Shown here: positions 1 to 64,000 of the stretch, piece after piece
How positions within the stretch are numbered: position 1 is the stretch's first letter
Layout of the letters: each line of letters begins with the position of its first letter
DNA from: an uncultured bacterium
Lineage (GTDB): Bacteria > Patescibacteriota > Minisyncoccia > UBA6257 > GWB1-50-10
Assembly (NCBI GenBank): GCA_963713955.1
Contig: OY970216.1
Span: forward strand, 296,850 to 360,849
Direction: 5' to 3'
Length of the DNA: 64,000 nt
Made by a program: the position numbers and the translations under genes
The notes under the pieces: generated by a model
What the model was told of the DNA's origin: nothing
The model's database searches: none
The model's input: only the letters and a program-made list of their open reading frames with translations

Positions 1-30
1 ATCGTCGTCTACGACGATTCCAGGAAACCT

Positions 31-324
31 TTGGCTTCGTCCGGTTACCTGCATGACGAGATGCCGGACTTGCCCGCGGGGGTTTTCGCTTACACCCGCG
101 TGAACGGCGAGGACCGATTCACGTGGCAGCCGGAGCGGGGAGTGAGAGTAGCGGCGGTCGTCGCGCGGTACAACGGCGGATTTGTCGTGGCCGGTAGATC
201 CTTAAGGGAAGTGGAGAAGCGGGAAGATTGGACACTGCTTCAGGTTGTGATCGCTTGGGCCGTTTCGATCGCGATCGCGGGCGTCACCGCGTACGTTTGG
301 GAAACAAAAAAGGAAGAACTTTAA
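31..324 (+). CDS. hypothetical small protein with C-terminal hydrophobic helix
   Basis: ORF track 97 aa; C-terminal LLQVVIAWAVSIAIAGVTAYVW looks like a TM helix; no recognisable family. Confidence 0.3.
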   Translation: MASSGYLHDEMPDLPAGVFAYTRVNGEDRFTWQPERGVRVAAVVARYNGGFVVAGRSLREVEKREDWTLLQVVIAWAVSIAIAGVTAYVWETKKEEL

Positions 325-477
325 AAAAGGGGAGTATATGGGAAACATCCTGTTGTTCGTGGGTGTTGGGCTCGTGTCGATATTCGGAGTTCTGTGCTTT
401 CACGAATTTCTGGAGCACAAGAGATACTGCAGGAGATCAAAGAAATGAGCGGTTGTTCGTTGTTAAAACAACCGCTC

Positions 478-1101
478 TTAAATTTTTGTGGCGGCCCGGT
501 GATTCTTGACGTATTTTTTGAGCTTCAGACCGAAGATGACTATCAATAAGATGGTAAGGAGTGAGTAAAAAGCGAACGAAGCACCCCCGAAATCTTGGGC
601 CACTTTCTGCCAGTATGATCCCATGAAATGCCCCGACAGAGCGTACCCTCCACTCCAAGTTACCGCCGAAAGAATTACGGTCAGGAGGAACGTACGCGGC
701 TTGATTTGGATGAGACCGGCGGCCACCGACGTATAGCCCCTGACGTAAGGAATGAGACGGCCAACGTAGATGCCCCACCAGTTCTTCTCGATTATCCTTT
801 CGCCGATGTGCTCCAGATGTTCGATTTTTATGGGAATCCACTTCGGTTTTTTGTCCAGAATGGTTTTCCCGAAGAAATAGAACACGAAAAACAGTATTGA
901 GGTGCCGATGAAATCGGCGGCGATGACTGAGAGGAGTACCAAGGTTAAACTCAAAACGTTGATGGACGTGAGGTAGCCGGCGAAGAGGAGAACGAATTCG
1001 TTGGGGACCGGATTGGGAACGCCGATCTCCTGGAGGAAGACCAGTGAGAAGATCGCGAGGTACCCGTACTGGGTTATGTAACTCGCCAGTTCTGCAGGCA
1101 T
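478..1101 (-). CDS. DedA/VTT-domain family membrane protein
   Basis: 207 aa; polytopic; GYLAIFSLVFLQEIGVPNPVPNE...GRLIPYVRGYTSVAAG pattern is typical of DedA/SNARE-associated proteins. Confidence 0.75.
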   Translation of the reverse strand: MPAELASYITQYGYLAIFSLVFLQEIGVPNPVPNEFVLLFAGYLTSINVLSLTLVLLSVIAADFIGTSILFFVFYFFGKTILDKKPKWIPIKIEHLEHIGERIIEKNWWGIYVGRLIPYVRGYTSVAAGLIQIKPRTFLLTVILSAVTWSGGYALSGHFMGSYWQKVAQDFGGASFAFYSLLTILLIVIFGLKLKKYVKNHRAATKI

Positions 1102-1163
1102 TAATTCATTATAGCGGTGAGTGCTTAATTTTAAAAGCTGTTATAGAATAGAGAACGTAAACA

Positions 1164-1877
1164 ATGAAAATTTCAATCGTCGTGCCGGCTCGCAATGAAG
1201 CCGGAGTCATAGAAAAAACCCTTCTCTCGGTCATGTCGCAGGAGCTGGATGGGAGTGACGAACTCGAAATAATAGTCGTTGTCAACGATTCTACCGACGA
1301 TACTGCGGAAGTAGCAAAAAAAGTTCTGAATTCCTCAGGTCGAGTGGTTTTTGAGAACCGGAGGGGAGCCAATTTCGCCCGGCAAAAAGGGTTTAAGGAA
1401 TCGACCGGCGACATTGTTTGCTTCGTCGATGCAGATTCATGGATTCCGCCGCGCTGGGCAAGCAATGTTAAGGAAATTCTTCAGAGGGGGTATGCGGGCG
1501 TCTCGGGGCCGTACCATTACAATTTCCCCGAATTGCGATTAAGGGTAGCCAATTGGCTTTTCAACTGGATTGTGCTCCCGACATTGCCGGATCTTCTTTA
1601 CGTTCTTTATCGGAAGAGAGCGGCGGTCGTGCTTGGAGGGAACTTCGCGGCTACCCGCGAAGCGCTTCGGAAAATCGGGGGAATTCCTACAACGGACCTG
1701 AAGAAGGGAGATGACGCGGTGATAGCCATGCTTCTGGCGAGGAAAGCGGGTCGGGTCGCCTTCTCTCATAAAGTCTGGGCTGTGTCTTCGCCCCGTAGGT
1801 ACGAAGAATACGGAGCGAAGAGAGTTCAAAAGGAATATGCTGACGCGTATTTCGGCGCCTATCACAGAATCGATTGA
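1164..1877 (+). CDS. family 2 glycosyltransferase
   Basis: N-terminal KISIVVPARNEAGVIEKTL and DxD region (VCFVDADS) are typical of GT-A fold GT2 enzymes. Confidence 0.8.
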   Translation: MKISIVVPARNEAGVIEKTLLSVMSQELDGSDELEIIVVVNDSTDDTAEVAKKVLNSSGRVVFENRRGANFARQKGFKESTGDIVCFVDADSWIPPRWASNVKEILQRGYAGVSGPYHYNFPELRLRVANWLFNWIVLPTLPDLLYVLYRKRAAVVLGGNFAATREALRKIGGIPTTDLKKGDDAVIAMLLARKAGRVAFSHKVWAVSSPRRYEEYGAKRVQKEYADAYFGAYHRID

Positions 1878-2590
1878 CTTCTGATATAATCATTAGGATG
1901 AAAATAAAATGGAATGAAGTTACGTGGTATTCGAGGATTTTGGCGCTCGTGATTTTCCTGGCTTTGCCGTTTTTGGGATTCTATCTTGGGTATCGGTACG
2001 GCATCGTTCAGATGTCGGCACCGGTCATCGTGCTCACGAGTCCGAGGGGCGATGCCACGGCTATCGACGAGATAAGTTCCACTTCAAGCTGGGCGACGTT
2101 CCAGAGCGACAAGTACGGCTTTTCGTTCAGGTATCCGATGGAGCTCGAGATGATGAATCCGGTCGGAATGTGGAAGTATTTCGCTTCCGCAACGAGTACG
2201 GGTGTTCAGGTCGTGAAGCTCGAGGTGCCGAAGATTTTCGAACCGGGCACCAACTTCGGCGACGCTGAGTTCAACGTCGGCGTGAGTTCTGCGAGTTCGG
2301 ATATGCAAGATTGTTTCCTGCCCATGAACGGCGAGGCCGCCTCGTCGACTTTATACTTGAACGGCACGACGTTTTACGGATTTGCCGGAGAGGACGCCGG
2401 AGCCGGCAATTACTACCAAGTTGAGTCCTACCGTGCCGTACACGACAATGCCTGCTACGATATAGATATGATTGTCCACTCGACGAACCTCGCGAATTAT
2501 CCTCCCGAATTCGGCCTGAAGCAGTTTGATGAGAACAAAATTCACGGCTTGCTGTCGGAAATACTTCAGTCGTTTACCTTCACTCAATAA
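1874..2590 (+). CDS. hypothetical membrane-anchored/secreted protein
   Basis: N-terminal TM helix (ILALVIFLALPFLGFYLGY) followed by a soluble domain; the start may be an internal Met; overlaps the upstream stop by 4 nt (operon-like). Confidence 0.45.
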   Translation: MTSDIIIRMKIKWNEVTWYSRILALVIFLALPFLGFYLGYRYGIVQMSAPVIVLTSPRGDATAIDEISSTSSWATFQSDKYGFSFRYPMELEMMNPVGMWKYFASATSTGVQVVKLEVPKIFEPGTNFGDAEFNVGVSSASSDMQDCFLPMNGEAASSTLYLNGTTFYGFAGEDAGAGNYYQVESYRAVHDNACYDIDMIVHSTNLANYPPEFGLKQFDENKIHGLLSEILQSFTFTQ

Positions 2591-2592
2591 AG

Positions 2593-3387
2593 ATGGGAAA
2601 TAAAAAATTGAAAGAAGCCGTCGGAATAGTCGTCGCGATCGTGGCTATCACCCTCGTCGCTTATTTCGGGTTTTTGAAAGGCGGGGCAGGGAGCGTGAAA
2701 ACACCTGCGCCGACCACCCTCGTTATTTCGGAGCAACCGCTCGACGAGGCTGGCCCGGGTTATTCCATAATCGGATCTTATCCGGTTCTCCAGGGCGGAA
2801 AAGAGAGCGGTGCTTTTAACGGCTATATTTCTTCAATGGTCCAGTCCCGAATTGATGATTTCAAACAATCCTTCGGCGAGAGGGACATTTCGAGGTTACC
2901 GCTGGAGATGCAGGAAGTCACAAGTACCCTCATAATCAATTATTCAATAGAAGCAACGTCGACCGATTTCATGAGTGTTCTTTTGTCGTCCGAAAGCTAC
3001 TTAGTCGGCATGGCGCATCCGTCGCACGCCATGGATTCCGTGAATTTCGATTTGACGACGGGGAAAGATTTGGCCTTGGGGGATTTCTTCGCCCCCGGGT
3101 CGGATTATTTGAAAATTATCGCCGATTACGCGAAAAGCGACATTTTGAATCAGATCAAGGATGGAACGTATTTCTCGACCGAAGATTACCTGGATCAGAG
3201 CGGAGGACTTCTTCCCGATGAATCGAATTTCCAGGTGTTCAATGTAACCCCCGACGCGCTGGTTGTCCATTTCCAGGAATATCAAGTAGGACCCTACGTT
3301 TCGGGTCCCGCGACGACCACGATTCCCTGGAGCATCTTCAAGGGTGTTTTGAATCCCGTGGGCCCGTTGAACCGTTTATTTCATTGA
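2593..3387 (+). CDS. hypothetical membrane-anchored/secreted protein
   Basis: N-terminal TM helix (VGIVVAIVAITLVAYFGF) then about 230 aa soluble domain; no confident family. Confidence 0.45.
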   Translation: MGNKKLKEAVGIVVAIVAITLVAYFGFLKGGAGSVKTPAPTTLVISEQPLDEAGPGYSIIGSYPVLQGGKESGAFNGYISSMVQSRIDDFKQSFGERDISRLPLEMQEVTSTLIINYSIEATSTDFMSVLLSSESYLVGMAHPSHAMDSVNFDLTTGKDLALGDFFAPGSDYLKIIADYAKSDILNQIKDGTYFSTEDYLDQSGGLLPDESNFQVFNVTPDALVVHFQEYQVGPYVSGPATTTIPWSIFKGVLNPVGPLNRLFH

Positions 3388-3436
3388 TTCAAAATGCTAT
3401 AATAGTCTAAAGGCCGATTTATTGAGGATAAAAGAT

Positions 3437-3601
3437 ATGTGGAAACAGTGGGTTAATTTCGTGGTGGGCGTCATCCTCGTGATCATGTCCCTCACGGCCG
3501 CAACGGTGGATGTCTACTATTTGATCGGCGGCGTGATCGTTGCAGTCCTCGCCATATGGTCTGCCATGGAGAAAAAGGGTGGGCCAGCGATGCCGCACTA
3601 A
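3437..3601 (+). CDS. small membrane protein (54 aa; below the ORF-track cutoff)
   Basis: ATG at 3437 has GAGGA 7 nt upstream; in-frame to TAA 3599-3601; two hydrophobic helices (MWKQWVNFVVGVILVIMSL..LIGGVIVAVLAIW). Confidence 0.4.
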   Translation: MWKQWVNFVVGVILVIMSLTAATVDVYYLIGGVIVAVLAIWSAMEKKGGPAMPH

Positions 3602-3666
3602 TCGGTCATTTTGGATGGGACAAGAAGCACCTCCTTGGGGAGGTGCTTTGTTTTGGGAGTCATGAT

Positions 3667-4350
3667 ATGCTACAGGGTATGCGATTCGGGAGAATCATCA
3701 TGTGGGGAGCGGTTGTCGTTGCCGTCGCGGCTGTCGTTTACGGTCTCATCTGGTTACAGGAAACCTCCCCGGTCAATCGATCCCAAGCCGTGGGGAACGG
3801 AAACGTCTCGGTGCCGCCGCCAACTGCCGCGGATTGGGCGGAAGGCAGCCCGAGCGCCTCGACGACGCTCATCGAGTACGGCGATTTTCAGTGCCCCGTT
3901 TGTTCCGTTTACGCGCCCATCTCGGATCAACTCGTAAAGGATTTTCAAGGCAAACTTCTTTTCGTTTACCGGTATTTCCCGCTTGAGACGATACATGAAA
4001 ACGCTGCGCTTTCCGCAGCCGCTGCGGAGGCGGCCGGCAAGCAGGGGAAATTCTGGGAAATGCACGATTTGCTTTTCAAAAACCAGAATTCGTGGGCTGA
4101 CCAGAGTTCGGCCGACGCCGGAAAGACCTTCGCGGGATATGCCTCGGAACTCGGCTTGAACGCGCAAGAGTTCGAAGCCGATATGGATTCAGCGGCGGTC
4201 GGCGCAAAGATACAAGCCGATTATGCGAATGATTTGAAAATGGGATTGAGCTACACGCCGACCTTCTTCCTCGACGGCAAGCTGATCCAAAATCCCCAAG
4301 GTTATGACGAATTCAAACAGCTCATCCAACAATCGCTCGGCGCGAATTAA
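3667..4350 (+). CDS. DsbA-like thiol:disulfide oxidoreductase (thioredoxin fold, membrane-anchored)
   Basis: CPVC active-site motif in DFQCPVCSV; TM anchor; start trimmed to the internal ATG at 3667 (MLQGMRFGRIIMWGAVVV). Confidence 0.75.
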   Translation: MLQGMRFGRIIMWGAVVVAVAAVVYGLIWLQETSPVNRSQAVGNGNVSVPPPTAADWAEGSPSASTTLIEYGDFQCPVCSVYAPISDQLVKDFQGKLLFVYRYFPLETIHENAALSAAAAEAAGKQGKFWEMHDLLFKNQNSWADQSSADAGKTFAGYASELGLNAQEFEADMDSAAVGAKIQADYANDLKMGLSYTPTFFLDGKLIQNPQGYDEFKQLIQQSLGAN

Positions 4351-4768
4351 AACCTTCGTTGTAGCGATTCTTATTCTGGCGACCATCGGGTTCGTCGATG
4401 CGGCGTACCTCACGGTCAACCACTATCTCGGCACCCCGCTGCCGTGCTCGATCGTGAACGGATGCGAAAAAGTGACGACGAGCGTTTACTCGGTCGTCTT
4501 GGGTGTTCCTCTGCCGCTCATCGGCGCCGTCTACTACCTCGCACTTCTTGTTTTGTCCGTCGCTTTTCTCGATGCGGAAAAAAAAGAACTGATCGCCGCG
4601 ATGTTGGGGATTTCGGGCCTCGGTTTTCTCGCGTCGCTCTTCCTGGTTTATCTCCAAATCTTCGTCCTCCGCTCTCTCTGCCCCTACTGCCTGGTCTCGG
4701 CGGCCGATTCAACGCTGATTTTTATCCTCTTGTACGAAGGAAATAAGCAAAAGCGCGACGAAGCTTAA
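4304..4768 (+). CDS. vitamin K epoxide reductase (VKOR)-family membrane protein
   Basis: 4-TM protein with loop cysteines (LPCSIVNGC) and C-terminal CPYC redox motif; adjacent to and overlapping dsbA, the usual VKOR/DsbB-replacement arrangement. Confidence 0.7.
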   Translation: MTNSNSSSNNRSARIKTFVVAILILATIGFVDAAYLTVNHYLGTPLPCSIVNGCEKVTTSVYSVVLGVPLPLIGAVYYLALLVLSVAFLDAEKKELIAAMLGISGLGFLASLFLVYLQIFVLRSLCPYCLVSAADSTLIFILLYEGNKQKRDEA

Positions 4769-5872
4769 GAGTATCGAGAATGCGAAGGGCGCCCTGAATT
4801 CTATCGTCTGCCACAGAAATCCCGCGATGACCGACGCGGGGAGGGCGATGAACCCCATGACCATCGCGAAGCTCCCGAGAAAGCTCGCCCGGAGTTCCGG
4901 CGGCGAGAAATCCGCCACGATGGTTTTGAGATTCCCTTCGTAGGCGCCGTAGTGAAGACCGTAGACGGCGAATCCTAAAAGGAACATGGCGAAGGAAGCG
5001 GCCGTCGCGAAAAAGAAATTGGTGATTATGAAAAGGAGATAAGCGCCGACGAGCACCATTTTCCTTCCGATCTTGTCAGCCAATTTCCCGAAGGGAATGG
5101 CCGCGAGGGCGGAGACCAGTATGAAAACTCCATAGAGAAGCGTCACCTGTTCGATGGAGAAGCCGCTCGTTTTTGCCGCGAGGATGTAGAAGGAATCGGT
5201 GAAGGCTCCGAGCGTGAAAACGGCCGAGGCAAGCGTGAACAAGCGGAGATTCTTGCTCGCGAGGCGGAACGAAAACGAAAGCTTTTTGGTCTCCTCCGTT
5301 TTGGGCCCTCTCTCGCGTATGAAAATGAGAACGAGGAGCGCCCCCATGAGGGAGGGTATCGCCGCGACCCAGAAAAGCTGCCGTTGCGTCAAACTGACGA
5401 CGAGAACGAGCGAGGCGAGGAGTCCGAAGAGCGCGCCGGTCCGATCTGCCGCCCGGAGTGCGCCGAAGGCCGTGGCCCGGACGTTGTACTTCTTGATGTC
5501 CGCGACGATCGCGTCCCGCGGCGCGTCCCTCAATTTCCCTCCCCGATCGAGGATTTTTCCCGGGATGACTTGCCAAGGGACGTTTGACACCGCGTAAACC
5601 ACGCGGCTCAAGAAGGCGCTCAAGTAGCCGAGCCATATGAAGATTTTCCTTTTCTTCAGCTTGTCCGACAAAAATCCGGAGAATGCCTGGGAAAAGGAGG
5701 TCAGAGCGTCTCCGAAGCCGTCGACGAACCCGAGGAACGTCGTCGAAGCGCCGAGAGTTACAGTTACAAACACGGGCCAGATGACGGTCACGAGGTAGTA
5801 GCCGACATCGTTAAGGAACGAGGCGGCCGCGAAGACAAGGATGGTCTTCTTGTTCTCTTTTTCCAGTGGCAT
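4709..5872 (-). CDS. MFS transporter
   Basis: 387 aa; about 12 TM segments; MFS motif A-like GRKMVLVGAYLLF...LADKIGRK. Confidence 0.8.
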   Translation of the reverse strand: MPLEKENKKTILVFAAASFLNDVGYYLVTVIWPVFVTVTLGASTTFLGFVDGFGDALTSFSQAFSGFLSDKLKKRKIFIWLGYLSAFLSRVVYAVSNVPWQVIPGKILDRGGKLRDAPRDAIVADIKKYNVRATAFGALRAADRTGALFGLLASLVLVVSLTQRQLFWVAAIPSLMGALLVLIFIRERGPKTEETKKLSFSFRLASKNLRLFTLASAVFTLGAFTDSFYILAAKTSGFSIEQVTLLYGVFILVSALAAIPFGKLADKIGRKMVLVGAYLLFIITNFFFATAASFAMFLLGFAVYGLHYGAYEGNLKTIVADFSPPELRASFLGSFAMVMGFIALPASVIAGFLWQTIEFRAPFAFSILLSFVALLLISFVQEDKNQR

Positions 5873-5908
5873 TCATAAATGATAACACGAATGTGGTAAA
5901 ATTTTAGG

Positions 5909-7387
5909 ATGAAGACATCCGAGTGGCTGAAGGAAAATCCGACACTCCAGAATTTCAAGCGAAAGCACCCCAGGACCTATGGTTTCTTTGGGAGAAGATT
6001 TTCCGGAAGCGGGCGCTACGGCAGGCGCTTCACGGGAGGGATCGTCCTCAGCCTCGCGCTTTTCGTTCTTTTTCTGGAACTCACCTGGGATGTGGTTTTT
6101 GCGGAAATCACGGCGTTCGATTCGAGTGTCATGAATTTTATTTACACGTTCAGGAATCTCGATTTCGCCAAATACTTCTTGTTTTTCACCGATCTTGGAG
6201 ATTGGCAAACGATAATATTCCTGGGTGTCGTTTTATTCGCTTTGTTCTTGATGCTGGGGAAAAAAAGGAAGGCCCTGTTTTTCTTCGGGACGCTGGCTTC
6301 GAGTGAAATATTTTACCTCCTCGTTAAGCTCGTCATAGCGAGGCCACGCCCGAGCGTTTTTTATTCTCTCGTCTCGAGGAGCGGGTTTTCTTTTCCGAGC
6401 GGGCACGCCGTGGGATCCGTCGTCTTTTACGGGTTTGCCGCATATCTTCTGGCCGGCATGTTCAAAAAGCGCCTGCCGAAGATTTTGATCTGGCTCCTCG
6501 GCGTCTTCGTTGTTCTAAACGTCGGCCTCTCGCGGATATATCTCGGCGTCCATTGGACATCCGATGTTTTGGGAGGGTGGTTGTTAGGTCTCTCTATCGC
6601 GATATTTTCCATCTTTTTCATGAAAGATCTGGCGAGGTCGAAGCCCGAAATCGAGAAGCCCGTTTTCTCGAAAAAATCGATACATCAAATCACGGCCGGC
6701 TTTCTCTTTCTGTCGTTCCTCTTCATCTATTATTTCTATGCCGATAACCCTCTCCTTTACAAACCGTTGCCGGCCCCTCCCACGCCCATTCTCCTCGACG
6801 CGAGTTCAAGCGTTGCCGATATGGTTTCGAGAAGTGATTTTCCAAAGTTTTCTGAGGCGATCGACGGGGACAAAATGGAACCGATGAGTTTCATAATTAT
6901 CGGCTCGAAGGGGGAATTGGTGTCGGCTTTCAAGTCGGAGGGGTGGATTATTGCCGATCCGCCGACGACGGCGAATTTTCTAAGGCTGGCTCTGGCCGCC
7001 GTGGAAGGGAAGCAGTACGACGCGGCCCCGGCTTCGCCGTCGTTTTTGAACGCGGAACCGGAGCTTTTGACCTTCGAGAAAGACATAGGGGGTACTTTCA
7101 AGGTGAGACATCACGCGAGGTTTTGGGAAACCCAGTTCGTTTACGGAGGAGAGCCGGTGTGGGTCGCCTCGGCCAGTTTCGACCAGGGACTTCAGAGTTA
7201 TCTTATCTACCATAAGATCAGTCCGGACATCGATACGGAAAGGGATTACGTAAACGCAGATCTCTTGAAATCGGGATTCGTCAGGAGTGAAACGGAAATA
7301 CAATCGGTGCCGCCGATGATGGGAGAGGACTTCGCGGAAGATCCGTTCTTCACGAATGGCAAGGCCTACGTGATATTCCTGAGGTAG
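5909..7387 (+). CDS. PAP2-family phosphatase with C-terminal extracytoplasmic domain (LssY_C-like)
   Basis: PAP2 signature KLVIARPRP ... PSGH ... SRIYLGVHWTSD; about 230-aa C-terminal soluble extension. Confidence 0.75.
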   Translation: MKTSEWLKENPTLQNFKRKHPRTYGFFGRRFSGSGRYGRRFTGGIVLSLALFVLFLELTWDVVFAEITAFDSSVMNFIYTFRNLDFAKYFLFFTDLGDWQTIIFLGVVLFALFLMLGKKRKALFFFGTLASSEIFYLLVKLVIARPRPSVFYSLVSRSGFSFPSGHAVGSVVFYGFAAYLLAGMFKKRLPKILIWLLGVFVVLNVGLSRIYLGVHWTSDVLGGWLLGLSIAIFSIFFMKDLARSKPEIEKPVFSKKSIHQITAGFLFLSFLFIYYFYADNPLLYKPLPAPPTPILLDASSSVADMVSRSDFPKFSEAIDGDKMEPMSFIIIGSKGELVSAFKSEGWIIADPPTTANFLRLALAAVEGKQYDAAPASPSFLNAEPELLTFEKDIGGTFKVRHHARFWETQFVYGGEPVWVASASFDQGLQSYLIYHKISPDIDTERDYVNADLLKSGFVRSETEIQSVPPMMGEDFAEDPFFTNGKAYVIFLR

Positions 7388-7434
7388 ATTCGGAGAAAGA
7401 GTTCAGTCTCTCACGGGCGTAAATTTCTGCTCGG

Positions 7435-7556
7435 ATAAATTCTCCTCACTCATCCTGGGAAATTGACGGAATTTATCAAACTCAACCCCGACCTGTTGGT
7501 CGGGGGATTCAGACAGTGATAAATTCCTATTTCCTGCGTCTTCGCTCGGGAATTTA
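7435..7556 (+). repeat. family-1 structured intergenic element, diverged copy
   Basis: Same architecture as 19916-20046 and 60027-60155: stem ggaatttatca/tgataaattcc encloses the conserved aactcaacc, a short hairpin ccgacc-tgtt-ggtcgg, and gggattcagaca; begins 48 nt after the PAP2 stop. Confidence 0.5.
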
Positions 7557-7667
7557 TACCCTCGCCTCAACAAAGCCCGCTCAAGACAGAACTCTTTCTC
7601 CTTGTTTTTTTCATTAGTGGAGCCACTTCGATTGATTAGCCATTAGGTTAATCAGAAATTTCGTATT

Positions 7668-8870
7668 CTATTTCTGCGCATTATAGATAGCTTGAATCTC
7701 AGCGGCGGATAAAACTCTACTATAGACGCGGACGTCATCAATTGAATAAATTGGGCTGCCAGAACCTCCACCGCCACCAATCGTCGCGTCCTGCTGACTA
7801 GGTACCCAAGAATTACTAATACTTCCAGAACCGACAAGCGCGCCGTTCACATAAACATAGCCCTTTTGATTAACTGTATCCCAAGCGACCGACACGAATA
7901 ACCAGGTATTGTTTGACATGCTTGGCTGCACAGCGAATTCATAGGCAGCTGAATCTTGGAATACGGCCTGCATGCTTCCTGGAGCACCATAATTATTTCT
8001 TACAAACAGATGGCTACGCGTATTATCCCAACCATCAAAAATAGGCCAACCAACGTTATTCCAACTGGCGGAATTCACCCAAAGGGTCAGCGTGCCCCTT
8101 TGAGGAAAACTTGAATTATACAAAGTGGGAATATTTACATACTGACTCGAGCTATTAGCATTAATAGTTAAACATCCGTTAACCTTGCAACTGGGAGCCC
8201 ATGTAGGGTTGCCTACCACCGTCCCCCCATTCCCATTCCCTGATCTGTCCCCCGGGTCTCCATCCAGCGGCCACCATCCTACTAATCCCTCACTCCTTCC
8301 AATAAGGGATAGGTCAGAACCGATCTCATACTTCCCAGGATCATAGCCTTGGTCTTGGGATGCAGTAGAATTGAGGTATTTCTGTGATTCCAAGGCACTG
8401 GACAAGGCATAGGAGCCTCCTGATACGTAGGTATAGTAGAGTCCAGTGCTTGTGGTATTCGTAGGGTCTATCGGGAGCTTGGATAAAGGGGATCCTGATG
8501 AAATAAGGGTGAGATTCACGGGAATCCAGCCTGTTCCGTCTACTCTTGTTGAGGAAGAGCTTGGAACACAGTGATAGGCCCATCCTGGGGGAGGAGAAGA
8601 CAGTCCCAGATTGGCACAGGTGGATGTGGTATCGGGAACTGATACGTAGAGGGTATTCGGAGTCCCTAAGGACTGGGTATATTGATCTGCTTGGAAGAGG
8701 GATAAGGCACTATTCAGGGCTGAAAGATCAGAGAGCCTGGTTGAATCTCTTCCTTGAGCTAAGAGCTGGGCGGGATTCAAGACCAAGACGACGGCGGTTG
8801 CAAGGACGGCTAAGATCGCGATCACGACCAGGAGCTCGATCAGAGTAAAAGATTCCCGAGAATGAGGCAT
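7668..8870 (-). CDS. type IV pilin-like protein (prepilin-type N-terminal domain) with C-terminal LamG/ConA-like domain, paralog 1
   Basis: SFTLIELLVVIAILAVLATAVV prepilin motif; C-terminal ...DDVRVYSRVLSAAEIQAIYNAQK typical of LamG_3 domains; start set at ATG 8868-8870 (MPHSRESFTLIEL). Confidence 0.75.
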   Translation of the reverse strand: MPHSRESFTLIELLVVIAILAVLATAVVLVLNPAQLLAQGRDSTRLSDLSALNSALSLFQADQYTQSLGTPNTLYVSVPDTTSTCANLGLSSPPPGWAYHCVPSSSSTRVDGTGWIPVNLTLISSGSPLSKLPIDPTNTTSTGLYYTYVSGGSYALSSALESQKYLNSTASQDQGYDPGKYEIGSDLSLIGRSEGLVGWWPLDGDPGDRSGNGNGGTVVGNPTWAPSCKVNGCLTINANSSSQYVNIPTLYNSSFPQRGTLTLWVNSASWNNVGWPIFDGWDNTRSHLFVRNNYGAPGSMQAVFQDSAAYEFAVQPSMSNNTWLFVSVAWDTVNQKGYVYVNGALVGSGSISNSWVPSQQDATIGGGGGSGSPIYSIDDVRVYSRVLSAAEIQAIYNAQK

Positions 8871-9252
8871 TTGATTGATTATAACATTATCTAGGGAAGG
8901 TTTGTTCTTCCTGCCCACCCAAAAGTTTTCCACAGGAGCTATTGACCTGAATTCCTTTTCCGGATATGATTATAAAAATGCAAAACTTAAGGTCGAATTC
9001 GATATTGTTCATCATCATTGCCCTCCTCCTTAGGAAGGGGACTTTGAGTTTTGCTAGAGCATAGAATTGTAAAGGAGAAATCGAATCAAAACTTAAAGCC
9101 CCCGACCGAAAGTCGAGGGCTTTTCGTTTCGGGACCCGAGATTTGTCCACTTGGCAAGCAGGTAAATCTTGGGCTCTGAAGGAAACTTCATTGTCCCAAG
9201 AGTTCTTTGTCAAACTGTTCACTTAAACAAAACACTAAGAAGGAGAAAAGTG

Positions 9253-9774
9253 ATGATTGCGATGACTACTGGCATCCAACCACGTATCGTCATTTCTGGA
9301 GAGACAGAAGACGGTATTGTTGGGAAAATACTTAACTATATAGCCGATCCTCCCCCTCCGGAACAGCGTCGTTATACGAAAAGGTTCTTTGGGTTGTGGC
9401 GTGAAGGAATATGTATGGGGAAGATTGTGAAACAAAAGAGAACGAGGAATGGTGGGGTTGAGGGGACTTTCGATGTTGCCCTTGAGATAGGCACAAGAGA
9501 GGCAGAGAAGAATATTTCCTTAGGCATCCTTTTGAGGGAAGTCCCAGGACTGAAGTTTAGCTTAAAGGATATGAGGAGAGACTCTTCAGGTTGGGTAGAG
9601 TTGCATATCGGCGGGGATGTAGATCGCCGGAAAATACCAAACATTGTGGACCTTATACTGGCTACTTATGTAACCAATCATAAGGAGACGCATCCTGTAG
9701 TGCCCGACAAGCCCGGAGGAAAAATTCAACGGTTTTGTTCCACCAGTGCTGGCAATCCTTTTGCGACGAAGTGA
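9253..9774 (+). CDS. hypothetical protein
   Basis: ORF 9169-9774 trimmed to the internal Met (MIAMTTGIQ); no family recognised; lies after an AT-rich intergenic stretch. Confidence 0.3.
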   Translation: MIAMTTGIQPRIVISGETEDGIVGKILNYIADPPPPEQRRYTKRFFGLWREGICMGKIVKQKRTRNGGVEGTFDVALEIGTREAEKNISLGILLREVPGLKFSLKDMRRDSSGWVELHIGGDVDRRKIPNIVDLILATYVTNHKETHPVVPDKPGGKIQRFCSTSAGNPFATK

Positions 9775-9897
9775 ACCGATTTTTTCTCTCGCGGGTAAAA
9801 AATACTCCGAGGGAACTTCTAACGAAAGCTGTGGTGACCCCGCAGCTTTTTTCCTTTTATTTGCCCAGAGGTGAAGAGTGATTTAAAATATTTGCAT

Positions 9898-10377
9898 ATG
9901 CAGAAAAATAAAACAAAAGCAGTGGCGTTAGTCGTCGTGTTAGTGGTAATAGTAGTCGCCCTGATCATCACGTTATCGGGGAGCAAAAATACGAATAACC
10001 AAGCGAATCAAAATCAAATGACGAACACAAATTCAAACGACAACCTTCAAGTAACGGATGAAGTCATGGGAACAGGCACGGAGGCGGTTGCGGGAGATCT
10101 CGTGACGGTGAACTACGTGGGAACGCTCGCGAATGGAACAGTCTTCGACGCGTCCGCGAGCCACGGGAATCAAGGTTTCACGTTCCTCTTGGGAGCGGGG
10201 CAAGTGATCAAGGGATGGGATGAAGGCGTTGCCGGCATGAAGGTCGGCGGCAAGCGGAAGCTTGTGATTCCCTCAGACCTGGCCTATGGGTCAAACGGTA
10301 TTCCGGGAGTGATCCCGCCGAACTCGACTTTGATTTTCGAAGTGGGGCTTTTGTCCGTTAAGCAAGCGGGGCAGTAA
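9898..10377 (+). CDS. FKBP-type peptidyl-prolyl cis-trans isomerase, membrane-anchored
   Basis: VTVNYVGTLANGTVFDAS...GAGQVIKGWDEGVAGMKVGGKRKLVIPSDLAYG is a canonical FKBP domain; N-terminal TM helix plus N/Q-rich linker. Confidence 0.8.
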   Translation: MQKNKTKAVALVVVLVVIVVALIITLSGSKNTNNQANQNQMTNTNSNDNLQVTDEVMGTGTEAVAGDLVTVNYVGTLANGTVFDASASHGNQGFTFLLGAGQVIKGWDEGVAGMKVGGKRKLVIPSDLAYGSNGIPGVIPPNSTLIFEVGLLSVKQAGQ

Positions 10378-10386
10378 ACTCATGAA

Positions 10387-11655
10387 ATGAAAAATTCTCT
10401 TTTAGGGAGAATAAAGAATTTAGGCAAAGACGTCGGTCCCGGCGTTATCACCGGCGCCGCCGACGATGATCCGTCTGGGATCTTGACCTACCTCCAGTCG
10501 GGCTTTTTGTACGGCTTCAAGATACTCTGGATGGCCGTTCTCGCCTTGCCCTTCATGATTTCGATTCAGGAAATGGCGGGAAGGATCGGCTATGTGACCG
10601 ACAAAGGGCTCATCAAAGTGATCAAGGACCACTATTCGAAGTGGCTCCTTTATTTCATCGCCGTCATTTCCGTCGTCGTCATAACCATGAACATCGGAGC
10701 GGATCTCCTCGCCGTCGGGACGGTTCTCGGGAATCTCATCCCCTTGCCCGTTCTTTTCTGGATTCCGTTCGTTGCGCTTGCCATCTTGGCTTTCACGATT
10801 TTCCTTTCCTATCCAAAATTCGCTAGAGTCCTCAAATGGCTGACCTTATCTCTTTTCTTCTACGTCGCAACCGTATTCACCGTAAAACTTGACTGGGGCG
10901 CGGTTCTTCAGGCAACTTTCCTGCCGCATATCGTCTTCGACAAAGATTTCATTCTGCTCTTTGCGGCGTTCTTCGGGACCACCATTTCGCCGTATTTGTT
11001 TTTCTGGCAGGCCGACGAGGAAGTCGAGGAGCGAGACGAAGTGAAAAGCGAAAGGAAACTCAAAAGGTTCCTCGTGACCAAAAACGAGCTGAAGCACATG
11101 CGAAAAGATACGGCTCTCGGGATGGTTTTCTCGGAAATCATAACGTGGTTCATCATCGTCGCGGCAGGCGGCCTCGCAGCCGTGAAGGGCCCGGCAGTCA
11201 TAGCGAATTTCAATCAGGCTTCCGCGGTCCTCCGGCCCCTCCTCGGCGAATGGGCTTTCGTCGTTTTCGCTCTGGGGATCGTGGGGACCGGCCTTCTCGC
11301 GATACCGGTGCTTTCGGGAAGCATCGGTTACATGCTCTCCGAAATATTCAACTGGACGGAAGGAATGAACAAAACGTGGAGAGAGGCAAGAAGTTTTTAC
11401 CTCGTCATAACGGCGGCAACTATTTCGGGGGTTGTCATGATGCTTTTAGGAGTTGACCCTATCGCGGCTCTGATTTACACGGCCGTTTTTTACACCGTCA
11501 TCACGCCGCCCATCGTTTACGTGATACTGAAAATCGCAAACAACAAGACGATCATGCGCGACAAGGTAAACGGACCTCTCACGAACGTTTTCGGGTGGCT
11601 GACGTTCGCTTTCGCGGTCATCGTTGTCGGTACCTACCTTTTCTCATTGTTCTGA
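10387..11655 (+). CDS. Nramp-superfamily divalent cation transporter (MntH/NRMT-like)
   Basis: N-terminal GPGVITGAADDDPSGI resembles the Nramp GPGxxxxxxxxDPGN motif; about 11 TM segments. Confidence 0.55.
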   Translation: MKNSLLGRIKNLGKDVGPGVITGAADDDPSGILTYLQSGFLYGFKILWMAVLALPFMISIQEMAGRIGYVTDKGLIKVIKDHYSKWLLYFIAVISVVVITMNIGADLLAVGTVLGNLIPLPVLFWIPFVALAILAFTIFLSYPKFARVLKWLTLSLFFYVATVFTVKLDWGAVLQATFLPHIVFDKDFILLFAAFFGTTISPYLFFWQADEEVEERDEVKSERKLKRFLVTKNELKHMRKDTALGMVFSEIITWFIIVAAGGLAAVKGPAVIANFNQASAVLRPLLGEWAFVVFALGIVGTGLLAIPVLSGSIGYMLSEIFNWTEGMNKTWREARSFYLVITAATISGVVMMLLGVDPIAALIYTAVFYTVITPPIVYVILKIANNKTIMRDKVNGPLTNVFGWLTFAFAVIVVGTYLFSLF

Positions 11656-11740
11656 TGTTCGTTCGCCGAACCATTGCGACAAAAACCCCTTCGTCGTCGG
11701 AGGGGTTTTTGTGTCAGGTAGTTGTTGTGGAAGATACCCT

Positions 11741-12085
11741 TTATAGCTTGCTTCTCGGAAGCCACGCAATGGCGCGGGTGGCGGTTACATCGGCTGCGTT
11801 GCGCCCCAGGAGGCTGTATACTTTGACCGGAAAACCGTCCTTGAGATCGGCGAGTAAGTAAGTATTACTCTTCGCGAGAACTTTTGTGTCGGAAACCGCG
11901 GTTGCGAGGTATGCCTGGTTGTTTCTCGCCGCGGTGAGCATCACGCCATTTGGTGTCGTGTTGAAGGCAGATTCACTTTCACGGGGTGCGGGAACGGTTG
12001 ACCACGCAAACGCGAAAGAAGAACTGAGGAGCATGCCTGCGATCAAGCTGCCGGTTCCGATGATTGCTTTCGTTTTACGATACAT
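11741..12085 (-). CDS. hypothetical small secreted protein
   Basis: Signal-peptide-like N-terminus (AIIGTGSLIAGMLLSSSFAFAW); no family. Confidence 0.35.
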   Translation of the reverse strand: MYRKTKAIIGTGSLIAGMLLSSSFAFAWSTVPAPRESESAFNTTPNGVMLTAARNNQAYLATAVSDTKVLAKSNTYLLADLKDGFPVKVYSLLGRNAADVTATRAIAWLPRSKL

Positions 12086-12200
12086 GGTTGAAGTCTGCTT
12101 ATACCCCCTCCGGCCTTGTTGACGGTGGATTTCACCAGCGTCTTTAGGAAAATACGCCGGTTGCCGGTCGAATGTTACAGAATGCCTGGCAACTCCCCAT

Positions 12201-12258
12201 ACCTAAATGAGAGTGAAAAATATGACGCCAACAAGAAGACGTTGCTCTCATTTAGGTG
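12201..12258 (+). promoter_or_regulatory. 13-bp perfect inverted repeat (acctaaatgagag / ctctcatttaggt) with 32-nt loop in the hisS 5' leader
   Basis: Read directly from the sequence; ends 22 nt upstream of the hisS ATG. Confidence 0.3.
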
Positions 12259-12279
12259 TAGGGGTAAAATTAATACGTT

Positions 12280-13617
12280 ATGGCAAGCAGATTAAAACCG
12301 AAATTGCCTTCCGGATTCAAGGATTACTTGCCGGATGAAGAAATAAGGAGAAGCGAAATGCTCGATGTGATCAAGAGAAACTTTGAGCTGTTCGGGTTTT
12401 TGCCGCTCGATACGCCTGCCGTGGAAGAGGAGAAAACGCTCACGGGAGGCGATCCGGAATTCAAAAAACAGATATTTAGAATCAAACGGGAAAGCGGTGC
12501 CGAAAATCTGGCGCTCCGTTTCGATCTCACGGTTCCTTTGGCTCGCGTGGTGTCTCTCTACGCCGGCAAGATAACTTTCCCCTTCAAGAGGTACCAGGTG
12601 GGAAGCGTGTGGAGAGGGGAAAAGGCGCAGGCCGGCCGATTCAGGGAATTCCTCCAGTTCGACGCCGACATCGTGGGATCAGCGAGCGTTCTCGCGGATG
12701 CCGAAATCATAGCCCTCATGAACCAGGTCATGCTTTCCCTGGGGTTCCAGAATTTCCTCATAAAAATAAGCAACCGGAAAGTGTTAAGCGGACTCCCGGA
12801 ATATGCTGGGTTTTCTCGCGGGAAATTGGATGCCGTTCTGAGAGTCGTCGACAAATTGGATAAAATCGGGGAAGCCGGCGTCTCAAAAGAGCTTACCTCA
12901 AAGAACGGGTGCGGCCTTTCAAAGCAAGAGGCCCGAGCGGTAATGGGTTTCTTCGGCCTGAGGGCAAAGAACAATTTCGAGGTTTTGCGTCTCGCGGGAG
13001 AAAAACTGAGAAGCGGGAGTTCGAAGAAAGGCCTTGCCGAGATGGAAGAACTCGTGGGTCACCTCGAGGCGCTCGGCGTTCCGGCTGAGCGGTGGGCGTT
13101 CGATTTCGCGACGGTCAGGGGTCTTGCGTACTACACAGGTTTTGTTTTTGAAACGATTCTCCTTGATCTGCCCGGGATCGGCAGCGTTTTTTCCGGCGGA
13201 AGGTACGATAACCTGATTTCGAATCTCGGGGGATCAAGCTTACCGGCCGTCGGCGTTTCAGTCGGAGTGGATCGAATGTTTTACGCGATGACGGAGCTCA
13301 GAATTTCCGCCGAAGGGGGAAGAAAAGCGAAAGTCTTGGTTCTGAATTTCGACGAGAAAACATGTCGGGATGCCGAGAAAACCGTTTCCCTTCTCAGGGA
13401 AAACGGAATTCCGTCGGAAATTTACCTCGGGAACGAAAAAGGGCTGAAAGGACAAATCTCATACGCCCTCAAAAACAACTACGCACTCGCCGTCATGGTG
13501 GGCGCGGACGAAGTTTCGAAGGGCATCGTGAGTATTAAAAGTTTCAAGGCCTATAAACAGTTTGGGGTGAAACGGGAGAATTTGGTGTCCGAGGTGAAGA
13601 AACTTTTGGAACAGTAG
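12280..13617 (+). CDS. hisS: histidyl-tRNA synthetase
   Basis: Class II aaRS motif 2 (RFREFLQFDADIVG) and the HisRS-specific GGRYDNL motif; C-terminal anticodon-binding domain present. Confidence 0.85.
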   Translation: MASRLKPKLPSGFKDYLPDEEIRRSEMLDVIKRNFELFGFLPLDTPAVEEEKTLTGGDPEFKKQIFRIKRESGAENLALRFDLTVPLARVVSLYAGKITFPFKRYQVGSVWRGEKAQAGRFREFLQFDADIVGSASVLADAEIIALMNQVMLSLGFQNFLIKISNRKVLSGLPEYAGFSRGKLDAVLRVVDKLDKIGEAGVSKELTSKNGCGLSKQEARAVMGFFGLRAKNNFEVLRLAGEKLRSGSSKKGLAEMEELVGHLEALGVPAERWAFDFATVRGLAYYTGFVFETILLDLPGIGSVFSGGRYDNLISNLGGSSLPAVGVSVGVDRMFYAMTELRISAEGGRKAKVLVLNFDEKTCRDAEKTVSLLRENGIPSEIYLGNEKGLKGQISYALKNNYALAVMVGADEVSKGIVSIKSFKAYKQFGVKRENLVSEVKKLLEQ

Positions 13618-14253
13618 ATGGAAAAGGAAAACGCTCTTGCCGAAATAAAGAAGGAATTGGAGGAGAACGAGAAGTTGCCGCTTTTCGGAACCAATCTGGT
13701 TTTCGGCGAAGGGGATCCTTCTGCGAAAATCATGTTCATCGGCGAGGCGCCGGGATTCTACGAAGACCGGGAACGGAGGCCGTTCGTCGGGAGAGCCGGA
13801 AAACTTTTAGATCGGCTGATCGCGGACATCGGAATGCGGCGCGAGGACGTTTACATCACGAATATCGTAAAACGCCGACCGCCCGAGAACCGCGATCCGC
13901 TGCCGGAGGAACTGGAGGGTTACCGGCCGTACCTTGCGCGGGAAATTGAAGCCGTTAATCCGAAAATCATAGCGACCCTGGGGAGATTTTCGATGAATTA
14001 TTTTTTGCCGGAAGGGAAGATATCGCGGGATCAGGGAAAGGTTTTCTGGTGGGGAGAGCGGATCGTGATGCCACTCTACCATCCGGCGGCGGCACTCCGC
14101 TCGACTTCTGTTCTTGACGATTTGGAGGAGAGTTTCAAAAAGCTTAAAGCCGTCGCCGTAAAATTCGAGGAACTCTTGGAGCAGAAGAGAAAGAAACCAC
14201 CGAGCGAAATTCCGGGAGAGATTAAAAAAGAAGAGCAAAAATCACTCTTTTAG
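13618..14253 (+). CDS. uracil-DNA glycosylase, family 4
   Basis: GEAPG motif (FIGEAPGFYEDRERRPFVGRAGKLL) and the C-terminal HPAAALR-type motif of family 4 UDGs. Confidence 0.85.
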   Translation: MEKENALAEIKKELEENEKLPLFGTNLVFGEGDPSAKIMFIGEAPGFYEDRERRPFVGRAGKLLDRLIADIGMRREDVYITNIVKRRPPENRDPLPEELEGYRPYLAREIEAVNPKIIATLGRFSMNYFLPEGKISRDQGKVFWWGERIVMPLYHPAAALRSTSVLDDLEESFKKLKAVAVKFEELLEQKRKKPPSEIPGEIKKEEQKSLF

Positions 14254-14268
14254 GCCTATAATAGAGGC

Positions 14269-15426
14269 ATGAGACGCGGTATTGCAACATTCACGCTCGA
14301 TGAAGGAAAATGTCCTCCGTGGCTTTTCCGGCGGATGGTTGCGCTTGGAAGGGATATGGTGAAAATCTTGATCGCGGAATACGGGCCAGACGAATTCATA
14401 AGAAGGATGGGCGATCCGGTGTGGTTTCAATCACTCGGAACGGTTCTCGCGTTCGATTGGAACGCGTCGGGCTTGACGACGATCTTGACCGCCGCTTTGA
14501 AGGAGGCGATTCGACATGAGGAAAGGAGCTTAGGTGTTTTCATTTGCGGCGGAAAGGGAAAAACCTCCCGGAATACACCGGACGAAATACTGAATTGGGG
14601 CGATCGCATCGGCATGAGTGACAAGAAAACAAATGCGCTCGTCTACAACTCCAGAATGAGCGCGAAGGTTGATAGCGCCTTGGTTCAAGACGGTTTCCAG
14701 ATTTACCATCACAGTTTCATGTTTTCCTGGAGCGGTGCGTGGACGGTTGTCCAGCAGGGGATGAATACTGAAAATCAAACCGCGCGGAGGTACCACTGGT
14801 CTTCCGACAAGGTGACGGACATGGTCTGCGAGCCGCACTCCGGCATATCGTCGAAGCTCATCGGCAAAAATGTCCTCAATATGGTTTCGAAGGGAAGCTC
14901 CGGGAGTCGGGAAATGTCCGTGGAGCTCGTGGGTGCCGGCTATCCATCGCTCATGAAAGACGTGGCCATTCTGCGGAAGCATTTTTCTCGATTTTCCAAC
15001 ATGGTCTCGCTCCAATCCGGCAAGGAGCAGCTGACGCTCCTCGATCTGGATCGGGGGGAATTCAAATACCACCCGATGGTCCACGAGGATTTCATGATGA
15101 ACAGATACCTCGACAAGGTTCTGCAGAAAGTGACGTACCTGAAACCCGGAAGCTATGAGAAGCTCGCGTCGCTCCGGGGGGTGGGACCGAAGACGGTCCG
15201 CGCGCTCGCGCTCGTCGGCGAGGTGATTTACGGCGCGAAGCCGTCGTACGAAGATCCGGCGCGATACAGCTTCGCCCACGGCGGGAAGGACGGCACGCCC
15301 TACCCCGTCGATCTCAGAACCTACGATCAAACGATAGAAATACTGAAGAAAGCAGTTGCGAAAACCCGTTGGGATCAGGAAGAAAAACGGAAAGCGGTCA
15401 GCAAATTGGAAGGGAATAGGGAATAG
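14269..15426 (+). CDS. DUF763-family protein
   Basis: N-terminal MRRGIATFTLDEGKCPPWLFRRMVALGRDM...EYGPDEFIRRMGDPVWFQSLG matches my memory of the conserved DUF763 N-terminus. Confidence 0.55.
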   Translation: MRRGIATFTLDEGKCPPWLFRRMVALGRDMVKILIAEYGPDEFIRRMGDPVWFQSLGTVLAFDWNASGLTTILTAALKEAIRHEERSLGVFICGGKGKTSRNTPDEILNWGDRIGMSDKKTNALVYNSRMSAKVDSALVQDGFQIYHHSFMFSWSGAWTVVQQGMNTENQTARRYHWSSDKVTDMVCEPHSGISSKLIGKNVLNMVSKGSSGSREMSVELVGAGYPSLMKDVAILRKHFSRFSNMVSLQSGKEQLTLLDLDRGEFKYHPMVHEDFMMNRYLDKVLQKVTYLKPGSYEKLASLRGVGPKTVRALALVGEVIYGAKPSYEDPARYSFAHGGKDGTPYPVDLRTYDQTIEILKKAVAKTRWDQEEKRKAVSKLEGNRE

Positions 15427-15478
15427 GATATAGTACCGAATTTCTAAACCCTAAACCCTACTCCCTATACTCTAGCTT

Positions 15479-17845
15479 TCACTTCTCGAAGTGGGGGGCG
15501 ACAAACCTCTGGTCGACGATCTTCGTGAGTTCGGTCATCTGCATCCAGGCGAAAGACCAAATCCAGACGCCGAGGATGTAGAGAAGGGGAATACCGGTCA
15601 TGAAAATCCCGATCCATGCCATGAGACTTGCCGCGATCTGGGTGATCGAGGTCGCGAAAACGACCTGCGTGCTCGGCAGGAATTTATACCAGCGTTCCTT
15701 CGTATGAGCGACGTAGATCAGCATATGGCCGGAGATCATGAGTTTCAGAAAGAAAACAGTTTGTATCACGTCCCAACTGAAGTGAAAGACGTAAACCATG
15801 AGGAGAAACAATATCAAACTGTTGAGTATCCCCGTTATGCCGTAGAGGGCACCTAAGGTGAACCGTTCGATGACTCTTATCTTGGCCGGGCGGCTGAAAT
15901 TTTTGACTCTGTTGAAAGCCAGAGAGATGATGGGAATATCGTTCATGATGGCGATCAGGATCAACTGGATCGGCGTCAGGGGATAGGTTTTATAAATGAT
16001 CCCGAGAATGACGATTGTGATGATGAGACGAAAACTCTCGGATATCCGGTAAATGGAATAGCTGTAAAGGCGGGAGAAAATTTTCCTGGCTTCTATAAGA
16101 GCATCCTTGATAACGGATATTCCGGGGGAAAGAAGGACTATGTCGGCGGCGCTCTTCAGTGCATCGACTGCGTTTTTGACGGCGATGCCCACATTGGCTT
16201 CCTTGATGGCCGGCAAGTCGTTCACGCCGTCGCCAGTCATTGCCACAATGTATCCGTCCGCTTGTGCCAATTTGGCAAGATTGAATTTGTCTTCCGGCAG
16301 TATCTGGGAAAAAGCTCCGATGCTGTCGAAGTAAGAACGACCGGTCGATTGCCAGTCCACTTCATCGCGGGATAAAACCTTCCCGTCCAAGGAAAGCTCC
16401 GATGCCGTACGTTTGCTTATGGCTGTGTTGTCGCCGGTCAGCATTTTGACGCTGATGCCGTTCTCTCGCAGGAACCCGATCACGCCTGCCGCATCGTCGG
16501 TCAGGGGATCGGCAAGCATGATGATGCCGGCTATGGTCATATTCTTTTCTTCAGTACCATCCTTCCTGACGGCAACGCCGAGAACGCGATACCCTCCGTC
16601 AGCTGCCTTGTCGACATCGGTTTCATACCGAGATTTCAGTGCGGCGTCCATCGTGCATAAATCCTCGATTACCTGCGGAGCGCCGACGGAAACGAGAACT
16701 CTTGAATCGCCGAAGGAGACTGAAGCCGTGGATCGCTTTCTTTCGGAGTCAGCTGGCGTGAGTTCTAAGACGGAAAAATCCCTCGTGAGTCCCAGTGTCG
16801 ATGCCTTGAGATTCACGGCGTTGTCGATGGAACTTTTCGTGTCTTCCGGGGCCGCGGCCATGGCGTAGCGCATCACTTCGTCTGTTGAGAAAATGCCGTA
16901 CGGGATAATCCGCGAGACGGTGATGGTGTTATTGGTAAGCGTCCCCGTTTTGTCCGTGAGGAGCATATTGACATTCGCGAGGTCTTCAAGGGCGGATAAT
17001 CTCCGGACTATCGTTTTCTTCTTCGCGAGCTCCAGCGCTCCCAGGCTGATAATGAGCGTCATTACCGTTGGGAGGCTTATCGGAATGCCCGCGATGATCA
17101 AACTGAGGTCGAGGACGACGATGTCGCTCCATGCAGTGTGTTGCAGAAGGAAGACGACGGTCACGACGGCGACGCCGACGAGGGCGATCACAGTGAGGAA
17201 CTTGGAGATGGTTAAGATGTCCTTTTCGAGGATACTCCGCCGTGTCACGCGCTCTATGAGCGTTATGGTTTTTCCGAAGTTTGTCTTGATGCCTGTCGCG
17301 GTCACTGTCATCGTTGCCGACCCGGTCGCGACGAACGATCCTGAATAAACTTTGTCCTTGGTATTCTTATCCTTCGGCAGCGATTCTCCCGTGAGGACCG
17401 CTTCGTTCACCATTAAGTTCTTCGCTTCGACGAGATCACCGTCGGCCGGTATGAGGTCGCCGACCATGAGGCGCACCGAATCACCGGGGACCAGGGAACG
17501 CGAGGTGATCCACATCCACGTGCCGTCCCGGAGAACTTTCACTTGAATGGCCAAACCTTCCTTCAGTTTCTTTATGGCATTGTCGGCTTTGTTCTCCTGC
17601 CAGAAGCCGATCGCGAAGTTCAGCACCATGAGGAGCAAGATGAAGTAGAAGTCAAACGTCTTGCCACTGAAAAGAGAAAGGAGCGCCGCCGCAAGGAGCA
17701 TGAGCGCGATCGGGGAAATAAGCCACTTCGCGATCTTCACGAAAAAACTTGTTCTCCTTTCCGGTATTTCATTCGGACCGTATTCCTCGAGTCTCTTCTC
17801 GGCTTCTTCCGAAGTCAACCCCCCCAGCGTTAAGTTGTCGTCCAT
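15479..17845 (-). CDS. P-type cation-transporting ATPase (P3A H+/Mg2+-ATPase-like)
   Basis: DKTGTLT phosphorylation motif; TGES; MTGDGVNDLPAIKEANVGIAV hinge motif; 788 aa. Confidence 0.85.
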   Translation of the reverse strand: MDDNLTLGGLTSEEAEKRLEEYGPNEIPERRTSFFVKIAKWLISPIALMLLAAALLSLFSGKTFDFYFILLLMVLNFAIGFWQENKADNAIKKLKEGLAIQVKVLRDGTWMWITSRSLVPGDSVRLMVGDLIPADGDLVEAKNLMVNEAVLTGESLPKDKNTKDKVYSGSFVATGSATMTVTATGIKTNFGKTITLIERVTRRSILEKDILTISKFLTVIALVGVAVVTVVFLLQHTAWSDIVVLDLSLIIAGIPISLPTVMTLIISLGALELAKKKTIVRRLSALEDLANVNMLLTDKTGTLTNNTITVSRIIPYGIFSTDEVMRYAMAAAPEDTKSSIDNAVNLKASTLGLTRDFSVLELTPADSERKRSTASVSFGDSRVLVSVGAPQVIEDLCTMDAALKSRYETDVDKAADGGYRVLGVAVRKDGTEEKNMTIAGIIMLADPLTDDAAGVIGFLRENGISVKMLTGDNTAISKRTASELSLDGKVLSRDEVDWQSTGRSYFDSIGAFSQILPEDKFNLAKLAQADGYIVAMTGDGVNDLPAIKEANVGIAVKNAVDALKSAADIVLLSPGISVIKDALIEARKIFSRLYSYSIYRISESFRLIITIVILGIIYKTYPLTPIQLILIAIMNDIPIISLAFNRVKNFSRPAKIRVIERFTLGALYGITGILNSLILFLLMVYVFHFSWDVIQTVFFLKLMISGHMLIYVAHTKERWYKFLPSTQVVFATSITQIAASLMAWIGIFMTGIPLLYILGVWIWSFAWMQMTELTKIVDQRFVAPHFEK

Positions 17846-17895
17846 ATTTTTATTGTAATACTTTTTCCAGAGGCGAAAATATCGTGTATAGTGGA

Positions 17896-19875
17896 ATGGT
17901 GGAAAGCGGAAAAGAAATAATCAGAAGCTTGAATGAAGAGCAGCGCGAGGCGGTGGCGGCGAAGAACGGCCCGATTCTCGTCATCGCCGGTCCCGGTTCG
18001 GGGAAAACGCGGGTCATCGAATATCGGGTTTTGAATTTGGTCCGAAGCGGCGTCGATCCGCGGCGCATTTTGCTTTTGACCTTTACGAGAAGGGCGGCGC
18101 GGCAGATGCTTGATCGGGCCGCCTTCCACGACGAGCGGTGCAAGCAGGTCGAGGGCGGGACTTTCCATTCCTTCGCGTACAAACTTTTGAGAGCCGAGGG
18201 GGAGAAACTGGGCTTGAGAAAGAATCTCTCCGTTTTGGACGAAAGCGACGCGGAGGAGCTCGTCGGGAAAATCCTCGCGGCTTCCGGATTCCGGGAGGGA
18301 GACAAAAAGGAAGCCTTCCCCAAAAAAGACACGCTGAAAAAAATCTTCAGCTTAGCCGCCAATAAAAACCTTGGGCTTGAAGGCGTGATCGAGAGATACT
18401 TCTCCCACCTCCGCGATTTCCTGGCGGAGATAAAAGAAATCGGCGACGACTATACCCGCGAGAAGAAAGAAAAAGGCTATGTGGACTTTGACGATCTTCT
18501 TCTTTACGCGCGGGATGTTTTGTCCCTGGGCGGCGTGGGAGAGAAAATCGCTTCGCGATACGAATTCATAATGGTTGACGAGTACCAGGACACCAACCCT
18601 CTGCAGGGTGAGATAACGTATCTCTTGGGGAAAAGGACGGGAAACGTCCTCGTGGTCGGGGACGATGCGCAGAGCATCTATGGATTCCGCGGCGCTTCGC
18701 ATAAGAATATCATGGAGTTTCCGGAAATGTTCCCGGGAACGAAGATCGTGAAGCTCGAGGAAAACTACCGGTCGACGCAAACGATCCTTGATTTGTCGAA
18801 CGAGGTTCTCGCGAACATGGCTGAGAAATTCCAGAAAGACTTGGTTTCGGCGAAGGGCAAAACCGGCGAGAGGCCCAAAGTTCTCTATTTCGGAAACTCC
18901 GAGGATGAGACCGAATGGATCGCCGAAAAAGTTTTGTCCCTCGCGAGTTCCGGCACTCCCTTGCGGGAACAAGCGGTCCTTTTCCGCTCCACGTACGTTT
19001 CCATCATGCTCCAGGCGGAACTTTCGAAAATGAAGATTCCCTACAAGGTTTTCGGGGGATTGAAATTTTACGAGATGGCTCATGTCAAGGACTTCATGGC
19101 GTACGCGCGGGTCATCGCGAATTACCGGGACGAGATCAGCTGGTCGAGGATCCTCGGCATGTTGCCGGGCGTCGGCAAAAAAACCGCGGAAGCGCTCTGG
19201 AGCGAGATGGAAAATTCCGGCGATCTGGATCAAGCTCTTTCGGCTCTGGAAAAATTCGGATTAAGGACCAGAAATTCCGTCCCGATGCTGAAGCTAAAAG
19301 AAGCTCTGTCCGAAGTTTCGGCGTCGCGGGCGAGCGTTTACGACGCGCTCGGCCGGATCATGGATTTCTACCTGCCGTTCTTCCGGGAGAAATTCGACGA
19401 TTGGCCGACGCGACTCCAGGATCTGGAGACACTGAAAGATCTGTCGGAGAATTACGACGATCTGGATTCTTTTCTCGCCGATCTTTCGATAGAAATACCG
19501 GAGGATCGCGGCGAAGAGGAAAAAGATTTTCTGACTCTGTCGACCATCCATTCGGCGAAAGGCTTGGAATGGAACACGGTCTATCTTTTGGGAGTCGCCG
19601 ACGGCGTTTTGCCGTCCAAACGATCCATGGATTTCGAGGAAGACATTGAAGAAGAAGGAAGACTGCTCTACGTCGCAATAACCAGGGCGAAAGAGAGACT
19701 GTATTTGTTCTTTCACTTGGAAGAAGGACGGGGAGCATATTTCGGCCAGAGGATTTCCCGATTTCTCGAGCCGCCGAACGTCTTCAACGCGCTCTCCCAC
19801 GAGGATTTATCGGGGTATGGACTCCGGGACGAGGTCAAATATGACGATGAGGATGAGGGAATAGAGTTGGAATAG
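17896..19875 (+). CDS. UvrD/PcrA/Rep-family DNA helicase
   Basis: Walker A VIAGPGSGKTR; helicase motifs; start trimmed to ATG 17896 (MVESGKEII); 660 aa. Confidence 0.85.
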   Translation: MVESGKEIIRSLNEEQREAVAAKNGPILVIAGPGSGKTRVIEYRVLNLVRSGVDPRRILLLTFTRRAARQMLDRAAFHDERCKQVEGGTFHSFAYKLLRAEGEKLGLRKNLSVLDESDAEELVGKILAASGFREGDKKEAFPKKDTLKKIFSLAANKNLGLEGVIERYFSHLRDFLAEIKEIGDDYTREKKEKGYVDFDDLLLYARDVLSLGGVGEKIASRYEFIMVDEYQDTNPLQGEITYLLGKRTGNVLVVGDDAQSIYGFRGASHKNIMEFPEMFPGTKIVKLEENYRSTQTILDLSNEVLANMAEKFQKDLVSAKGKTGERPKVLYFGNSEDETEWIAEKVLSLASSGTPLREQAVLFRSTYVSIMLQAELSKMKIPYKVFGGLKFYEMAHVKDFMAYARVIANYRDEISWSRILGMLPGVGKKTAEALWSEMENSGDLDQALSALEKFGLRTRNSVPMLKLKEALSEVSASRASVYDALGRIMDFYLPFFREKFDDWPTRLQDLETLKDLSENYDDLDSFLADLSIEIPEDRGEEEKDFLTLSTIHSAKGLEWNTVYLLGVADGVLPSKRSMDFEEDIEEEGRLLYVAITRAKERLYLFFHLEEGRGAYFGQRISRFLEPPNVFNALSHEDLSGYGLRDEVKYDDEDEGIELE

Positions 19876-19915
19876 CTCCCTGTTTCTCATTCGTTCAGTA
19901 AAGTTCTCGGTTGCT

Positions 19916-20046
19916 AAAATCCTCCTCGCTCCTCGTCGGAATAAAGCCGCAAAATATCGAACTCAACCTCATCCGCCTCATAATCGGCGGATTCGGGATT
20001 CAAACATCCGATATTTTGCTCATTCCTTCCTCATCGCTCGGGGATC
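19916..20046 (+). repeat. family-1 structured intergenic element, copy 2
   Basis: About 90% identical to 60027-60155; stem gcaaaatatcg(19949-59)/cgatattttgc(20009-19); central hairpin tccgcc-tcataatc-ggcgga; starts 41 nt after the helicase stop. Confidence 0.55.
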
Positions 20047-20137
20047 TTGGAGCAACTTCGAACAAATTCACTTATGAGGAACAGGGAGCTCCATCCTTGC
20101 TTTTTGACAAGAAGCGGGGAGCTGGTAAAATGGAGAC

Positions 20138-20380
20138 ATGGATACGCCAAAAGTTACGATCTATACCACCCCCACCTGCGTGTTTTGCAGGATGGCGAAA
20201 GCGTTTTTCAAGTCGCACAACGTCGCCTATGAGGAGAAAGACGTGGCAACGGATCTTCAGGCGCGTGAGGATATGGTCCGGAAATCCGGCCAGCTCGGCG
20301 TTCCCGTCATCGACGTTGGCGGGGAGATCGTGGTTGGCTTTGACCAAGGGACGCTTTCGAGACTTTTGAAGGTAAAATAA
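20138..20380 (+). CDS. glutaredoxin/NrdH-like small redoxin
   Basis: 80 aa; CVFC active site (VTIYTTPTCVFCRMAK); GVPVI motif. Confidence 0.8.
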   Translation: MDTPKVTIYTTPTCVFCRMAKAFFKSHNVAYEEKDVATDLQAREDMVRKSGQLGVPVIDVGGEIVVGFDQGTLSRLLKVK

Positions 20381-20440
20381 ATTAAATTGAAAAAGGTATC
20401 GTTGAAGCGGTCGCGAAAGCCATAGCGTAAGCGGCGATTC

Positions 20441-22012
20441 ATGAAAAACTATACGAAAAAAGCGGCGATTTTTTTTAAGAGACCAAGAAATCTCGTTATC
20501 GGAATCATTGTCCTGGGGATCGTTCTCTTTTTCATTCTCGGCGGCAAGAAGCAGCCGGTCAATAACCTCATAACGATAAAAAGAGGATCGGTGGTGCAGG
20601 ACATCGTCGTGACGGGGGATATAACATCCGAAGAGAACGTGGATCTTTCGTTCCCCGTGGGCGGTAACATAAGTAAGATTTTCGTCGCAACCGGTGACAA
20701 GGTGGGTACGGGGGATATTCTCCTCGCCGAGGATGCGAGCGTTTTGGAAGCTCAGTTGCAGCAGGCGGAAGCGAGCGTTGCCGCGGACGAAGCGAACCTG
20801 GCAACTCTCGAGAGCGGAGCGACGCCGGAGGACGTCAGTGTTTCCGAAGCCGAGGTTGCGAGTGCGGAGAGCGCGCTTGCCGACGCAAAGAGGGCCGCCG
20901 TGAACGCAATCAAAGATGCGTACACGAAAGCCGACGACGCGGTTCATAACCAAACCGATCAAATTTTCACGAATCCGCGGACGAGCAATCCCCAACTTCT
21001 GTTCACGATACCCGACCAACAGCTCACGGTGAATATCGACGCCGAGCGGGTAGGGGTCGAATCCGATTTCAGCGCTTGGAGTACTGCGCTCCAGAGTCTC
21101 GGTTCTTCCGACGATCTTCTGCCGGTCATAAAACAAACCAAGGCGTATCTCGACGACATCCAAAGTTTTCTGACTGACGTTGCGTCAGCCCTGAACGTCG
21201 CAAATCCCTCCACGGGCGCCACGCAAGCCGCTTTGAGTTCTTGGAAAACCGCTGTCGCGGCCGGCAGGACGGAAACGGGGACAACCCTCACAAACGTCAT
21301 CGGAGTTGAATCGTCGCTGAATGCGGCAGAGACCGCTCTCACGGTTGCCCAAAAACAGCTAGCCTTGAAACAAGCTCCGGCGACGGCCGACCAAGTAGCG
21401 GCTGAGGAAGCCCAAGTGGAACAAGCCAAGGCGAACGTGGCCGTGATCCAAGCGCAAATCAACCAAATGGTGCTCGAGTCACCCCTTTCGGGCATCGTGA
21501 CGAATGTCGTGCCGAAGAAAGGTGAGGTGGTAACGGCGGGGGAAACGGTCGTTTCGATCATGGGGATCAACAGTTTGGAAGTTGAGGCGTACGTGGCGGA
21601 GGCGGACGTCGCGAAGCTTACGGTTGGCGACCCAGTTTCCATGACCTTTGATGCCTTGCCCGGCGAAAATTTCACGGGGAAAGTTTTTTCCATCGATCCG
21701 GCGGAGACCGTCTTGAACGGCGTCGCCAATTACAAGATAAAAGTGAGTTTTGACAAAATGGATCCCCGATTCAAGAGCGGACTCACGGCGAACTTGACCA
21801 TAGAAACGGAGCGGAAAGACGGCGTTCTCGTGGCACCGCAGTTTGCGATCATCCAGAACGATCAGGGAACGTTCGCTACTAAAGTGGTGAACGGCAAAGA
21901 GGAACAAGTGCCGATCATCCTCGGCATCCAGGACCAGAACGGCAATGCGGAAGTCGTGAGCGGTCTTTCGGAAGGCGATCAGGTCCTGAACGTCGGGTTG
22001 AAGCAGCAATGA
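20441..22012 (+). CDS. HlyD/MacA-type periplasmic adaptor (membrane fusion protein) with long coiled coil
   Basis: N-terminal TM helix; biotinyl/lipoyl-like beta-hairpin; extended Ala/Glu-rich coiled coil; immediately upstream of the MacB-like ABC pair. Confidence 0.75.
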   Translation: MKNYTKKAAIFFKRPRNLVIGIIVLGIVLFFILGGKKQPVNNLITIKRGSVVQDIVVTGDITSEENVDLSFPVGGNISKIFVATGDKVGTGDILLAEDASVLEAQLQQAEASVAADEANLATLESGATPEDVSVSEAEVASAESALADAKRAAVNAIKDAYTKADDAVHNQTDQIFTNPRTSNPQLLFTIPDQQLTVNIDAERVGVESDFSAWSTALQSLGSSDDLLPVIKQTKAYLDDIQSFLTDVASALNVANPSTGATQAALSSWKTAVAAGRTETGTTLTNVIGVESSLNAAETALTVAQKQLALKQAPATADQVAAEEAQVEQAKANVAVIQAQINQMVLESPLSGIVTNVVPKKGEVVTAGETVVSIMGINSLEVEAYVAEADVAKLTVGDPVSMTFDALPGENFTGKVFSIDPAETVLNGVANYKIKVSFDKMDPRFKSGLTANLTIETERKDGVLVAPQFAIIQNDQGTFATKVVNGKEEQVPIILGIQDQNGNAEVVSGLSEGDQVLNVGLKQQ

Positions 22013-22126
22013 CCGGGCTGGCGTAGGATTATGCCTCGTAGGACAACTTCGAGGTCAGGATTCTTGACCAAGAGATTAAAGGTCTACCATTCAAACAAAG
22101 AATAATTCGAAGTTGTACTACAGGGT

Positions 22127-22837
22127 ATGCTTTCCGTTAGAAATCTCTCAAAAGTGTATCAGGATGACGGCACGGAAACGCAGGCCTTGACCGGCATTTC
22201 TTTTGAGGTGAAAAAGGGAGAGTTCATCGCCATCATGGGACCTTCCGGCTCCGGCAAATCGACGCTCCTCCACATTCTCGGGTTTCTCGATCGGCCGACG
22301 GGCGGCGCGTACTCTTTTTTCGGAAAGGAAATAGAAGACTTGAATGACCTCGAGCTCGCCGAGATACGGAACGAGGAGATGGGATTCGTATTTCAGGATT
22401 TCAATCTCTTGGGACGATCATCCGTTTATGAAAACGTGGAACTCCCCCTCCTTTACAGCAATAAGATCTCTCTGCGGCAGAGGAGAGCGGCCGTCGAGAA
22501 AGCGGTGTCCTCGGTCGGACTTTCGGAGAAATTCTCCGTCGAAGCGGGAAAGCTTTCGGGAGGGCAAAAACAGAGGGTCGCGATCGCACGGGCGCTGGTT
22601 GTAAGTCCGAACGTCATATTCGCCGATGAGCCGACCGGCAATTTGGATTCCAAGTCCGGCGGTCAGGTCATGGACATCCTCCGGGAGCTTAACGACGCCG
22701 GGCACACGGTGATCCTCGTGACTCATGAGACGTACACGGCCGAATTCGCCGAGCGACTGATCCATTTGAAAGACGGGAAAATTGAGAGCGACGCGCCAGT
22801 CACAAAGAGGCGAGGAATAGATCAATTCATTAAATAG
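22127..22837 (+). CDS. ABC transporter ATP-binding protein (MacB/LolD-type)
   Basis: Walker [10 protein letters not shown]; signature [15 protein letters not shown]; Walker [12 protein letters not shown]. Confidence 0.9.
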
Positions 22838-22838
22838 A

Positions 22839-24083
22839 ATGCGGTTCAATGATGCGTTCAAAGCAGCGGTGAAGAGTGTAAAGCATTCCAAGATGCGCTC
22901 CTTTCTCACGATTCTTGGGATCGTGATCGGCGTGGCGTCCGTCATCATTTTGATGTCCGTTGGGCAGTCGGCTCAGGATTACATCCTGAATCAGGTGAAG
23001 GGAGTCGGTTCCAATTTAATTTTCATCATACCCGGCGGGACGAGCGGCTCCAAATTTTCCGCGCCCGCTTCGGAGCGGGGAATCGTAATCAAGACCTTGA
23101 CGGCAACCGACGTGACCGCCCTCGAGCGGGAGCCGACGATCACGGCCGTCGCGCCCCTCGTGAACGGCCAGGCGACCGTGGCGTACGGTAACAATGACAC
23201 CTCGATCCCGTACGAAGGAGTCACGGCCGAATTCTTCCCCATGAGGGGCTTTGATGTTTCCCAAGGGAGAGTTTTCAATCAGTCCGACGTTGATTCTTCG
23301 AACCGGGTCGTGATTCTCGGTCCCACCGTCGCGAAGACGCTTTTCGGCGACATGACGCCGATCGGCAAATTCGTGCGGTTGGGAAACATCCCGCTCCAAG
23401 TGGTCGGGATTCTTGAGAACAAGGGAGTGGGACCCGGCGGAGTTGATCAGGATAACATGGCGCTCGTGCCGATAACGATCGCGCAAAACCAGCTTCTTGG
23501 AGTCAATTACTACGGTTACATCCTCGTGCAGGCGAGCGATTCGTACAGCATCAACTTCACCGAGTCGCGGGTCGTGACCGTCTTGCGGCAAACGCACCAT
23601 GTTACCGATCCGACCAAGGACGATTTCACGGTGGAAACGCAGGCTGACATCCTTTCGATTCTCGGCAACATCACGTCGGTCATGACGATATTCTTAACCG
23701 CTATCGCCTCCATATCGCTCATCGTGGGCGGCATCGGCATTATGAACATCATGCTCGTCTCAGTTATCGAACGGACGAGGGAAATCGGTCTCCGGAAGGC
23801 AGTCGGGGCGACGACGGCCGACATCTTGAAGCAATTCTTGACGGAAGCAACCCTCCTCACGTTTTTAGGCGGAATCATCGGGATCATGTTGGGTGGTCTC
23901 GTGACTTTTGGGGCTTACCTCGTGATCGCCAGAGCCCTCGCCGTTGACTGGACGTTCACTCTCCCCCTGAAAGCCGTCCTTTTGGGCGCGGGAGTCTCGA
24001 TACTGACCGGCATGGTTTTCGGATTCTATCCGGCTCGCCAGGCAGCTAGAAAGAGCCCCATTGAAGCGCTCCACTATGAGTGA
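22839..24083 (+). CDS. ABC transporter permease, FtsX/MacB family
   Basis: N-terminal TM helix plus large periplasmic domain plus C-terminal 3 TM helices with FtsX-like motif; start overlaps the ATPase stop. Confidence 0.85.
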   Translation: MRFNDAFKAAVKSVKHSKMRSFLTILGIVIGVASVIILMSVGQSAQDYILNQVKGVGSNLIFIIPGGTSGSKFSAPASERGIVIKTLTATDVTALEREPTITAVAPLVNGQATVAYGNNDTSIPYEGVTAEFFPMRGFDVSQGRVFNQSDVDSSNRVVILGPTVAKTLFGDMTPIGKFVRLGNIPLQVVGILENKGVGPGGVDQDNMALVPITIAQNQLLGVNYYGYILVQASDSYSINFTESRVVTVLRQTHHVTDPTKDDFTVETQADILSILGNITSVMTIFLTAIASISLIVGGIGIMNIMLVSVIERTREIGLRKAVGATTADILKQFLTEATLLTFLGGIIGIMLGGLVTFGAYLVIARALAVDWTFTLPLKAVLLGAGVSILTGMVFGFYPARQAARKSPIEALHYE

Positions 24084-24102
24084 TTGTTAAAAAGCCCCAC
24101 TT

Positions 24103-24136
24103 GCCCCGCACAAAAACTCGTTTTTGTGCGGGGTCG
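24103..24136 (+). terminator. terminator-like hairpin (14-bp perfect stem ccccgcacaaaaac / gtttttgtgcgggg)
   Basis: Read from the sequence 20 nt after the permease stop; no long U-run, so it may not be a real terminator. Confidence 0.35.
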
Positions 24137-24286
24137 AAGTCTTGCATTATGAGTAAAGCCTTGTTACGATAACGCCCATGTGGGCAAGATTGGAATTTTG
24201 GATATTCGTCCTCATAGGATTTGCTCTCGTGTATTATGGCTACACGAGAGTTTTAGGATAGATCCCTATATAAACCCTCCTCCAAG

Positions 24287-24360
24287 AGACCAGGGAATAA
24301 AAAAGTGGGTAAGACTTGGGCTAGCGCCCCGGAGCGCACACTTTTTTGTTCCCTGGTCTC
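24287..24360 (+). repeat. family-2 structured element, copy 1
   Basis: Outer 12-bp stem gagaccagggaa/ttccctggtctc, inner aaaaaagtg/cactttttt, core gggtaagacttgggctagcgccccggagcgcacac; a TATAAT follows at 24376. Confidence 0.5.
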
Positions 24361-24388
24361 TTGCTCTCCCCTTTGTTATAATGGAAAC

Positions 24389-24616
24389 ATGATAAACATA
24401 GAGGGTAATTGGCTATTGGCGACGATAGTCATCATATGGGTCCTGCCGTGGAAAGGGGTTGCGTTGTGGAGAGCGGCGAAGTTGTCCCAGAAGTGGTGGT
24501 TTGTCGTGCTTCTCGTTCTGAACACGCTTGCCATTCTTGAGATTCTTTACATTTTCGTGTTTTCCAAATCTGCGATGAAAAAGCAGAATTTGGCTGAAAA
24601 ATCGATATCACAATAG
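24389..24616 (+). CDS. small 2-TM membrane protein
   Basis: ORF 24305-24616 trimmed to Met at 24389 (MINIEGNWLLATIVIIWVLPW...); the upstream part of the ORF is translation of the repeat element. Confidence 0.45.
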   Translation: MINIEGNWLLATIVIIWVLPWKGVALWRAAKLSQKWWFVVLLVLNTLAILEILYIFVFSKSAMKKQNLAEKSISQ

Positions 24617-24654
24617 GTCGGGGAGGGGTTAAAGCCGAGAAGGCTAACCGAAAA

Positions 24655-25128
24655 ATGAAATTGAAGGTAGGCAAAACTGCTCCGGATTTCGAGTTGCCGG
24701 ATCAGGAAGGAAAGAAACAAAAACTTTCCGGTTACCGCCGGAGGTGGGTTTTGATCTATTTCTATCCCAAGGACGACACGCCGGGATGCACCGCGGAGGC
24801 CTGCATGATCCGCGATTATTTCCCGGATTTCAGGAAATTGAAGGCAAAAGTTCTGGGCATAAGCGTCGATTCGGTGAAAAGTCACGAGAAGTTTGCGAAG
24901 AAATACCAGCTGCCGTTCACGCTCCTTTCGGATGAGAAAAAAGAGGTTGTCGGGAAATACGGCGTGTGGGGGGAGAAAAAATTCATGGGCCGGACGTATG
25001 AAGGAACACTCCGGACGTCGTTCTTGATTGACCCCACGGGGAAAATCGTGAAGATCTACGAGAATGTCAAGCCGGAAATCCACGCGAAAGAAGTCCTCAC
25101 CGATTTGAAAAAGCTGAAGAAGCGATGA
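24655..25128 (+). CDS. bcp: peroxiredoxin Bcp (thioredoxin-dependent thiol peroxidase)
   Basis: KAPDFELPDQEGKK...YFYPKDDTPGCTAEAC is a canonical Bcp/AhpC-TSA motif. Confidence 0.9.
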   Translation: MKLKVGKTAPDFELPDQEGKKQKLSGYRRRWVLIYFYPKDDTPGCTAEACMIRDYFPDFRKLKAKVLGISVDSVKSHEKFAKKYQLPFTLLSDEKKEVVGKYGVWGEKKFMGRTYEGTLRTSFLIDPTGKIVKIYENVKPEIHAKEVLTDLKKLKKR

Positions 25129-25397
25129 AAAAGACGTATGAAGTGAAAGTTTCCGGTCGAGTCCAGGGTGTCAACTTCAGATACTCGGCAATGAAGAAAG
25201 CGATCGGGCTTGGCATTGTTGGTTTCGTTCGCAATGAATCCGACGGAACGGTGCTTATCGAAGCGGAGGGCGAGGAAGAATCGCTTGAAAAGTTCCTGGC
25301 TTGGTGCCGCAAGGGTCCTTTCTTCGCCAAAGTCGATCGGCTGGACTTTTCCGAGATTCCGGCGCGCGATTACTCCGACTTCAAAATCGCACGGTGA
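25125..25397 (+). CDS. acyP: acylphosphatase
   Basis: VSGRVQGVNFRYSAMKKAIGLGIVGFVRNESDGTV is the acylphosphatase signature; 90 aa. Confidence 0.85.
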   Translation: MKKTYEVKVSGRVQGVNFRYSAMKKAIGLGIVGFVRNESDGTVLIEAEGEEESLEKFLAWCRKGPFFAKVDRLDFSEIPARDYSDFKIAR

Positions 25398-25406
25398 TTT
25401 CTTATT

Positions 25407-27047
25407 ATGTCTGAGTTTTACGAAAATCTGAAAAAAGCGGTGAAGGGGGACGTTTTGAATGATGAGGAAACACTCACGAAGTACGGCGAAGATTATTCCA
25501 TCTTCAAGGTAAAACCGCAGGCCGTCGTTTTCCCCAAGGACATTGAAGACGTTAAAAGTTTGGTGAAATTCGCGACTGAGAGGAGACGGAAAGGAGAGAA
25601 CATGTCCCTTACAGGTCGCTCGGCGGGAACCGATATGTCGGGCGGACCCTTGAATGAATCGGTTATCGTCGAGTTTGTGAAATATTTCAACCATGTGCGC
25701 GAAATAGGTTCTGACTATGCCATCGTTGAGCCGGGTGTCTACTTCAGGGATTTCGAAAAACAACTTCAGGGAAAAGGATTGCTCTACCCTCCCTATCCGG
25801 CCTCGAAAGATCTCTGCGCTTTGGGCGGGATGGTGAACAACAATTCGGGCGGGGAACTCACACTCCAGTACGGCAAGACGGAAAATTTCGTCGAGGAACT
25901 CACACTTGTCATGTCCGACGGCGAAGAGCATCGCTTGAGGCCGCTTGTCGGGGATGCATTGCAGAGCAAGTTGAGTGAGGAGAGTTTCGAGGGCGACCTC
26001 TACCGGAAGTTGTATCGGCTGATAGAAGATAATTACGATGTCATCATGGCTGCCAAGCCGAAAGTTTCCAAGAATTCAGCCGGCTACTACCTCTGGAATG
26101 TCTGGGATAAGAAAACATTCGACATCACGAAACTCGTCGTCGGTTCCCAGGGAACCCTCGGGCTTTTGACATCGGCGAAACTCCGTCTTGTGAAGGCTCC
26201 GAAATATACCCGGCTCATTGTCGTGTTTTCCAGAACGCTTGACCCGATTCCGGATTTGGTCGACGCGGTACTGCCCCTGAAACCCGACAGCATCGAGTCG
26301 TACGACGACAAGACGCTCGGGCTTGCCCTGAAATTCTTTCCGGCGCTTTTGAAACTCATGAAAGGAAGCGTTTTCAAGATGATCGTCGAATTCCTGCCGG
26401 AAGTGGGAATGATCATTCGGGGCGGTGTGCCGAAGATGATTCTCTTGGTCTCGGTGTCGGCGGACGATGCGTCTGCCTTGGAAGAGAAATCGCGGGCGGT
26501 CGTGACGGCGATCAAAAGATTCCCGGTTCAAATACGCTCCGTGAGAGACAAAGCGGAAGCGCAGGAGTACTGGACGATCAGACGCCAAAGTTTTAATTTG
26601 CTCCACAGCCACGTGAAAGGTATGTATGCGGCGCCCTTCATCGATGACATTATCGTGGATCCGAAGTACATGCCGGAGCTTCTGCCGCAGGTGAACGCCA
26701 TTTTGGACAGACACAAGGATAAGCTCGTCTACACCATCGCCGGACATCCGGGCAACGGCAATTTCCATATCATCCCCTTAGTGCACTTGAATGATCCGGA
26801 AACGCGGAAGATCATTCCGGAGGTGACGGAAGAGGTCTACAAGCTGGTTTTCAAGTACGGCGGCTCGATAACGGCCGAGCATAATGACGGCTTGATCCGG
26901 ACGCCGTATCTTAAGGAAATGTACGGCGAGAAGATTGTATCGCTCTTTGCCGAAGTGAAGAAGATTTTCGATCCGCTTGGCATTTTCAATCCTGGAAAGA
27001 AAGTTGGCGCGACGCTTGAATACGCGGCAGAACACATGAAAGAATAG
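25407..27047 (+). CDS. FAD-linked oxidase (GlcD/D-lactate dehydrogenase-like, PCMH-type FAD domain)
   Basis: FAD_binding_4-like N-terminal domain (SLTGRSAGTDMSGGPL) and FAD-oxidase C-terminal domain. Confidence 0.75.
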   Translation: MSEFYENLKKAVKGDVLNDEETLTKYGEDYSIFKVKPQAVVFPKDIEDVKSLVKFATERRRKGENMSLTGRSAGTDMSGGPLNESVIVEFVKYFNHVREIGSDYAIVEPGVYFRDFEKQLQGKGLLYPPYPASKDLCALGGMVNNNSGGELTLQYGKTENFVEELTLVMSDGEEHRLRPLVGDALQSKLSEESFEGDLYRKLYRLIEDNYDVIMAAKPKVSKNSAGYYLWNVWDKKTFDITKLVVGSQGTLGLLTSAKLRLVKAPKYTRLIVVFSRTLDPIPDLVDAVLPLKPDSIESYDDKTLGLALKFFPALLKLMKGSVFKMIVEFLPEVGMIIRGGVPKMILLVSVSADDASALEEKSRAVVTAIKRFPVQIRSVRDKAEAQEYWTIRRQSFNLLHSHVKGMYAAPFIDDIIVDPKYMPELLPQVNAILDRHKDKLVYTIAGHPGNGNFHIIPLVHLNDPETRKIIPEVTEEVYKLVFKYGGSITAEHNDGLIRTPYLKEMYGEKIVSLFAEVKKIFDPLGIFNPGKKVGATLEYAAEHMKE

Positions 27048-27055
27048 GAGAATGA

Positions 27056-27132
27056 GAAACCGGCGAAACAAAAAAGTGTGCGCTCCGAGGCCGCTAGGCC
27101 GGTCTTACCCATCTTTTTGTTTCGCCGGTTTC
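27056..27132 (-). repeat. family-2 structured element, copy 2 (inverted orientation)
   Basis: Outer 14-bp stem gaaaccggcgaaac/gtttcgccggtttc; core is the reverse complement of copy 1 with compensatory changes (ggcctagcggcc versus gggctagcgccc); begins 9 nt after the FAD-oxidase stop. Confidence 0.5.
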
Positions 27133-27157
27133 CTTTAGTGTATAAAGGAAGGAATAT

Positions 27158-28321
27158 GTGTTTTCTATGTTTAGTTTCCGCGTTTTGAAGAAAGATAAAA
27201 ATTCACTGGCTCGCACCGGCGTCATCGAAACTCCTCACGGCGTTGTCGAGACGCCGGCGTACGTCGTGGTCGGTACGAACGCGGCTGTCCGGACGCTCAC
27301 ACCCCACGATATCACGGAAACCAAGACGCAGATCGTCATTGTGAACACCTACCACATGTGGAAAGATTTGGGCGAGAAGTTGGAAACGTTCAGCGGGTTG
27401 CACGAGAAGATGGAATGGAGTGGGCCCTTGATGACCGACAGTGGGGGATTCCAGGTTTTCAGTTTCGGTTTTGGAAGGGAACACGGAATCGGAAAGGTAA
27501 GAGAAGTACCCAGTCGCTCTTCCGAAAATCTGACGAAGATAACCGAAGAAGGTGTTTATTTTTATGATGACAAAGAAAGATTTTTGAGTCCAGAAATCTC
27601 GATGCATATCCAGGAAAAGCTGGGAGCCGATATTGTATTCGCCTTTGACGAATGCACATCGCCTTTGAACAGTTATAAGTACGTGAAAGATAGTATGGAG
27701 AGAACACATCGGTGGGCTCTGCGATCGCTTGCGACAAAGATGAGAAGTGACCAAGCACTCTATGGCATCGTTCAGGGAGGAGAGTTCAGAGACTTGCGTG
27801 AAGAAAGTGCCCGGGTTATCGGCAGGATGGCGTTTGAAGGGCTCGCCATCGGCGGATCATTCGGCAAACTAGAAATGCATGATGTTCTCCGATGGACGGT
27901 GCCGCTTCTTCCCGATGGAAAGCCGCGACACCTTTTAGGAATTGGGAGGATCGAGGATGTCCTAAATGCCGTCGAGCTTGGTATTGATACATTTGATTGC
28001 GTGATCCCAACGAGGGAGGCGCGCCACGGATCGCTTTGGACGGAGGGTGGACGCTTCGATGTCAGAAAAGGAAAGTATGAGAATGATGAAAATAGAATTC
28101 AGGATGACTGCTCATGTCCCGTTTGTTCCAAAAACGTGACGAGGAGCGAGTTGCACAATCTTTTCAAATTGAGAGACCGGGAAGCCGGGAGATTGGCGAC
28201 GATCCATAACGTCTGGTTTTTCAACGATCTGATGCGGCGGATCAGAGAATCGATAAAAGAAGGAAAATTTGGAGAATTGAAGAAGGAATACCTTGAATTA
28301 GGGGTTAGGCATAGGGTATAG
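27158..28321 (+). CDS. tgt: queuine tRNA-ribosyltransferase
   Basis: LMTDSGGFQVFS active-site region, LAIGG motif, zinc site CSCPVC..H. Confidence 0.85.
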   Translation: MFSMFSFRVLKKDKNSLARTGVIETPHGVVETPAYVVVGTNAAVRTLTPHDITETKTQIVIVNTYHMWKDLGEKLETFSGLHEKMEWSGPLMTDSGGFQVFSFGFGREHGIGKVREVPSRSSENLTKITEEGVYFYDDKERFLSPEISMHIQEKLGADIVFAFDECTSPLNSYKYVKDSMERTHRWALRSLATKMRSDQALYGIVQGGEFRDLREESARVIGRMAFEGLAIGGSFGKLEMHDVLRWTVPLLPDGKPRHLLGIGRIEDVLNAVELGIDTFDCVIPTREARHGSLWTEGGRFDVRKGKYENDENRIQDDCSCPVCSKNVTRSELHNLFKLRDREAGRLATIHNVWFFNDLMRRIRESIKEGKFGELKKEYLELGVRHRV

Positions 28322-28384
28322 AAAACCTCCCGAGCACTGAAAGCGCTTGGGAGGTCGTGTTGTTTCTGTTATAATAAAGGAGAA

Positions 28385-29590
28385 ATGAATCCCCACTACC
28401 GAAGCAGCTTCACCCTGATCGAACTCCTGGTCGTGATTGCGATCCTTGCCGTCTTAGCGACTGCCGTCGTCTTGGTCTTGAACCCTTCCCAGCTTCTTGC
28501 TCAAGGAAGAGACTCCACGAGATTGTCTGATCTTGCAGCCCTCCAGAGCTCCCTTGCTCTCTTCCAGGCAGATCAATGGAATCAATCCTTAGGAACCGCC
28601 TCAACAACATATCTCTCAATCCCCGATTCATCACCAACCTGCCAGAATACCGGCATCGTTCCTCCTCCAGGATGGAGTTATCACTGTTCTCCCGCATCAA
28701 CCTATGCCAAGACCGATGGATCCGGCTGGATCCCCCTGAACTTCACCCTCATATCGTCAGGAAGCCCCCTCTCAAAGCTTCCCATCGATCCCGTGAACAC
28801 TACCTCCTCCGGTCTCTACTACACCTATACCCCCGGAGGATCGTATGCCATCTCCGGCATGATGGAATCGCAGAAGTACCTCCCAACTGCAGCCAATGAC
28901 CAGGGCTATGATCCGGGACGCTATGAAGCCGGCTCCGACATCTCCCTCATTGCGAAGAGTGAAGGCCTAGTCGGCTGGTGGCCCCTCGATGGGAGCGCGA
29001 ATGACATGTCTGGGAACGGGAATCAGGGGACGTGGTTTGGATCCCTTATCGGAGGTTCCCACTATACCCAGGGGAAGGTAGGATCTGCAGGGAATTTCAA
29101 TGGAAGTGACAGTTATATAGATCTCAACTACAACCCCGCGATTGGTATGGGAAGTTTCTCTATCAGTCTATGGTTTAATTCTCAGGATAACACTGGCGTC
29201 TTGGGTAATCTCCAATTTTTGCTGAATAAATACCATGCGAGTGGCAGCAGATTTGATATCTATTTGACTGCGGACGGGACCGGTTTGTGTTACTACGTCC
29301 AAGGTGACAACGGTTACTTTGGCGGTTGCCCAGCCGTAGTGGCAAGAGGTGCGTGGAACTATGCGGTATTGGTTAGGGATGCATTGAGCGGTAAAGTCAG
29401 TTTATATCTCAATGGTTCTTTGGTGAGCAGTCAAAGTGACACAAGCGGGAACATACCGGTGACCGGCGGCTTTGTCTATGGGAATCAAGACAATCAACGA
29501 TGGGCGAAGGGTTTCGGTGATGACCTTCGCATTTACAACCGTGCTCTCTCCGCCGCGGAGATTGCTGCCATCTATAACGCCCAGCGATAG
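28385..29590 (+). CDS. type IV pilin-like protein with C-terminal LamG/ConA-like domain, paralog 2
   Basis: MNPHYRSSFTLIELLVVIAILAVLATAVV; the first ~200 aa are about 80% identical to paralogs 1 and 3; C-terminal DDLRIYNRALSAAEIAAIYNAQR. Confidence 0.75.
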   Translation: MNPHYRSSFTLIELLVVIAILAVLATAVVLVLNPSQLLAQGRDSTRLSDLAALQSSLALFQADQWNQSLGTASTTYLSIPDSSPTCQNTGIVPPPGWSYHCSPASTYAKTDGSGWIPLNFTLISSGSPLSKLPIDPVNTTSSGLYYTYTPGGSYAISGMMESQKYLPTAANDQGYDPGRYEAGSDISLIAKSEGLVGWWPLDGSANDMSGNGNQGTWFGSLIGGSHYTQGKVGSAGNFNGSDSYIDLNYNPAIGMGSFSISLWFNSQDNTGVLGNLQFLLNKYHASGSRFDIYLTADGTGLCYYVQGDNGYFGGCPAVVARGAWNYAVLVRDALSGKVSLYLNGSLVSSQSDTSGNIPVTGGFVYGNQDNQRWAKGFGDDLRIYNRALSAAEIAAIYNAQR

Positions 29591-29643
29591 TATCAAGTAT
29601 CATGTAGCAAGTGGAAAGTATTAAATCCCATCTACTTGATACT
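29589..29643. terminator. conserved 3' hairpin shared by pilin paralogs 2 and 3 (11-bp perfect stem agtatcaagta / tacttgatact, about 33-nt loop)
   Basis: Sits between the convergent pilin-2 and recG stops; the same stem sequence follows pilin paralog 3 at 59027-59100. Confidence 0.45.
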
Positions 29644-29670
29644 TTCTACTTAGTACTTCCTACCTGTCGA

Positions 29671-31902
29671 CTATTCCCAGTGTATTTCTTTTTCGAAGAC
29701 GCTCAATCTCTCCTTGAGGGCGGGGTATTTTTTTAGGTTGGGGTCGCCTTTGAGTGTTTGGAGCGCAAGTTCCCTTGTGCGTTTAACGAGATCGGGGTTT
29801 TGAATCGCTTTCATCGCGAGATCTGGCATGCCAGTCTGCGATTCTCCCAAAAATTCTCCCGGACCCCGGAGTTTCAGATCCTTTTCGGCCAATTCGAAAC
29901 CGTTCTTCGCTTCCACGATTGCTTTCAGTCTTTGGTTCACGTTCCTTGTTTCGGATTCAGTGAAGAGAAAGCAGTAGGATTGATGCTCGCCGCGGCCAAC
30001 GCGCCCTCGGAACTGGTAAAGCTGCGCGAGGCCGAACCGGTCAGCATCCTCGATCATCATGATCGTGGCGTTCGGGATGTCGACACCGACTTCGATGACT
30101 GAAGTGGAGATCAGGACATCTATCTTTTTATTCAGGAAATTGCTCATGATTTCTTCCTTGTCGGCCGATTTCATTTTCCCGTGAAGCATCGCGACCGCGA
30201 GATCGGGGAAAATTTTCTTGGAAAGTTTCTCATATTCTTCTTTGACGGCCTTGACCCCGTACCACAAGAAATCTCTTGAGAGTGGAGGATGAGCGTTCGA
30301 GCTGTTTTGTGAAACGTACTTCTCAATACTGTGACGGTGAGCTTGTGGTACAGGGTTGACCTGCCAGAGAAGCGCCGTTTTGTAATTTCCGGAAACTGCG
30401 CTTTCTTCAGCCGGATCTATCCTCGGGTATATCACGAAAGCCTGTCTGCCTTCCCGCACTTCGCTTCTTATGAATTCATACGCTTTCTTTCTTTCTGCCG
30501 GCGAAACCGCTTTGGTTATTATTTTTTTCCTGTTTTTGGGCATCTCCGTTATGAGAGACAGGTCAAGATCTCCGAAAAGAGTCAGACTCAAAGTTCTTGG
30601 AATGGGCGTCGCCGACATGCTCAAAAAGTGGGGGATCAAAGACGATTCCCGTCCGCTTAAGAGTTCGGCTCTTTGCTTTACGCCGAATCGGTGCTGTTCG
30701 TCGACCACCACCAGGGCCAAGTTGGGAAACTCGACGTACTTCTGGAGAAGCGCGTGCGTCCCAATGATTATCTTTACTTTGTCCCTTTTTATTTCATCCG
30801 CCGCCTGTTTTTTCTTGATCTCACTCGATAGGCCGTGGCCGTAGAAGATCTCGCTTTCGCCGGAGGTCAAGAGAAGAACACCGCTCTCAAAATCGCCGAA
30901 GAGCTTGATGAAGGTATTGTAGTGCTGGGAAGCGAGGATCGAGGTCGGGGCCATGAAAGCCACTTGGCGGCCCGCCTTCGCGGCGTTCAGGGCCGCGACA
31001 GCCGCTATAACCGTCTTCCCCGATCCGACGTCGCCTTGGAGAAGCCGGTTCATGGGTATCTTTTTCGAAGTGTCCGTGAGTATTTCCCAAAGGGATTTTT
31101 TTTGCGAGAGGGTGAGTTCGAAGGGAAGTTTGCCGATGAGCGATTTTACGTAATCCAGATCTATTTTCACGTCTATCGATTCGCTTTTGGCCAGTATTAT
31201 TTTTTGCCTCAGGTTATAGAGTTGGAGCAGGAACAAGTCTTCAAAGGCGAATCTCCTCCTCGCTGCAGCCGCGTCGTCAAGATTTTCGGGGAAATGTACG
31301 TTTCTCAAGGCCTCACGTAGGCCGGGCAAATTCTCTTCAGACAGCATTTCGCGGGGCAGGGGCTCGTCCGGCATTTTGAGGTCCGAGAGAGCCGTGCTTA
31401 CCATATTTCTGATTCCCTTGGAGGTGAGACCTTTCGTCTCGGGGTAGACCGGCACTATTCGTGCCGTGTGTTTTGGTACCGCATCGTCGCTCCTCACGAT
31501 TTCGTAGGTGGGGTTGGAGAGGTAGATCTCTGCGGAGCCGGAGGTTTTCCCGGAAAAATTTGCGGTTACTCCCGGCTGGAGAACGTTTTTGACATAGGGT
31601 TGGTTGAACCAAATAGCTCGGATCGATCCGGAGTCGTCCGAGATGAGGGCCTCCGTGATGTAAATGTTCTTTTTCCAGCTTCTTCTTGTGTTTATCTCAT
31701 CGATAGTTCCTTTTATGGTTGCCTCTTGTCGGGGTATCAAGTCCGCGATTTTGTAAATTTCGGAGAAGTCCTCATAGCGGGTGGGGAAGTGGAACAAGAG
31801 ATCCCGTACCGTTTCAATGCCGAGGTTTTTGAGCTTGGCCTTCCATCGCTCGCCGACAGATTTTATTTTGGAAACCGGATCGTCCAGGTTTATCACACCC
31901 AT
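29671..31902 (-). CDS. recG: ATP-dependent DNA helicase RecG
   Basis: Wedge domain plus SF2 helicase; GDVGSGKT Walker A; DEQHRFG; QFRGRVGRG motif VI; 743 aa. Confidence 0.9.
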   Translation of the reverse strand: MGVINLDDPVSKIKSVGERWKAKLKNLGIETVRDLLFHFPTRYEDFSEIYKIADLIPRQEATIKGTIDEINTRRSWKKNIYITEALISDDSGSIRAIWFNQPYVKNVLQPGVTANFSGKTSGSAEIYLSNPTYEIVRSDDAVPKHTARIVPVYPETKGLTSKGIRNMVSTALSDLKMPDEPLPREMLSEENLPGLREALRNVHFPENLDDAAAARRRFAFEDLFLLQLYNLRQKIILAKSESIDVKIDLDYVKSLIGKLPFELTLSQKKSLWEILTDTSKKIPMNRLLQGDVGSGKTVIAAVAALNAAKAGRQVAFMAPTSILASQHYNTFIKLFGDFESGVLLLTSGESEIFYGHGLSSEIKKKQAADEIKRDKVKIIIGTHALLQKYVEFPNLALVVVDEQHRFGVKQRAELLSGRESSLIPHFLSMSATPIPRTLSLTLFGDLDLSLITEMPKNRKKIITKAVSPAERKKAYEFIRSEVREGRQAFVIYPRIDPAEESAVSGNYKTALLWQVNPVPQAHRHSIEKYVSQNSSNAHPPLSRDFLWYGVKAVKEEYEKLSKKIFPDLAVAMLHGKMKSADKEEIMSNFLNKKIDVLISTSVIEVGVDIPNATIMMIEDADRFGLAQLYQFRGRVGRGEHQSYCFLFTESETRNVNQRLKAIVEAKNGFELAEKDLKLRGPGEFLGESQTGMPDLAMKAIQNPDLVKRTRELALQTLKGDPNLKKYPALKERLSVFEKEIHWE

Positions 31903-32119
31903 AACTAAGATTTCGATAAAGTGTCTTGCAACCTTTCCTTCAATCTTCTTAAGCTTTGCGCATGGTATTTAAGCTTCGATTCTCTTTGTTTGAAGTACAT
32001 CCTAAATAGAGAGATTTATCTACACCCCTTAGTAAATAAACATAGTACATATCTTAGTTATGGGTGTGACGAGACATCGCGCATATTATAGCGCGAATTT
32101 AGTAACAAGTAACTGTTTG

Positions 32120-32192
32120 TCCGCCCCCTGGGAATCGAACCCAGAACCTTAGGATTAAGAGTCCTCTGCTCTGCCAATTGAGCTAGGGGCGG
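32120..32192 (-). tRNA. tRNA-Lys (anticodon CTT)
   Basis: Hand-folded: acceptor ccgcccc/ggggcgg, D-arm gctc-aattggca-gagc, anticodon loop cuCUUaa, T-arm ctggg-ttcgatt-cccag; 73 nt. Confidence 0.8.
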
Positions 32193-32259
32193 TCATTGGA
32201 ATTGTAAATTGAAAACGAAGAAAATTCCAGTTTCTGCCTCGTCCGGATTCGCCGAGATT

Positions 32260-33129
32260 CTATCTACTGATTCTTGAGAGAAGAATGATTCCGATGCACG
32301 CGATTGCGACGCCTACGAGTTGGTGCCATCTCAGTTTTTCTTTGTTAAAGAAGATTCCGAGGAAAACCGCCAGCGCTATGTAGCTTTCGCTGATGGTCGT
32401 AGCGATGGAGATCGGAATCAGAGTCGTCGAGTAGGCATAGAAAACCCAAGCTGCGTTATCAATGACGCTTTGGGCTGTTATGACTGCTGGATATTGCTTG
32501 AAATCGCGTACTATGCTTTTGAGGTTACCGTTGGCGAGGAGATAGACGAAGCAAAAGACGGCGAGTGAGCCGTGAATGAACCATATGGCCAGAAGAGGTG
32601 AGACCTCCTGGCTTGAGACGCCCACCAGAAAATTCATGAGACCCATCCCGACGGCGGCCAGTCCTGCCAACATAACGCCTCTCTCGAAAACCCGTTTATG
32701 GTAGTGTAAGTGCGTATGATGGAGGGTGATTGCGAGCGTTACACCGATAAATATCGAAAAGATGAGGAGAGCTTGGATCAGCGAAATGTGTTCATGCCAG
32801 ATAGTTATGCTTAAGCCGACGGCTACGGGAACTTCTATGCCGAGGAGCGGTTCGACAATGGCGATTTTGCCCCTTTTCAAGGCTTCAAAGTCGAAAAGAG
32901 CTCCAAAGAACATAACCAAGCTCCCCAGGACTAACACGGCTATGTTCTGAGGATGCATCCAAAGCGCTGGTAATTCGTGGGCTATCAGCGGGAAGATGAC
33001 GACGAGAGCCGTAATCCCTATGAAGAACAAAGTCTTCCAGTCGCCGATTTTCCGGGTGGTTCGCTGGATCAAGAAATCCCCCAATCCCCACCCTAAAAGT
33101 GCTCCTATTGCAAAAAGTATTCCCAACAT
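32260..33129 (-). CDS. EamA/DMT-family transporter
   Basis: 10-TM protein with duplicated EamA-like halves; ORF-track start 33162 (TTG) would overlap tRNA-Arg, so trimmed to ATG 33127-33129 (MLGILFAIG). Confidence 0.65.
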   Translation of the reverse strand: MLGILFAIGALLGWGLGDFLIQRTTRKIGDWKTLFFIGITALVVIFPLIAHELPALWMHPQNIAVLVLGSLVMFFGALFDFEALKRGKIAIVEPLLGIEVPVAVGLSITIWHEHISLIQALLIFSIFIGVTLAITLHHTHLHYHKRVFERGVMLAGLAAVGMGLMNFLVGVSSQEVSPLLAIWFIHGSLAVFCFVYLLANGNLKSIVRDFKQYPAVITAQSVIDNAAWVFYAYSTTLIPISIATTISESYIALAVFLGIFFNKEKLRWHQLVGVAIACIGIILLSRISR

Positions 33130-33135
33130 TTTTTG

Positions 33136-33209
33136 TGCGCCCTGCAGGAATCGAACCTGCAACCCTCTGCTTCGAAGGCAGATACTCTATCCAATTGAGC
33201 TAAGGGCGC
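33136..33209 (-). tRNA. tRNA-Arg (anticodon TCG)
   Basis: Hand-folded: acceptor gcgccct/agggcgc, anticodon stem tctgc/gcaga, loop cuUCGaa, T-arm gcagg-ttcgatt-cctgc; 74 nt. Confidence 0.8.
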
Positions 33210-33365
33210 AGTCTTACGCTATCATCTTATAACTTTTGATGGCCTTTTGAAAGCTATGGAGAGGAATGAAAACATCCTCTCACTAAAGCCTCCAGTCGTT
33301 AAAATCCAATTCGCTCCCTCGCTCCTCGCCACCCAGCTTCGATTCTTCCCCTTTATTCTACAAAG

Positions 33366-33515
33366 AAGCTCCCGTGCAGGTATTTTGAAGAAGCTTACGG
33401 AAGCGAAAAAGCTTGGTTCCCGAGCGGAAGCGAGGGATTTTTCGCTGAGAAGCAGCGGGCTCTTGCCGCTGGAGCAAGAGAACCGTGGTTCTGAGAAATA
33501 CCTGCACGGGAGCTT
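33366..33515 (+). repeat. 20-bp perfect inverted repeat (aagctcccgtgcaggtattt / aaatacctgcacgggagctt) enclosing a 110-nt hairpin-rich segment; candidate ncRNA or MITE
   Basis: Read from the sequence in a 350-nt intergenic gap between tRNA-Arg and cca; nested hairpins agcga-gggattttt-tcgct and cagcgg-gctcttg-ccgctg. Confidence 0.3.
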
Positions 33516-33558
33516 TACTACATTTCATTTTAACTCTGCCTATTCTAAAATTATCGTA

Positions 33559-35040
33559 ATGACGTTGAAGATACCGAAAGAAGTGAAAGAGGCAGTGAAG
33601 AAACTGGAAACCGCGGGGTACGAAGCGTACCTCGTCGGCGGGTGCGTACGGGACGTGGTACTCGGGAAGATTCCCAAGGATTGGGACATCGCGACGAACG
33701 CCCGGCCTGAGGAGATGCAGAAAATTTTCCCGGAGAGCGTCTACGAAAACAATTTCGGAACCGTGGGCGTGAAAACCGATTCGGATGATGAAACTTTGAA
33801 AATACTCGAAGTGACAACGTTCAGATCGGAGAGCGTCTATGAAGATCGGAGACATCCCAAAGATGTGAAATTTGTCTCGACGATCGAGGAAGATTTGTCA
33901 CGCCGGGATTTCACTGTGAACGCCATGGCACTCTCGTTCGGTTCGAAATTCGAAATTCGAAATTCGAAATTTTCGCTGATCGATCCCTTTGATGGCCGGA
34001 GAGATTTGAAGAAAAAAATCATACGGGCAGTCGGCGATCCACACAAGCGCTTCGAAGAGGACGCTCTGCGTCTCATGCGGGTCACGCGGTTCGCGGTTGA
34101 ACTCGATTTCGCCATAGAGCCCCGGACGCTCGAAGCGGTCAAGAAAAATGCCGGCCTCATCGAAGAGATAGCAAAAGAAAGGATCCGCGACGAGCTCGTG
34201 AAGGTCGTCATGTCCGACCGGGCGGCCGAGGGCATCATTCTTCTCGAGGACACGGGACTCTTGAGATACATTATTCCGGAACTTCGGGAGGGCATCGGTT
34301 GCGAACAGAACAAGCATCATATCTATACTGTCTTTGACCACAACGTGCGGGCGCTGAATTACACCGCCGAAAAGAAATATTCGCTCATCGTCCGCCTGGC
34401 CGCTCTGCTCCATGACGTCGGGAAGCCGCGCGTCAAAAGGGGGGACGGGCCTGACTCCACGTTTTACAATCATGAGGTTATCGGCGGCAGGATGACTTTG
34501 AAGATACTGGATCGGTTGCGTTTTTCCAAGGAAGTAGTGGAAAAAGTCGGCCATCTGGTGAGGTTTCACCTCTTCTACTACAACGTCGGCGAAGTGACGG
34601 AGGCTGGCGTCCGGAGGTTTTTGGCGCGGGTCGGTCCCGAAAACGTGGGTGATTTGCTGAAAGTGAGGGAAGCGGATCGGATCGGTTCCGGCGTTCCCAA
34701 AGCCTTCCCTTATAAACTTCGTCACCTCCTCTTTATGATCGAGAAGGTGAAGCGCGATCCTATTTCTCCCAAGATGCTCGAAATGAACGGCACGGACGTC
34801 ATGGGAATTTTGGACATCGGGCCGGGCCCGAAAGTCGGCTGGATTCTTTCGATACTTCTCGAGGAGGTTCTGGACGATCCCGCGAAGAACAAGCGCGGAC
34901 ACTTGGAGGAAAGAGTGAAATGTCTCGGCGCGCTTTCGGACAAGGAACTAAAGATCATGGCGGAAAAGGCGAAGGAAACCAAAGAGGAATTCGAGTCCGG
35001 AGTTGAAAGCGAAATGAAGAAGAAGTACTATGTAAAATAA
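33559..35040 (+). CDS. cca: CCA-adding tRNA nucleotidyltransferase with HD domain
   Basis: Pol-beta NTase head GGCVRDVVLGKIPKDWDIAT ... RRDFTVNAMAL; HD motif LLHDVGKP; start trimmed to ATG 33559 (MTLKIPKEV). Confidence 0.85.
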   Translation: MTLKIPKEVKEAVKKLETAGYEAYLVGGCVRDVVLGKIPKDWDIATNARPEEMQKIFPESVYENNFGTVGVKTDSDDETLKILEVTTFRSESVYEDRRHPKDVKFVSTIEEDLSRRDFTVNAMALSFGSKFEIRNSKFSLIDPFDGRRDLKKKIIRAVGDPHKRFEEDALRLMRVTRFAVELDFAIEPRTLEAVKKNAGLIEEIAKERIRDELVKVVMSDRAAEGIILLEDTGLLRYIIPELREGIGCEQNKHHIYTVFDHNVRALNYTAEKKYSLIVRLAALLHDVGKPRVKRGDGPDSTFYNHEVIGGRMTLKILDRLRFSKEVVEKVGHLVRFHLFYYNVGEVTEAGVRRFLARVGPENVGDLLKVREADRIGSGVPKAFPYKLRHLLFMIEKVKRDPISPKMLEMNGTDVMGILDIGPGPKVGWILSILLEEVLDDPAKNKRGHLEERVKCLGALSDKELKIMAEKAKETKEEFESGVESEMKKKYYVK

Positions 35041-35043
35041 ATT

Positions 35044-35454
35044 ATGGATGTCAGATTCAGGAACGAAAAAATATGGAGAGTTCTCAGCAATTTTTGGACC
35101 ATCATTTTTATGGTCTTTTTGGTTCTTAATTTCTTGTTTCACGGACAGTTCGATTTTCTTACGGCGCCTTTCAGTGTCATCTATACGGGCATCTTAACCC
35201 TTTACGCCGGAACCAAAGAATTCGACCGGTGGTACGACGTTCATGAAAGCCGCCACCCGGGAGAACTCTTCATTATTGCCTGGACCGTGGTTATATTTTC
35301 GCTCGTATTTTTGTCCGTAATTTTGCCGGACGGCTATAAAGTTTCGTCCGAAACCGTAGCAGTCTACATAATGGTTCTCTCTATTTTCGCTCTGACTCAA
35401 AAATCGAAACAGCTCCATAAGCGCAAGCTGGAACGCAAGAAAAGCGGGAAATAA
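35044..35454 (+). CDS. small 4-TM membrane protein
   Basis: 136 aa, hydrophobic; no family. Confidence 0.4.
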   Translation: MDVRFRNEKIWRVLSNFWTIIFMVFLVLNFLFHGQFDFLTAPFSVIYTGILTLYAGTKEFDRWYDVHESRHPGELFIIAWTVVIFSLVFLSVILPDGYKVSSETVAVYIMVLSIFALTQKSKQLHKRKLERKKSGK

Positions 35455-35647
35455 GTTGAAACTTTACCCCGCACCAAGCCAAGCGCTGCAACGCCTCACG
35501 CTTCCGATATTCCTTCAAGCATCAGGCGGGATACAACTGCGAGGTTTTTCCCCTCCATTCGTGGGTCATCGTACGGCGTTGGAAGCGAAGCGCTTGATCT
35601 GGTGACGGGGTTTACTCTCTTCGCTTTTTCCTTTAAGCTTTTAGTGG

Positions 35648-35718
35648 CGGGGAGGAGTATGCCGGTAGTACACACGCTTCGGGTGCGTGCAGACCGGGTT
35701 CGATTCCCGGCTCCCCGA
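35648..35718 (+). tRNA. tRNA-Pro (anticodon CGG), short D-arm
   Basis: Hand-folded: acceptor cggggag/ctccccg, anticodon stem cacgc/gcgtg, loop uuCGGgu (G37), T-arm ccggg-ttcgatt-cccgg; 71 nt; D-stem only 3 bp, so confidence is moderate. Confidence 0.6.
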
Positions 35719-35729
35719 CAAATAAAAGT

Positions 35730-35785
35730 TATCCCCAGATTTATGGCTTCCCGCTCTCATTATTGAGAGCGGGAAGCCTTATTAG
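35730..35785. repeat. family-3 palindromic hairpin, copy 1 (ggcttcccgctctc-attatt-gagagcgggaagcc); probable bidirectional terminator
   Basis: 14-bp perfect stem; lies between tRNA-Pro (+) and the HhH-GPD glycosylase stop (-); near-identical 55-nt copy at 40525-40572. Confidence 0.5.
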
Positions 35786-36612
35786 ATGTGGTATGTATCG
35801 CCGCACTTTTCGATGAATCCTTCGCGGGAGAGCTGGAGGAGAATCCCTTTGAGCTCAATCTTTGATTTTCCGGTTTTGTGGGAAAGTTTTCCAAGGGTAA
35901 GAGGGGAATGGAGGAGAAGCCTTAAAATCTGTCCGCGAATCTGGCGTCTTGATCCTTCGAAACGGGATTGCTTAAAGTAGTGTTTGCTTTTCCGGTTGGG
36001 ATTTGGAGAGATCTTCGAGGGATTGCGGCCGAGGGTGGCGCCATAATCCGTGAGTGCCCAATACCACTCGCGCGGATTCTTCCGGTCGAGAGTTTGCTCG
36101 AGGAGGGGAAGAATTTCGCGATCATGGATCATTTTCCTCTTTTTGAAGAACCAGTGGATGAACGTCCGTCGGATATTCGTCTCGATAAAGAGGGAAGGGA
36201 GGTTGTACGCGTAGGCGATAATCGCGCCGGCGGTCGCTTCGCCGATGCCGGGGAGTTTCGCGAGTTCATCCGCGCTCCTCGGCAATCGTCCGTGGTGCTT
36301 TCGAACGATTTCGCGAGCCATCTTTTGGAGATAAAGCGGCCTGCGGTTGTATCCCAAGCCCTGCCAGATCGAAAGGATCTTCTTTAGAGGGGCGCCGGCG
36401 AGTGTCCGCCAATCGGGGAATGCTTTGAGGAATTTCGGGTAATAGAGCGCGACACGCGGAACCTGCGTCTGCTGGAGCATGATTTCGGAAACCACGATGC
36501 GGTAGGGAGTTACGTTCTCCCGCCAGGGGAGATTGCGCCCTTCCTTTCGATAGTATTCCTGGATTTCTTTCCTGAATTCTTGGACTTGTTTCTTTGAAAG
36601 TTTTGCCGGCAT
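35782..36612 (-). CDS. HhH-GPD superfamily DNA glycosylase (MutY/Nth-like) lacking Fe-S cysteines, with C-terminal wHTH-like extension
   Basis: HhH motif LAKLPGIGEATAGAIIAYAYN; no Cx6Cx2Cx5C cluster; start trimmed to ATG 36610-36612 (MPAKLSKKQ). Confidence 0.7.
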   Translation of the reverse strand: MPAKLSKKQVQEFRKEIQEYYRKEGRNLPWRENVTPYRIVVSEIMLQQTQVPRVALYYPKFLKAFPDWRTLAGAPLKKILSIWQGLGYNRRPLYLQKMAREIVRKHHGRLPRSADELAKLPGIGEATAGAIIAYAYNLPSLFIETNIRRTFIHWFFKKRKMIHDREILPLLEQTLDRKNPREWYWALTDYGATLGRNPSKISPNPNRKSKHYFKQSRFEGSRRQIRGQILRLLLHSPLTLGKLSHKTGKSKIELKGILLQLSREGFIEKCGDTYHI

Positions 36613-36718
36613 GAGAGTCTCTTTGCATTTTACCCCCTTGGATTCAATTTGTAACGAAATTTGAGGCTTCGCGTATTCTTTCATACATACAAGAAAGGTC
36701 GGTATAGTTTTTCCTATC

Positions 36719-37426
36719 ATGAAAAAATTGACGATCGGAGTCGGAGTTGTCGCGGGAGTTGCTGTTTTGGCGACGATGCTTGTCGCGAGTGCCCAGACGG
36801 CGGCGACGACAACGGCCGGGACGCCAAGTCAGTCCGAACAGATGGTACTGCAGATCGGACCGGCGGGGAAAACGCTTCTCCGTGGGACAATCGGCTCCGT
36901 CTCAAGCGGGGTCCTCACAGTGAGAAGCTGGGGTGGAGATTGGACGGTGAATGTTGGTTCCTCGGCCCAAGTTCTCCCGGCGGCGGCCAGCAACAACTTG
37001 AGCCAATTCAAGACGGGTGATTTCGTTGGTGTCCAGGGAACGGTATCACAAAGCGCCGCTTGGACTGTTGACGCGACGCTGGTTCGGGATTGGACGTATC
37101 GGCAAGCAGTGACCCAACAGGAGAAGCAGAACGTACAATCCGCGCGCCAGACGATTCAGAGCGGGACGCCCAAGAACTACGTCGGCGTTGCGGCGAATGT
37201 GAATGGCAGTTCCTTCACCCTGACGGTCGGGGGAACGGCGTACACGGTGAACGTTGCGTCCGGTGCGGAAGTGGTAAATAAGAATTGGGTAACGATACCT
37301 CTCACGAACATTCAGAATAACGATAACGTGCGCGTCTGGGGCGTGAATGCGAGTAGCACCATCACGGCGCAAATCGTGCGGGACGTTTCGATTCCGGCGA
37401 CTTCTCCGCCGAATCCGTCTCACTAG
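36719..37426 (+). CDS. secreted protein with two tandem ~75-aa beta-rich repeats (DUF5666-like)
   Basis: Signal peptide; repeat 1 GTIGSVSSGVLTVRSWGGDWTVNVGSS..., repeat 2 VGVAANVNGSSFTLTVGGTAYTVNVASG... Confidence 0.5.
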   Translation: MKKLTIGVGVVAGVAVLATMLVASAQTAATTTAGTPSQSEQMVLQIGPAGKTLLRGTIGSVSSGVLTVRSWGGDWTVNVGSSAQVLPAAASNNLSQFKTGDFVGVQGTVSQSAAWTVDATLVRDWTYRQAVTQQEKQNVQSARQTIQSGTPKNYVGVAANVNGSSFTLTVGGTAYTVNVASGAEVVNKNWVTIPLTNIQNNDNVRVWGVNASSTITAQIVRDVSIPATSPPNPSH

Positions 37427-37448
37427 TCGATTCAGTTTAAGAGTTTTT

Positions 37449-37486
37449 AGAAGAAGCCTGTTCAAAAACAGGCTTCTTCTTTTTGG
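37449..37486. terminator. Rho-independent terminator (gaagaagcctgtt-caaaa-acaggcttcttc followed by ttttt), bidirectional position
   Basis: 13-bp perfect stem followed by a T-run, between convergent genes. Confidence 0.6.
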
Positions 37487-37493
37487 TGAGCGC

Positions 37494-40400
37494 TCAGCGG
37501 TGGGACTCCCTTCTTAAAGCGCAATACTCGCAATTTTTGTCTTCACAGGTTTTATTCCAGAAAGACAAATCCAGTATTTCCTTGGCAACGTTTCTTATGG
37601 TGATCTTGAGCTTCTCAGTATCTAAATCCGAGATATTGAATTGGTATTTTTTATAAGAATCGCTCGCGTTCGGCTCTACGAAATCTATCGTGCCGGAGAT
37701 CATCTTGAATTTGCCGTTGTCGTGGCCGTCGAGGAGAATTTTGTAGAACACGAGTTGTCGCAGGTAATTACCGTCGCTTGATTTGGTGAGTCCCCGTATT
37801 TCATTTTCCGATTTCACGGTACCGGTTTTATAGTCCACGACGTTTACGCGGCCCGCCTGATCCAGCACTTCGATTTTGTCGAGCTTGCCGATAAGTTTTA
37901 TGTCATCGAGCTTTACGTCGTTTACGGATTTTTCGAGGATGATGTTGGTATCCCACGTGCCGCGGTATTTGTCGTAGTAACCGGAGAGCGCTTTTTTGCC
38001 CCTTTTCGAGAGATCGCGGTAGTCCTTTTCGTTGATCGGCTGATGGAACAGACTTCTCTCGAAAATCGCGGAGAGATATTCCTTCCCCTTGTCTTTTCCT
38101 TCTTTTAGCTTTCCGAAGTAGTTTTTCAGTGCCTCGTGCACGGCGTTTCCGTACATCAAACTTCTCTCGGGAGCTTCGGGGATTCGTACGAGGTTTCGGT
38201 AGAAGTACCGCCAGGGACATTGGAGAAAATTGTTGAGCGCGGTGGCCGAAAGCCCTTGTTCCCGAAAGAGTTTGTTTAAATATTCCTTTTCCTCCAAGAG
38301 GGGAGCTTGGTTTTTGCTGGATTCGAATTCAATTTCCAAGTGCGATCTGAATTCTTTTTCGTATCGTTCGGTGTCCACCTTTTCCGTAAGCTCCGGGCGT
38401 ATTTTGCTCACGAACTCCGAGGGCAGTGCCGCCTCGCCACTCTCCTTGCGGGTGGCGTATGTTATGAAAACTTCTTTCCTCGCCCGCGTGAGGGCCACGT
38501 AAAAGATGTTCAGCTCGTCGCTCTCACTTTCCCCCTCGAGTTCACCCGCCCTCTTTTTATCCAGATTGAAGACCGCGGGAGGCAGTTTTATGAGTTCCGC
38601 GTGTTTTTTGGATCCCCATCTTCCTTCAACGGCATTGACGATAAACACGTCGTCGAATTCCAATCCTTTGGATTTGTGGGCAGTCATGATTCTCACTCTC
38701 CCGGGGACGGCGGTTTCGGTCGACGCTTTTATCCTTATCCCGTGTTCTTCAAGGAGATTCAGGTATTCAATGAAATCGGTCAGCCGGTAATCTTTGTGCG
38801 CTTCGACGAGGGACCTCAGGTGGTTGAAAAGCGCGTGTAATTTCATGAGTTTCAGCGCCCCGTCGTTGTCCTTGAGGATTTTTTCGAGGAGGCCGGAGTC
38901 TTTGACTATTTTTTCAAGAACCGCGATGGCATTCTCGTTCTCGGCCTTCTTCTTCCAGTCGGAGAACTTTTGATATGTCCCGAGTATCTTGGGAGCGTCT
39001 TCCACGCCGGCTTTTTTCAGTTTTGCTTTCGACCTCACGATGTCGGGGAGAGTTATTCTCCGCGCTCTGCTTTTTCTTGCTCCCTTGAGGAAGATCGAGA
39101 TTTTATAGAGGTCGAGGGGTGGAATGTCGAAAAGATCGGTTTGGAGCGCGGCAAAAAGCTCTTCGTCGGATCCGAATTTGTCCACCGCCGCGAGTATGGT
39201 TTTCAGTTTCTTCAAATCCCAGTCGCCCAGAATGTCTTCATCGGACTCCACGCTCGCCGGTATGCCGAATTTGCCGAGCGTCTCTGCGACCGGTTTTGCA
39301 TCCCTGTTCTCCCTCACGATGACGGCTATCTCTTCCGGTTTCACGCCCCCGGCTGTCAGCGCGGATATTTTCGCGGCGATGAAGTAGTTCTCCGATCCTC
39401 TGTCGGTAAAGGGGCAGATTTTAATGGCAGATTCGCGGTGGCCGGCGTTGGCGGAGAGCCGCTCGTCGCGCTCCGCGACGTCGTAGGCTGCGTCCAGTAT
39501 CCTTTGGGTCGAGCGGTAATTTTCCTTCAACGTTATGAGTTCAACGCCGCGGTACTTCTTTTTGAGGTAGAGAAAATTCTCGAGTGATGCTCCTTGGAAC
39601 CGGAAGATGGCCTGTTTGGCGTCGCCGACGACGAAGAGATTTGGATTGTCGTAAAAACTCGCTAGAAGCTCCAGGATTTTGTTTTGGGCTTTGTTGGTGT
39701 CTTGGTGCTCGTCGACGAGGAAGTAAAGATACTGTTCCTGGAGGGTGGAAAGGAGCGTGTCGTTTTCGCTCAAGGTTGCGGCCACCTTCATAATCATGTC
39801 GTTGTAGTCGTAGTACTTGTTTTCTCTCAAGGCTTCTTCGTATTTTTCGTAGATCAAGGACAACTCCCGGTTTCTCTTCAAGTGTTTTTCCTCATCGGCA
39901 TACTTGGCTTTCAATCTTTCCGCGGAGTTTGCCGTGTCGCCGTTCGAAGCAAGCGATTTTTCTTCTCGGGCGATCAAGTTTTCGAACTCGTCCGGTTTGA
40001 CGTTCTCTCTCTTCAGATCGTCAATGGCTTTCTTGATCTTCTCCAGGTAGTAGTATTTATTGTTCTTGGTTTTCAGGCTTTCCAATTCCGTGTCGTCCAG
40101 AATGCGCCGGAGGATTTTTATCTGGTCGGCTTCCGTGATATTAACCGAGCCGATGATTTCGGGGAATTCTTCCGGATACTCTTGGATGATGGAATTTGCG
40201 AAGCCGTGGAATGTGGTGATGTAAACTCGGTAGGCTGCCGGGCCGATGAGCTCGAGGAGCCGTTCCCTCATGGAATGAACGCCCGAGTCGGTGAAGGTCA
40301 AGGCGAGAATGCCTTCCGGCGGCGTTCCTGTTTTCAAAATGATGTTGGCGATCCGGAGGGTCAGGATCTCCGTTTTTCCGGTGCCGGGGCCGGCGATGAC

Positions 40401-40496
40401 CATGACCGGACCTTCGATCGTGTCGACGGCTCTTTTTTGCTCGGGGTTTAACCTTTTATAGGCCGTTTCGAAGGCTTTTGTTTTAACTTCGGTCAT
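37494..40496 (-). CDS. UvrD-family helicase fused to a C-terminal PD-(D/E)XK RecB/Cas4-like nuclease with Cys cluster (AddA-like helicase-nuclease)
   Basis: Walker A VIAGPGTGKTE; UvrD motifs; C-terminal VVDYKTG nuclease motif plus cysteines CPWRYF...CEDKNCEYC; 1000 aa. Confidence 0.8.
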   Translation of the reverse strand: MTEVKTKAFETAYKRLNPEQKRAVDTIEGPVMVIAGPGTGKTEILTLRIANIILKTGTPPEGILALTFTDSGVHSMRERLLELIGPAAYRVYITTFHGFANSIIQEYPEEFPEIIGSVNITEADQIKILRRILDDTELESLKTKNNKYYYLEKIKKAIDDLKRENVKPDEFENLIAREEKSLASNGDTANSAERLKAKYADEEKHLKRNRELSLIYEKYEEALRENKYYDYNDMIMKVAATLSENDTLLSTLQEQYLYFLVDEHQDTNKAQNKILELLASFYDNPNLFVVGDAKQAIFRFQGASLENFLYLKKKYRGVELITLKENYRSTQRILDAAYDVAERDERLSANAGHRESAIKICPFTDRGSENYFIAAKISALTAGGVKPEEIAVIVRENRDAKPVAETLGKFGIPASVESDEDILGDWDLKKLKTILAAVDKFGSDEELFAALQTDLFDIPPLDLYKISIFLKGARKSRARRITLPDIVRSKAKLKKAGVEDAPKILGTYQKFSDWKKKAENENAIAVLEKIVKDSGLLEKILKDNDGALKLMKLHALFNHLRSLVEAHKDYRLTDFIEYLNLLEEHGIRIKASTETAVPGRVRIMTAHKSKGLEFDDVFIVNAVEGRWGSKKHAELIKLPPAVFNLDKKRAGELEGESESDELNIFYVALTRARKEVFITYATRKESGEAALPSEFVSKIRPELTEKVDTERYEKEFRSHLEIEFESSKNQAPLLEEKEYLNKLFREQGLSATALNNFLQCPWRYFYRNLVRIPEAPERSLMYGNAVHEALKNYFGKLKEGKDKGKEYLSAIFERSLFHQPINEKDYRDLSKRGKKALSGYYDKYRGTWDTNIILEKSVNDVKLDDIKLIGKLDKIEVLDQAGRVNVVDYKTGTVKSENEIRGLTKSSDGNYLRQLVFYKILLDGHDNGKFKMISGTIDFVEPNASDSYKKYQFNISDLDTEKLKITIRNVAKEILDLSFWNKTCEDKNCEYCALRRESHR

Positions 40497-40524
40497 TGAG
40501 TTTATTATATCCCCGGCGGACTTA

Positions 40525-40572
40525 TCCCCAAAATCTATGGCTTCCCGCTCTCGTTATTGAGAGCGGGAAGCC
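40525..40572. repeat. family-3 palindromic hairpin, copy 2 (ggcttcccgctctc-gttatt-gagagcgggaagcc)
   Basis: In the divergent promoter region between the helicase-nuclease (-) and the 40633 gene (+); a partial third arm gagcgggaggcc follows. Confidence 0.5.
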
Positions 40573-40632
40573 ATATTTAGAGCGGGAGGCCAAATATTTG
40601 GTGGATAACTTCGTTCGTGTTACTATGGGAAT

Positions 40633-41067
40633 ATGTCTTGGGAGCTTTTTGAGAAGGTGAAAAACATAGGCCTGCCGGCCGGATCCTACGCCATCTTCGG
40701 GAGCGGCCCCATGGGGGTGAGGGGAATCCGGGATTGCGGGAACATGGACGTCGTCGTGACGGACGAGCTCTTTGACGAATACCGTGGTATGTCCGGCTGG
40801 GACTTAAAAGACTCAAGAGACGATGAATATTTGTTGAATAACGGCATTTTCCTCTGGAAAGGCTGGGGGCCGGGTGAGTGGAACGTCAAGCAATTGATAG
40901 AAGATGCCGAAATGATAGAGGGGTTGCCCTTCGTGCGGCTCTCAGATGTCCTCAAATGGAAGAAATTAAGCGGAAGGGAAAAGGACTTGAAAGACATAAA
41001 ATTGATTGAGAGTTATTTGGACAAGAATGACGGGAAGATCGCGCCCGTGGCAAAATCCCCGAAATAG
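40633..41067 (+). CDS. nucleotidyltransferase-fold protein (minimal NTase, GS..DxD)
   Basis: IFGSGPMGVRGIRDCGNMDVVV fits the hG[GS]x9-13DxD pol-beta NTase signature; 144 aa; the rest is unassigned. Confidence 0.4.
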   Translation: MSWELFEKVKNIGLPAGSYAIFGSGPMGVRGIRDCGNMDVVVTDELFDEYRGMSGWDLKDSRDDEYLLNNGIFLWKGWGPGEWNVKQLIEDAEMIEGLPFVRLSDVLKWKKLSGREKDLKDIKLIESYLDKNDGKIAPVAKSPK

Positions 41068-41090
41068 GATAGAATAGGAAAAGTTTTCTT

Positions 41091-41107
41091 GGGCCTATGG
41101 TACAGTG
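41091..41107 (+). repeat. 17-nt partial copy of the tRNA-Ala 5' end (gggcctatggtacagtg versus gggcctatggtctagtg)
   Basis: Direct repeat 395 nt upstream of tRNA-Ala, bracketing a structured region and the GIY-YIG gene. Confidence 0.5.
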
Positions 41108-41232
41108 TCCCGATAATCTCAAAATCTTTGATTTTGTGAGATTATCGAGGATCCGCGATTTTGTAGATTTGCTTCGCAAATACAAAATCGGGAGCAAAAC
41201 GCGGCATTCGTCCCGATTTCTAAAATTTTGGA

Positions 41233-41478
41233 ATGTTTTTCACCTACATTCTAAAATCGTCACTTAACAACTCCTATTACGTTGGGAGTTGTAAAGACAT
41301 AAAAGAGAGATTAAGATTGCATAATGGCGGACGCGTAAGATCAACGAAGAGATGGATACCTTGGCGATTGATGCATCTTGAGTTATTTGAGACCTTGCGA
41401 GAAGCTAGGCGAAGAGAATTGCAAATTAAATCTTGGAAAAAACGGAAAGCTATTGAGAATTTGATAGAACAACAATAG
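41233..41478 (+). CDS. GIY-YIG nuclease family protein (UPF0213/YhbQ-like)
   Basis: FTYILKS...YYVGSC.D...RL..HN motif; 81 aa. Confidence 0.8.
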   Translation: MFFTYILKSSLNNSYYVGSCKDIKERLRLHNGGRVRSTKRWIPWRLMHLELFETLREARRRELQIKSWKKRKAIENLIEQQ

Positions 41479-41485
41479 CTTTGAC

Positions 41486-41556
41486 GGGCCTATGGTCTAG
41501 TGGCAGAACGGCGCATTCGCATTGCGCAGACGGCGGTTCGATTCCGCCTAGGTCCA
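41486..41556 (+). tRNA. tRNA-Ala (anticodon CGC)
   Basis: Hand-folded: acceptor gggccta/taggtcc with a G3.U70 pair, anticodon stem gcgca/tgcgc, loop uuCGCau, T-arm ggcgg-ttcgatt-ccgcc, discriminator A. Confidence 0.75.
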
Positions 41557-41743
41557 CAGGAGTTGAGTACATACTCAACCCATGATGAAATAACCGCATA
41601 AATGCTAGGGTTGTTTAAGGAAGGTCCCGTTATAAGGCGATACTTTTCGTTTAGGCCAGACTTCCCCAGGTTCTAGATATTTCCTATGGGAAACCAAAAT
41701 AAAAGACCCTGGTAAAAATCAGGGCCTTCCGCTTTCTTGGATT

Positions 41744-42343
41744 TCATCGTTGAATTGGTGCATATTTCTCGGCTATAAAATCAGCGATTTGTTTTAAGAT
41801 TCTTCGCCCTATGGGCATCGGAGCAGTGTAAACAGCTTCAACAAATGAACGGCCGCACCGCGCACAATGATTTGAATCCCAAAGCACATCCCGACACCAG
41901 TTGCACCAACGGAAAACTGGTTTGCCACACTGCAAGCAGTAATGGTCTCCTTTAAGCAAAGGAGTTCCACAGCCACGGCAAGTTTTTCTAATGTCAACTT
42001 TTACAGCCTCTTTTTTGACGTGTTTTGAAACACCGAGGCGTTTGTCGGCAATCCGTTTCGCAAATTTGCGTCCTATGTAGATCAGCAATCCCTCGAGTAG
42101 GCCTGCGCCAAGATACAAATATGCTGTGTAGGATGGAATCTTCCATAAATGGAACGCGCTATCAAGGAATCCGATTAGGCCAACAAAAAGAATAATAGAA
42201 ATCCCAGCGACAAGGAACCTATTAAGAGCGCGTTGTTCTATGTAGTTTCTAAGATCCCATCCCCAACGGTCCCCACACTCCTCGCAGAAATCAAAGCCGA
42301 TAATTTCACAGCCACAGTGTATGCAGTGCGACATCATAATCAC
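41744..42343 (-). CDS. zinc-ribbon-rich membrane protein
   Basis: Four CxxC pairs (CIHCGC..CEEC; CRGC..CLQC; CNWC..CARC) and 2 TM helices; 199 aa. Confidence 0.45.
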   Translation of the reverse strand: MIMMSHCIHCGCEIIGFDFCEECGDRWGWDLRNYIEQRALNRFLVAGISIILFVGLIGFLDSAFHLWKIPSYTAYLYLGAGLLEGLLIYIGRKFAKRIADKRLGVSKHVKKEAVKVDIRKTCRGCGTPLLKGDHYCLQCGKPVFRWCNWCRDVLWDSNHCARCGRSFVEAVYTAPMPIGRRILKQIADFIAEKYAPIQR

Positions 42344-42346
42344 CTC

Positions 42347-42577
42347 CTATCTTTTAAGTTGTAAAAGACCATTTCGTATTTTGCACTCCTTCCCGATGAA
42401 GTGACGCAGATCGATCTTAGAAGAAACTCCTGACTGCAAAGTTATAAATTCTTTTTTCCCCGAGAACAATCCCGCCTCGATTTCGAGAACTATGTTGCCT
42501 TCACAACTGTAAACGTCTTTTACGGTACCTTCGATATTTGCAGGCTTCCATTCAACGAAAACAAGACAATCGCTCAT
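42347..42577 (-). CDS. hypothetical small protein
   Basis: 76 aa; operonic (3-nt gap and 4-nt overlap) with the flanking zinc-ribbon genes. Confidence 0.35.
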   Translation of the reverse strand: MSDCLVFVEWKPANIEGTVKDVYSCEGNIVLEIEAGLFSGKKEFITLQSGVSSKIDLRHFIGKECKIRNGLLQLKR

Positions 42578-42825
42578 TTTACAACCTCCCTCTTTCCGCC
42601 ACTCGTTAATCTGTGAATTAGGGCCAGAAGTAGTTGGCGCAACAAGCTTGGTGGTTTGTCTTTAGTTGCACTGTCCAGCGAACGACCGCAGGAAGGACAA
42701 TAACTCTCCAAGATTTCGGTACTACAGAAATTACACCTTGGGAAGGGTCGTGTGTTTTTCCCGCATTTTTTACAAAACTTCTGGTCGTCGGTTGCCAAGC
42801 TTCCGCAAGAAATACAGCGTCTCAT
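42574..42825 (-). CDS. double zinc-ribbon protein
   Basis: CISCGS..CKKCGK and CNFCST..CPSCGR. Confidence 0.45.
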   Translation of the reverse strand: MRRCISCGSLATDDQKFCKKCGKNTRPFPRCNFCSTEILESYCPSCGRSLDSATKDKPPSLLRQLLLALIHRLTSGGKREVVK

Positions 42826-42936
42826 AGATTCCTCCTTTTCTTTTGGTTTGTGAACTTAACTAACCGAATCATGTCTATTTGTTATATATCTGTCAATCTG
42901 TTGACGAAAACCGACAAAAAGACTATTATGGGCTGA

Positions 42937-43746
42937 ATGATCCAAATCTACAGAACTCTTAAAGAGGTGGGGATACCGGAAATGGCCAGCCGTATATATG
43001 AGCAGCTTCTCGAATCCGGCTCTGTTTCGGCTAGACAGCTGGCCGAAAAACTGAACGTTCCTCGCCCCTCCGTTTATGACAATCTTAAACTCCTCATAAA
43101 GAACGGATTAGTGGTGGAACGAGAAGAGGAGAACAAAAAAATATTCGGCGTTGATGACATTAGAAACCTGTCACATCTCTTCCAGTCAAAAATCGAGCTC
43201 CTCAAAGAACGAGAGAGCGAGTTGAAGGAATTTTTGTCTACCCTTACTAAACAGGCGAGGTCTTTCGAGCCGAAAATCAAGTTCTACTCCGGTTCGGAGG
43301 GCATCAAGCAGGTTTTGAACAACCTTCTTTGGTACGACAATATCGAAACGTTGACGATGTGGCCGATCAGTGAGATAGTCGATGTTTTAGGCAAAGAATA
43401 CTTGGCGGATCTGAATCGCCGCCGCATCCGCCAGAAGATCTCCATCAGGGGCATTTGGCCGCAAGATAAAACCATTAATTTCAAGGATTATCCGTTCCTT
43501 GGTGTTGGTAGGGGTCACCTGCGGGAATTGTGTTTGGCGCCCAAGGGCATGACATGGCAGATGAGTTACTGGCAGTATGCCGACAAGGTCGCTTTCATAT
43601 CTTCCAAAAAGGAGCTGTTCGGTTTCGTGATCCATAGCCGGGATTTTGTCACCCTGACAAAATCCCAGTTTGAAGTTATCTGGAAAATTTCAAAGCCGAT
43701 CCAGCCGCAGCCTCAATACACGGATTCATTCTTGGAGACGGTGTAG
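42937..43746 (+). CDS. TrmB-family transcriptional regulator
   Basis: N-terminal wHTH ASRIYEQLLESGSVSARQLAEKLNVPRPSVYDNLKLLIKNGLV plus TrmB-like C-terminal domain. Confidence 0.65.
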   Translation: MIQIYRTLKEVGIPEMASRIYEQLLESGSVSARQLAEKLNVPRPSVYDNLKLLIKNGLVVEREEENKKIFGVDDIRNLSHLFQSKIELLKERESELKEFLSTLTKQARSFEPKIKFYSGSEGIKQVLNNLLWYDNIETLTMWPISEIVDVLGKEYLADLNRRRIRQKISIRGIWPQDKTINFKDYPFLGVGRGHLRELCLAPKGMTWQMSYWQYADKVAFISSKKELFGFVIHSRDFVTLTKSQFEVIWKISKPIQPQPQYTDSFLETV

Positions 43747-43922
43747 GATTCACATACTGAAAAATCCAATAATGACTGAACAAGCAATTTCTCCCACCTA
43801 TCATTGTGGATAGAATCTCTGTACCATGGATCACATGCTGGTAGGAGAAGAACTTTCTTTTTTGATTTTCTCCCGCACAGAGGTTCTAACAAATTCTATT
43901 AGCCTCCACAGGAGTTGAATAA

Positions 43923-45473
43923 ATGAAGTTCTATTTATCATCTTACAGGCTTGGAGAAAAAACCGAAGAATTAAAAAAGCTGGTTCCTGCCGGAAGAATC
44001 GGTTATATCCCCAATGCTCTCGACTCTTCCGGGGTGGACCCGGGGCGGAGAAGGAAGCACATTGAAGAAGATATTAATTCGTTGCGTGAGCTCGGGCTCA
44101 AAGTTGAGTTGATTGACCTGCGCGACTACTTTGATAAACACAATGATTTAAAGAGCAAGCTTAAGGAACTTGGTGCGGTTTTTGTGAGTGGGGGCAATGT
44201 TTTTGTTCTGCGCCAAGCGATGAGATTGAGCCATCTTGACGAGATTCTAAAAGAACTGCGAGAGAAAAATAATTTTCTCTATGCAGGTTACAGTGCCGCT
44301 GGATGCGTTCTCGCGCCGAACCTCAAAGCATATGAGATTGTGGACACAGTACAAACCCCATACAAGGAGCTGAAAGAAGCCATTTGGGATGGATTGGGAT
44401 TTATTGACTTCGCTTTTATGCCGCACTGGAATTCCGATCATCCGGAATCCGCAGACATTGAGAGAGAGATTGAGTATTGTAAAGAGAACAACATCCCCTA
44501 TAAAGCGATTAGGGATGGGGAGGTTATAATTATGGAAAATAAGACAAAACCAATTCTTATAACCTGTTATGTGAACCCCGACCTTGATGGCGTCGCCAGC
44601 GCAATCGCCTACGGCGAATTTTTGCAGAAAACGGGCAAGAACGCCGTCGTCAGGATCATCGGTGAACCGCACGACGAAGCGAAGTATGTTTTAAACCGCT
44701 TTGGCTTCGCGTATCCCCAAACGATATCTAACGCGGACGATTTCGACGAAGTAATACTCGTGGACACGAGCAACCCCAACGGACTCGAAGGTAAGATTGC
44801 TCCCGAGAAAGTCATCGAGATCATTGATCATCGCAAAGTTCATGATGCAGGTGAATTTCCGAACGCCAAGGTGCAGATCGAGCTCATCGGGGCGGCCGCT
44901 ACGCTTATCGCGGAAAAATTCATGCGGAACAACATTGCCATCTCGAAAGAGTCCGCGACACTCGTTTATGGGGCGATAATTTCAAATACTCTCAACTTCA
45001 AGAGTGGCGTCACCACCGACCGCGACAGGGAAGCGGCCGCGTGGCTCAATAAGGTTGCGGGATTGCCCGAAGATTTCTGGAGAGATCTGTTTACTGCGAA
45101 ATCCGACTTATCCGGTGGGAAGCTTGCTGAGCGAATCGAGAGCGATTTCGCGTGGTTCGTGATGGGCGGAAAGAAAGTCGGCGTCGCCCAAATCGAAATG
45201 ATCGGCGCGAAGGAGCTGCTCGATGAGCGAAGCGGCGAAGTAGTTCAAATCCTCGACAGAATTAAGAAAGACATGAACCTGGATCACATTTTCCAAAACA
45301 CGATAGAGCTGGAAAACGCAAAGAACTTTTTTGTTGCCCAAGATCTAGACACGCAAAAACTTTTGGAAAAAGTTTTGAGTGTGCGATTTGCCGGCGTCGT
45401 CGCGGAGCGGCCCGATCTCATCATGAGGAAGCAAATTGTTCCCTTGTTGAAGGAAGAGTTGGATCGGGAATAG
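43923..45473 (+). CDS. fusion protein: N-terminal peptidase S51 (PepE-like) domain plus C-terminal DHH-superfamily phosphoesterase (family II pyrophosphatase/NrnA-like)
   Basis: N-terminal half: VSGGNVFVL and YAGYSAAGCVLAPN align with PepE (VGGGNTFQLL and YIGWSAGANLACP; my recollection of E. coli PepE). C-terminal half: NPDLDGVASAIAY (DHH motif I) and IIDHRK (motif III-like). Confidence 0.6.
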   Translation: MKFYLSSYRLGEKTEELKKLVPAGRIGYIPNALDSSGVDPGRRRKHIEEDINSLRELGLKVELIDLRDYFDKHNDLKSKLKELGAVFVSGGNVFVLRQAMRLSHLDEILKELREKNNFLYAGYSAAGCVLAPNLKAYEIVDTVQTPYKELKEAIWDGLGFIDFAFMPHWNSDHPESADIEREIEYCKENNIPYKAIRDGEVIIMENKTKPILITCYVNPDLDGVASAIAYGEFLQKTGKNAVVRIIGEPHDEAKYVLNRFGFAYPQTISNADDFDEVILVDTSNPNGLEGKIAPEKVIEIIDHRKVHDAGEFPNAKVQIELIGAAATLIAEKFMRNNIAISKESATLVYGAIISNTLNFKSGVTTDRDREAAAWLNKVAGLPEDFWRDLFTAKSDLSGGKLAERIESDFAWFVMGGKKVGVAQIEMIGAKELLDERSGEVVQILDRIKKDMNLDHIFQNTIELENAKNFFVAQDLDTQKLLEKVLSVRFAGVVAERPDLIMRKQIVPLLKEELDRE

Positions 45474-45519
45474 CTGCCGGTTTTCGCCGGAATGCCGGAT
45501 CCGTGGTAAACTGTAAACG

Positions 45520-45843
45520 TTGCCTATAATCATGAAAAAATCGGACTATCTCTTGAAAAGCTTCATAAATGCCGCAGCTACATTTGTTTATGTATCCGCC
45601 GTGGCGTGGTTCGGTTTCAACAGCCAGGCGATTTTCGGTAAGCAGCAAACCTTTCTCGCTCCGCTTCTCATGCTTTTGCTCTTTGTTGTGTCGGCGTTGA
45701 TAACAGGCCTCCTGGTTTTAGGGAAGCCGATCCATTTGTACTTGAGCGGCCTCAAGAAAGAAGCGTTCGTTTTATTCTTCGCCACTTTGGTGTGGCTCGT
45801 TTTGTTTCTGCTTGTTGTTGCCGCTGTGCTCTTGCCACGGTAA
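45520..45843 (+). CDS. small 3-TM membrane protein
   Basis: 107 aa, hydrophobic. Confidence 0.35.
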   Translation: MPIIMKKSDYLLKSFINAAATFVYVSAVAWFGFNSQAIFGKQQTFLAPLLMLLLFVVSALITGLLVLGKPIHLYLSGLKKEAFVLFFATLVWLVLFLLVVAAVLLPR

Positions 45844-45892
45844 TAATTCGGGGTTTGAAAGTTACCTCTGCCGCCGGTATAATGACTCAATA

Positions 45893-46180
45893 ATGTTAAC
45901 CAAAAAAGATTTGGAGAAATTGGCTGATCTTTCCCGGATGAAGCTGAAGGAAGGGGAAGAGGATAAGTTACTGCATGACTTGGGCGGCATCTTGGATCAT
46001 TTCGAGGAACTGAAGGAATTGAATACCGACGAGGTTCTGCCGATGAACGGCGGGACGTTGTCGTCGAACGTCTGGAGAGATGACGAGCCGACGAACGCGC
46101 TGGACGGGAAAGCCGCCAGGGAAGAATTCCCGGAAACGAAAGACGGATACTTGAAGGTTCCACCGGTCTTTGAGGAGTAA
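45893..46180 (+). CDS. gatC: Asp/Glu-tRNA amidotransferase subunit C
   Basis: MLTKKDLEKLADLSRMKLKEGEE...LKELNTDEV is the GatC pattern; start trimmed to ATG 45893; 4-nt overlap with gatA. Confidence 0.8.
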   Translation: MLTKKDLEKLADLSRMKLKEGEEDKLLHDLGGILDHFEELKELNTDEVLPMNGGTLSSNVWRDDEPTNALDGKAAREEFPETKDGYLKVPPVFEE

Positions 46181-46211
46181 TCGCGAATATACGTTTTACC
46201 AAATAACGCGA

Positions 46212-47654
46212 ATGGACTTAAACGAACTGACCATAAAAGAATTCCATAAGGGGCTTGAGGGAAAAAAGTTTTCCGCGAGGGAAGTGACGGCAGCATTTTT
46301 GAAGGCCATAAAAGAGAAAGACGGTGAATTGAATGCCTACCTGTCTGTTTTTGAGAGTCAAGCTCTTGAAGCAGCCGCGGCCGTGGATAAAAAAATCGCT
46401 TCGGGCGGGGTGGTTCCGGCCTTGGCCGGCGTGCCATTGGCCGTGAAGGATAACATGCTTATTGAAGGCACGAAAACCACCGCCGCTTCCAAGATACTGG
46501 AAAATTACGTGGCTTCATACGATGCGACCGTGATAGGAAAACTCAAGAAGGAGGACGCCGTGTTTTTGGGAAAGACAAATTTGGACGAGTTCGCCATGGG
46601 ATCCTCGACGGAATATTCCGCTTTCAAGAAAACCAAAAATCCCCATGACCTGACGAGAGTCCCGGGTGGATCTTCCGGCGGTTCGGCCGCGGCAGTCGCG
46701 GCTACTATGGCGATGGCAGCCTTGGGGAGCGATACGAGCGGTTCCATATGTCTTCCGGCCGCGTTCTGCGGCGTTGTGGGACTTCGCCCATCGTACGGCT
46801 CGGTATCGCGCTCCGGACTCATAGCCATGGCTTCAAGCCTTGACCAGATAGGTCCGATAACCAAGACAGTGGAGGACGCGGAAATTTTATTCAGGAGCAT
46901 CGCGGGAAGAGACGATCTGGATTCCACAAGCATCGACTATTCTTACGAAGAAGTGAAAGATTTGGAGAACGTCAAAAAGTTGAGAGTGGGTTTACCGAAG
47001 GAATTCTTCGTATCGGGTCTCAGCAAGGAAATCGAGGAGGGCATCGAGTCCGCCATTCAAAAGCTCAAAAAGCTTGGGTTGGAATTCAAGGAAGTGAACC
47101 TTCCCCATGCGAAATACGCCTTGTCTTGTTATTACATCATTATGCCCGCGGAAGTGAGTTCAAACCTCGCCCGTTTCGAAGGAGTGCGGTACCCGGGAAT
47201 ACCCGAGGTGAGAAAAGAAGCGGAGAGTTTGAGTGATCTTTATCTCAGAACACGGGGTGTCGGATTCGGACTCGAACCGAGGCGGCGCGTTTTGCTCGGG
47301 ACGTTCGTCTTGTCGGCCGGCTACTATGACGCATATTACGCCAAAGCCCAGAAAGTAAGACGCTTGATCAAAAACGATTTTGACGATGCATTCAATGACG
47401 TTGATGTAATCATGGCGCCGGTTACGCCGACGCCGGCATTCAAATTAGGAGAAAAAGTTTCGGATCCGCTGATGATGTATCTGTCAGATATTTTTACGAC
47501 ACAGACAAACCTCGCCGGAGTTCCGGCTCTATCACTCCCGGTTAAGAAATACGAACTCGGTGGGGGAGAATTGCCCGTAGGGTTCCAGCTGATCGGAAAA
47601 CGTTTCGAGGAAAACAAAATTCTCGCGCTCGGCAAACTTTACGAGAAAAGCTGA
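46212..47654 (+). CDS. gatA: Asp/Glu-tRNA amidotransferase subunit A
   Basis: Amidase signature GGSSGGSAAAVAA; Ser-cisSer-Lys triad context. Confidence 0.9.
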   Translation: MDLNELTIKEFHKGLEGKKFSAREVTAAFLKAIKEKDGELNAYLSVFESQALEAAAAVDKKIASGGVVPALAGVPLAVKDNMLIEGTKTTAASKILENYVASYDATVIGKLKKEDAVFLGKTNLDEFAMGSSTEYSAFKKTKNPHDLTRVPGGSSGGSAAAVAATMAMAALGSDTSGSICLPAAFCGVVGLRPSYGSVSRSGLIAMASSLDQIGPITKTVEDAEILFRSIAGRDDLDSTSIDYSYEEVKDLENVKKLRVGLPKEFFVSGLSKEIEEGIESAIQKLKKLGLEFKEVNLPHAKYALSCYYIIMPAEVSSNLARFEGVRYPGIPEVRKEAESLSDLYLRTRGVGFGLEPRRRVLLGTFVLSAGYYDAYYAKAQKVRRLIKNDFDDAFNDVDVIMAPVTPTPAFKLGEKVSDPLMMYLSDIFTTQTNLAGVPALSLPVKKYELGGGELPVGFQLIGKRFEENKILALGKLYEKS

Positions 47655-48319
47655 TTAGCCTTTTCGAGATCTTCAGGAGTTCCCACCGGGAACCATAATT
47701 TTGCGAATACAGCTTTAACTTTGTAATCTTTTATCATTTTCGAAAGTGCGTAGGAAAGATACTTCTCTTTCCCTTCCGGCACCCCGGGCTCATAATCGAA
47801 AATCTCGCCGTTCAAAAGGAGACCATTTGCAAGAACAATGTTCGACAGCGGGTTTTCCGGCTTCTCGATGATTTCTTTTATGTTACCGTCGGGGTCCAGC
47901 GTGACAACGCCGAATTTTTGCGGTTCGTTCGACGTCGAAACGGCAGCGGCAAGATCGTACTTTACCATCTCGCGGAGCGTCGCGGGGTCTATGAGATCGT
48001 CTGAATAGAAGACGAAGAATTTTTCCTCTCCTTCAAGTTTTTTCCGGCAGAGCTTCAAGGCTTCCATGGTTCCGGAAGCGGGATTTTCCTGAAAGACGTA
48101 GTTTACCCTTTTTCCCGTGAATTCACCTCCCAGGAAGCTTTTTATTTGATCGCCTTTGTATCCGATAACGACGATTATCTCCGTGACCTCGGGAGGGAAA
48201 GCGGATATGATGCGTTCGATGAGCGGCCTGCCGGCTATTTTAAGAAGCGGTTTGGGAATTTCGTTTGTGAGAGGCCGCATCCGGGTTCCCAAGCCGGCGG
48301 CCAAAATAACTGCTTTCAT
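47639..48319 (-). CDS. sugar-phosphate nucleotidyltransferase (NTP_transferase family)
   Basis: MKAVILAAGLGTRMRPLTNEIPKPLL is a canonical N-terminal motif; start trimmed to ATG 48317-48319 to avoid tRNA-Asp. Confidence 0.8.
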   Translation of the reverse strand: MKAVILAAGLGTRMRPLTNEIPKPLLKIAGRPLIERIISAFPPEVTEIIVVIGYKGDQIKSFLGGEFTGKRVNYVFQENPASGTMEALKLCRKKLEGEEKFFVFYSDDLIDPATLREMVKYDLAAAVSTSNEPQKFGVVTLDPDGNIKEIIEKPENPLSNIVLANGLLLNGEIFDYEPGVPEGKEKYLSYALSKMIKDYKVKAVFAKLWFPVGTPEDLEKANQLFS

Positions 48320-48331
48320 GAATGTCTTCTG

Positions 48332-48406
48332 CGGGGTGGACGGGATTTGAACCCGCAACCTATTCCGTGACAGGGAATCGTGCAAACCAGGTTACACCAC
48401 CACCCC
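48332..48406 (-). tRNA. tRNA-Asp (anticodon GTC)
   Basis: Hand-folded: acceptor ggggtgg/ccacccc, anticodon stem attcc/ggaat, loop cuGUCac, T-arm gcggg-ttcaaat-cccgt; 75 nt. Confidence 0.8.
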
Positions 48407-48451
48407 ACGCTCCATAAGATTAATTTATATTGAAGTATTTTTCAAATACGG

Positions 48452-50206
48452 CTACACAACTTCCGCTTGATAGCACTGATCGCAATATATCCTTAGTTTT
48501 CTTCCTGGGTTGTACGCTGTCTGAATCTTTTTGGAACATCTCAAACAGGTAGAATCCACGAGTTTATATGGGTTCCTTTTCTTGAATCTGTCCATGAGGC
48601 GCACCTGCGGGTGCAGCCTGGGAATCGGGATTGAATGTTTCCGGTAGAACTCCAATTCTGATTTTATGATTCTGAACGGCTTTTTAGACTCCTCGCATAT
48701 GATAGCAAAGTTCAGAATATCGTCTGAAGCGTCTTTGATGTTCGTGGGCGTCTTGTCAAGTACTTTGAGATCCATCGACTCTATTCTGAGGTTCTCCGGT
48801 TTCAGATTGACGTCCATTTCTCTCTGTTCTTCCGGACTCAGGGGCGAAATGGCTTGAGCATAGGTGTCCTCGTAGTAGAAAAATGAATCATGGAGCGGAA
48901 GGAACTCTCCATATACGCCGTCCGAAACCATGCGGGTTTTAATCGTGTCCACTAAGCGCCAGTATTCGTCTTCGGAATACTGCTTGTTTAAGATGCAATA
49001 CTTCTTCTTTTTCAATCCCGAGCATCCGAAGCAGTAACGGCAATCGGAGCACTCAAAGGAGTATTCGACCTCTGTGCAGTCGTTAACGAAGTAAGACGAG
49101 ATCACTTTGTTCACCGATAACCCTTCGATGGTGTTGTAACATTGTTCGCCCGGCCCGAATATAGTCACATCCATACAATCTTCCGCGCCGATGAAATCCT
49201 GGCTGTATCGGACGTTCTCGTTTTTGTAGAAGGTCAAAACCCACTTGGCGCTCATGCCATGAAAGGACTGGAAACAATTTTTGCAGTCCCTCAGATGGTC
49301 GCCCGTCGAATTGGGAGAACTGATGGTGAGCGTCGCCCTGAAGATAGCGTTCGTATCCATGAAGCTGCTGAACTTCTTCCGGAACTCTTCAGAGACCGCG
49401 CTGTCTCCCAAGTCTATGCGAAAAATTCTCTCTTTGTAATCTGCTTCTGAAAGCTGTTCGTTGAGATAACAGAACTTCTTATTGCGCAGGTTGACGCATC
49501 CGAAACAATCCTGGCAGTTATGGCAGTCGAATAGAAATGCCGAATTGGAGCAGTTACTGGAATTTTGGATGTACTTCGAATTATAGATATGATCCGAATC
49601 TATGATTTCATAGGAATACTGAACGTGATCGGCGCCGAGGAGATCGATTGAATCTTGGGAATAAAGAACCCAGAGGCCATAGGAGATGTTTTCGGCTATG
49701 CCGATCGTGGACGAGAGATAGCAGTTCTTTATGCTGAGGCTATCGACCGTGTATTCGCTATTCACAACGTCCTTGTTGTATCTCGCCAATGCTCTGTGAG
49801 GAACGTCTTGTATTAACTTGAGGAGCTGATCTTGGAACTTTCCGTTGGGGTCGTAGTCACGACCGAAAGACATCGGGTCCCATTGGGCAGGATTCCACCA
49901 ATATTGATTGTCGTAGATTTTGTATTTGTTCTCCTCGCTTATTTGGGATACGACTCTTTCCTCGGGGTGAGCCGAGCACCCTTTTTTGTAAAACTGAAAG
50001 ATATTGGCCATCATAGCCATCCGCTTTCTCATCCGGCAATCGGGGCATTCTCGGGGCGGCAATATATTCAGTTTTTCTACAAACCTAATATCTTCTTCGG
50101 ACAATTCGAACTCCTCGTTAGAGTTTGAGCATCTCCTTTTACCCGGGGTGGTCGTTTTCCAAACCTCTCGCAACACTTCATCGAACTTCGGTGTCTTTGA
50201 ATCCAT
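48452..50206 (-). CDS. hypothetical Cys-rich protein with internal beta-helix-like repeats and terminal zinc-ribbon-like motifs
   Basis: 584 aa; repeated units SNCSNSAFLFDCHNCQDCFGCVNLRNKKFCYLNEQLSEADY and YSFECSDCRYCFGCSGLKKKKYCILNKQYSEDEY; N-terminal CPDC and C-terminal CLRC..CDQC; no family recognised. Confidence 0.45.
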   Translation of the reverse strand: MDSKTPKFDEVLREVWKTTTPGKRRCSNSNEEFELSEEDIRFVEKLNILPPRECPDCRMRKRMAMMANIFQFYKKGCSAHPEERVVSQISEENKYKIYDNQYWWNPAQWDPMSFGRDYDPNGKFQDQLLKLIQDVPHRALARYNKDVVNSEYTVDSLSIKNCYLSSTIGIAENISYGLWVLYSQDSIDLLGADHVQYSYEIIDSDHIYNSKYIQNSSNCSNSAFLFDCHNCQDCFGCVNLRNKKFCYLNEQLSEADYKERIFRIDLGDSAVSEEFRKKFSSFMDTNAIFRATLTISSPNSTGDHLRDCKNCFQSFHGMSAKWVLTFYKNENVRYSQDFIGAEDCMDVTIFGPGEQCYNTIEGLSVNKVISSYFVNDCTEVEYSFECSDCRYCFGCSGLKKKKYCILNKQYSEDEYWRLVDTIKTRMVSDGVYGEFLPLHDSFFYYEDTYAQAISPLSPEEQREMDVNLKPENLRIESMDLKVLDKTPTNIKDASDDILNFAIICEESKKPFRIIKSELEFYRKHSIPIPRLHPQVRLMDRFKKRNPYKLVDSTCLRCSKKIQTAYNPGRKLRIYCDQCYQAEVV

Positions 50207-50290
50207 ACCTATAATCTTATCATCTGGTGGATGCTTTTAAAGCTGCATAACATCGCCAAAACACCCACCCTGTAAGGAATTCGAGCACCC

Positions 50291-50605
50291 CTAACTTGAG
50301 TTAGTCTGGTTTTGGCTCGTTGTTACACTGAACCTCGTTATCCAAACAAAAAGCAACCCCACCACAAAAAGAATCGCTCCCGGAGCGGCATCGGAAATAT
50401 TTATTCCTAAGAGAGTCGTTGTCCAGTTCGCTAGTGGTCCGGTTATTCCGTGCAAGAAGAGAATTATCCCTCCGATCACGCAAGCAAGCCCCAAGATAAG
50501 ACCAGCTATCGAGTATATGAACTGGAATTTGACGGCCTTTCTCCAAAGTTCCCTGTCTTCGGGATTTTGGGGAGGAGTTACTTCCAAAGTTTTGAATATT
50601 CTCAT
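50291..50605 (-). CDS. small 3-TM membrane protein
   Basis: 104 aa. Confidence 0.4.
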   Translation of the reverse strand: MRIFKTLEVTPPQNPEDRELWRKAVKFQFIYSIAGLILGLACVIGGIILFLHGITGPLANWTTTLLGINISDAAPGAILFVVGLLFVWITRFSVTTSQNQTNSS

Positions 50606-50663
50606 GCTGTAATCATAAAGACCGATCGGCCTTTTCTGTTAAAGGATTTCTAGTTGATACGCT

Positions 50664-51047
50664 CTACACAAATCCTTTGTAAAGCAAGATCAAGCCTAGG
50701 ACAAAAGCGACGATTCCACCGAAGATAAGTATGCCGTCCCTGTTCGCCCACTTGTATACCGAAACGGCAGAATTCGGGAAGAGGAGGAGGAAAGCCCCCT
50801 TGATCAAGGTCAGCCAGCCCAGAATCGTAATGAGCAATGCCAACAAGCCAGAAGCCCAGATATTGTTCAGTACAACGAGCACAGCACCCATGGACAAGAT
50901 GAGAAAACCCCACAACCATAAGAACCCTCGGTCCTGAACTGTCTTTTCAAGAGCGGCAGCTATATTCTTCCGGTCGGTAACTACCGATAGGCCCATTACT
51001 GCGAGAAGAATCCCCAAGAATTGGGCAATAGCGATGGAGGTGTTCAT
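50664..51047 (-). CDS. small 4-TM membrane protein
   Basis: 127 aa; preceded by conserved motif A (51119-51177). Confidence 0.4.
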   Translation of the reverse strand: MNTSIAIAQFLGILLAVMGLSVVTDRKNIAAALEKTVQDRGFLWLWGFLILSMGAVLVVLNNIWASGLLALLITILGWLTLIKGAFLLLFPNSAVSVYKWANRDGILIFGGIVAFVLGLILLYKGFV

Positions 51048-51118
51048 TTATTTATGTTGATGATATAAGACCGACCTTTTGATTATTATAGCACTCTTAT
51101 GGGACTATTTTTCTTCTT

Positions 51119-51177
51119 CCTGTTCGAACGTGTGGACTTACTCAACTTCAGCCATTCCATGAGTTTGTGCAATCATT
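51119..51177 (-). promoter_or_regulatory. conserved ~59-nt upstream motif, copy A (about 80% identical to 52079-52137)
   Basis: Minus-strand reading ..cacaaACUCAuggaauggcugaagUUGAGUaaguccacacGUUCGAACag..; upstream of the 127-aa membrane gene. Confidence 0.35.
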
Positions 51178-51183
51178 CAGGAA

Positions 51184-51972
51184 TTAATTTTCGTCGTCGA
51201 TGAACAACTCATAATACGAAAGCATGATAGGGGTTCCCCAAACGATCCAGAAAGTAAATTCCTCAAAAGGGAATGTCAATCCGAAAAGCTGGATTGTCCC
51301 TATGTATTGTCCCGGGAAGCGCCATTGGTTCAGTTTAAGAGCCGTGAGTTCGAAGCTCAAGAACAAAAAAATGTTGAAAACATCTGCTTTCAGTAACTTT
51401 CCGACCATATGGGGGTCTTTGAAGATGACATAAAAGAATGGCAATGCTCCCATAAAACCTATTGCAAGGTATGCATAGTGCCATTGGAGAAGCGAAGGGG
51501 CCGTGAGAAAAATACCCACGACAAGTACAAAAAGTATCAGGGCAAAAATAGCCGCTTTCTTGAAACGCTTCGACATTTTCTCCGATCGCTCGTGTTCGAA
51601 AAAGTGTTCGTAGTAGATAATAGTGAACGATATCCAGAATACATACCAGATAAGCACATCAATGGGCACAAGACCGAATATCTTATTTGGGAAAACAAGT
51701 TGATTTTGCGGTGCCCATGACCACGCTTTATTGAATTCTGCCAAGAGGTCCACAATGAATAGGGTAATAACCCCCGTCGCCAGCGTCGCACCGAGACGTT
51801 TCAATTGTTTTGGCTTGCGGATAAAGAGGTAGAAAGCGGGAATCGCGAAGAAAACGATTGTAGAAGTCAAAAATATTGCCTTGAAATAGAGGATAAGAGG
51901 TATGGAGAAAAGTACCCACCCGACGATGACTAGGAAGTCAACCCGTACCTTATTTTTGAAAATCGCATCCAT
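51184..51972 (-). CDS. polytopic membrane protein (about 7 TM)
   Basis: ORF 51184-52104 trimmed to Met MDAIFKN, which has a GAGGAG SD and TATAAT upstream; the N-terminal extension would overlap conserved motif B. Confidence 0.45.
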   Translation of the reverse strand: MDAIFKNKVRVDFLVIVGWVLFSIPLILYFKAIFLTSTIVFFAIPAFYLFIRKPKQLKRLGATLATGVITLFIVDLLAEFNKAWSWAPQNQLVFPNKIFGLVPIDVLIWYVFWISFTIIYYEHFFEHERSEKMSKRFKKAAIFALILFVLVVGIFLTAPSLLQWHYAYLAIGFMGALPFFYVIFKDPHMVGKLLKADVFNIFLFLSFELTALKLNQWRFPGQYIGTIQLFGLTFPFEEFTFWIVWGTPIMLSYYELFIDDEN

Positions 51973-52009
51973 TTTTTGCTCCTCTGATACTCTTATTATA
52001 CAAACAAAC

Positions 52010-52035
52010 ACCCACCTTGTAAGGTGGGTGTTTTT
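52010..52035. terminator. palindromic hairpin cacccacc-ttgtaa-ggtgggtg plus T-run (terminator-like); related half-sites at 50258-50277 and 53694-53719
   Basis: 8-bp perfect stem followed by ttttt on the plus strand and ttgtttgt on the minus strand. Confidence 0.4.
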
Positions 52036-52078
52036 CCTAAGTAAGCAACAGTAAGCAACTTGTTGCGAAGCCTGAACG

Positions 52079-52137
52079 CTGTTCGAACTTGCGGACTTGC
52101 TCAACTTCTGCCGTTCAGTGAACTTGTGAAATCATTT
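52079..52137 (-). promoter_or_regulatory. conserved ~59-nt upstream motif, copy B
   Basis: ..cacaagUUCAcugaacggcagaagUUGAGCaaguccgcaaGUUCGAACag..; compensatory changes relative to copy A at a putative 5-bp stem (A-U to G-C, C-G to U.G). Confidence 0.35.
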
Positions 52138-52224
52138 TTGTAGAAAGGGGATTAGGAAGAAAGAGAGGAAAAAATGACGGAAGGGACAAAAAAACAAAAG
52201 CCGCCCCAATGGCGGTTTTGTTTT

Positions 52225-52551
52225 TTACTCCACTAATCTTATTTCCCGGTCGAATACGCTCGCTATCTTATGGAGCGTCGCGATGGAGAAATTGTGGGTG
52301 CCGGATTCGATCCTCGCGATGACCGATCTCGGCATCTCGGCCTTCTCCGCGACTTCTCCCTGGGTCATGTGCCGCTTCTCCCGGAGAGTCCTGATCTCAT
52401 GTGCCAGCTTGATCCGGCTCATTTCCTCGGTAAAGGCCTTCCTAAATTCAGGATTCTTCTTCCTCTCCATGATTACTGCTGAGAGAGGAGTGAATTTAAC
52501 AACTTCTTTATTTTTTCTAAGTCCAAAATCTTTCATCTTTTCTATTTTCAT
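52225..52551 (-). CDS. higA: HigA-like antitoxin (XRE-family HTH)
   Basis: HTH TQGEVAEKAEMPRSVIARIESG; directly downstream of the HigB-like toxin; followed by a terminator hairpin. Confidence 0.7.
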   Translation of the reverse strand: MKIEKMKDFGLRKNKEVVKFTPLSAVIMERKKNPEFRKAFTEEMSRIKLAHEIRTLREKRHMTQGEVAEKAEMPRSVIARIESGTHNFSIATLHKIASVFDREIRLVE

Positions 52552-52571
52552 TGTAATCTTAATTTTCTTAT

Positions 52572-52892
52572 TTACTTCTTGATGTTTGTTACCATCCGAT
52601 ATACCTCTTCCGCCCGTTCTATGACCCTTTTGGGCGTCTTCCGGCTTTTCTTTCGGAATGCATCCACGGCATAGATGATGCCCTTCTGTTGGAAATACAC
52701 TATCCGGTACTGGCCGACCGTGAGTTCCATAATCTTGCCCTTGAGGGGCTTGATGTCGAGTTCCTCAGTCAGGCCATTCTCAAGAGACTCGAGGTGGGCG
52801 AGTATTTTCGCAACATCTTTAGTGGAAAGACCTTCCAGGTATTCGGTGACGTCACCGAGCTGCAGTAGCTTCATTAGGTTGTCTAGGTGCAA
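52572..52892 (-). CDS. higB: HigB/RelE-like toxin (phage Gp49/DUF891 family)
   Basis: DIKPLKGKIMELTVGQYRIVYFQQKGIIYAVDAFRKKSRKTPKRVIE matches the Gp49-like HigB core; toxin-first HigBA order. Confidence 0.65.
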   Translation of the reverse strand: MHLDNLMKLLQLGDVTEYLEGLSTKDVAKILAHLESLENGLTEELDIKPLKGKIMELTVGQYRIVYFQQKGIIYAVDAFRKKSRKTPKRVIERAEEVYRMVTNIKK

Positions 52893-52915
52893 GAATCGAC
52901 CTTTGATGCTAGTGT

Positions 52916-52929
52916 AGCATATATGCTAT
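52916..52929. promoter_or_regulatory. 14-bp perfect palindrome tagcatatatgcta upstream of higB (candidate autoregulatory operator)
   Basis: Read from the sequence 24 nt upstream of the higB start. Confidence 0.4.
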
Positions 52930-53108
52930 AGGTGTCAAGAGCGTATCTTCCAGATTTTTTACCCCCTTGCTATCTTTTCGTATATACCCCCTCTCCCTCA
53001 TCGGGGAGAGTAAACTTAACCAGGGCTTCTCTGCGAGAGAGTTGCTGGAAACCGACGATGCATGTTATCCTGATTCAAAAGGCCGGTAAATAAGAAAATG
53101 CTAATAAA

Positions 53109-53627
53109 ATGGGAGGCTTTGAAGAAGTGGGTTCACAAAAATTAGAGCAGGACAAGTTTGCGTCTTTCCGAGAGCGAGCTAAAGATGTCGCTACTGTCGG
53201 AGAGGGATTAATGAATATAGATGCTGCTCACGAAGGGACATTTGCGGATCAAAGACGATTGGAGCAGCTAGCCACAACCCATGAAGAAGAAAGCAGACAA
53301 CTTAACCGGACGGGAGGGCAGCAAAGATCTTTCGCCGAAAGTGCTGAAAGATTGCGTGAGGCGGCTCGAAACAACAAGGAGTGGATAGAGGCTAGATTAA
53401 ATATCCTTTCCACTGAGGAAAGGCAGAGTTACTTGGCAAAAGAGCAGGATCTCGTCGCCCGTTTTGAGGCAACGCAAAAGAACTTAGACAATTACAAGCC
53501 GAGCGATGAACCGGAGCTTATTCGAAATATGCCGGTTCGAAAAAAATTAGAGATCGAGTTCAACGCCGCCAAAGAAGCACTCCGAATACACGAGGCGAGT
53601 TTGATTGAACTGAGTCAGGGGATTTAA
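53109..53627 (+). CDS. hypothetical coiled-coil protein
   Basis: 172 aa, charged and helical; no family. Confidence 0.35.
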   Translation: MGGFEEVGSQKLEQDKFASFRERAKDVATVGEGLMNIDAAHEGTFADQRRLEQLATTHEEESRQLNRTGGQQRSFAESAERLREAARNNKEWIEARLNILSTEERQSYLAKEQDLVARFEATQKNLDNYKPSDEPELIRNMPVRKKLEIEFNAAKEALRIHEASLIELSQGI

Positions 53628-53849
53628 TCTTATCCTCACGATTCTGGATGCTTTGAAGACAGCTGAATATACTGGCAACTTCCCAGAAAACAAGAACACC
53701 CACCTTGTAAGGTAGGCATTCTGGGCAATCTCAACAAGTTGTCACAAGCTTCAATGTTTTCGACAAGTAATACTTTTATATTGACAGGTGTGTAGTTCGG
53801 TTGTAGCCTTACTGCATCATCTTTCGCAATTTTAAAAAGGAGCGAGTTA

Positions 53850-54095
53850 ATGCAAAGACTAGTTTCGGTTACAGAGAGTGTATGCGAATCCATGAAGGTA
53901 CCCTTGTGGGTAATGGAAGCTGCCGTTGGGAAGCAAGTGCCGGCTGAGGAAGGACCGAACGAGGAATTGTGGCTCAAGAAAATCGATTTGATCTCGGTTC
54001 TTGAAAAGAAAAGTGAGCGTCAGGCGGCAGACTGGATCCGCAGGAATGTAAACCAAGATACCATTGTAGTGCCTCAAGTATTACTTCAGGCGTAG
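53850..54095 (+). CDS. hypothetical small protein
   Basis: 81 aa. Confidence 0.3.
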   Translation: MQRLVSVTESVCESMKVPLWVMEAAVGKQVPAEEGPNEELWLKKIDLISVLEKKSERQAADWIRRNVNQDTIVVPQVLLQA

Positions 54096-54193
54096 GCGTA
54101 CACAGAGCAGGCCCAGGCAGTTGTAGCCGGACCTCCCTTATTTTATACCCCCGATCTCATGAGGTGGATATTTTTGCCGAAGTGGGCAACTTG

Positions 54194-54265
54194 TTGCGGG
54201 GGCAGGATTCGAACCTGCGACCTCCGGGTTATGGGCCCGACGAGCGACCGCTGCTCCTCCCCGCG
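54194..54265 (-). tRNA. initiator tRNA-fMet (anticodon CAT)
   Basis: cgcgggg 5' end with a C1-A72 mismatch; three G-C pairs closing the anticodon stem (tcggg-cccataa-cccgg); nearly colinear with my recollection of E. coli tRNA-fMet. Confidence 0.8.
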
Positions 54266-54333
54266 GTTCATAAAACAAATGAATTATACTTGTAAAGAGG
54301 GTATAAGTCAATTTATAATTGAATAAATCATTT

Positions 54334-54407
54334 GGCTGGGTAGCTCAGTCGGTTAGAGCGTGGCCCTCATAAAGCCGAGGTCGTGGGTTCGAATCCCACC
54401 CCAGCCA
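54334..54407 (+). tRNA. tRNA-Met or tRNA-Ile2 (anticodon CAT)
   Basis: Acceptor ggctggg/cccagcc, D-arm gctc-agtcggtta-gagc, anticodon loop cuCAUaa, T-arm gtggg-ttcgaat-cccac; 74 nt. Confidence 0.75.
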
Positions 54408-54429
54408 CAAAAATGTATATCATAAAAAT

Positions 54430-55410
54430 ATGAATTTAAAGGAAATAGAAAACAAATCGGCGCTGGAGATAGAAAAGGCGAAAGACGCCCGTGAGTTGGA
54501 AGCCGCAAAGATCAAATATCTCGGGAGAAACGGGTTCCTTTCGAAGTTCATGAAAACAATACCTTCGCTTCCCTTGGAGGAACGGAAGGTCGTCGGAAAG
54601 GAGGCGAACGGGGTCAAGAATAATATCGAGAGATTTCTCATTGCGAAAGCTGGTTCGTTCAAGGAAAAGGCGACGGAGGAATTTTTCGACGTCACGCGGC
54701 CGGGCAAGAAGATCAAGCTGGGCCATGAGCATCCTTTGGCCAAAGTCGACGAAGAGGTAAGAAGAATATTCACCTCGATGAATTTTTCCGTAGTTTGGGG
54801 TCCCGAGCTCGAAACCGAGTATTACAACTTTGACGCCTTAAACATTCCCGCTAACCATCCGGCGAGGGATATGTGGGACACGTTCTGGGTGAAAACGTGG
54901 ACGGACAAATTGCTTCTCCGGACGCACACGAGTCCCGTCCAGGTGCGGTACATGGAGAAACACGAGCCGCCGTTCCAGATCATCGTCCCCGGCCGCGTTT
55001 TCCGGTACGAAGCGACTGACGCATCGCACGAAATAAATTTCTACCAGGTGGAGGGGCTCATGGTGGGGCCGAACGTCACGCTGGCCAACTTGAAATTCGT
55101 CATCGAGAAATTTTTCGAGAAGTTTTTCGGTGAATCCGGGAGACGGATAGAATTCAGGTATCGGCCGAGCTATTTCCCGTTCACCGAGCCGAGCCTGGAG
55201 GTCGATATCAAGATCGGCGGCAAGTGGCTTGAAGTCATAGGGGCGGGGATGGTCCATCGGAACGTTTTCGACGCCGTCCGCTACAACCCGGATACAGTGC
55301 AGGGCTTCGCGTTCGGGATGGGCCTCGACCGCCTCGCGATGATAAAGTACCAGATCCCGGACATTCGCATGTTCTACGAGGGTGACTTGCGGTTCATTCA
55401 TCAATTTTAA
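54430..55410 (+). CDS. pheS: phenylalanyl-tRNA synthetase alpha subunit
   Basis: Class II motifs ...FRYRPSYFPFTEPSLEVDI... and GAGMVHRNV; 326 aa. Confidence 0.9.
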   Translation: MNLKEIENKSALEIEKAKDARELEAAKIKYLGRNGFLSKFMKTIPSLPLEERKVVGKEANGVKNNIERFLIAKAGSFKEKATEEFFDVTRPGKKIKLGHEHPLAKVDEEVRRIFTSMNFSVVWGPELETEYYNFDALNIPANHPARDMWDTFWVKTWTDKLLLRTHTSPVQVRYMEKHEPPFQIIVPGRVFRYEATDASHEINFYQVEGLMVGPNVTLANLKFVIEKFFEKFFGESGRRIEFRYRPSYFPFTEPSLEVDIKIGGKWLEVIGAGMVHRNVFDAVRYNPDTVQGFAFGMGLDRLAMIKYQIPDIRMFYEGDLRFIHQF

Positions 55411-55415
55411 AAGCA

Positions 55416-55754
55416 ATGGAAACGCCCAACGGAAAAATTGAAGATGAGAGGTTTCATGAACTCCAAAGATTCAGAGAAGAGATTGAGGCTATCAAGAAAA
55501 GCACTCCCTCCCTCTCCGAAGTCAACGTTGATGAATTGACGGATGAGGACATGGAACTCTGGAAACTTAAAGAAAGCGGAAATGCAACCAGGGAGGCTAT
55601 CGATGCACATAGAAAATCGATCTCTAATGAGAAAAGGATTTTACGGGAAGAAATTCCTAGGAGTCGCAGTTTATTCTTTCAATATGTCGCCAATGAAGTG
55701 AGCCAAAGGATAACAAGAGAGGAGTTGGCCAAAAGGAGAAGAAATAAAAAATAA
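55416..55754 (+). CDS. hypothetical charged/coiled-coil protein inserted between pheS and pheT
   Basis: 112 aa; K/E/R-rich; no family. Confidence 0.4.
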   Translation: METPNGKIEDERFHELQRFREEIEAIKKSTPSLSEVNVDELTDEDMELWKLKESGNATREAIDAHRKSISNEKRILREEIPRSRSLFFQYVANEVSQRITREELAKRRRNKK

Positions 55755-55763
55755 AGTGGAACG

Positions 55764-57680
55764 ATGAAATTTTCGTACCCATTGATAAAAAAATTGGTCC
55801 CGGGGGTGAAAAGCAAAGGTCAGATCATTGATACCCTGAATTTCCATTCCTACGAGACCGAGGACGCGCCGGGCGACACGTTCGAGGTCAAACTGCCGGC
55901 GAACCGATTTTCCGATTCAGCGTCCCACATCGGCGTCGCGCGGGAAGTTGCTACAGCCCTGAACCTCGGTTTCAAAGAAAGTGCGGGGGAGAAAGTAAGA
56001 CCGGGGAAAACAAAACCGGATTTTTCCGTCACCGTTGCCGAGAAAAAACTCTGTCCGCGATACGTCGCCTGGAGGTTTAATAATATTAAGGTCAAAGATT
56101 CACCGGCCTGGCTGACGCAGATCTTGAAGGATTGCGGACTCCGCCCGATAAACAACGTCGTCGACATTATGAATTACGCGATGCTTTTGACGGGCCAGCC
56201 GCTCCACGCTTTCGATTTCGATAAGCTCGAGGGAGGCGAGGTGAAAATCAGAATGGCGAAGGGCGAAGCGATGACCACCATCGACGGACGTGCTTTGAAG
56301 CTCGGGAAAAATGTTTTGGTCATAGCAGACAAGAATCGGCCGATCGCCCTCGCGGGCATCAAAGGCGGCAAGGATACGGAGGTTGACGAGAAAACCAAGA
56401 GAATTCTCGTCGAAGCGGCAAGCTTCGAACCTTCCTTGATATACCGGACGTCCAAGGAATTGGGGCTTTCAACGGACGCATCCCAGCGATTTTCACATAA
56501 CCTGAGCTTGGAGTTGCCGCTCTCGGGAATCGCCAAAGCCGCTGAGATGCTCGTGGATCTTGCCGGGGCGCGGCCCGGTTCCAGATTCGATTCTTATCTG
56601 AAACAAATCCCGAAGAGAATACTCAAATTTGACATAGAGAAGTTCAACAAATTCATCGGTACGGATTTGAGCGGCAAGGAAGCAACCGCGTACTTGAAGC
56701 GGCTCGGCTTCAAAAGCTTGCGCGGAGACGAGTGGGAAGTGCCACCGTTCCGGACGGACGTCGAGAATCACGAAGATCTTTTCGAAGAAGTAGCCCGTAT
56801 GTACGGGTACGGCAGGATTCCGGCGAAGGCGCCGGAAGTGGCACTCTCGCCGTCGGGCACCGAAGATCGCGTTATCCTGAAGGATAAAATAAGACATCTC
56901 CTCCAGGGGTTCGGATTCGATGAAGTTTATACGTATTCCATGATTTCGGTGCGGGATGCCGGGGGGAAGGGAAGGAAAACGGATAATTTGTATGAAGTGT
57001 CGAATCCGATAAGCGAAGAATTCCAGTATCTGAGGCCGACGCTTGAAGTCAACCTGGCAAAGGTCGTGGCGGACAATTTCAGGTTTTCCGACACGGCGAA
57101 GATTTTTGAAATTGGGAACACATTCAGAAAGATAGGCAAGGAAACTGGCGAGCAAATGTCCTTCGGGGTCGTTTTTGCCGATAAGAAGGAAGAAAGATTT
57201 TTCGAGCTCAAAGGGATCCTCGACGAGCTTTTCAAGAAGGTCGGTCTCACTGATTATAACTTCGAGGAAGGCGGGAATTTTTTGAAACTTGAATCGAACG
57301 GAGAAATTTTTGGCTTTCTAAAAAATGCCAAGGTGGAAGGAGGGGAAATGTCCTTCGCCGAGATTAACTTTGATAAGCTGGCTGAGCTGGTAGAAGGCGA
57401 ATTTGAATATGAGCCGCTGCCTAAGTATCCTTCGGTGGTGCGGGACATCTCCATCCGCGTGCCCGGCGGCGCGAAGATAGGCGACATCATTCAGGAAATA
57501 CAGGACTCGAACCTGAAACTTATAGAGGATGTTGATCTGGTGGATGAGTATAAATCGAACATGACACTCAGGATCGTATTCCAATCTGAAGAAAGAACGT
57601 TGACGGCGGAAGAAGTGAATAGGGAGATGACTAAGATCCAAAAAACGCTGGAGACGAAGTTTGGGGCCACGATACGGTGA
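55764..57680 (+). CDS. pheT: phenylalanyl-tRNA synthetase beta subunit (short form)
   Basis: B3/B4 and B5 domains plus C-terminal anticodon-binding-like domain; 638 aa, lacks the long N-terminal tRNA-binding domain of typical bacterial PheT. Confidence 0.85.
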   Translation: MKFSYPLIKKLVPGVKSKGQIIDTLNFHSYETEDAPGDTFEVKLPANRFSDSASHIGVAREVATALNLGFKESAGEKVRPGKTKPDFSVTVAEKKLCPRYVAWRFNNIKVKDSPAWLTQILKDCGLRPINNVVDIMNYAMLLTGQPLHAFDFDKLEGGEVKIRMAKGEAMTTIDGRALKLGKNVLVIADKNRPIALAGIKGGKDTEVDEKTKRILVEAASFEPSLIYRTSKELGLSTDASQRFSHNLSLELPLSGIAKAAEMLVDLAGARPGSRFDSYLKQIPKRILKFDIEKFNKFIGTDLSGKEATAYLKRLGFKSLRGDEWEVPPFRTDVENHEDLFEEVARMYGYGRIPAKAPEVALSPSGTEDRVILKDKIRHLLQGFGFDEVYTYSMISVRDAGGKGRKTDNLYEVSNPISEEFQYLRPTLEVNLAKVVADNFRFSDTAKIFEIGNTFRKIGKETGEQMSFGVVFADKKEERFFELKGILDELFKKVGLTDYNFEEGGNFLKLESNGEIFGFLKNAKVEGGEMSFAEINFDKLAELVEGEFEYEPLPKYPSVVRDISIRVPGGAKIGDIIQEIQDSNLKLIEDVDLVDEYKSNMTLRIVFQSEERTLTAEEVNREMTKIQKTLETKFGATIR

Positions 57681-57701
57681 AGATGATGTTATAATGAGGG
57701 G

Positions 57702-59027
57702 ATGATGCCCCCTCATCTCCAATCTTCCTTCACCCTCATCGAACTCCTGGTCGTGACCCCGATACGAAAGGCGTTCCACGCCTTCGTACGGGGCAAGTCG
57801 CCATCCAATCCCAAGGCTTCTTTCACGTTAATTGAACTTCTCGTCGTCATTGCTATTCTCGCAGTCCTCGCGACCGCCGTCGTCCTCGTCCTGAACCCCG
57901 CCCAGCTCCTTGCCCAAGGAAGAGACTCCACAAGATTGTCTGATCTTGCAGCCTTGAACAGTGCCCTCTCCTTGTTCCAAGTTGATGCCTATACCCAGTC
58001 CCTGGGGACTCCGAATACAGTCTATATATCTGTTCCTGACAATGCTTCCTCTACCTGTGGATCTCTTGGTCTTCCTTCCTTGCCTTCCCCCTGGGCCTAT
58101 CACTGTGTTCCCGCCTCTTCTTCCACGAAGGTAGACGGAACAGGCTGGATTCCTGTGAATCTCACCCTTATATCGTCAGGATCCCCTTTATCCAAGCTCC
58201 CGATTGATCCCGTGAATACCACAAGCACTGGACTCTACTATACCTACGTATCAGGAGGCTCCTATGAGATTACTTCAGCTATGGAGTCTCAGAAGTACCG
58301 ATTAGGAGGTTCTACTGATGCAGTCTCTACCGATGGAGGCCCGTATCCTGATTTGAGGGAAATAGGCTCCAATCTCTCTCTCCTCCCCATAGACTATGGA
58401 GATACGAGTCTTGTGGGATATTGGCCCTTCAATGAAGGGACGGGCCTAACTGCCTATGATGCGAGTGGACATGGGAATAACGGGGCGTTAAGCGCTTCTC
58501 CTCCGGCTTGGATCACAGGGAAATTAGGTGGGGCCTTGAGCTTTAACGGGAGTAATAACTATGTGAGTTACGCTTCAAGTAGTGGCAATGTCTACGGGCC
58601 GATTACGGTCGCTGCTTGGGTGTACGTCAATCCAAACAGCACTTATCAATTTGTAATCCAACGGGGAACAAGCGGAGCCAACGTTAACTGTCAGTATTCT
58701 TTGTATGTTGTTACTACCAATGTTTTGAGATTCAGTATCGATGCCGGAGCCAATGAGTACCCCGCAAATTCTTCGGTGCTGACCGCAGGATGGTACTATG
58801 TTGTTGGCACGTGGACTGGTTCTGGTCCGGCCGCCATCTATATCAATGGTGTGAACGCCGGCAACAGCGCCTCTGTTTCTGGGACTCAAAATAGCATCAG
58901 TAATTTTATTATGGGCAATAGTGGAGGGGGCGGTTACCCGTTTAATGGTTATCTTGACGATGTCCGCGTCTACAATAGAGCTTTATCCGCCGCCGAGATT
59001 CAGGCGATCTACAACGCCCAAAAATAA
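57702..59027 (+). CDS. type IV pilin-like protein with C-terminal LamG/ConA-like domain, paralog 3 (duplicated prepilin leader segment)
   Basis: SSFTLIELLVV-TPIRKAFHAFVRGKSPSNPKA-SFTLIELLVVIAILAV; C-terminal DDVRVYNRALSAAEIQAIYNAQK. Confidence 0.7.
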   Translation: MMPPHLQSSFTLIELLVVTPIRKAFHAFVRGKSPSNPKASFTLIELLVVIAILAVLATAVVLVLNPAQLLAQGRDSTRLSDLAALNSALSLFQVDAYTQSLGTPNTVYISVPDNASSTCGSLGLPSLPSPWAYHCVPASSSTKVDGTGWIPVNLTLISSGSPLSKLPIDPVNTTSTGLYYTYVSGGSYEITSAMESQKYRLGGSTDAVSTDGGPYPDLREIGSNLSLLPIDYGDTSLVGYWPFNEGTGLTAYDASGHGNNGALSASPPAWITGKLGGALSFNGSNNYVSYASSSGNVYGPITVAAWVYVNPNSTYQFVIQRGTSGANVNCQYSLYVVTTNVLRFSIDAGANEYPANSSVLTAGWYYVVGTWTGSGPAAIYINGVNAGNSASVSGTQNSISNFIMGNSGGGGYPFNGYLDDVRVYNRALSAAEIQAIYNAQK

Positions 59028-59100
59028 GTATCAAGTATAAAGTAGAATGTATAAAGTATAATTTGCGCTTTGAATTTTTGGTTTTTCTCTACTTGATACT
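59027..59100 (+). terminator. conserved 3' hairpin of pilin paralog 3 (agtatcaagtat ... tacttgatact)
   Basis: Same 11-bp stem as at 29589-29643, with a longer loop. Confidence 0.45.
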
Positions 59101-59130
59101 TTCTACTTAATATTAGCTACTCGCTGTATA

Positions 59131-59985
59131 ATGAGATTAATGAGAAAATTCGCCTTCATTTCCATTCTGATTTGCGGAATTTCATTCGCTTACCTCTCTT
59201 ATGCCGCTTCTCCTGTCGTCACCGTTTCCAATACTTACCCAATTCAAGGTGACACGGTTCTCGTGAACGTTTCCGGGGTCGCGAGCGCGCCCAAGACGGC
59301 AACTCTCGGGACTGAGACGGCGAATTTTTTCCCGTACGGCGGGAAATACGCCGCCGTAATCGGCCTCAAGGTTACGGCCGCGGCCGGCTGGCAGAGAATC
59401 ACGCTCAAATTTTCCGACGGTTCGGCCGTCACGAAATGGATCGACGTTCTGAAGAAAAAAATCACCGTGGAAAATCTCGCTGTTCCGCCGGAGCTCGGCG
59501 TGACGCCGACGGAACTCGTCCAAGAGATCACGGACGAGAACGCGGCGCTGAACGACATCGTCAATACGGTAACCCCGCAAACTTACATAACCAAAGGTTT
59601 TGGTTTGCCCCTGGCGAACAACACGTATATCACTGATCGTTACGGCATTCTCCGCAGGACGGGCGATCAGGAAATCTGGCATCTGGGAACTGATTTCGCC
59701 GCCGCTTCGGGGAGTATCGTTGCGGCCGTGAATTCCGGCGTCGTCAGATTCGCGACATCGACTGTGTCCTACGGGAACACGGTTATCGTGGATCACGGGG
59801 AGGGAATTTATTCCATGTATCTTCATTTGTCGACGATAATCGCCCGGGCGGGCGATACGGTGAAAAAGGGGCAGGTAATAGGTCTTGTCGGGAACACCGG
59901 GTTCTCGACCGGCGAGCACCTGCACTTGTCGATCAAGGTAAACGGCATTTCCGTAGATCCCCTGCGATTCGTGCGGGTGTTTTAG
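59131..59985 (+). CDS. M23-family (LytM-like) metallopeptidase
   Basis: HLGTDFAA...GNTVIVDHGEGIYSMYLHLS...GNTGFSTGEHLHLSI are the M23 HxxxD/HxH motifs. Confidence 0.85.
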   Translation: MRLMRKFAFISILICGISFAYLSYAASPVVTVSNTYPIQGDTVLVNVSGVASAPKTATLGTETANFFPYGGKYAAVIGLKVTAAAGWQRITLKFSDGSAVTKWIDVLKKKITVENLAVPPELGVTPTELVQEITDENAALNDIVNTVTPQTYITKGFGLPLANNTYITDRYGILRRTGDQEIWHLGTDFAAASGSIVAAVNSGVVRFATSTVSYGNTVIVDHGEGIYSMYLHLSTIIARAGDTVKKGQVIGLVGNTGFSTGEHLHLSIKVNGISVDPLRFVRVF

Positions 59986-60026
59986 GAGAAGGCAGCCACT
60001 CCCTCATCGGCGAGTTTTTCTTTCGA

Positions 60027-60155
60027 ATAAATCCTCCTCGCTCCTCGTCGGAATAAAGTCGCAAAATATCGAACTCAACCTCCCCGCCTCATCGGCGGGT
60101 TCGGGATTCAAACAAGCGATATTTTGCTCATTCCTTCCTCGTAGCTCGGGGATTT
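60027..60155 (+). repeat. family-1 structured intergenic element, copy 3
   Basis: Stem gcaaaatatcg(60061-71)/cgatattttgc(60117-27); central hairpin cccgcc-tcatc-ggcggg; starts 42 nt after the M23 stop. Confidence 0.55.
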
Positions 60156-60277
60156 ATGCATCTCAAGAAAAAAGCCTTCTTCGGGAGTGGCTGCCTCTCC
60201 TGTGCCGTTTTAGTGAGGTTTTCGATTCTCCTTGACTGAATCCTATCGGAGAGATAAGAAAATAATCGAACGAGTCA

Positions 60278-60340
60278 GATATACCTCGCGAAGGCTAAGA
60301 CTTGGGCGTCGCCCCGGAGACTGCCTGAGCGAGGTATGTC
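60278..60340 (+). repeat. family-2 structured element, copy 3 (short form)
   Basis: Outer stem gatatacctcgc/gcgaggtatgtc; core ggctaagacttgggcgtcgccccggaga. Confidence 0.4.
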
Positions 60341-60369
60341 TGGCGAGCGAGGAGAAAATTGAAAGCGAG

Positions 60370-61392
60370 TTATTTGGTGAAGTAGAGGAATTCCAAGATG
60401 ATGAGAATGAACCAGCCGACTTGGAGGATAAACCACGCGATGATTTCCACCCACTCCGCCCGCTCCTTGCTCGAGACGGTGAAATTCTCGACAAAAGAAG
60501 AGTAGATCCCGTCCAGCGAATCCAATTTTTCTTTTATGGTCGAACGCCACTCGCTGATCTTGAGTTTCTTGCTCGCGAGGTCATAAAATCGCGCCGAGTA
60601 CCAGTCGCCGATGAGTTTGATATCCCGTTCCAAAGACTCGAAAGCCGAAATCCAGGTGATGCGCCTCTGTAGTATGTCTCTCGCGGTTTCGGAAATAATC
60701 TTGTTTTTGGAAAACAGTCTTTTCTTCTGGGGTGCCATGAGTTGCTTTGAGATGTTTTCGATCTGGTCGTCGAGTCTCCGGTCGAGTACTCGGTGTCTCA
60801 GAAGCTGGAGATTCGCTAAGGTCAGGAGTTCCACCGCCAAACCAAAATCGCCTTCGATGTCGAAGAGGAACGCACCGTCCCAGTCTATGACGGACAAGTC
60901 GTGTTTGGCATATTTTATTTGGGTGGAAAGAGTATACTCAATTTCTTTCGGGTCGAGCGTAAGATTCTCCGATTTGAGGAGGGCGGCCATGACCGGCGCA
61001 TGCGTGAGAAACTGTTCCGGGTCGCCCTCGTATCCCGAGACCTCGAAGATGGAATACATTTCACTCATCTCCTCACTGCCGCTCCATTCTTTGAGAATCC
61101 GATAGCTCTCATCGTACAACTTCTTCTCCCAGCCGCTTGTCTCGCTTTCGTCGAAAATGTCTTTGAGTTCAAGGTTCGCCTCGACGACGAGTATGGAAGG
61201 GGCGTAGCCGAGGATGGAAAAAACCACGTCCCGGTCTTCTATTTTCTTCTTCTCTTCACCGATCACGACGAGGTGGGGCACCGAAGAGGGGAAATAATGC
61301 GGTCCGCTTTTCTGCGTTTCGGATTTGAATATTTTCCCCCTCACGGCCTTGGGCACTTCCGAAAGAACCAGCGTCACGAGTTGATTTTTCAT
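60370..61392 (-). CDS. hypothetical protein with C-terminal TM helix
   Basis: 340 aa, acidic and soluble with C-terminal WFILQVGWFILIILEFLYF; no family recognised. Confidence 0.4.
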   Translation of the reverse strand: MKNQLVTLVLSEVPKAVRGKIFKSETQKSGPHYFPSSVPHLVVIGEEKKKIEDRDVVFSILGYAPSILVVEANLELKDIFDESETSGWEKKLYDESYRILKEWSGSEEMSEMYSIFEVSGYEGDPEQFLTHAPVMAALLKSENLTLDPKEIEYTLSTQIKYAKHDLSVIDWDGAFLFDIEGDFGLAVELLTLANLQLLRHRVLDRRLDDQIENISKQLMAPQKKRLFSKNKIISETARDILQRRITWISAFESLERDIKLIGDWYSARFYDLASKKLKISEWRSTIKEKLDSLDGIYSSFVENFTVSSKERAEWVEIIAWFILQVGWFILIILEFLYFTK

Positions 61393-61417
61393 GCGCTTTC
61401 ATTATAAACTATAACCA

Positions 61418-62722
61418 ATGTTCAACAAAATCAGGCCGAAGAACCTGCTTTTGGCAATAGTTTTGGTGGCCATCGCAGCCGGGATTTTCGATTACCAGCC
61501 GCTGTGGGAGACCATTTCCGGCTTCAGGCCGTGGAATTTGGGATTGGATCTCGCGGGGGGGAGTGCACTGACCTACAGCATCGACTTATCCAAAGTTCCA
61601 GCTTTGGATCAGGGAACGGTTGTGAACGGCTTGCGGGACGTCATAGAAAAAAGAGTCAACTTGTTCGGCGTTTCGGAGCCGAAGGTTTATACCGAGACGG
61701 CCGGAAGCGGTTACCGACTGGTCGTGGAACTTGCGGGTGTGAAGGACGTCAATCAGGCCATCCAGGAAATCGGCGCAACGCCGTTTTTGGACTTCCGGGA
61801 AGTCCAGGAAGCGAATGCCACGTCATCGCAGGCGACGACAACCTCCTCGACTTCGACTTTGAGCGAGCAGAATTTGGAGTTTATTCCAACCGCCCTCAAC
61901 GGGCGGTACGTGATCGGCGCGACGTGGTCACGCAGTTCCATAACCAGCCAGCCGGAGGTTGACATCGAGTTCAATTCCGAAGGGGCGAAGATTTTCGAGG
62001 ATTTGACTTCGAGGAACGTGGGGAAGCCGCTGGCCATATTTCTCGATAACCAACTTATAGAGATGCCGACTGTCCAGGAGGCGATAAGCGGCGGCAAGGC
62101 TCAGATAACCGGCAATTTCACTCCGGAGAGCGCCGAGCTTCTCGTCGAACGATTCAATGCTGGCGCCTTGCCCGCTCCGATCACGCTCATCAATCAACAA
62201 ACAATAAGTCCGGATTTCGGGAAAAACGCCCTTGATACGGCGATCCTCGCTGGCATCATCGGAACCTTGGCGGTTATGGTTTTCATGCTCATCTATTACA
62301 AGAAGCTTGGTATCTTCGCCTCGGCGGCCCTTCTTATCTACATCGCGATAACGCTTGCCATATTCAAAATCGTGCCGGTTACGATGACCTTGGCGGGAAT
62401 CGCTGGATTCATTCTTTCCATCGGCATGGCTGTCGACGCGAACGTTCTGGTCTTCGAAAGAACCAAGGAAGAATTGAAACGGGGCTTGAGTCACGCATCG
62501 GCCGTCGAGGAGGGATTCAAGAGAGCTTGGACGTCGATCAGGGATTCCAACGTTTCCACTATCATCACTTCGGCAGTCCTCTATTACTTCACCTCCAGTT
62601 TCGTCAAGGGTTTCGCGCTCTCCCTTTTGATCGGCGTTCTGGTGAGCTTGTTCTCGGCGATAACGACTACGCGGACGCTCCTCAGGGTTTTCGAGAGCAG
62701 CGATAAAAAACAAACCGCATGA
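61418..62722 (+). CDS. secD: protein translocase subunit SecD
   Basis: LGLDLAGGSALTY start; periplasmic domain; C-terminal 6-TM bundle. Confidence 0.9.
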   Translation: MFNKIRPKNLLLAIVLVAIAAGIFDYQPLWETISGFRPWNLGLDLAGGSALTYSIDLSKVPALDQGTVVNGLRDVIEKRVNLFGVSEPKVYTETAGSGYRLVVELAGVKDVNQAIQEIGATPFLDFREVQEANATSSQATTTSSTSTLSEQNLEFIPTALNGRYVIGATWSRSSITSQPEVDIEFNSEGAKIFEDLTSRNVGKPLAIFLDNQLIEMPTVQEAISGGKAQITGNFTPESAELLVERFNAGALPAPITLINQQTISPDFGKNALDTAILAGIIGTLAVMVFMLIYYKKLGIFASAALLIYIAITLAIFKIVPVTMTLAGIAGFILSIGMAVDANVLVFERTKEELKRGLSHASAVEEGFKRAWTSIRDSNVSTIITSAVLYYFTSSFVKGFALSLLIGVLVSLFSAITTTRTLLRVFESSDKKQTA

Positions 62723-63615
62723 AATTTTTGAACGTCGTTGAAAACAAAAAATACTATTTATCGTTCGCCGCCGCAATCGTGTTAGCGAGCTGGCTCTGCG
62801 TCTTGTTCTTGGGACTAAAACCGGGCATCGATTTGTCCGGCGGGACCGAGTGGCAGATCGCTTTCAAGAACGGAAACGTTTCCGTTTCAGAGATCCAATC
62901 CGTTTTGTCCGGGGCGGGAGTGGTGGAACCGTCGGTGCGGAGCGTCGGCGAAAATTCGTTTACGATTGAAACCCTTCCGATGAACGAAGCGGATCATCAA
63001 AAATATGCGGAAGTCCTGAAGACAAAGATCGGCGATTTTGAAGAGCAAAATTTCTCGAGCATCGGCCCGGTCATTGGAAGTGAGCTCGCGAAGAAATCGG
63101 TAACCGCCATCATTCTGGTCTTGGTAGGCATTTCGCTCTATATCGCGTACGCGTTCCGGAAAGTTTCCGAGCCGGTCAAGTCGTGGAAGTACGGGCTCAT
63201 AACCTTGGTGACGCTCGTTCACGATGTATCGATCCCGGGCGGCTTTCTCGCGCTCCTCGGTTTTTTCAAGGGTGTTGAGATGGACACCAATTTCATCGTC
63301 GCGCTCCTCGTCATCATGGGATTTTCGGTCCACGATACGATTGTCGTCTTTGACCGGATCCGCGAGAATTTGATGCTTGCGCGGGGCAAGAAAACGTCCC
63401 TGGGAGAAATAATAGACTACAGCGTGAGAGAGACGTTCGCGAGGTCGGTCAATACGTCGCTTGCCCTAATCCTCGTTCTCATGGCACTTCTCGTTTTCGG
63501 TCCGCCGTCCCTCTTTTACTTCGTGTTAACCATGCTCATCGGGACTATTTTCGGGACCTATTCATCGATTTTCGTCGCGAGTCCCTTGCTCTATTTGTGG
63601 CAAAAGAGGGATTAG
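62719..63615 (+). CDS. secF: protein translocase subunit SecF
   Basis: GIDLSGGTEWQI; 6-TM SecF bundle; 4-nt overlap with secD. Confidence 0.9.
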   Translation: MKFLNVVENKKYYLSFAAAIVLASWLCVLFLGLKPGIDLSGGTEWQIAFKNGNVSVSEIQSVLSGAGVVEPSVRSVGENSFTIETLPMNEADHQKYAEVLKTKIGDFEEQNFSSIGPVIGSELAKKSVTAIILVLVGISLYIAYAFRKVSEPVKSWKYGLITLVTLVHDVSIPGGFLALLGFFKGVEMDTNFIVALLVIMGFSVHDTIVVFDRIRENLMLARGKKTSLGEIIDYSVRETFARSVNTSLALILVLMALLVFGPPSLFYFVLTMLIGTIFGTYSSIFVASPLLYLWQKRD

Positions 63616-63630
63616 CGTCGGTGGGTATCC

Positions 63631-64000
63631 CTAGTCAATTGGCGCAAAGGTTAACGACTTTTTGAGGTAGTTCCTGGGGTTTTGAAACAATTCCGGTGAG
63701 GAAAATCTGACGGAAAATTCCCTCACGTAGTCAGGCATCTTCTCCGCGGTCACGTGATGGTACATTCTCCTCACGAATGTCCTGAAGTTCCCGAACATCC
63801 CCTCGATCTCGGAGGTCTTCCCGAACTCCCATTTAGCATGGATGTCCCGTTCGTGTCTCACTGGCCACCATCTCTCGATGCCCCGGTATATGGCTGCCCC
63901 ATCGGTATGGAGCCTCGCCCTCGGCTTCACGTACTCCATGAGGAACCGAACCGCTTCTGCTCGGTCAACCGACTTCTCGGGCAAAACCACGTACGCGACC
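63631..64000 (-). mobile_element. IS1595-family (ISXO2-like) transposase, C-terminal part; the gene continues beyond the window edge
   Basis: HTDGAAIYRGIE...HERDIHAKWEFGKTSEIEGMFGNFRTFVRRMYHHVTAEKMPDYVREFSVRF matches the DDE_Tnp_IS1595 C-terminal region; the ORF is open at the window end. Confidence 0.6.

Follow-up and report, generated by a model that had tools for sequence, protein, structure and literature searches.

The window, the whole 64-kb stretch of DNA analysed here, contains three long hairpins that seem to belong to a widespread and so far undescribed repeat family, made up of non-autonomous palindromes some 200-230 nt in length and kin in type to REP, REPIN and MITE elements. Members of this family are gained and lost between related genomes, multiply within genomes, and land in very short spacers without altering the neighboring protein. 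The reading we favor, tentatively and with its chances rated a little short of even, is that these rods are a REP/REPIN-like element recognized as a single-stranded hairpin through a conserved core. Of the three explanations offered by the initial annotation, a MITE/REP-like element at gene ends gives the best fit. A lineage-specific 3'-UTR regulatory RNA is unsupported, as the family spans distant phyla, is missing at the orthologous loci of relatives, and occurs inverted in the same slot.

The initial annotation had placed three + strand copies of a ~125-nt element in the window. All three were found where it had put them, with the ~125 nt proving to be the inner part of a larger structure: each whole unit is one unbranched imperfect hairpin of 210-220 nt. 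The features of the three copies are listed below.

7392-7601, strand -: copy 1, whole rod, 210 nt, folding as a single unbranched hairpin
7392-7404 with 7589-7601: copy 1, outermost stem, GGAGAAAGAGTTC paired with GAACTCTTTCTCC
7468-7527: copy 1, core-adjacent stem ("stem B"), GGAATTTATCA (7468-7478) paired with TGATAAATTCC (7517-7527)
7479-7515, strand +: copy 1, core, covariance model score 55.9 bits, E 3.9e-16
Within 7479-7515: copy 1, core parts, AACTCAACC (7479-7487), apical hairpin CCCGACC-TGTT-GGTCGGG, and GGGATTCAGACA (7504-7515)
19874-20090, strand -: copy 2, whole rod, 217 nt
Ends of 19874-20090: copy 2, outermost stem, AGCTCCCTGTTTCTCAT paired with ATGAGGAACAGGGAGCT, taking in the AG of the helicase stop TAG (19873-19875)
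19949-19959 with 20009-20019: copy 2, stem B around the core, GCAAAATATCG paired with CGATATTTTGC
19960-20006, strand +: copy 2, core, 58.5 bits
59983-60202, strand -: copy 3, whole rod, about 219 nt
Ends of 59983-60202: copy 3, outermost stem, AGGAGAAGGCAGCCACTCCC paired with GGGAGTGGCTGCCTCTCCT, overlapping the M23 peptidase stop TAG (59983-59985)
60061-60071 with 60117-60127: copy 3, stem B around the core, GCAAAATATCG paired with CGATATTTTGC
60072-60114, strand +: copy 3, core, 63.2 bits

All three window copies are intergenic, lie 12 and 40 kb apart, and follow housekeeping genes whose earlier identification as PAP2 phosphatase (PAP2+LssY_C), UvrD helicase and M23 peptidase holds. The gap of 41-48 nt reported between stop codon and element is correct for the inner unit but not for the whole, since it is the outer arm of the rod; the rods themselves start 0-4 nt past the stop codon or overlap it, with the TAG of the PAP2/LssY_C gene upstream of copy 1 at 7385-7387. 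At its other end, copy 1 is directly followed by a + strand T-run (7602-7612), and the copy 2 rod ends 13 nt ahead of the -35 box (20104) of a glutaredoxin gene promoter. The core pattern AACTCAACC-N(8-35)-GGGATTCARACA occurs in the window only at the three core positions listed above, with none expected from shuffled sequence. A covariance-model scan of the 64 kb with filters off recovered the three known copies (E 1e-16 to 1e-18) and no others.

An exact-core scan over 596 Gb returned at least 113 loci, against about 15 chance matches expected by our own arithmetic, and in at least 106 hairpin contexts the arrangement AACTCAACC-[hairpin]-GGGATTCARACA is present. This core, 21 nt in total, is common to copies in many Patescibacteria (Saccharibacteria, Paceibacterota, Gracilibacteria and Peribacteria) and in some Beta- and Gammaproteobacteria (Methylophilaceae, Pusillimonas and marine Gammaproteobacteria). 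Searches of Rfam 15 at gathering and permissive thresholds gave no match at the window elements even at E<=10, nor at 13 other loci, the only Rfam matches in the window being tRNAs. ARAGORN and Rfam likewise placed no tRNA or tmRNA cloverleaf at the elements, and the seven window tRNAs all lie elsewhere; the segment GGGATTCAAACA does resemble the complement of a T-arm, a likeness confined to that 12-mer. Viral contigs and a plasmid BLAST produced no relevant match, and the literature, searched by topic as well as for the core sequence, contained nothing relevant. Likenesses to the GTCTGAA uptake sequence of Neisseria and to words in the Ec86 retron RNA are, we assume, coincidental.

The initial annotation had stressed sequence change that preserves pairing, and this is borne out across the family. 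The core-adjacent stem changes on both sides in 11/11 pairs, and its covariation score of 0.377 was reached by 0/500 shuffles (0.157 in shuffles) and exceeded that of slid controls. Covariation extends into the core, where an A/U pair becomes G/C in seven diverged copies and a neighboring C.U becomes U-A or U.G. The central hairpins of the window copies differ with pairing kept, much as described, and the identity of "about 90%" given for copies 2 and 3 comes to 91.5% over 129 nt. Copy 1 had been read as carrying a swapped stem: the 11-bp stems indeed differ and stay paired (GGAATTTATCA/TGATAAATTCC versus GCAAAATATCG/CGATATTTTGC), but this is not a replacement within the genome. On sequence comparison, copy 1 and copies 2/3 represent two subfamilies, each present in other genomes too. 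The nearest relatives of copy 1 are at loci L050, L005 and L013, and copy 2 is 82% identical to L060 over 205 nt.

Arms can be wholly different within one genome, as between copy 1 and copies 2/3 or between L007 and L009, and are kept within subfamilies, as in L057/L058/L094 and in the pair formed by window copy 2 and L060. Among copies of one genome the outermost 4-20 bp are not alike, and conservation rises toward the center. About 20 cleanly bounded copies at other loci span 194-229 nt, and the minimal unit common to the Pseudomaricurvus copies is 222-236 nt; palindrome boundaries from dynamic programming over-extended at many loci and were left out of the statistics. The sequence of the stem seems mostly free provided that the arms pair, with a small asymmetric core near the tip that is almost constant across phyla. 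By inspection, none of the K-turn, T-loop, sarcin-ricin and C/D box motifs seems to fit, each conflicting with either the register or the covarying A-U pair.

The fold seems to be selected on the complement of the strand described by the initial annotation, as mismatch types, apical loops and folding energies all indicate. The complement folds better in 89/109 copies and in all three window rods, with minimum free energies of -97.3 against -85.8 kcal/mol on the + strand for copy 1, -93.8 against -79.8 kcal/mol for copy 2, and -105.9 against -95.2 kcal/mol for copy 3. On this strand the core reads 5'-CUGUYUGAAUCCC-[variable hairpin]-GGUUGAGUU-3'. Isolated helix mismatches on the complement and on the originally read strand number 61 versus 38 for the G.U type and 41 versus 14 for the G.A type, an excess that could partly reflect the C-rich composition of the latter strand (C 3079, G 2319) and not selection on folding. 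Read on the complement, the core-adjacent stem of the Patescibacteria copies has 21 G.U and 8 A.C mismatches. The apical loops of the complement include 14 GNA triloops and 4 CUUG loops; the other strand yields a single GNA. A replication-linked orientation was considered and dropped, as orientation is unrelated to GC skew (mean 0.004 +/- 0.009, 94 loci). In this the rod family differs from IS200/IS605-type elements, with their use of the lagging-strand template.

Comparison between genomes shows the element to be dispensable at individual loci and capable of multiplication. Between the M23 peptidase gene and MJ0711_N, the window has a 384-nt spacer that includes the rod, where L122 has just 19 nt and L124/L125 just 37 nt, and the C-terminus of the peptidase is unchanged between the filled site and the empty ones. 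The helicase orthologue at L116 is also without a rod. The relatives with empty M23 and helicase loci share 70-75% protein identity and, at about 70%, are not close strains, so that loss at those sites could also account for their state. The assembly with the empty L122 site holds the family at another place (L098), and four relatives, covered over ~77 kb in all, yielded no copies. At the other extreme, Pseudomaricurvus has at least seven copies about 97% identical, and proteobacterial loci carry clusters of diverged copies in alternating orientation, with inverted neighbors in at least 12 loci. In L060, another Saccharibacteria genome, the same subfamily occupies the same slot as in the window in inverted orientation.

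The most substantial competing explanation is that the rods are a structured RNA with a host function, either a cis-acting 3'-end element or a small RNA. In the cis version the element would belong to the mRNA of the upstream gene or, transcribed from the complement, serve a convergent gene as its 3' UTR, and would terminate transcription, block 3' exonucleases or modulate translation termination; as a small RNA, its conserved irregular helix would bind a universal protein, and copies would have spread via duplication and gene conversion. Covariation in the stems and core interior and the clearly better fold of one strand suit such an RNA, and so does genomic position: 70/75 copies with both neighbors called sit at the 3' ends of genes or within tandem gene pairs (31 convergent, 39 tandem), with only 5 in divergent contexts. 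In Patescibacteria, the rod base lies at the stop of a same-strand gene in 17/30 cases, at a tightly set distance of 80-87 nt from the core, with 1 on the other side. By this count of 17 versus 1 the stop-abutting end is nearly always the same end of the rod, an arrangement that would also fit an mRNA function. The T-run after copy 1 and the Methylophilaceae copies, which adjoin metH or hemB at conserved loci and have covarying apical hairpins, point the same way. Set against this, the orthologous genes of relatives are without the element and therefore do not need it, either orientation is found in the same slot, and in most Patescibacteria cases the strand with the better fold runs antisense to the gene that the rod abuts, with no promoter-like site for that strand found in the window. 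Near-identical multi-copy bursts and inverted clusters are typical of selfish repeats. The apical loops, mostly GNA triloops, are unusual for a selected RNA, while GNRA tetraloops are nearly absent (none in the loop classification, one, GAAA at L075, by inspection), and the family has no Rfam relative. Taken together, we consider a host RNA rather unlikely but still a serious contender.

Two narrower versions of a gene-end role were examined and set aside. The left neighbor is on the same strand in 61 cases versus 21, a bias that might suggest a sense 3' UTR and mostly amounts to avoidance of divergent promoter regions; tandem contexts comprise 24 sense and 15 antisense copies. Insertion into a pre-existing terminator hairpin has some appeal, given that the outermost stems adjoin stop codons and are each unique, and was rejected on the grounds that the arms are conserved within subfamilies, the T-runs are inconsistent, and the empty sites are without a hairpin. 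Intrinsic terminators consist of a G+C-rich hairpin with a U-tract directly behind it on the transcribed strand. A terminator scan made no consensus calls at the rod ends; copy 1 has TTGTTTTTTTT directly beyond the rod, and the T-runs at copies 2 and 3 are weak or displaced.

A single-stranded-DNA recombination site, attC-like or Xer-hijacking-like, in which a site-specific recombinase binds one strand and the rods mark segment exchange, would account for the position directly past stop codons, for a folded strand complementary to the upstream gene as in the attC bottom strand, and for structure kept while sequence varies. By inspection, ACTCAAC matches the attC R'' consensus RYYYAAC. The window and L060 share a rod adjoining the glutaredoxin promoter with different upstream genes, a synteny break, and at L028 a GC-rich segment of 1.3 kb, foreign in appearance, lies between two inverted copies. 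Yet this motif lies near the tip and has no complementary GTTRRRY box, the conserved part of the rod is likewise near its tip and not its base, and even the longest attC sites reach only about half the length of a rod. There are no cassette arrays and no integrase nearby, the window copies standing far apart after housekeeping genes, and we regard this explanation as improbable. We give still less credence to an ordinary IS-derived cut-and-paste MITE, whose arms would be terminal inverted repeats bound as double strands by a parent transposase. The full-length inverted-repeat architecture, the multi-copy intergenic distribution and the variable presence between genomes would all suit it, as would the TA on both flanks of the L108 rod, the only one so flanked among those compared. 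Arms that differ wholly within a genome around a conserved center are, however, the reverse of what an end-binding transposase needs, and the strand asymmetry of mismatches and loops goes unexplained for a double-stranded substrate. The initial annotation had itself proposed looking for the ends of a known IS or MITE with target-site duplications. No consistent duplication was found at the flanks of the window copies and their closest relatives, no crisp element ends were found, and no parent IS with matching ends lies near the 113 loci. A TA duplication at the stops was also discarded, as it fits copies 1 and 3 only if TTAGTGRRG is counted as flank, and that motif is a genome-specific repeat.

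The REP/REPIN-like reading is best judged against known repeat systems. REP, BIME and REPIN elements, associated with RAYT (Y1 HUH) transposases, are multi-copy extragenic imperfect palindromes without coding capacity, often lying between convergent genes and forming alternating-orientation clusters in Proteobacteria, with hairpin pairing held as sequence drifts and recognition assumed to involve one folded strand. The rods share all of this, including many extragenic copies often in alternating orientation. REPs are 20-40 nt imperfect palindromes with a conserved tetranucleotide at the foot, REPINs are about 100 nt and consist of two inverted copies of one REP, and the cognate RAYT/Y1 gene is typically flanked by the repeats. 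The rods, in contrast, are 200-230 nt, have their conservation in a single asymmetric pair of boxes near the tip (AACTCAACC / GGGATTCARACA) with no inverted second copy within the unit, and vary in their stems within one genome while one core spans Patescibacteria and Proteobacteria; no RAYT gene was seen beside any copy at the 113 loci. Correia/CREE elements of Neisseria, ERIC/IRU of enterobacteria, and RUP and BOX of pneumococcus are also inverted-repeat units at gene ends; they are 100-200 nt, strain-variable in position and co-transcribed with their neighbors, and are able to influence termination or the stability of the mRNA. Each of them stays within one genus or family and has conserved termini and a variable center, Correia elements duplicating TA, whereas in the rods the center is conserved, the termini are free, and no regular duplication was found. 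Cut-and-paste MITEs are defined by conserved terminal inverted repeats of a parent IS and a fixed-length duplication, and the rods show neither. With integron attC sites the rods share an imperfect palindrome directly after an ORF stop, structure conserved over sequence, folding of the strand complementary to the ORF, and essential unpaired or irregular positions. They differ in lacking R''/R' boxes at the base as well as cassette arrays and intI, in being twice the size, and in following housekeeping genes such as those for PAP2, UvrD and M23.

In the REP/REPIN-like model, the active form would be a single strand folded into the hairpin, more probably DNA than RNA, and a structure-specific trans-acting factor encoded elsewhere in the genome would recognize the core and copy or move the element. 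This factor is hypothetical, as clustering of 582 ORFs lying up to 3 kb from the 113 loci brought out no recurrent transposase, recombinase, reverse transcriptase or other protein family. As a secondary effect, the inserted hairpin may join the 3' end of neighboring transcripts as a putative terminator or stabilizer, copy 1 with its T-run being a candidate. A more specific proposal, which we think somewhat doubtful, is that the rods form a new structure-addressed class. Its mark would be an irregular helix of 21 nt, possibly containing a tandem G.A motif between covarying pairs, set in a hairpin of otherwise free sequence. One strand would be read by a factor that Patescibacteria share with several orders of Proteobacteria, either a so far unrecognized single-strand-specific mobilizing enzyme or a universal host protein to which the rods act as a decoy or sponge. 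The class would have crossed phyla, possibly via DNA uptake, these bacteria being competent and epibiotic.

Genomes thought too streamlined for such repeats have here a widespread family of them that apparently figures in neither Rfam nor the searchable literature, and three of the largest intergenic gaps in the window, tRNA gaps aside, are due to its three members there. In practical terms, such rods break short-read assemblies and can be mistaken for regulatory RNAs. The near-invariant core on a stem of free sequence offers a clean handle on the protein that reads it, and the rods could mark horizontal exchange between Patescibacteria and Proteobacteria.

The three repeated elements of the window lie where the initial annotation placed them, and their sequences align as it described. 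Their core, two conserved boxes flanking a small apical hairpin, follows the pattern AACTCAACC-N(8-35)-GGGATTCARACA, which has exactly three matches in the window and none in shuffles. A covariance model built from 103 family members and scanned over the window with filters off recovers the same three copies at E-values of 1e-16 to 1e-18, with the next match at 0.65. The similarity of copies 2 and 3, put at about 90%, is 91.5% identity over 129 nt; copy 1 differs at several positions of the 11-bp stem beside the core, with pairing still perfect; and the genes upstream of copies 1, 2 and 3 encode a PAP2+LssY_C protein, a UvrD-type helicase and an M23 peptidase. The reported element length, however, was too small. 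When the left arm is overlaid on the reverse complement of the right arm, symmetry continues well past the original coordinates, and each of the three complete units folds into one unbranched rod.

Full rods of the three copies, with folding energies on the strand originally described (+ in the window) and on its complement
Copy 1, 7392-7601: rod starting 4 nt after a TAG stop codon; -85.8 kcal/mol (described), -97.3 kcal/mol (complement)
Copy 2, 19874-20090: rod overlapping the AG of a TAG stop codon; -79.8 kcal/mol (described), -93.8 kcal/mol (complement)
Copy 3, 59983-60202: rod overlapping a TAG stop codon; -95.2 kcal/mol (described), -105.9 kcal/mol (complement)

Because arm symmetry extends beyond the reported coordinates, the supposed gap of 41-48 nt after the stop codon is the outer arm of the element; that spacing holds for the 125-nt inner part and not for the whole. 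Among the non-tRNA intergenic gaps of the window, where most spacers are shorter than 150 nt, the rods make up three of the largest. Immediately to the right of rods 1 and 3 (7614-7633 and 60210-60227) stands the motif TTAGTGRRG-N(3-4)-TTCGATT, which occurs nowhere else in the window, is missing from copy 2 and, among all loci examined, recurs only in L114, from the same organism; possibly it is a small repeat of its own, or else an additional module of the element. The spacer of copy 3 also holds a second long-range hairpin (60276-60342), pairing CAGATATACCTCGC (60276-60289) with GCGAGGTATGTCTG (60329-60342). Elsewhere in the window, ARAGORN calls a tRNA-Pro(CGG) at 35651-35719 that the Rfam tRNA model does not report at its gathering score.

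The proposal that sequence changes while pairing is kept is borne out across the family. Across the 103 aligned sequences, every one of the 11 base pairs in the core-adjacent stem is changed on both sides, and the covariation score of 0.377 (0.157 in shuffles) is reached by none of 500 shuffles and by no slid control. The covariance model, which finds only three copies in the window, also detects diverged copies with an altered core in other genomes. In seven of these an A-U pair within the core "loop" becomes G-C, and in diverged copies the neighboring C.U becomes U-A or U.G, while the R of GGGATTCARACA, opposite the C of AACTCAACC, gives C-G or C.A on the described strand and G-C or G.U on the complement. 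Given this covariation and the G-C or G.U at the R/C position, the complement-strand core forms a nearly unbroken irregular helix, 5'-CUGUYUGAAUCCC-[hairpin]-GGUUGAGUU-3', possibly including a tandem G.A step. No named 3-D motif could be matched to this helix.

Five measures agree that the folded strand is the complement of the one described. For 89 of 109 copies RNAfold gives the complement the lower energy, with a mean difference of 5.5 kcal/mol, and the same holds for the three complete rods of the window. Isolated mismatches, counted only with two Watson-Crick pairs on each flank, are on the complement G.U-type 61 times versus A.C-type 38, and G.A-type 41 times versus C.U-type 14; in the core-adjacent stem of Patescibacteria copies, G.U occurs 21 times on the same strand versus eight for A.C. 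The complement reads CCGA[hairpin]GAGG in most Patescibacteria copies, which gives a tandem G.A context where the described strand has U.C/C.U; in Proteobacteria copies the core-adjacent region forms an internal loop instead of a stem and tells nothing about the strand. The apical loops include 14 GNA triloops and four CUUG loops on the complement versus one GNA on the described strand. Since the latter is C-rich overall, base composition could account for some of the asymmetry.

An exact-pattern scan for the core in one genome per species (596 Gb) returned at least 113 loci, where about 15 would be expected by chance on our own arithmetic. About seven of the matches listed have no hairpin context; in at least about 106 both boxes flank a small hairpin, always inside a long inverted repeat. 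Hosts among the matches listed include Saccharibacteria, many Paceibacterota lineages, Gracilibacteria and Peribacteria within the Patescibacteria, and, within the Proteobacteria, Methylophilaceae, Pusillimonas and other Burkholderiales, and marine Gammaproteobacteria (Halioglobus, Pseudomaricurvus, Exilibacterium, Oceanicoccus and Pseudohongiella among them). The Rfam check suggested initially was run against Rfam 15, permissive thresholds included, and no family matched; 2.9 million viral contigs and a search of plasmids gave zero matches, and a literature search by core sequence found no paper containing it.

The element is present at some loci and absent from their counterparts in relatives. 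A clade of related genomes encodes orthologues of the M23 peptidase (65-73% identity), and at L122 and L124/L125 the convergent M23 and MJ0711_N genes, then secD, are kept with rodless spacers of 19 and 37 nt; the window spacer is 384 nt with its rod, and the C-terminal residues of the peptidase are the same as in the relatives. L122 shares its assembly with L098, a family member elsewhere. At L116, a helicase orthologue (75% identity), the stop codon is followed 16 nt on by a sigma-70-like promoter, without a rod; in the window, rod 2 lies between the helicase stop codon and the equivalent promoter of a glutaredoxin gene. About 77 kb searched from four relatives yielded no copy. In another genome, of Saccharibacteria (L060, 3300-3560), the orthologous glutaredoxin promoter is preceded, at a distance of 14 nt, by a member of the copy 2 subfamily (82% identity over 205 nt); because this element is wholly inverted relative to the window and follows a gene unrelated to the window helicase, it sits at a synteny break. 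The window promoter (20104-20131, directly after rod 2) is near-consensus sigma-70-type (TTGACA, 16 nt, TG-TAAAAT), with equivalents in L060 and L116. The M23-to-MJ0711_N spacer is itself a hotspot in relatives, with an IS3-family insertion (HTH_Tnp_1 + rve) truncating MJ0711_N in L120 (10856-12516) and a 113-aa orphan ORF in L126 (2357-2864). The 37-nt spacer of L124 contains a short palindrome, CAGATATATCTG.

In Pseudomaricurvus at least seven copies, a recent burst, have a 222-236-nt unit in common that is about 97% identical. Copies within one genome (L028, L057/L058, window copies 2 and 3) are alike in their inner parts, with the outermost 4-20 bp unique yet paired. Proteobacterial loci contain additional diverged copies, detected by the covariance model at distances of a few hundred nt and in opposite orientation, an arrangement closely resembling BIME clusters. 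Methylophilaceae members (e.g., L010, L017, L074 and L079) lie inside a longer stretch of conserved non-coding sequence downstream of metH or hemB, with other hairpins (for example AGTTACTTTCT...AGAAAGTAAC and GGCCTAAAGGC) and partial inverted copies, which resembles a mosaic, BIME-like region. In a Liptonbacteria MAG (L028, 1169-2891) two inverted copies (212 nt, 87% complementary) flank a 1.3-kb segment with two 61% G+C blocks in a genome of about 40% G+C; this segment has no plausible ORF or Rfam match and could be a structured RNA of a new kind or cargo.

Among the matches listed, genes within 3 kb showed no recurrent protein family, and copy orientation showed no relation to local GC skew. 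Where both neighbors were called, contexts were convergent (31), tandem with the described strand sense (24) or antisense (15), and divergent (5), the main signal being avoidance of promoter regions, not strict sense orientation. In 17 of 30 Patescibacteria copies a same-strand gene has its stop codon at a sharply defined 80-87 nt ahead of the core, against one copy with such a stop on the other side, so the mRNA of a gene abutting a rod usually holds the weaker, C-rich version. It is possible that selection disfavors a hairpin of such high stability directly at the stop codon, or that the C-rich strand is the one used.

Stems that are paired yet free in sequence, a small invariant asymmetric core and a strand-specific fold, together with multi-copy intergenic placement, inverted clusters, near-identical bursts, presence or absence in relatives and the lack of coding capacity, point to a repeated, non-autonomous element that would be active as a folded single strand, the core being the feature by which a putative trans-acting partner would recognize it. 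An RNA with a host function, as a 3'-end stabilizer, terminator or protein-binding RNA, is a serious rival. The apical loops, with GNA triloops predominant and GNRA tetraloops almost missing, lean weakly toward a DNA rather than an RNA hairpin, given what is generally known of hairpin stability. The lineage-specific regulatory RNA, one of the options first offered, is not supported for a family that crosses phyla and comes and goes between relatives.

Among the nearest known kinds, REP/REPIN sequences with RAYT transposases differ in that our element lacks an inverted REP doublet and a neighboring RAYT gene, and hairpin-forming MITE-like repeats (Correia, ERIC) in that its termini are not conserved and no regular target duplication is seen, which also speaks against a known IS or MITE with target-site duplications. 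Integron attC sites are nearest in the logic of recognition; R''/R' boxes and cassette arrays are lacking here. The MITE/REP-like option of the initial annotation is the best filing for the family, not as membership of any named kind. The finding is real: these rods are apparently an undescribed, cross-phylum family of hairpin repeats, best placed with the REP/MITE kind rather than with lineage-specific regulatory RNAs, and more interesting than a merely local repeat.

Follow-up and report, generated by a model that had tools for sequence, protein, structure and literature searches.

The three pilin-like genes scattered over the DNA analysed here (the window, a 64,000-nt stretch of a patescibacterial contig) probably belong to a multigene family of bimodular type IV pilins that is widespread in Paceibacteria (CPR/Patescibacteria) and that provides pili with a displayed repertoire of LamG heads for host attachment. 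A preliminary description had proposed, from these three genes (copies A, B and C), a family with conserved stalks and divergent heads. The family proves to be larger than described there, as a search for further copies in the 804,691-bp source contig recovers at least 14 paralogs. Patescibacteria rely on attaching to other cells, for which type IV pili are the best-supported organelle, and the lectin-headed pilins probably serve this attachment. With about 2% of the DNA of a 0.8-Mb genome in at least 14 lectin-headed pilins on a common stalk, the family offers a testable set of host-recognition molecules. Two aspects go beyond routine annotation: signs of stalk exchange from paralog to paralog, and the pattern of substitutions at position −1 in the modular class.

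Three intact bimodular pilin genes

Copies A, B and C are intact open reading frames (Table 1), each containing an N_methyl domain (PF07963; 28.8–40.3 bits, gathering threshold 21.2) and a Laminin_G_3 domain (62–97 bits, threshold 27.6, with profile positions 1–151 matched). Copy A scores 28.8 and 62 bits for the two domains and copy C 40.3 and 97.4 bits. The N-terminal part of ~200 residues that the copies were said to have in common corresponds to a ~195-aa pilin module, within which the alignment of the three shows almost no variation in the prepilin segment SFTLIELLVVIAILAVLATAVVLVLNP.QLLAQGRDSTRLSDL.

All three genes are preceded by an extended −10 box, and of only seven TGnTATAAT sites in the 64-kb window, three precede these copies. 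The 3′ hairpin ascribed to two of the copies is an inverted repeat (AGTATCAAGTA/TACTTGATACT) that follows B and C only; the right arms of both repeats share an identical 20 nt (CTACTTGATACTTTCTACTT), for which 0 matches are expected by chance. The intact reading frames, the promoter boxes and a second assembly, in which B and C are identical and copy A has two residue differences, rule out that the copies are pseudogenes.

Table 1. Positions of the pilin genes and associated elements in the window. A slash in a leader marks the predicted cleavage site.
Feature	Position	Strand	Description	Evidence
Copy A	7668..8870	−	400-aa bimodular prepilin, leader MPHSRES/F	Intact ORF, Pfam, alignment
Copy A, pilin module	about 8292-8870	−
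Copy A, LamG module	7668-8291	−
Copy A, candidate gene-conversion tract	8403..8587	−	185-nt stretch of the pilin module to which the 5 sites that differ in the population's ENA assembly are confined
Copy A, extended −10 box	8878..8886	−	TGTTATAAT, 7 nt upstream of the start codon
Copy B, extended −10 box	28367..28375	+	TGTTATAAT, 9 nt upstream of the start codon, −35 TTGGGA
Copy B	28385..29590	+	401-aa bimodular prepilin, leader MNPHYRSS/F	Intact ORF, Pfam
Copy B, pilin module	28385-28966	+
Copy B, LamG module	28967-29590	+
Copy B, 3′ inverted repeat	29589..29643	+	AGTATCAAGTA...TACTTGATACT, convergent with recG
Copy C, extended −10 box	57687..57695	+	TGTTATAAT, 6 nt upstream of the start codon
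Copy C	57702..59027	+	441-aa bimodular prepilin, 40-aa leader with first truncated prepilin motif	ORF, Pfam
Copy C, first truncated prepilin motif	57729..57755	+	FTLIELLVV
Copy C, in-frame insert	57756..57821	+	66 nt (TPIRKAFHAFVRGKSPSNPKAS), hairpin 57757-57793, then GCAAGTCGCCATC
Copy C, second, complete prepilin motif	start 57822	+
Copy C, 3′ inverted repeat	59027..59100	+	AGTATCAAGTA...TACTTGATACT

Predicted fold and possible function of the LamG heads

That prepilin-type proteins are fused to LamG/ConA-like jelly-rolls was borne out by Pfam and by structure modelling. The AF2 model (pLDDT 91, pTM 0.85) has a genuine pilin fold, in which an extended N-terminal α1 helix of 53 residues (11-63) is packed on the antiparallel β-sheet (74-183) of a pilin head containing a conserved pair of cysteines, and this module is joined directly to the LamG β-sandwich (195-384). 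The N-terminus is a class III signal peptide, in which a short hydrophilic leader precedes a stretch of ~21 hydrophobic residues and position +5 is Glu, as expected of an N_methyl motif. In 112 homologs, F+1, T+2, L+3 and E+5 are invariant and the Cys pair is conserved.

The profile match, the jelly-roll and Foldseek probabilities of 1.00 for 5hon, 1diw and 3v0a place the heads in the Laminin_G_3/ConA-like superfamily. The best head-fold matches are the carbohydrate-binding domain 4 of AbnA (E 4.5e-13), from a structure crystallised in complex with a ligand, and the lectin-like Hc-N domains of clostridial neurotoxins; by this fold similarity, the heads may act as lectins or bind other ligands. 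As some members of the ConA-like lectin/glucanase superfamily are glycoside hydrolases and the top-ranking structure is an arabinanase domain, the heads could also be glucanase-type enzymes that a pilus or pseudopilus brings to the polysaccharide of host cell walls for degradation. This is very improbable: Pfam gives Laminin_G_3 and no GH family, no LamG-core residue is conserved across the paralogs, unlike in a catalytic site, and the matched AbnA domain is one that we take to be non-catalytic and carbohydrate-binding, while the structure itself shows only the ligand complex.

The C-terminal motif DDVR(V/I)Y.R.LSAAEI.AIYNAQ(K/R), reported earlier for the three copies, is present in all of them. 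It coincides with the final strand of the LamG_3 profile in Pfam (match to profile position 151/151), followed by a terminal helix (residues 390-400 in the structure model), and is thus simply LamG_3 framework and no special signature.

Proteins of this kind, modular pilins headed by PF13385, have been described before: the N_methyl+PF13385 architecture is in the list of the 15 commonest for modular pilins, CPR representatives included (Raynaud 2021, PMC8179133). Like these modular pilins, A, B and C each have an N-terminal IPR012902/N_methyl signal and a pilin module fused to Laminin_G_3, with predicted carbohydrate binding presented by the pilus. That survey is without the full-size, major-pilin-like stalk of this subfamily, its at least 14 dispersed paralogs in a single 0.8-Mb genome, its mosaic stalks and its Ser/Ala(−1).

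Two characterized systems are similar in part. PilC of Streptococcus sanguinis, whose lectin module binds glycans experimentally and has a modelled tip location, also combines a pilin moiety with a ConA-like lectin module in a T4P gene context (here found in relatives), but its pilin moiety is unusually short and an extra Ig-like module is present, whereas here a full-size pilin module is joined directly to LamG (PMC9934059). Moreover, PilC is a single operon gene, unlike the dispersed multigene family described here. Sequence similarity to PilC was not detected: PilC appears neither among the PDB sequence matches nor among the top 50 Foldseek matches, and the copies do not qualify as its orthologs. 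PilX1 and PilX2 of Nanosynbacter lyticus TM7x, lectin-like minor pilins implicated in glycan-dependent host binding, are likewise patescibacterial T4P-type pilins with carbohydrate-binding-like C-terminal domains (PMC11623550). They differ in lineage (Saccharimonadia versus Paceibacteria) and in their heads, which are CBM_E1-like and CV39L-like instead of LamG_3, and no large paralog family has been described for TM7x.

Conserved stalks, divergent heads

The preliminary description suggested aligning the three genes to look for a sharp identity breakpoint. There is none: among 14 paralogs, mean identity declines stepwise, from 96% in the signal and α1 to 73% in the pilin head, 55% in the first LamG strands and 22% in the LamG core (only 11-34% between paralogs), with 76% in the tail. 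Stalks are 77% identical within the genome versus 55% to other genomes, and head identity is 0.22 within the genome and 0.21 between genomes. The closest match among GTDB representatives is 72% identical.

The conserved 5′ ~600 nt had further been suggested to supply long homologies for recombinational shuffling of the heads. This suggestion fares less well, as conservation is found at the protein level and not at the DNA level. Third-codon positions in the shared 5′ region are only about 50% identical, which also rules out a recent duplication with identical DNA. Stalk DNA is only 62-80% identical between copies and the longest exact matches are short (20 nt for A-B, 21 nt for B-C and 53 nt for A-C), making it a weak substrate for head shuffling.

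The signals of exchange that we do find lie only inside the stalk. Comparison of the paralogs reveals mosaic segments within stalks, and a second (ENA) assembly of the same population has 0 differences in 1801 nt around B and 5 in 7203 nt around A, all clustered in the tract listed in Table 1. One of these, I123L, matches paralogs P0003/4/5/8. These sequence patterns suggest gene conversion between paralogs in the stalks, although multi-copy stalk sequence could have produced the 5-SNP cluster artificially, during assembly or polishing. No head swapping is seen between the two assemblies, each of the three heads having the same sequence in both.

Alternative C-termini on a constant N-terminal pilin region, with recombination among copies, are known from the R64 shufflon (PilV C-termini) and from Neisseria pilE/pilS antigenic variation. 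Here, in contrast, A, B and C are each complete genes with their own promoter box and start codon, and no head exchange is observed. Within the window (Pfam, about 40 ORFs), no recombinase, RT, sfx-type repeat, promoterless silent cassette or invertible segment with a dedicated recombinase was found. A DGR or shufflon mechanism was rejected on the lack of an RT or recombinase in the window and because variation extends over the whole domain, with no defined VR.

Pilus machinery in related genomes

As the preliminary description stated, the window lacks pilus machinery: Pfam on about 40 ORFs gives housekeeping families only, and pilB, pilC and pilD are not seen within the 64 kb. Paceibacteria are known to have pilBCDMT clusters (PMC9763046). 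In related Paceibacteria, the pilin module is homologous to short Gly−1 pilins encoded directly upstream of pilB-pilC, in operons with the order pilin(s)-T2SSE-T2SSF-minor pilins, and a PilB-like ATPase is present near the homolog in 21/80 related loci. The short operon pilins (for example L051:1495-2061, L064:9995-10603 and L081:9995-10564) are homologous over the whole pilin module (32-64% identity), sharing the α1 sequence and conserved G-W/P-D-P head motifs with the LamG-fused pilins. They differ in having no LamG, a length of 185-250 aa and an invariable Gly(−1), in addition to their position next to pilB.

At locus L051, a LamG-fused member (RSS/F) immediately follows pilC in the same operon as two short KG/F pilins. 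Most members of the family, however, lie scattered at a distance from the machinery (8/10, plus all three in the window). With the PilB of L051, the closest relative that has one, as the query, identity stayed at or above 60% throughout the best 120 matches, among which the 804,691-bp contig is not represented. A regular-expression search for the A24 prepilin peptidase motif gave none in the related operons. A conserved membrane protein of ~200 aa encoded between the pilin genes and pilB was considered as an A24 peptidase and rejected, because it has no Pfam match and no invariant Asp.

A non-canonical residue before the cleavage site

Copies A, B and C all have Ser at −1, as described before, and thus lack the Gly typical of bacterial prepilins. 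Among 117 LamG-fused members, 71 have Ser, 27 Gly and 19 Ala (non-Gly in 90/117, 77%), whereas the short pilins have Gly in 40/40 (Fisher p = 1e-19). Judged from these sequences, Ser/Ala at −1 is the family norm and no quirk of this genome. Replacement of the 'invariant' Gly is systematic in the modular class and never seen in the operon pilins, and it bears on peptidase specificity and minor-pilin dosage.

Archaeal class III peptidases accept small residues (Ala, Ser) at −1. For bacteria, Gly(−1) has been called 'absolutely critical' for prepilin processing (PMC4471445) and the residues cited for PilD are limited to Gly and Ala, with Ala accepted by bacterial PilD/ComC (PMC3244431); the predicted cleavage after Ser is therefore unproven. 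The proteins could be surface-anchored lectins and not filament subunits, either retained by an uncleaved signal anchor, if Ser(−1) blocks cleavage, or assembled only into a short bindosome-like pseudopilus that exposes the LamG heads on the cell surface, for which the archaeal bindosome, with sugar-binding proteins carrying class III signals, is a precedent (PMC4471445). The contrast in Gly(−1) between LamG-fused members and short pilins (replaced in none of the latter), the stated importance of this Gly and the dispersal of most members from the machinery all favor such anchoring. Even so, we consider it unlikely: the invariant Glu+5 and the near-identical α1 form a polymerisation interface that simple anchoring would not require, conservation and homology to operon pilins extend to the pilin head, a Ser−1 member resides inside the pilB-pilC operon of L051, and the peptidase preferences given above include Ala in bacteria and both Ala and Ser in archaea.

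Proposed position of the LamG pilins in a filament

In our favored explanation, the prepilins would insert into the membrane and be cut after Ser(−1) by a prepilin peptidase, after which a type IV pilus apparatus, with its genes at other sites of the genome, would polymerise them via the shared α1. The pilus would then display LamG heads that bind glycans or other ligands on the host-cell surface, such that the paralogs form a set of different binding specificities built on a shared stalk, whose fit with the filament core would be preserved by purifying selection and short gene-conversion events between paralogs. Ser/Ala(−1), as opposed to the Gly of operon pilins, plausibly lowers processing and would thereby hold the bulky subunits at minor-pilin stoichiometry. 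The heads might be located at the tip and might be interchangeable, as proposed earlier.

Alternatively, the paralogs could be major-type subunits that co-polymerise along the shaft, coating the pilus with mixed lectin domains. Their full-size pilin module (about 190 aa) is homologous to the putative major pilins beside pilB and retains Glu+5, and every copy in the window has a consensus extended −10 box. In addition, an N-terminal-only query matched mostly short stand-alone pilins of other genomes; from the source contig, the matches listed include only a 106-aa fragment (P0208), but they end at about 45% identity, so that a divergent major pilin could have escaped. A globular domain of 200 aa on each subunit would be sterically demanding, the non-canonical −1 residue suggests reduced processing, and in L051 the LamG member occupies a minor-pilin position after pilC, with Gly−1 short pilins at the major-pilin position. 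A shaft-forming role is accordingly doubtful, and we prefer minor, lectin-headed subunits.

A tandem prepilin motif in copy C

In copy C, the prepilin motif occurs twice in tandem with a 66-nt insert in between, a feature that the preliminary description missed. The first motif is identical to the first motif of a related locus, L082, at 24/27 nt, versus 18/27 to its own second motif. The insert is predicted to fold at the RNA level (−29.3 kcal/mol, z = −4.25), and its flanks recur in L082, L087 and L122, where they are read in a different frame. Among the related loci examined, the only other copy of the hairpin is in L012, with compensatory changes. The conserved hairpin is not universal, because the L082-type insert shows no gain in folding stability over shuffled versions (z = +0.54). 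For the copy C insert, no Rfam match rose above noise, and a pattern scan for the insert gave 0 matches in viral sequences and 53 in metagenomes, of which only two are real (L087 and L122, of the L082 type) and the others are chance matches in unrelated genes.

A more far-reaching reading, which we regard as a long shot, is that a host-recognition repertoire evolves in concert, with stalks homogenised through gene conversion and hyperdiverse heads, and that the first prepilin motif, the hairpin and GGGCAAGTCGCCATC constitute a DNA-level element, conserved in nucleotides across distant Paceibacteria while its frame varies. Being mobile or recombinogenic, this element would supply pilin bodies with a promoter and leader, with Ser(−1) as a tuned, peptidase-specific stoichiometry signal. 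If true, it would represent a cassette-like way to re-deploy lectin pilins. Copy C is identical to P0025 in the independent ENA assembly.

The three genes and their domains

The three genes (copies A, B and C) are intact ORFs with an overall protein identity of about 57%, consisting of an N-terminal pilin module of about 195 aa (the stalk) and a C-terminal LamG module (the head). Both Pfam domains, N_methyl (PF07963) and Laminin_G_3 (PF13385), exceed their gathering thresholds in all three copies, which bears out the preliminary description of three prepilin–LamG paralogs, and in a six-frame scan of the window the motif F[TS]L[IVL]E was confined to these genes, with two occurrences in copy C. 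AlphaFold2, run with 112 homologs, gives a confident model of copy B (pLDDT 91, pTM 0.85), which comprises a 53-residue N-terminal helix (residues 11–63), a β-sheet pilin head (74–183), a β-sandwich (195–384) and a terminal helix. All 112 homologs have F+1, T+2, L+3 and E+5, and their pilin head carries a conserved pair of Cys residues. The C-terminal tail that had been described as common to the copies (DDVRVYNRALSAAEI...) is present; it corresponds to the closing strand of the LamG_3 profile, whose match extends to its very last position, and it precedes the terminal helix in the model.

Copies A, B and C are members of an already known kind, the lectin-type modular type IV pilins. The combination of N_methyl with PF13385 is among the 15 commonest modular-pilin architectures, CPR representatives included (Raynaud et al. 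2021, PMC8179133), and TM7x has lectin-like minor pilins and a sugar-inhibitable host binding (PMC11623550); by analogy, the window genes would work in the same way. This part of the earlier interpretation is supported, while the proposed head swapping was not observed. Orthology to Streptococcus sanguinis PilC was considered and rejected, because there is no sequence match or top structural match and because the window proteins, unlike PilC, have no Ig module and carry a full-size stalk. Three features are worth following up: the many dispersed paralogs with their concerted stalks, a systematic non-Gly residue before the predicted cleavage site, and a hairpin insert.

Coordinates of the features discussed (window positions unless a database locus, L, is named)
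Feature	Position	Strand	Remark
Copy A	7668-8870	-	ORF, 400 aa
Copy B	28385-29590	+	ORF, 401 aa
Copy C	57702-59027	+	ORF, 441 aa
Extended -10 box, copy A	8878-8886	-	
Extended -10 box, copy B	28367-28375	+	
Extended -10 box, copy C	57687-57695	+	
3′ element, copy B	about 29591-29651		
3′ element, copy C	about 59028-59108		
First prepilin motif, copy C	57729-57755		SS-FTLIELLVV
Insert, copy C	57756-57821		66 nt, in frame
Insert hairpin, copy C	57757-57793		
Motif and hairpin, Wolfebacteria	L012:13076-13137		
Insert flanks, groundwater lineage	L082:587-664		
Differences between assemblies, copy A stalk	8403-8587		185 nt
DsbA-like thioredoxin	3556-4350	+	
VKOR	4304-4768	+	
ORF, no Pfam family	1874-2590	+	
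ORF, no Pfam family	36719-37426	+	
ORF, no Pfam family	48452-50206	-	
ORF, no Pfam family	51184-52104	-	
ORF, no Pfam family	60370-61392	-	
Polytopic membrane protein	L051:2824-3408		
Polytopic membrane protein	L049:3588-4175		
Polytopic membrane protein	L053:1589-2248		
Polytopic membrane protein	L055:10662-11321		
Polytopic membrane protein	L070:10121-10777		
Polytopic membrane protein	L071:11808-12407		
Modular minor pilin, 3′ of pilC	L064:13628-17374		1248 aa
Laminin_G_3 protein, 3′ of pilC	L064:17480-19372		630 aa

A paralog family with concerted stalks

A first search gave 12 matches on the 804,691-bp source contig carrying copy B, possibly including copies already known; at least 14 full-length paralogs are present on this contig, counting copies A and C. 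Together they occupy some 17 kb, a 2% share of the contig, which is taken here to approximate the genome. Two further proteins encoded outside the window are probably decaying members of the family: P0053, which is truncated C-terminally, has lost the conserved LamG tail and ends in ...GLIVMDRFL, and P0208, a 106-aa N-terminal fragment.

Among the 14 paralogs, mean identity falls from 96% in the signal peptide plus α1 to 73% in the pilin head, 55% in the first LamG strands and 22% (range 11–34%) in the LamG core, and is 76% in the C-terminal tail. The check for a sharp identity breakpoint found none, since these segment means form a gradient. The long DNA homologies that had been attributed to the first 600 nt or so of the genes proved weak: in copies A, B and C the stalk is far less similar in DNA than in protein, with about 50% identity at third codon positions, and the longest exact matches between copies are 20, 21 and 53 nt. 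Stalks are more alike within the genome (0.77) than to those of other genomes (0.55), while LamG cores are about equally distant in both comparisons (0.22 and 0.21) and only a few heads have a recognisable counterpart elsewhere (e.g. P0020 versus P0014, 0.53).

The stalks are mosaic. In the paralog P0005, segment 1 resembles copy C and P0019 (0.91) and segment 2 is identical to P0008, while P0020 matches P0008 at 0.96 in segment 1 and at only 0.42 in segment 2. An independent ENA assembly of the same population (L136) is 100% identical to the window across 1801 nt around copy B and shows only five differences in 7203 nt around copy A (about 9 kb compared in all). All five fall in a 185-nt stretch of the copy A stalk, a clustering whose chance we estimate at about 2e-7, and one gives the 'LTLLSS' state known from other paralogs. 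The cluster stems either from a short tract of gene conversion or from an assembly or polishing artefact driven by paralogs or repeats. In all three copies the head is the same in both assemblies, and in this comparison no head swapping was observed. Shufflon, pilE/pilS and DGR systems were rejected as models, because every copy is a complete gene with its own promoter and the window contains no recombinase or RT.

Transcription signals and the insert in copy C

A perfect extended -10 box (TGTTATAAT) lies 6–9 nt 5′ of the start codon in each copy, and these boxes account for three of the seven TGnTATAAT sites in the 64-kb window; copy B additionally has a -35-like hexamer. From these signals, the copies appear to be independent transcription units, and such a short distance to the start codon means that their 5′ leaders are probably very short or absent. 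Judging from the translation of sequence 5′ of other paralogs (CYNK.., P0004), the box seems to belong to the duplicated unit. The 3′ hairpin previously described for two copies was recovered after copies B and C, not A, with an identical 20-nt arm for which 0 matches are expected by chance. Both elements consist of inverted heptamer-like AAGTA(T/G) repeats flanking a variable spacer, have no U-tract, and may act as terminators in both directions or as sites for protein binding.

In copy C, the start codon is followed by a first prepilin motif, the insert, and a second complete motif leading into the gene. The insert contains a stable hairpin (-29.3 kcal/mol, z = -4.25) followed by GCAAGTCGCCATC, and is shared with P0003, a paralog in the source genome. 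Its flanks (GTCGTGACCC...GGGCAAGTCGCCATC) also occur in an unrelated groundwater lineage (proteins P0036 and P0040; loci L082, L087 and L122), where the bases in common are translated in another frame (TRLRPSDYGRASRHRG versus TPIRKAFHAFVRGKSPS). A Wolfebacteria contig (L012) ends in the same motif and hairpin, and the distal stem there carries compensatory changes. The first motif is alike between lineages at 24 of 27 nt, while the two motifs of copy C agree at only 18 of 27. This greater closeness across lineages points to conservation of the motif–hairpin unit as DNA or RNA, not as protein. The insert has no Rfam match, and wider scans of metagenomes, viruses and related loci found no further types. 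Possible identities are an insertion element, a site or scar of recombination, and a hairpin with a regulatory role. Cleavage at the second site would give a predicted leader of 40 aa.

The link to pilus machinery and the -1 residue

As the preliminary description had it, no pilus machinery is encoded within the 64-kb window. Neighbours belong to other families: HisRS, UDG, a P-type ATPase, UvrD, a MacB-type ABC system, TGT, RecG, the CCA-adding enzyme, an AddAB-like helicase-nuclease, GatA, PheT, an M23 peptidase and SecDF. A DsbA-like thioredoxin gene adjoins one for VKOR, a disulfide-forming pair that fits the conserved Cys pair of the family's pilin head. Five window ORFs of 235–584 aa have no Pfam family; the 584-aa protein shows only a weak zinc-finger match.

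In other genomes, some relatives do lie beside pilus genes. Type IV pili are said to be well conserved in Patescibacteria (PMC11623550), and pilBCDMT clusters have been reported from Paceibacteria (PMC9763046). A stalk query against GTDB species representatives, which leave out the source genome, returned 80 loci (best 72% identical) from Paceibacteria lineages (Jorgensen-, Wolfe-, Lipton-, Colwell-, Harrison- and Yonathbacteria, Minisyncoccia), with a PilB-like ATPase near the homolog in 21. Typically, a response regulator is followed by one to four short pilins (185–250 aa, KG|FTLIELL), T2SSE, T2SSF and large modular minor pilins. The window stalk is homologous to these short pilins, with stand-alone forms at 45–64% identity. 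LamG-fused members are mostly dispersed (8 of 10 checked), as in the window; in the L051 operon, a 406-aa LamG-fused member (RSS|F) follows two Gly-1 short pilins, a small membrane protein, PilB and PilC.

The residue before the cleavage-site Phe (-1) is Ser in all three copies, as had been noted in place of the usual Gly. Among 117 LamG-fused homologs it is Ser in 71, Gly in 27 and Ala in 19, while all 40 short family pilins in the GTDB loci, 21 of them directly upstream of pilB, have Gly and none Ser or Ala (Fisher p = 1e-19). Bacterial leaders are described as 'invariably' Gly-ended, with the Gly 'absolutely critical' (PMC4471445), or as ending in Gly or Ala (PMC3244431). Given these counts and rules, Ser/Ala at -1 is systematic and non-canonical in the modular class. 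It could reduce processing and thereby set a low stoichiometry, the peptidase of this lineage could be less selective, or there could be no cleavage at all.

At least six Paceibacteria T4P operons encode, after the pilin gene(s) and ahead of pilB, a conserved polytopic membrane protein of about 195–225 aa with invariant W, F, K, E, P and R. It was rejected as an A24 peptidase, because it has no invariant Asp and no Pfam family, and looks like an uncharacterised T4P operon component. Two giant proteins encoded 3′ of pilC at L064 give a measure of the reach of the modular pilin architecture in this clade: a minor pilin combining N_methyl with five fn3, DUF1554 and endostatin-like domains, and a protein with two Laminin_G_3 domains and a pilin-like N-terminus (QSLMEIL) that has no N_methyl match.

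What the first reader, a model, noticed from the sequence alone, without database searches (positions are those of the whole stretch)
24287..60340. Family-2: conserved GGGC-UAGC-GCCC-type hairpin core in long hairpins whose outer stems differ but all pair perfectly
Copy 1 (24287-24360, +) has outer stem gagaccagggaa/ttccctggtctc. Copy 2 (27056-27132, inverted) has gaaaccggcgaaac/gtttcgccggtttc. Copy 3 (60278-60340) has gatatacctcgc/gcgaggtatgtc. All enclose the core GGGTAAGAC(T/C)(T/G)GGC..GCC(C/T)CGGAG, and copies 1 and 2 share an inner aaaaaagtg/cactttttt helix. The innermost stem shows compensatory substitutions (gggc-tagc-gccc, ggcc-tagc-ggcc, gggcg-t-cgccc). Three unrelated outer stems that each pair perfectly around a conserved core is hard to explain by chance. 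It resembles either a structured RNA family or hairpin-type mobile elements (REP/MITE-like, or an IS200/IS605-style DNA hairpin substrate) that have recruited different flanks. Copy 2 begins 9 nt after the FAD-oxidase stop. Copy 1 sits just before a TATAAT box. So terminator or attenuator roles are also possible.
Basis: seen in the sequence. Interest (0 to 1): 0.7.

Follow-up and report, generated by a model that had tools for sequence, protein, structure and literature searches.

The report
Mobile palindromic repeat of CPR bacteria
The three hairpins are copies of an ~85-base palindromic repeat that has spread through genomes of ultra-small Patescibacteria (CPR) bacteria, landing just after stop codons and even in frame inside essential genes, much like the 'selfish' palindromic elements of Rickettsia; it is not a conserved regulatory RNA of the neighbouring genes.

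Summary
The window holds three 70-85 nt hairpins with a near-identical asymmetric centre (GGGUAAGAC-stem/loop-CGGAGCGCAC) and different, well-paired arms. About 50 more copies were found in Patescibacteria MAGs and metagenomes. All have the same centre and co-varying arms (24 of 27 arm pairs show double changes). No Rfam family, no paper and no viral contig matches.

It behaves as a non-autonomous mobile palindromic repeat:
- Near-identical full-length copies sit at different loci of one community.
- Window copies 2 and 3 are absent from the syntenic spacers of one relative (L052), and the model finds no copy in either relative.
- Five copies lie in frame inside UvrC, ArgRS, TruB, TsaD and a Pif1-type helicase.
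- TsaD orthologues show an empty site, a filled site, and both orientations at one position.
- There is no target-site duplication, no conserved termini and no nearby transposase.

Two things remain unexplained. The arms pair better on the core-forward strand (G·U 72 vs A·C 16), whichever way the host gene runs. Intergenic copies start 0-12 nt after a stop codon, mostly antisense to that gene (19 vs 3).

Closest analogues are RPE and REP/REPIN. The conserved centre with free arms is the reverse of their design. The mobilising mechanism is unknown.

The parts
24283..24363 (+). Copy 1, whole palindromic element (81 nt), type A. It lies in the FtsX-DUF5652 spacer, in the same direction as both neighbouring genes.
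   Evidence: I2; 91.6 bits. MFE -50.9 kcal/mol, z -8.2.
24307..24339 (+). Copy 1, conserved asymmetric centre GGGTAAGACTTGGGCTAGCGCCCCGGAGCGCAC. It comprises a purine-rich internal loop (UAAGA / AGC) and a 4-bp apical stem with a UAGC loop.
27056..27132 (-). Copy 2, whole element, with the core on the minus strand. It starts 8 nt after the FAD-oxidase stop codon and ends 34 nt before the tgt start codon. It is antisense to both genes.
   Evidence: I4; 68.9 bits.
27078..27110 (-). Copy 2, conserved centre GGGTAAGACCGGCCTAGCGGCCTCGGAGCGCAC.
60276..60342 (+). Copy 3, whole element, a variant subtype. It has tandem GA/GA below the core, GGAGAC instead of GGAGCG, and a GUC loop. It lies 22-27 nt beyond the stop of the minus-strand 340-aa gene (its orthologues in L052 and L053 carry Pfam MJ0711_N; the window protein itself has no Pfam hit) and is antisense to it.
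   Evidence: I11; 38.1 bits. The same subtype occurs inside uvrC at L016:1131-1216.
60293..60325 (+). Copy 3, conserved centre GGCTAAGACTTGGGCGTCGCCCCGGAGACTGCC.

Best explanation
Family-2 is a non-autonomous, selfish palindromic DNA repeat of Patescibacteria (CPR), about 81-88 bp long. It has a conserved asymmetric centre of about 33 nt flanked by 20-28 bp inverted-repeat arms whose sequence is free as long as the arms pair.

Shown here:
- New copies arise at unrelated places, both in intergenic spacers and in frame within coding regions.
- Copies persist at a site for long periods.
- Copies occur in both orientations at one site, either by in-place inversion or by repeated insertion.
- Arms diverge through paired changes.

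Inferred:
- The centre is the recognition module for a trans-acting enzyme encoded elsewhere in the genome.
- The element is handled as a folded single strand, the core-forward strand. This could be ssDNA in the manner of HUH/Y1 enzymes, or less likely RNA. It would explain why G·T(U) pairs are tolerated on that strand only.
- Arm complementarity is kept partly by this requirement and partly by templated repair within the palindrome.

For the host, the copies are mostly neutral baggage. They add a strong hairpin to 3' ends and 24-30 extra residues to loops of proteins. Some selection acts on orientation next to stop codons.
For: **Dispersed multi-copy family.**
- 3 copies in the window; 4 loci from the species-representative genome scan (3 Patescibacteria MAGs, one with a second copy, plus a Myxococcota hit without arms); 39 metagenome loci.
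- The covariance model finds 50 copies in 360 kb of fetched loci.
- Full-length near-identical copies sit at different loci of one sample (L006, L016, L032, with arms GAGCCCCGGCACGATGGAAAAAGTG).

**Presence/absence at orthologous sites.**
- The relative L052 (TGT 74% identical, conserved gene order) has a 52-nt FADox-tgt spacer and a 20-nt M23-MJ0711_N spacer where the window has copies 2 and 3. L053 (68%) has 133- and 88-nt spacers with other sequence.
- The model finds nothing in either relative.

**In-frame coding insertions.**
- UvrC, ArgRS, TruB and a Pif1-like helicase, and TsaD.
- TsaD orthologues of 78-87% identity range from 340 to 429 aa.
- The empty site is 72-75 nt and the filled site 144-153 nt.

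**Both orientations at one site.** The TsaD site carries intact cores both ways: VRLGLAPRSA versus ALRGASPSLT.

**Strand asymmetry intrinsic to the element.**
- The arms alone fold better on the core-forward strand in 37 of 45 copies. G·U is 72 against 16, and the mean ddG is -5 kcal/mol.
- In TsaD the forward strand is the better folder both when it is sense and when it is antisense to the gene.

**No gene association and no fixed signals.**
- No recurrent neighbouring gene family.
- No fixed promoter or U-tract.
- No Rfam family and no paper containing the core sequence.

**Patchy distribution.** Only 3 Patescibacteria species representatives, out of 185,579 species genomes scanned, match the strict core.
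Against: - No mobilising enzyme was identified. No transposase, reverse transcriptase or integrase domain appears in any major ORF of the window or recurrently near copies.
- No target-site duplication in 42 of 49 copies, and no conserved termini. The transposition chemistry is therefore pure inference.
- The centre is much better conserved than the arms, even between copies in one genome. Simple decay of dead copies does not predict that. It requires master-copy dynamics or a host function.
- Intergenic copies show a strong orientation rule: 19 against 3 are antisense to the gene whose stop codon they abut. That suggests selection by the host, or an insertion bias I cannot explain.
- Most copies were found with a pattern that forced part of the core, so core invariance is overstated. 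Hits found only by the model show UAGGAC, UUAGAC and UUGGAG variants.
Confidence: 0.62

Rival explanations
1. A host-beneficial structured RNA element at gene 3' ends. The long hairpin with a protein-binding apical module would act on transcripts. It could be an orientation-specific terminator or insulator against antisense read-in, an mRNA 3'-end stabiliser, or an RNase processing site. Under this reading the coding copies are accidents.
For: - The core is nearly invariant across distant lineages, and there is strong covariation.
- G·U pairs are tolerated on one strand only, the classic RNA signature.
- Copies sit 0-12 nt after stop codons and follow an orientation rule of 19 to 3.
- The purine-rich internal loop (UAAGA/AGC, tandem GA in the B and copy-3 subtypes) looks like a protein- or tertiary-contact motif.
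Against: - The better-folding strand is usually antisense to the adjacent gene, so it would not be in that gene's mRNA. No promoter lies at a fixed distance to make it independently.
- No U-tract.
- The element is absent from the same spacers in one relative (L052), and the model finds no copy in either relative.
- The asymmetry follows the core even when the element lies antisense inside a coding gene.
- Arm pairing persists in TsaD copies whose core has decayed (L047, L050). That points to DNA-level maintenance.
- Taxonomic distribution is patchy.
Confidence: 0.2
2. An RNA-mediated (SINE-like) retroelement. The forward-strand hairpin RNA would be recognised through its apical module by a reverse transcriptase, which are abundant in CPR genomes, then copied and integrated.
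For: Forward-strand G·U asymmetry, no target-site duplication or terminal inverted-repeat consensus, and a conserved apical module.
Against: - No reverse transcriptase in the window or near copies.
- Most intergenic copies lie antisense to the only obvious transcription, so they would rarely be templates.
- No poly-A or primer-like tail.
- No precedent in bacteria.
Confidence: 0.07
3. attC-like single-strand recombination sites of an integron-type system.
For: The position is right after the stop codon, it is the strand antisense to the ORF that folds, and the sequence is variable while the structure is conserved.
Against: - The neighbouring genes are syntenic housekeeping genes, not cassettes.
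- Copies 1 and 2 point in opposite directions.
- There is no integrase in the window.
- The conserved part is central, whereas attC conserves its outer R/L boxes.
- Copies occur inside coding genes.
Confidence: 0.03

Closest known systems
Rickettsia palindromic elements (RPE)
   Same: Short dispersed palindromic repeats with no transposase of their own. They occur both in spacers and in frame inside unrelated housekeeping genes, where they are translated as a peptide insert (PMC10969869, read). The mobilisation mechanism is unknown in both cases.
   Different: RPEs are about 100-150 bp and each family is conserved along its whole length. They are restricted to Rickettsia and its relatives. Here only the ~33-nt centre is conserved, the arms are free, the length is 81-88 bp, and the host is Patescibacteria. 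There is no sequence similarity.
REP / REPIN elements mobilised by RAYT (HUH Y1) transposases
   Same: Extragenic palindromic hairpins, often within ~15 nt of stop codons. They have no target-site duplication and are handled as a strand-specific ssDNA hairpin. This rests on general knowledge of the family.
   Different: REP stems and the 5' GTAG motif are the conserved part, and the loop or spacer varies, which is the reverse of this element. No RAYT gene flanked by copies was seen. REPs are not normally found in frame inside genes.
MITEs that form long RNA hairpins (Correia/NEMIS, ERIC, BOX/RUP)
   Same: Non-autonomous, about 100 bp, with inverted-repeat arms. They are co-transcribed with neighbouring genes and can alter mRNA 3' ends.
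   Different: MITEs have conserved terminal inverted repeats recognised by a DDE transposase, and they have target-site duplications. Neither feature is present here.
Integron attC sites
   Same: A palindrome with conserved structure and variable sequence, placed directly after a stop codon, in which the strand antisense to the ORF is the one that folds.
   Different: attC conserves outer R''/R' boxes and extrahelical bases. It occurs in cassette arrays next to intI. None of this applies here.
Intrinsic (rho-independent) terminators
   Same: A stable hairpin downstream of genes. Type-A copies carry an internal A-run / U-run around the core.
   Different: There is no U-tract after the full hairpin. 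The centre is conserved at the sequence level, copies occur inside ORFs, and the element is absent from the same spacers in L052 (the model finds no copy in either relative).

Membership tests
Any Rfam 15 RNA family | Covariance-model score at or above the family's gathering threshold | tested here: not met
   Searches return only tRNAs at gathering threshold. At the permissive E-value setting the only hits are generic miRNA-precursor hairpin matches, far below threshold.
Intrinsic terminator | GC-rich hairpin followed directly by a U-tract | tested here: not met
   One search shows no T enrichment after the hairpin on either strand (the flanks are A-rich on the forward strand). The scan does not call copies 1 or 2.
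MITE (DDE-mobilised) | Conserved terminal inverted repeats shared by all copies | tested here: not met
   arm termini differ between copies. Type A shows only a loose GAGACC/GAAACC tendency.
MITE (DDE-mobilised) | Target-site duplication of fixed length | tested here: not met
   42 of 49 copies have no flanking direct repeat of 3 nt or more. This is no better than the shifted control.
REP/REPIN-RAYT | Cognate RAYT (Y1_Tnp) gene in the genome, typically flanked by REPs | tested here: inconclusive
   No Y1_Tnp hit in any major window ORF or among the ORFs between clustered copies. Whole genomes could not be searched.
REP/REPIN-RAYT | Conserved stem sequence with a 5' GTAG-type motif and a variable loop | tested here: not met
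   the stems vary and the centre is conserved.
IS200/IS605 ends / PATE | Distinct left- and right-end subterminal hairpins, insertion 3' of a fixed tetra- or pentanucleotide, and TnpA/TnpB in the genome | tested here: inconclusive
   There is a single hairpin per element. No fixed flanking tetranucleotide is apparent in the listings, though this was not scored formally. No TnpA or TnpB was found in the window, and the rest of the genome was not searchable.
RPE-like selfish palindromic element (functional class, not sequence family) | Dispersed palindromic repeat found in frame inside unrelated housekeeping genes as well as in spacers | tested here: met
   Searches show copies in UvrC, ArgRS, TruB, a Pif1-like helicase and TsaD. 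Searches show the intergenic copies.
RPE-like selfish palindromic element (functional class, not sequence family) | Insertion polymorphism at orthologous sites | tested here: met
   TsaD empty versus filled sites. Sites of window copies 2 and 3 are empty in the relative L052, and the model finds no copy in L052 or L053.
Integron attC | Cassette array with intI, and conserved outer R/L boxes | tested here: not met
   Syntenic housekeeping context, no integrase in the window, and the outer ends are not conserved.
Kink-turn RNA motif (in the core) | C-stem, 3-nt bulge, then tandem sheared G·A pairs with the partner strand continuing directly into the C-stem | tested here: not met
   Reading the sequence, GGG-UAA-GA fits the bulged strand. 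The opposite strand, however, has GCG between the GA partner and the CCC, so the geometry does not fit.

The most novel reading that the evidence does not exclude
The conserved asymmetric centre is the handle of a so-far undescribed mobilisation system in CPR bacteria. That system would recognise a folded single strand by its apical module alone, leaving the arms free. It would insert without target duplication, tolerate or promote in-place flipping, and be frequent enough to remodel loops of essential proteins across the phylum. A variant reading is that the forward-strand hairpin has been domesticated as an orientation-specific 3'-end or antisense-insulator signal read by a CPR-specific protein.
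Probability: 0.25. Interest if true: 0.8.

Novelty: new variant of a known kind. Interest (0 to 1): 0.6.

Why it matters
**Annotation and comparative genomics of CPR.** Length differences of 25-90 residues between orthologous CPR proteins can come from palindromic insertions of this kind rather than from domain gain. TsaD ranges from 340 to 429 aa here. TGT ranges from 376 to 471 aa, but its inserts do not carry this family's peptide motifs and were not characterised. Such insertions also create false ORF calls and false signals of RNA structure.

**Mobile elements.** It extends the RPE phenomenon, in-frame selfish DNA inside essential genes, to a second and very different group of reduced-genome bacteria. 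The architecture is inverted relative to REP, RPE and MITE elements: a conserved centre with free arms. That implies a different recognition logic.

**RNA discovery.** It is a warning case. There is perfect covariation and even one-strand G·U tolerance in an element that is most likely selfish DNA.

**Practical use.** The covariance model built here could be used to census the element and to find its enzyme by phylogenetic profiling.

Tried and rejected
- **Known RNA family.** Rfam at gathering and at permissive thresholds finds nothing.
- **TIGR/Tas stem-loop arrays**, raised by a literature hit. Those have variable loops and occur as tandem arrays, so they do not match.
- **Own promoter at a fixed distance, or a U-tract.** The position-specific composition of both flanks is flat, and the consensus scan is negative.
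- **Core inserted into pre-existing host hairpins, or arms copied from the target.** Rejected for TsaD. The insert is about the size of the whole hairpin and the empty site has no palindrome. Only the outermost ~5-8 nt overlap host codons.
- **Replication-strand orientation.** GC skew around the copies is inconclusive: 24 negative against 15 positive, p = 0.07. Copies 1 and 2 also point in opposite directions within 3 kb.
- **Mutational bias as the cause of the G·U asymmetry.** Coding-strand or leading-strand C-to-T bias predicts the opposite sign. This is reasoning, not a computation.
- **Viral origin.** A loose pattern gave 80 or more chance hits, none confirmed by the model. The strict pattern gave 0 hits.
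- **Recurrent neighbouring protein or transposase.** None found.
- **Proteome-wide census of the translated core.** This failed. The query was too short, and then no indexed words matched.
- **AlphaFold model of TsaD with the insert.** The overall model is poor (mean pLDDT 61). The insert at residues 124-150 scores below 50, but so do other parts of the protein, so the result is uninformative.
- **Kink-turn and UAA/GAN readings of the core.** They do not fit by inspection.
Full report
**1. What is in the window**

Each is a long hairpin.
- Copy 1 spans 24283-24363, with 25-nt arms that are 96% complementary.
- Copy 2 spans 27056-27132, with 19-nt perfect arms and its core on the minus strand.
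- Copy 3 spans 60276-60342, with 20-nt arms that are fully paired once G·U is allowed.

All three enclose TAAGAC-N13/14-CGGAG. That pattern occurs 3 times in the window against 0.21 expected by chance. The folds are 6-8 standard deviations more stable than dinucleotide shuffles.

The window comes from a Patescibacteria (CPR) genome. It has type-IV-pilin-like genes (N_methyl plus LamG), a DUF5652 gene and six scattered tRNA genes. Its TGT protein's nearest named relatives are annotated Patescibacteria or Minisyncoccia.

Rfam 15 has no family for the hairpin at any threshold. No paper in the library contains the core sequence.

**2. The family outside the window**

A strict core pattern was scanned against 185,579 species-representative genomes. 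It hit three Patescibacteria MAGs, one of them a Saccharibacteria, plus one Myxococcota site that has no arms and is probably chance.

A pattern scan of JGI metagenomes gave 39 loci. Every real hit has the same centre between arms that differ from copy to copy yet pair.

- An alignment of 45 distinct copies shows 82% of cells paired, against 59% in shuffles and at most 55% with slid partners.
- 24 of 27 arm pairs have changes on both sides.
- RNAalifold independently predicts the same hairpin.
- A covariance model built from the alignment finds 50 copies in the 360 kb of fetched loci, including four that the text pattern had missed, and only the three in the window.

One caveat applies. Most copies were ascertained with a pattern that fixed GGGTAAGAC and CGGAGCGC, so the invariance of the core is overstated. 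Hits found only by the model show UAGGAC, UUAGAC and UUGGAG, and one has an extra hairpin nested in the apical loop.

Three subtypes recur across genomes.
- Type A has A-run-GUG...CAC-U-run around the core (window copies 1 and 2).
- Type B has tandem GA/GA below a GGG/CCC helix.
- The copy-3 type has GGAGAC and a GUC loop. It is shared with L016:1131-1216.

**3. Evidence that it is a mobile repeat and not a gene-specific RNA**

(a) Near-identical full-length copies, arms included, lie at different loci of one community (L006, L016, L032).

(b) Two relatives keep the gene order MFP-ABC-FtsX-DUF5652-...-FADox-TGT-M23-MJ0711_N-SecD (L052 with TGT 74% identical, L053 with 68%). Neither has the element.
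- The FADox-tgt spacer is 52 nt in L052, against 119 nt with copy 2 in the window.
- The M23-MJ0711_N spacer is 20 nt in L052, against 385 nt with copy 3 in the window.
- The model finds nothing in either locus.

(c) Five copies lie in frame inside housekeeping genes.
- UvrC, between the UVR motif and the RNase-H-like endonuclease domain.
- Arginyl-tRNA synthetase, TruB and a Pif1-like helicase.
- TsaD.
- They are translated as ..GKT(W/R)ASAPER.. or ..VRLGLAPRSA.., depending on the reading frame.

(d) TsaD gives a natural experiment.
- Orthologues that are 78-87% identical range from 340 to 429 aa.
- The differences are concentrated between YANWL and FPLLALVVSGGHT, and at a second site near the C-terminus.
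- At the DNA level, the empty site is 72-75 nt and the filled sites 144-153 nt. The insert is therefore essentially the whole hairpin.
- The same site carries the element forward (L041), reversed with an intact core (L174-L176, peptide ALRGASPSLT), or reversed with a decayed core but arms that still pair (L047, L050).

(e) There is no consistent target-site duplication (42 of 49 copies have none). There are no conserved termini and no recurrent neighbouring gene family. No transposase, RT or integrase domain appears in any major ORF of the window. There are no copies in IMG/VR.

This is the behaviour described for Rickettsia palindromic elements (PMC10969869).

**4. Two observations that the simple selfish-DNA picture does not fully explain**

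First, the pairing is strand-asymmetric.
- Using the arms alone, the core-forward strand is the more stable in 37 of 45 copies. The mean difference is 5 kcal/mol (Wilcoxon p about 8e-7).
- G·U pairs outnumber A·C mismatches, which would be G·U on the other strand, by 72 to 16. An energy-free alignment gives 53 to 9.
- Many copies are related, so these are not independent counts, but the direction is consistent.
- In TsaD the forward strand is the better folder both when it is the sense strand (L041) and when it is antisense (L174-L176). The asymmetry therefore belongs to the element and not to the host mRNA.
- Known mutational biases (C-to-T on the coding or leading strand) predict the opposite sign. 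This is an inference.
- I read the asymmetry as the footprint of a single-stranded intermediate of one defined strand. ssDNA is more likely than RNA, because most intergenic copies are antisense to the only obvious transcription and no promoter sits at a fixed distance.

Second, intergenic copies obey a placement rule.
- The hairpin starts 0-12 nt after the stop codon of a gene on the strand opposite to core-forward.
- Within 60 nt, 25 copies are antisense and 10 are sense. For ORFs of at least 200 codons the count is 19 against 3.
- Window copies 2 and 3 follow the rule; copy 1 does not.
- If orientation flips in place, as the TsaD site may show, this bias needs selection. One possibility is selection against the tighter forward hairpin, or its exposed GGAG loop, right behind a terminating ribosome. 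Another is selection in favour of blocking antisense read-in. A third is an insertion preference.
- I could not discriminate between these explanations. GC skew was uninformative.

**5. What the covariation does and does not mean**

The arms keep pairing even in coding copies whose core has decayed. An RNA hairpin there would be a burden on translation rather than a benefit.

Orthologous copies L035 and L036 differ by G-C to A-U changes that pass through G·U.

Long DNA palindromes are known to homogenise their arms by intrastrand template switching. This is established knowledge and was not tested here. It is not by itself evidence for a functional RNA.

**6. Mechanism: what is shown and what is inferred**

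Shown:
- A dispersed family.
- Insertion polymorphism.
- In-frame coding copies.
- Both orientations at one site.
- One-strand G·U tolerance.
- No target-site duplication, terminal inverted-repeat consensus or U-tract.

Inferred:
- A trans-acting enzyme encoded elsewhere recognises the apical module. That module is the UAAGA/AGC purine-rich internal loop above a G·A or tandem-GA step, plus a short GC stem whose sequence and loop may vary.
- The enzyme acts on the folded forward strand.
- The arms only need to pair.
- Lineages of copies that lose the centre stop propagating and decay.

Which enzyme class is responsible remains open. Candidates are HUH/Y1 like RAYT or IS200/IS605 TnpA, a structure-specific nuclease, or an RT.

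**7. Comparison with known kinds**

By behaviour, the element is RPE-like. By placement and the lack of a target-site duplication, it is REP/REPIN-like.

It fails the defining features of DDE-type MITEs, intrinsic terminators, attC sites and every Rfam family (see the membership table).

Its architecture, a conserved centre with free arms, is the reverse of REP, RPE and MITE designs. I found no description of it in the literature searched.

I therefore rate it a new variant of a known kind, of moderate to good interest. It matters for CPR genome annotation and protein evolution, and it serves as a cautionary example for covariation-based RNA discovery.

Noticed in passing
Two ~130-nt copies are 92% identical, with an internal inverted repeat (GCAAAATATCG ... 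CGATATTTTGC). One copy lies in the same convergent-gene spacer as copy 3. There is no Rfam match.
   Followed up: partly
window 28385-59130, compared with L052 and L053: In two relatives, tgt is followed directly by the M23 peptidase, MJ0711_N and secD genes. In the window about 30.8 kb of housekeeping genes lie between them (recG, CCA-adding enzyme, addA-like helicase-nuclease, gatA, pheS/pheT, six tRNA genes, and a HigB/HigA-like pair at 52225-52892). This block is bounded by two paralogous pilin-like genes (28385-29590 and 57702-59027) that have similar 3' hairpins (29586-29646 and 59026-59101). It is a rearrangement or a duplication-mediated insertion.
   Followed up: partly
window 35742-35781 and 40517-40613: Another palindrome family (TATGGCTTCCCGCTCTC / GAGAGCGGGAAGCCATA). 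It is present once as a simple hairpin and once as a nested or duplicated palindrome.
   Followed up: no
window 24377-24391: A TATAAT box ends 6 nt before the ATG of the DUF5652 gene, and there is no Shine-Dalgarno sequence. This suggests a leaderless transcript.
   Followed up: no
TsaD orthologues (alignment A2, columns ~390-450) and TGT homologues: A second hot spot in TsaD, between ANKALRE and FFP, holds other Arg/Ala/Pro-rich inserts. One of them is a diverged Family-2 copy (L047:1457-1540, 31.7 bits). TGT homologues vary from 376 to 471 aa but lack Family-2 peptide motifs. CPR proteins therefore seem to host several families of such inserts.
   Followed up: partly
L031:2248-2346: A Family-2 copy with an extra perfect hairpin (UCCGCCAGCUGGCGGA) nested in its apical region. 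The tip of the element tolerates insertions.
   Followed up: no
L020:6354-6440 and L016:1131-1216: These are the only two copies with a clean 6-nt flanking direct repeat (TAGAAC and GAGCGA). They could be chance, or a target-site duplication visible only in young copies.
   Followed up: partly
window 24104-24133: A separate perfect 14-bp hairpin (CCCCGCACAAAAAC/GTTTTTGTGCGGGG) lies 21 nt after the ftsX stop codon. It is a more conventional terminator candidate than copy 1, which lies 150 nt further on.
   Followed up: no
window 33247-35040: The CCA-adding / poly(A) polymerase-family ORF is 597 aa long. Its first Pfam domain starts at residue 127, and the ORF begins at a TTG codon. This could be an N-terminal extension or a mis-set start.
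   Followed up: no
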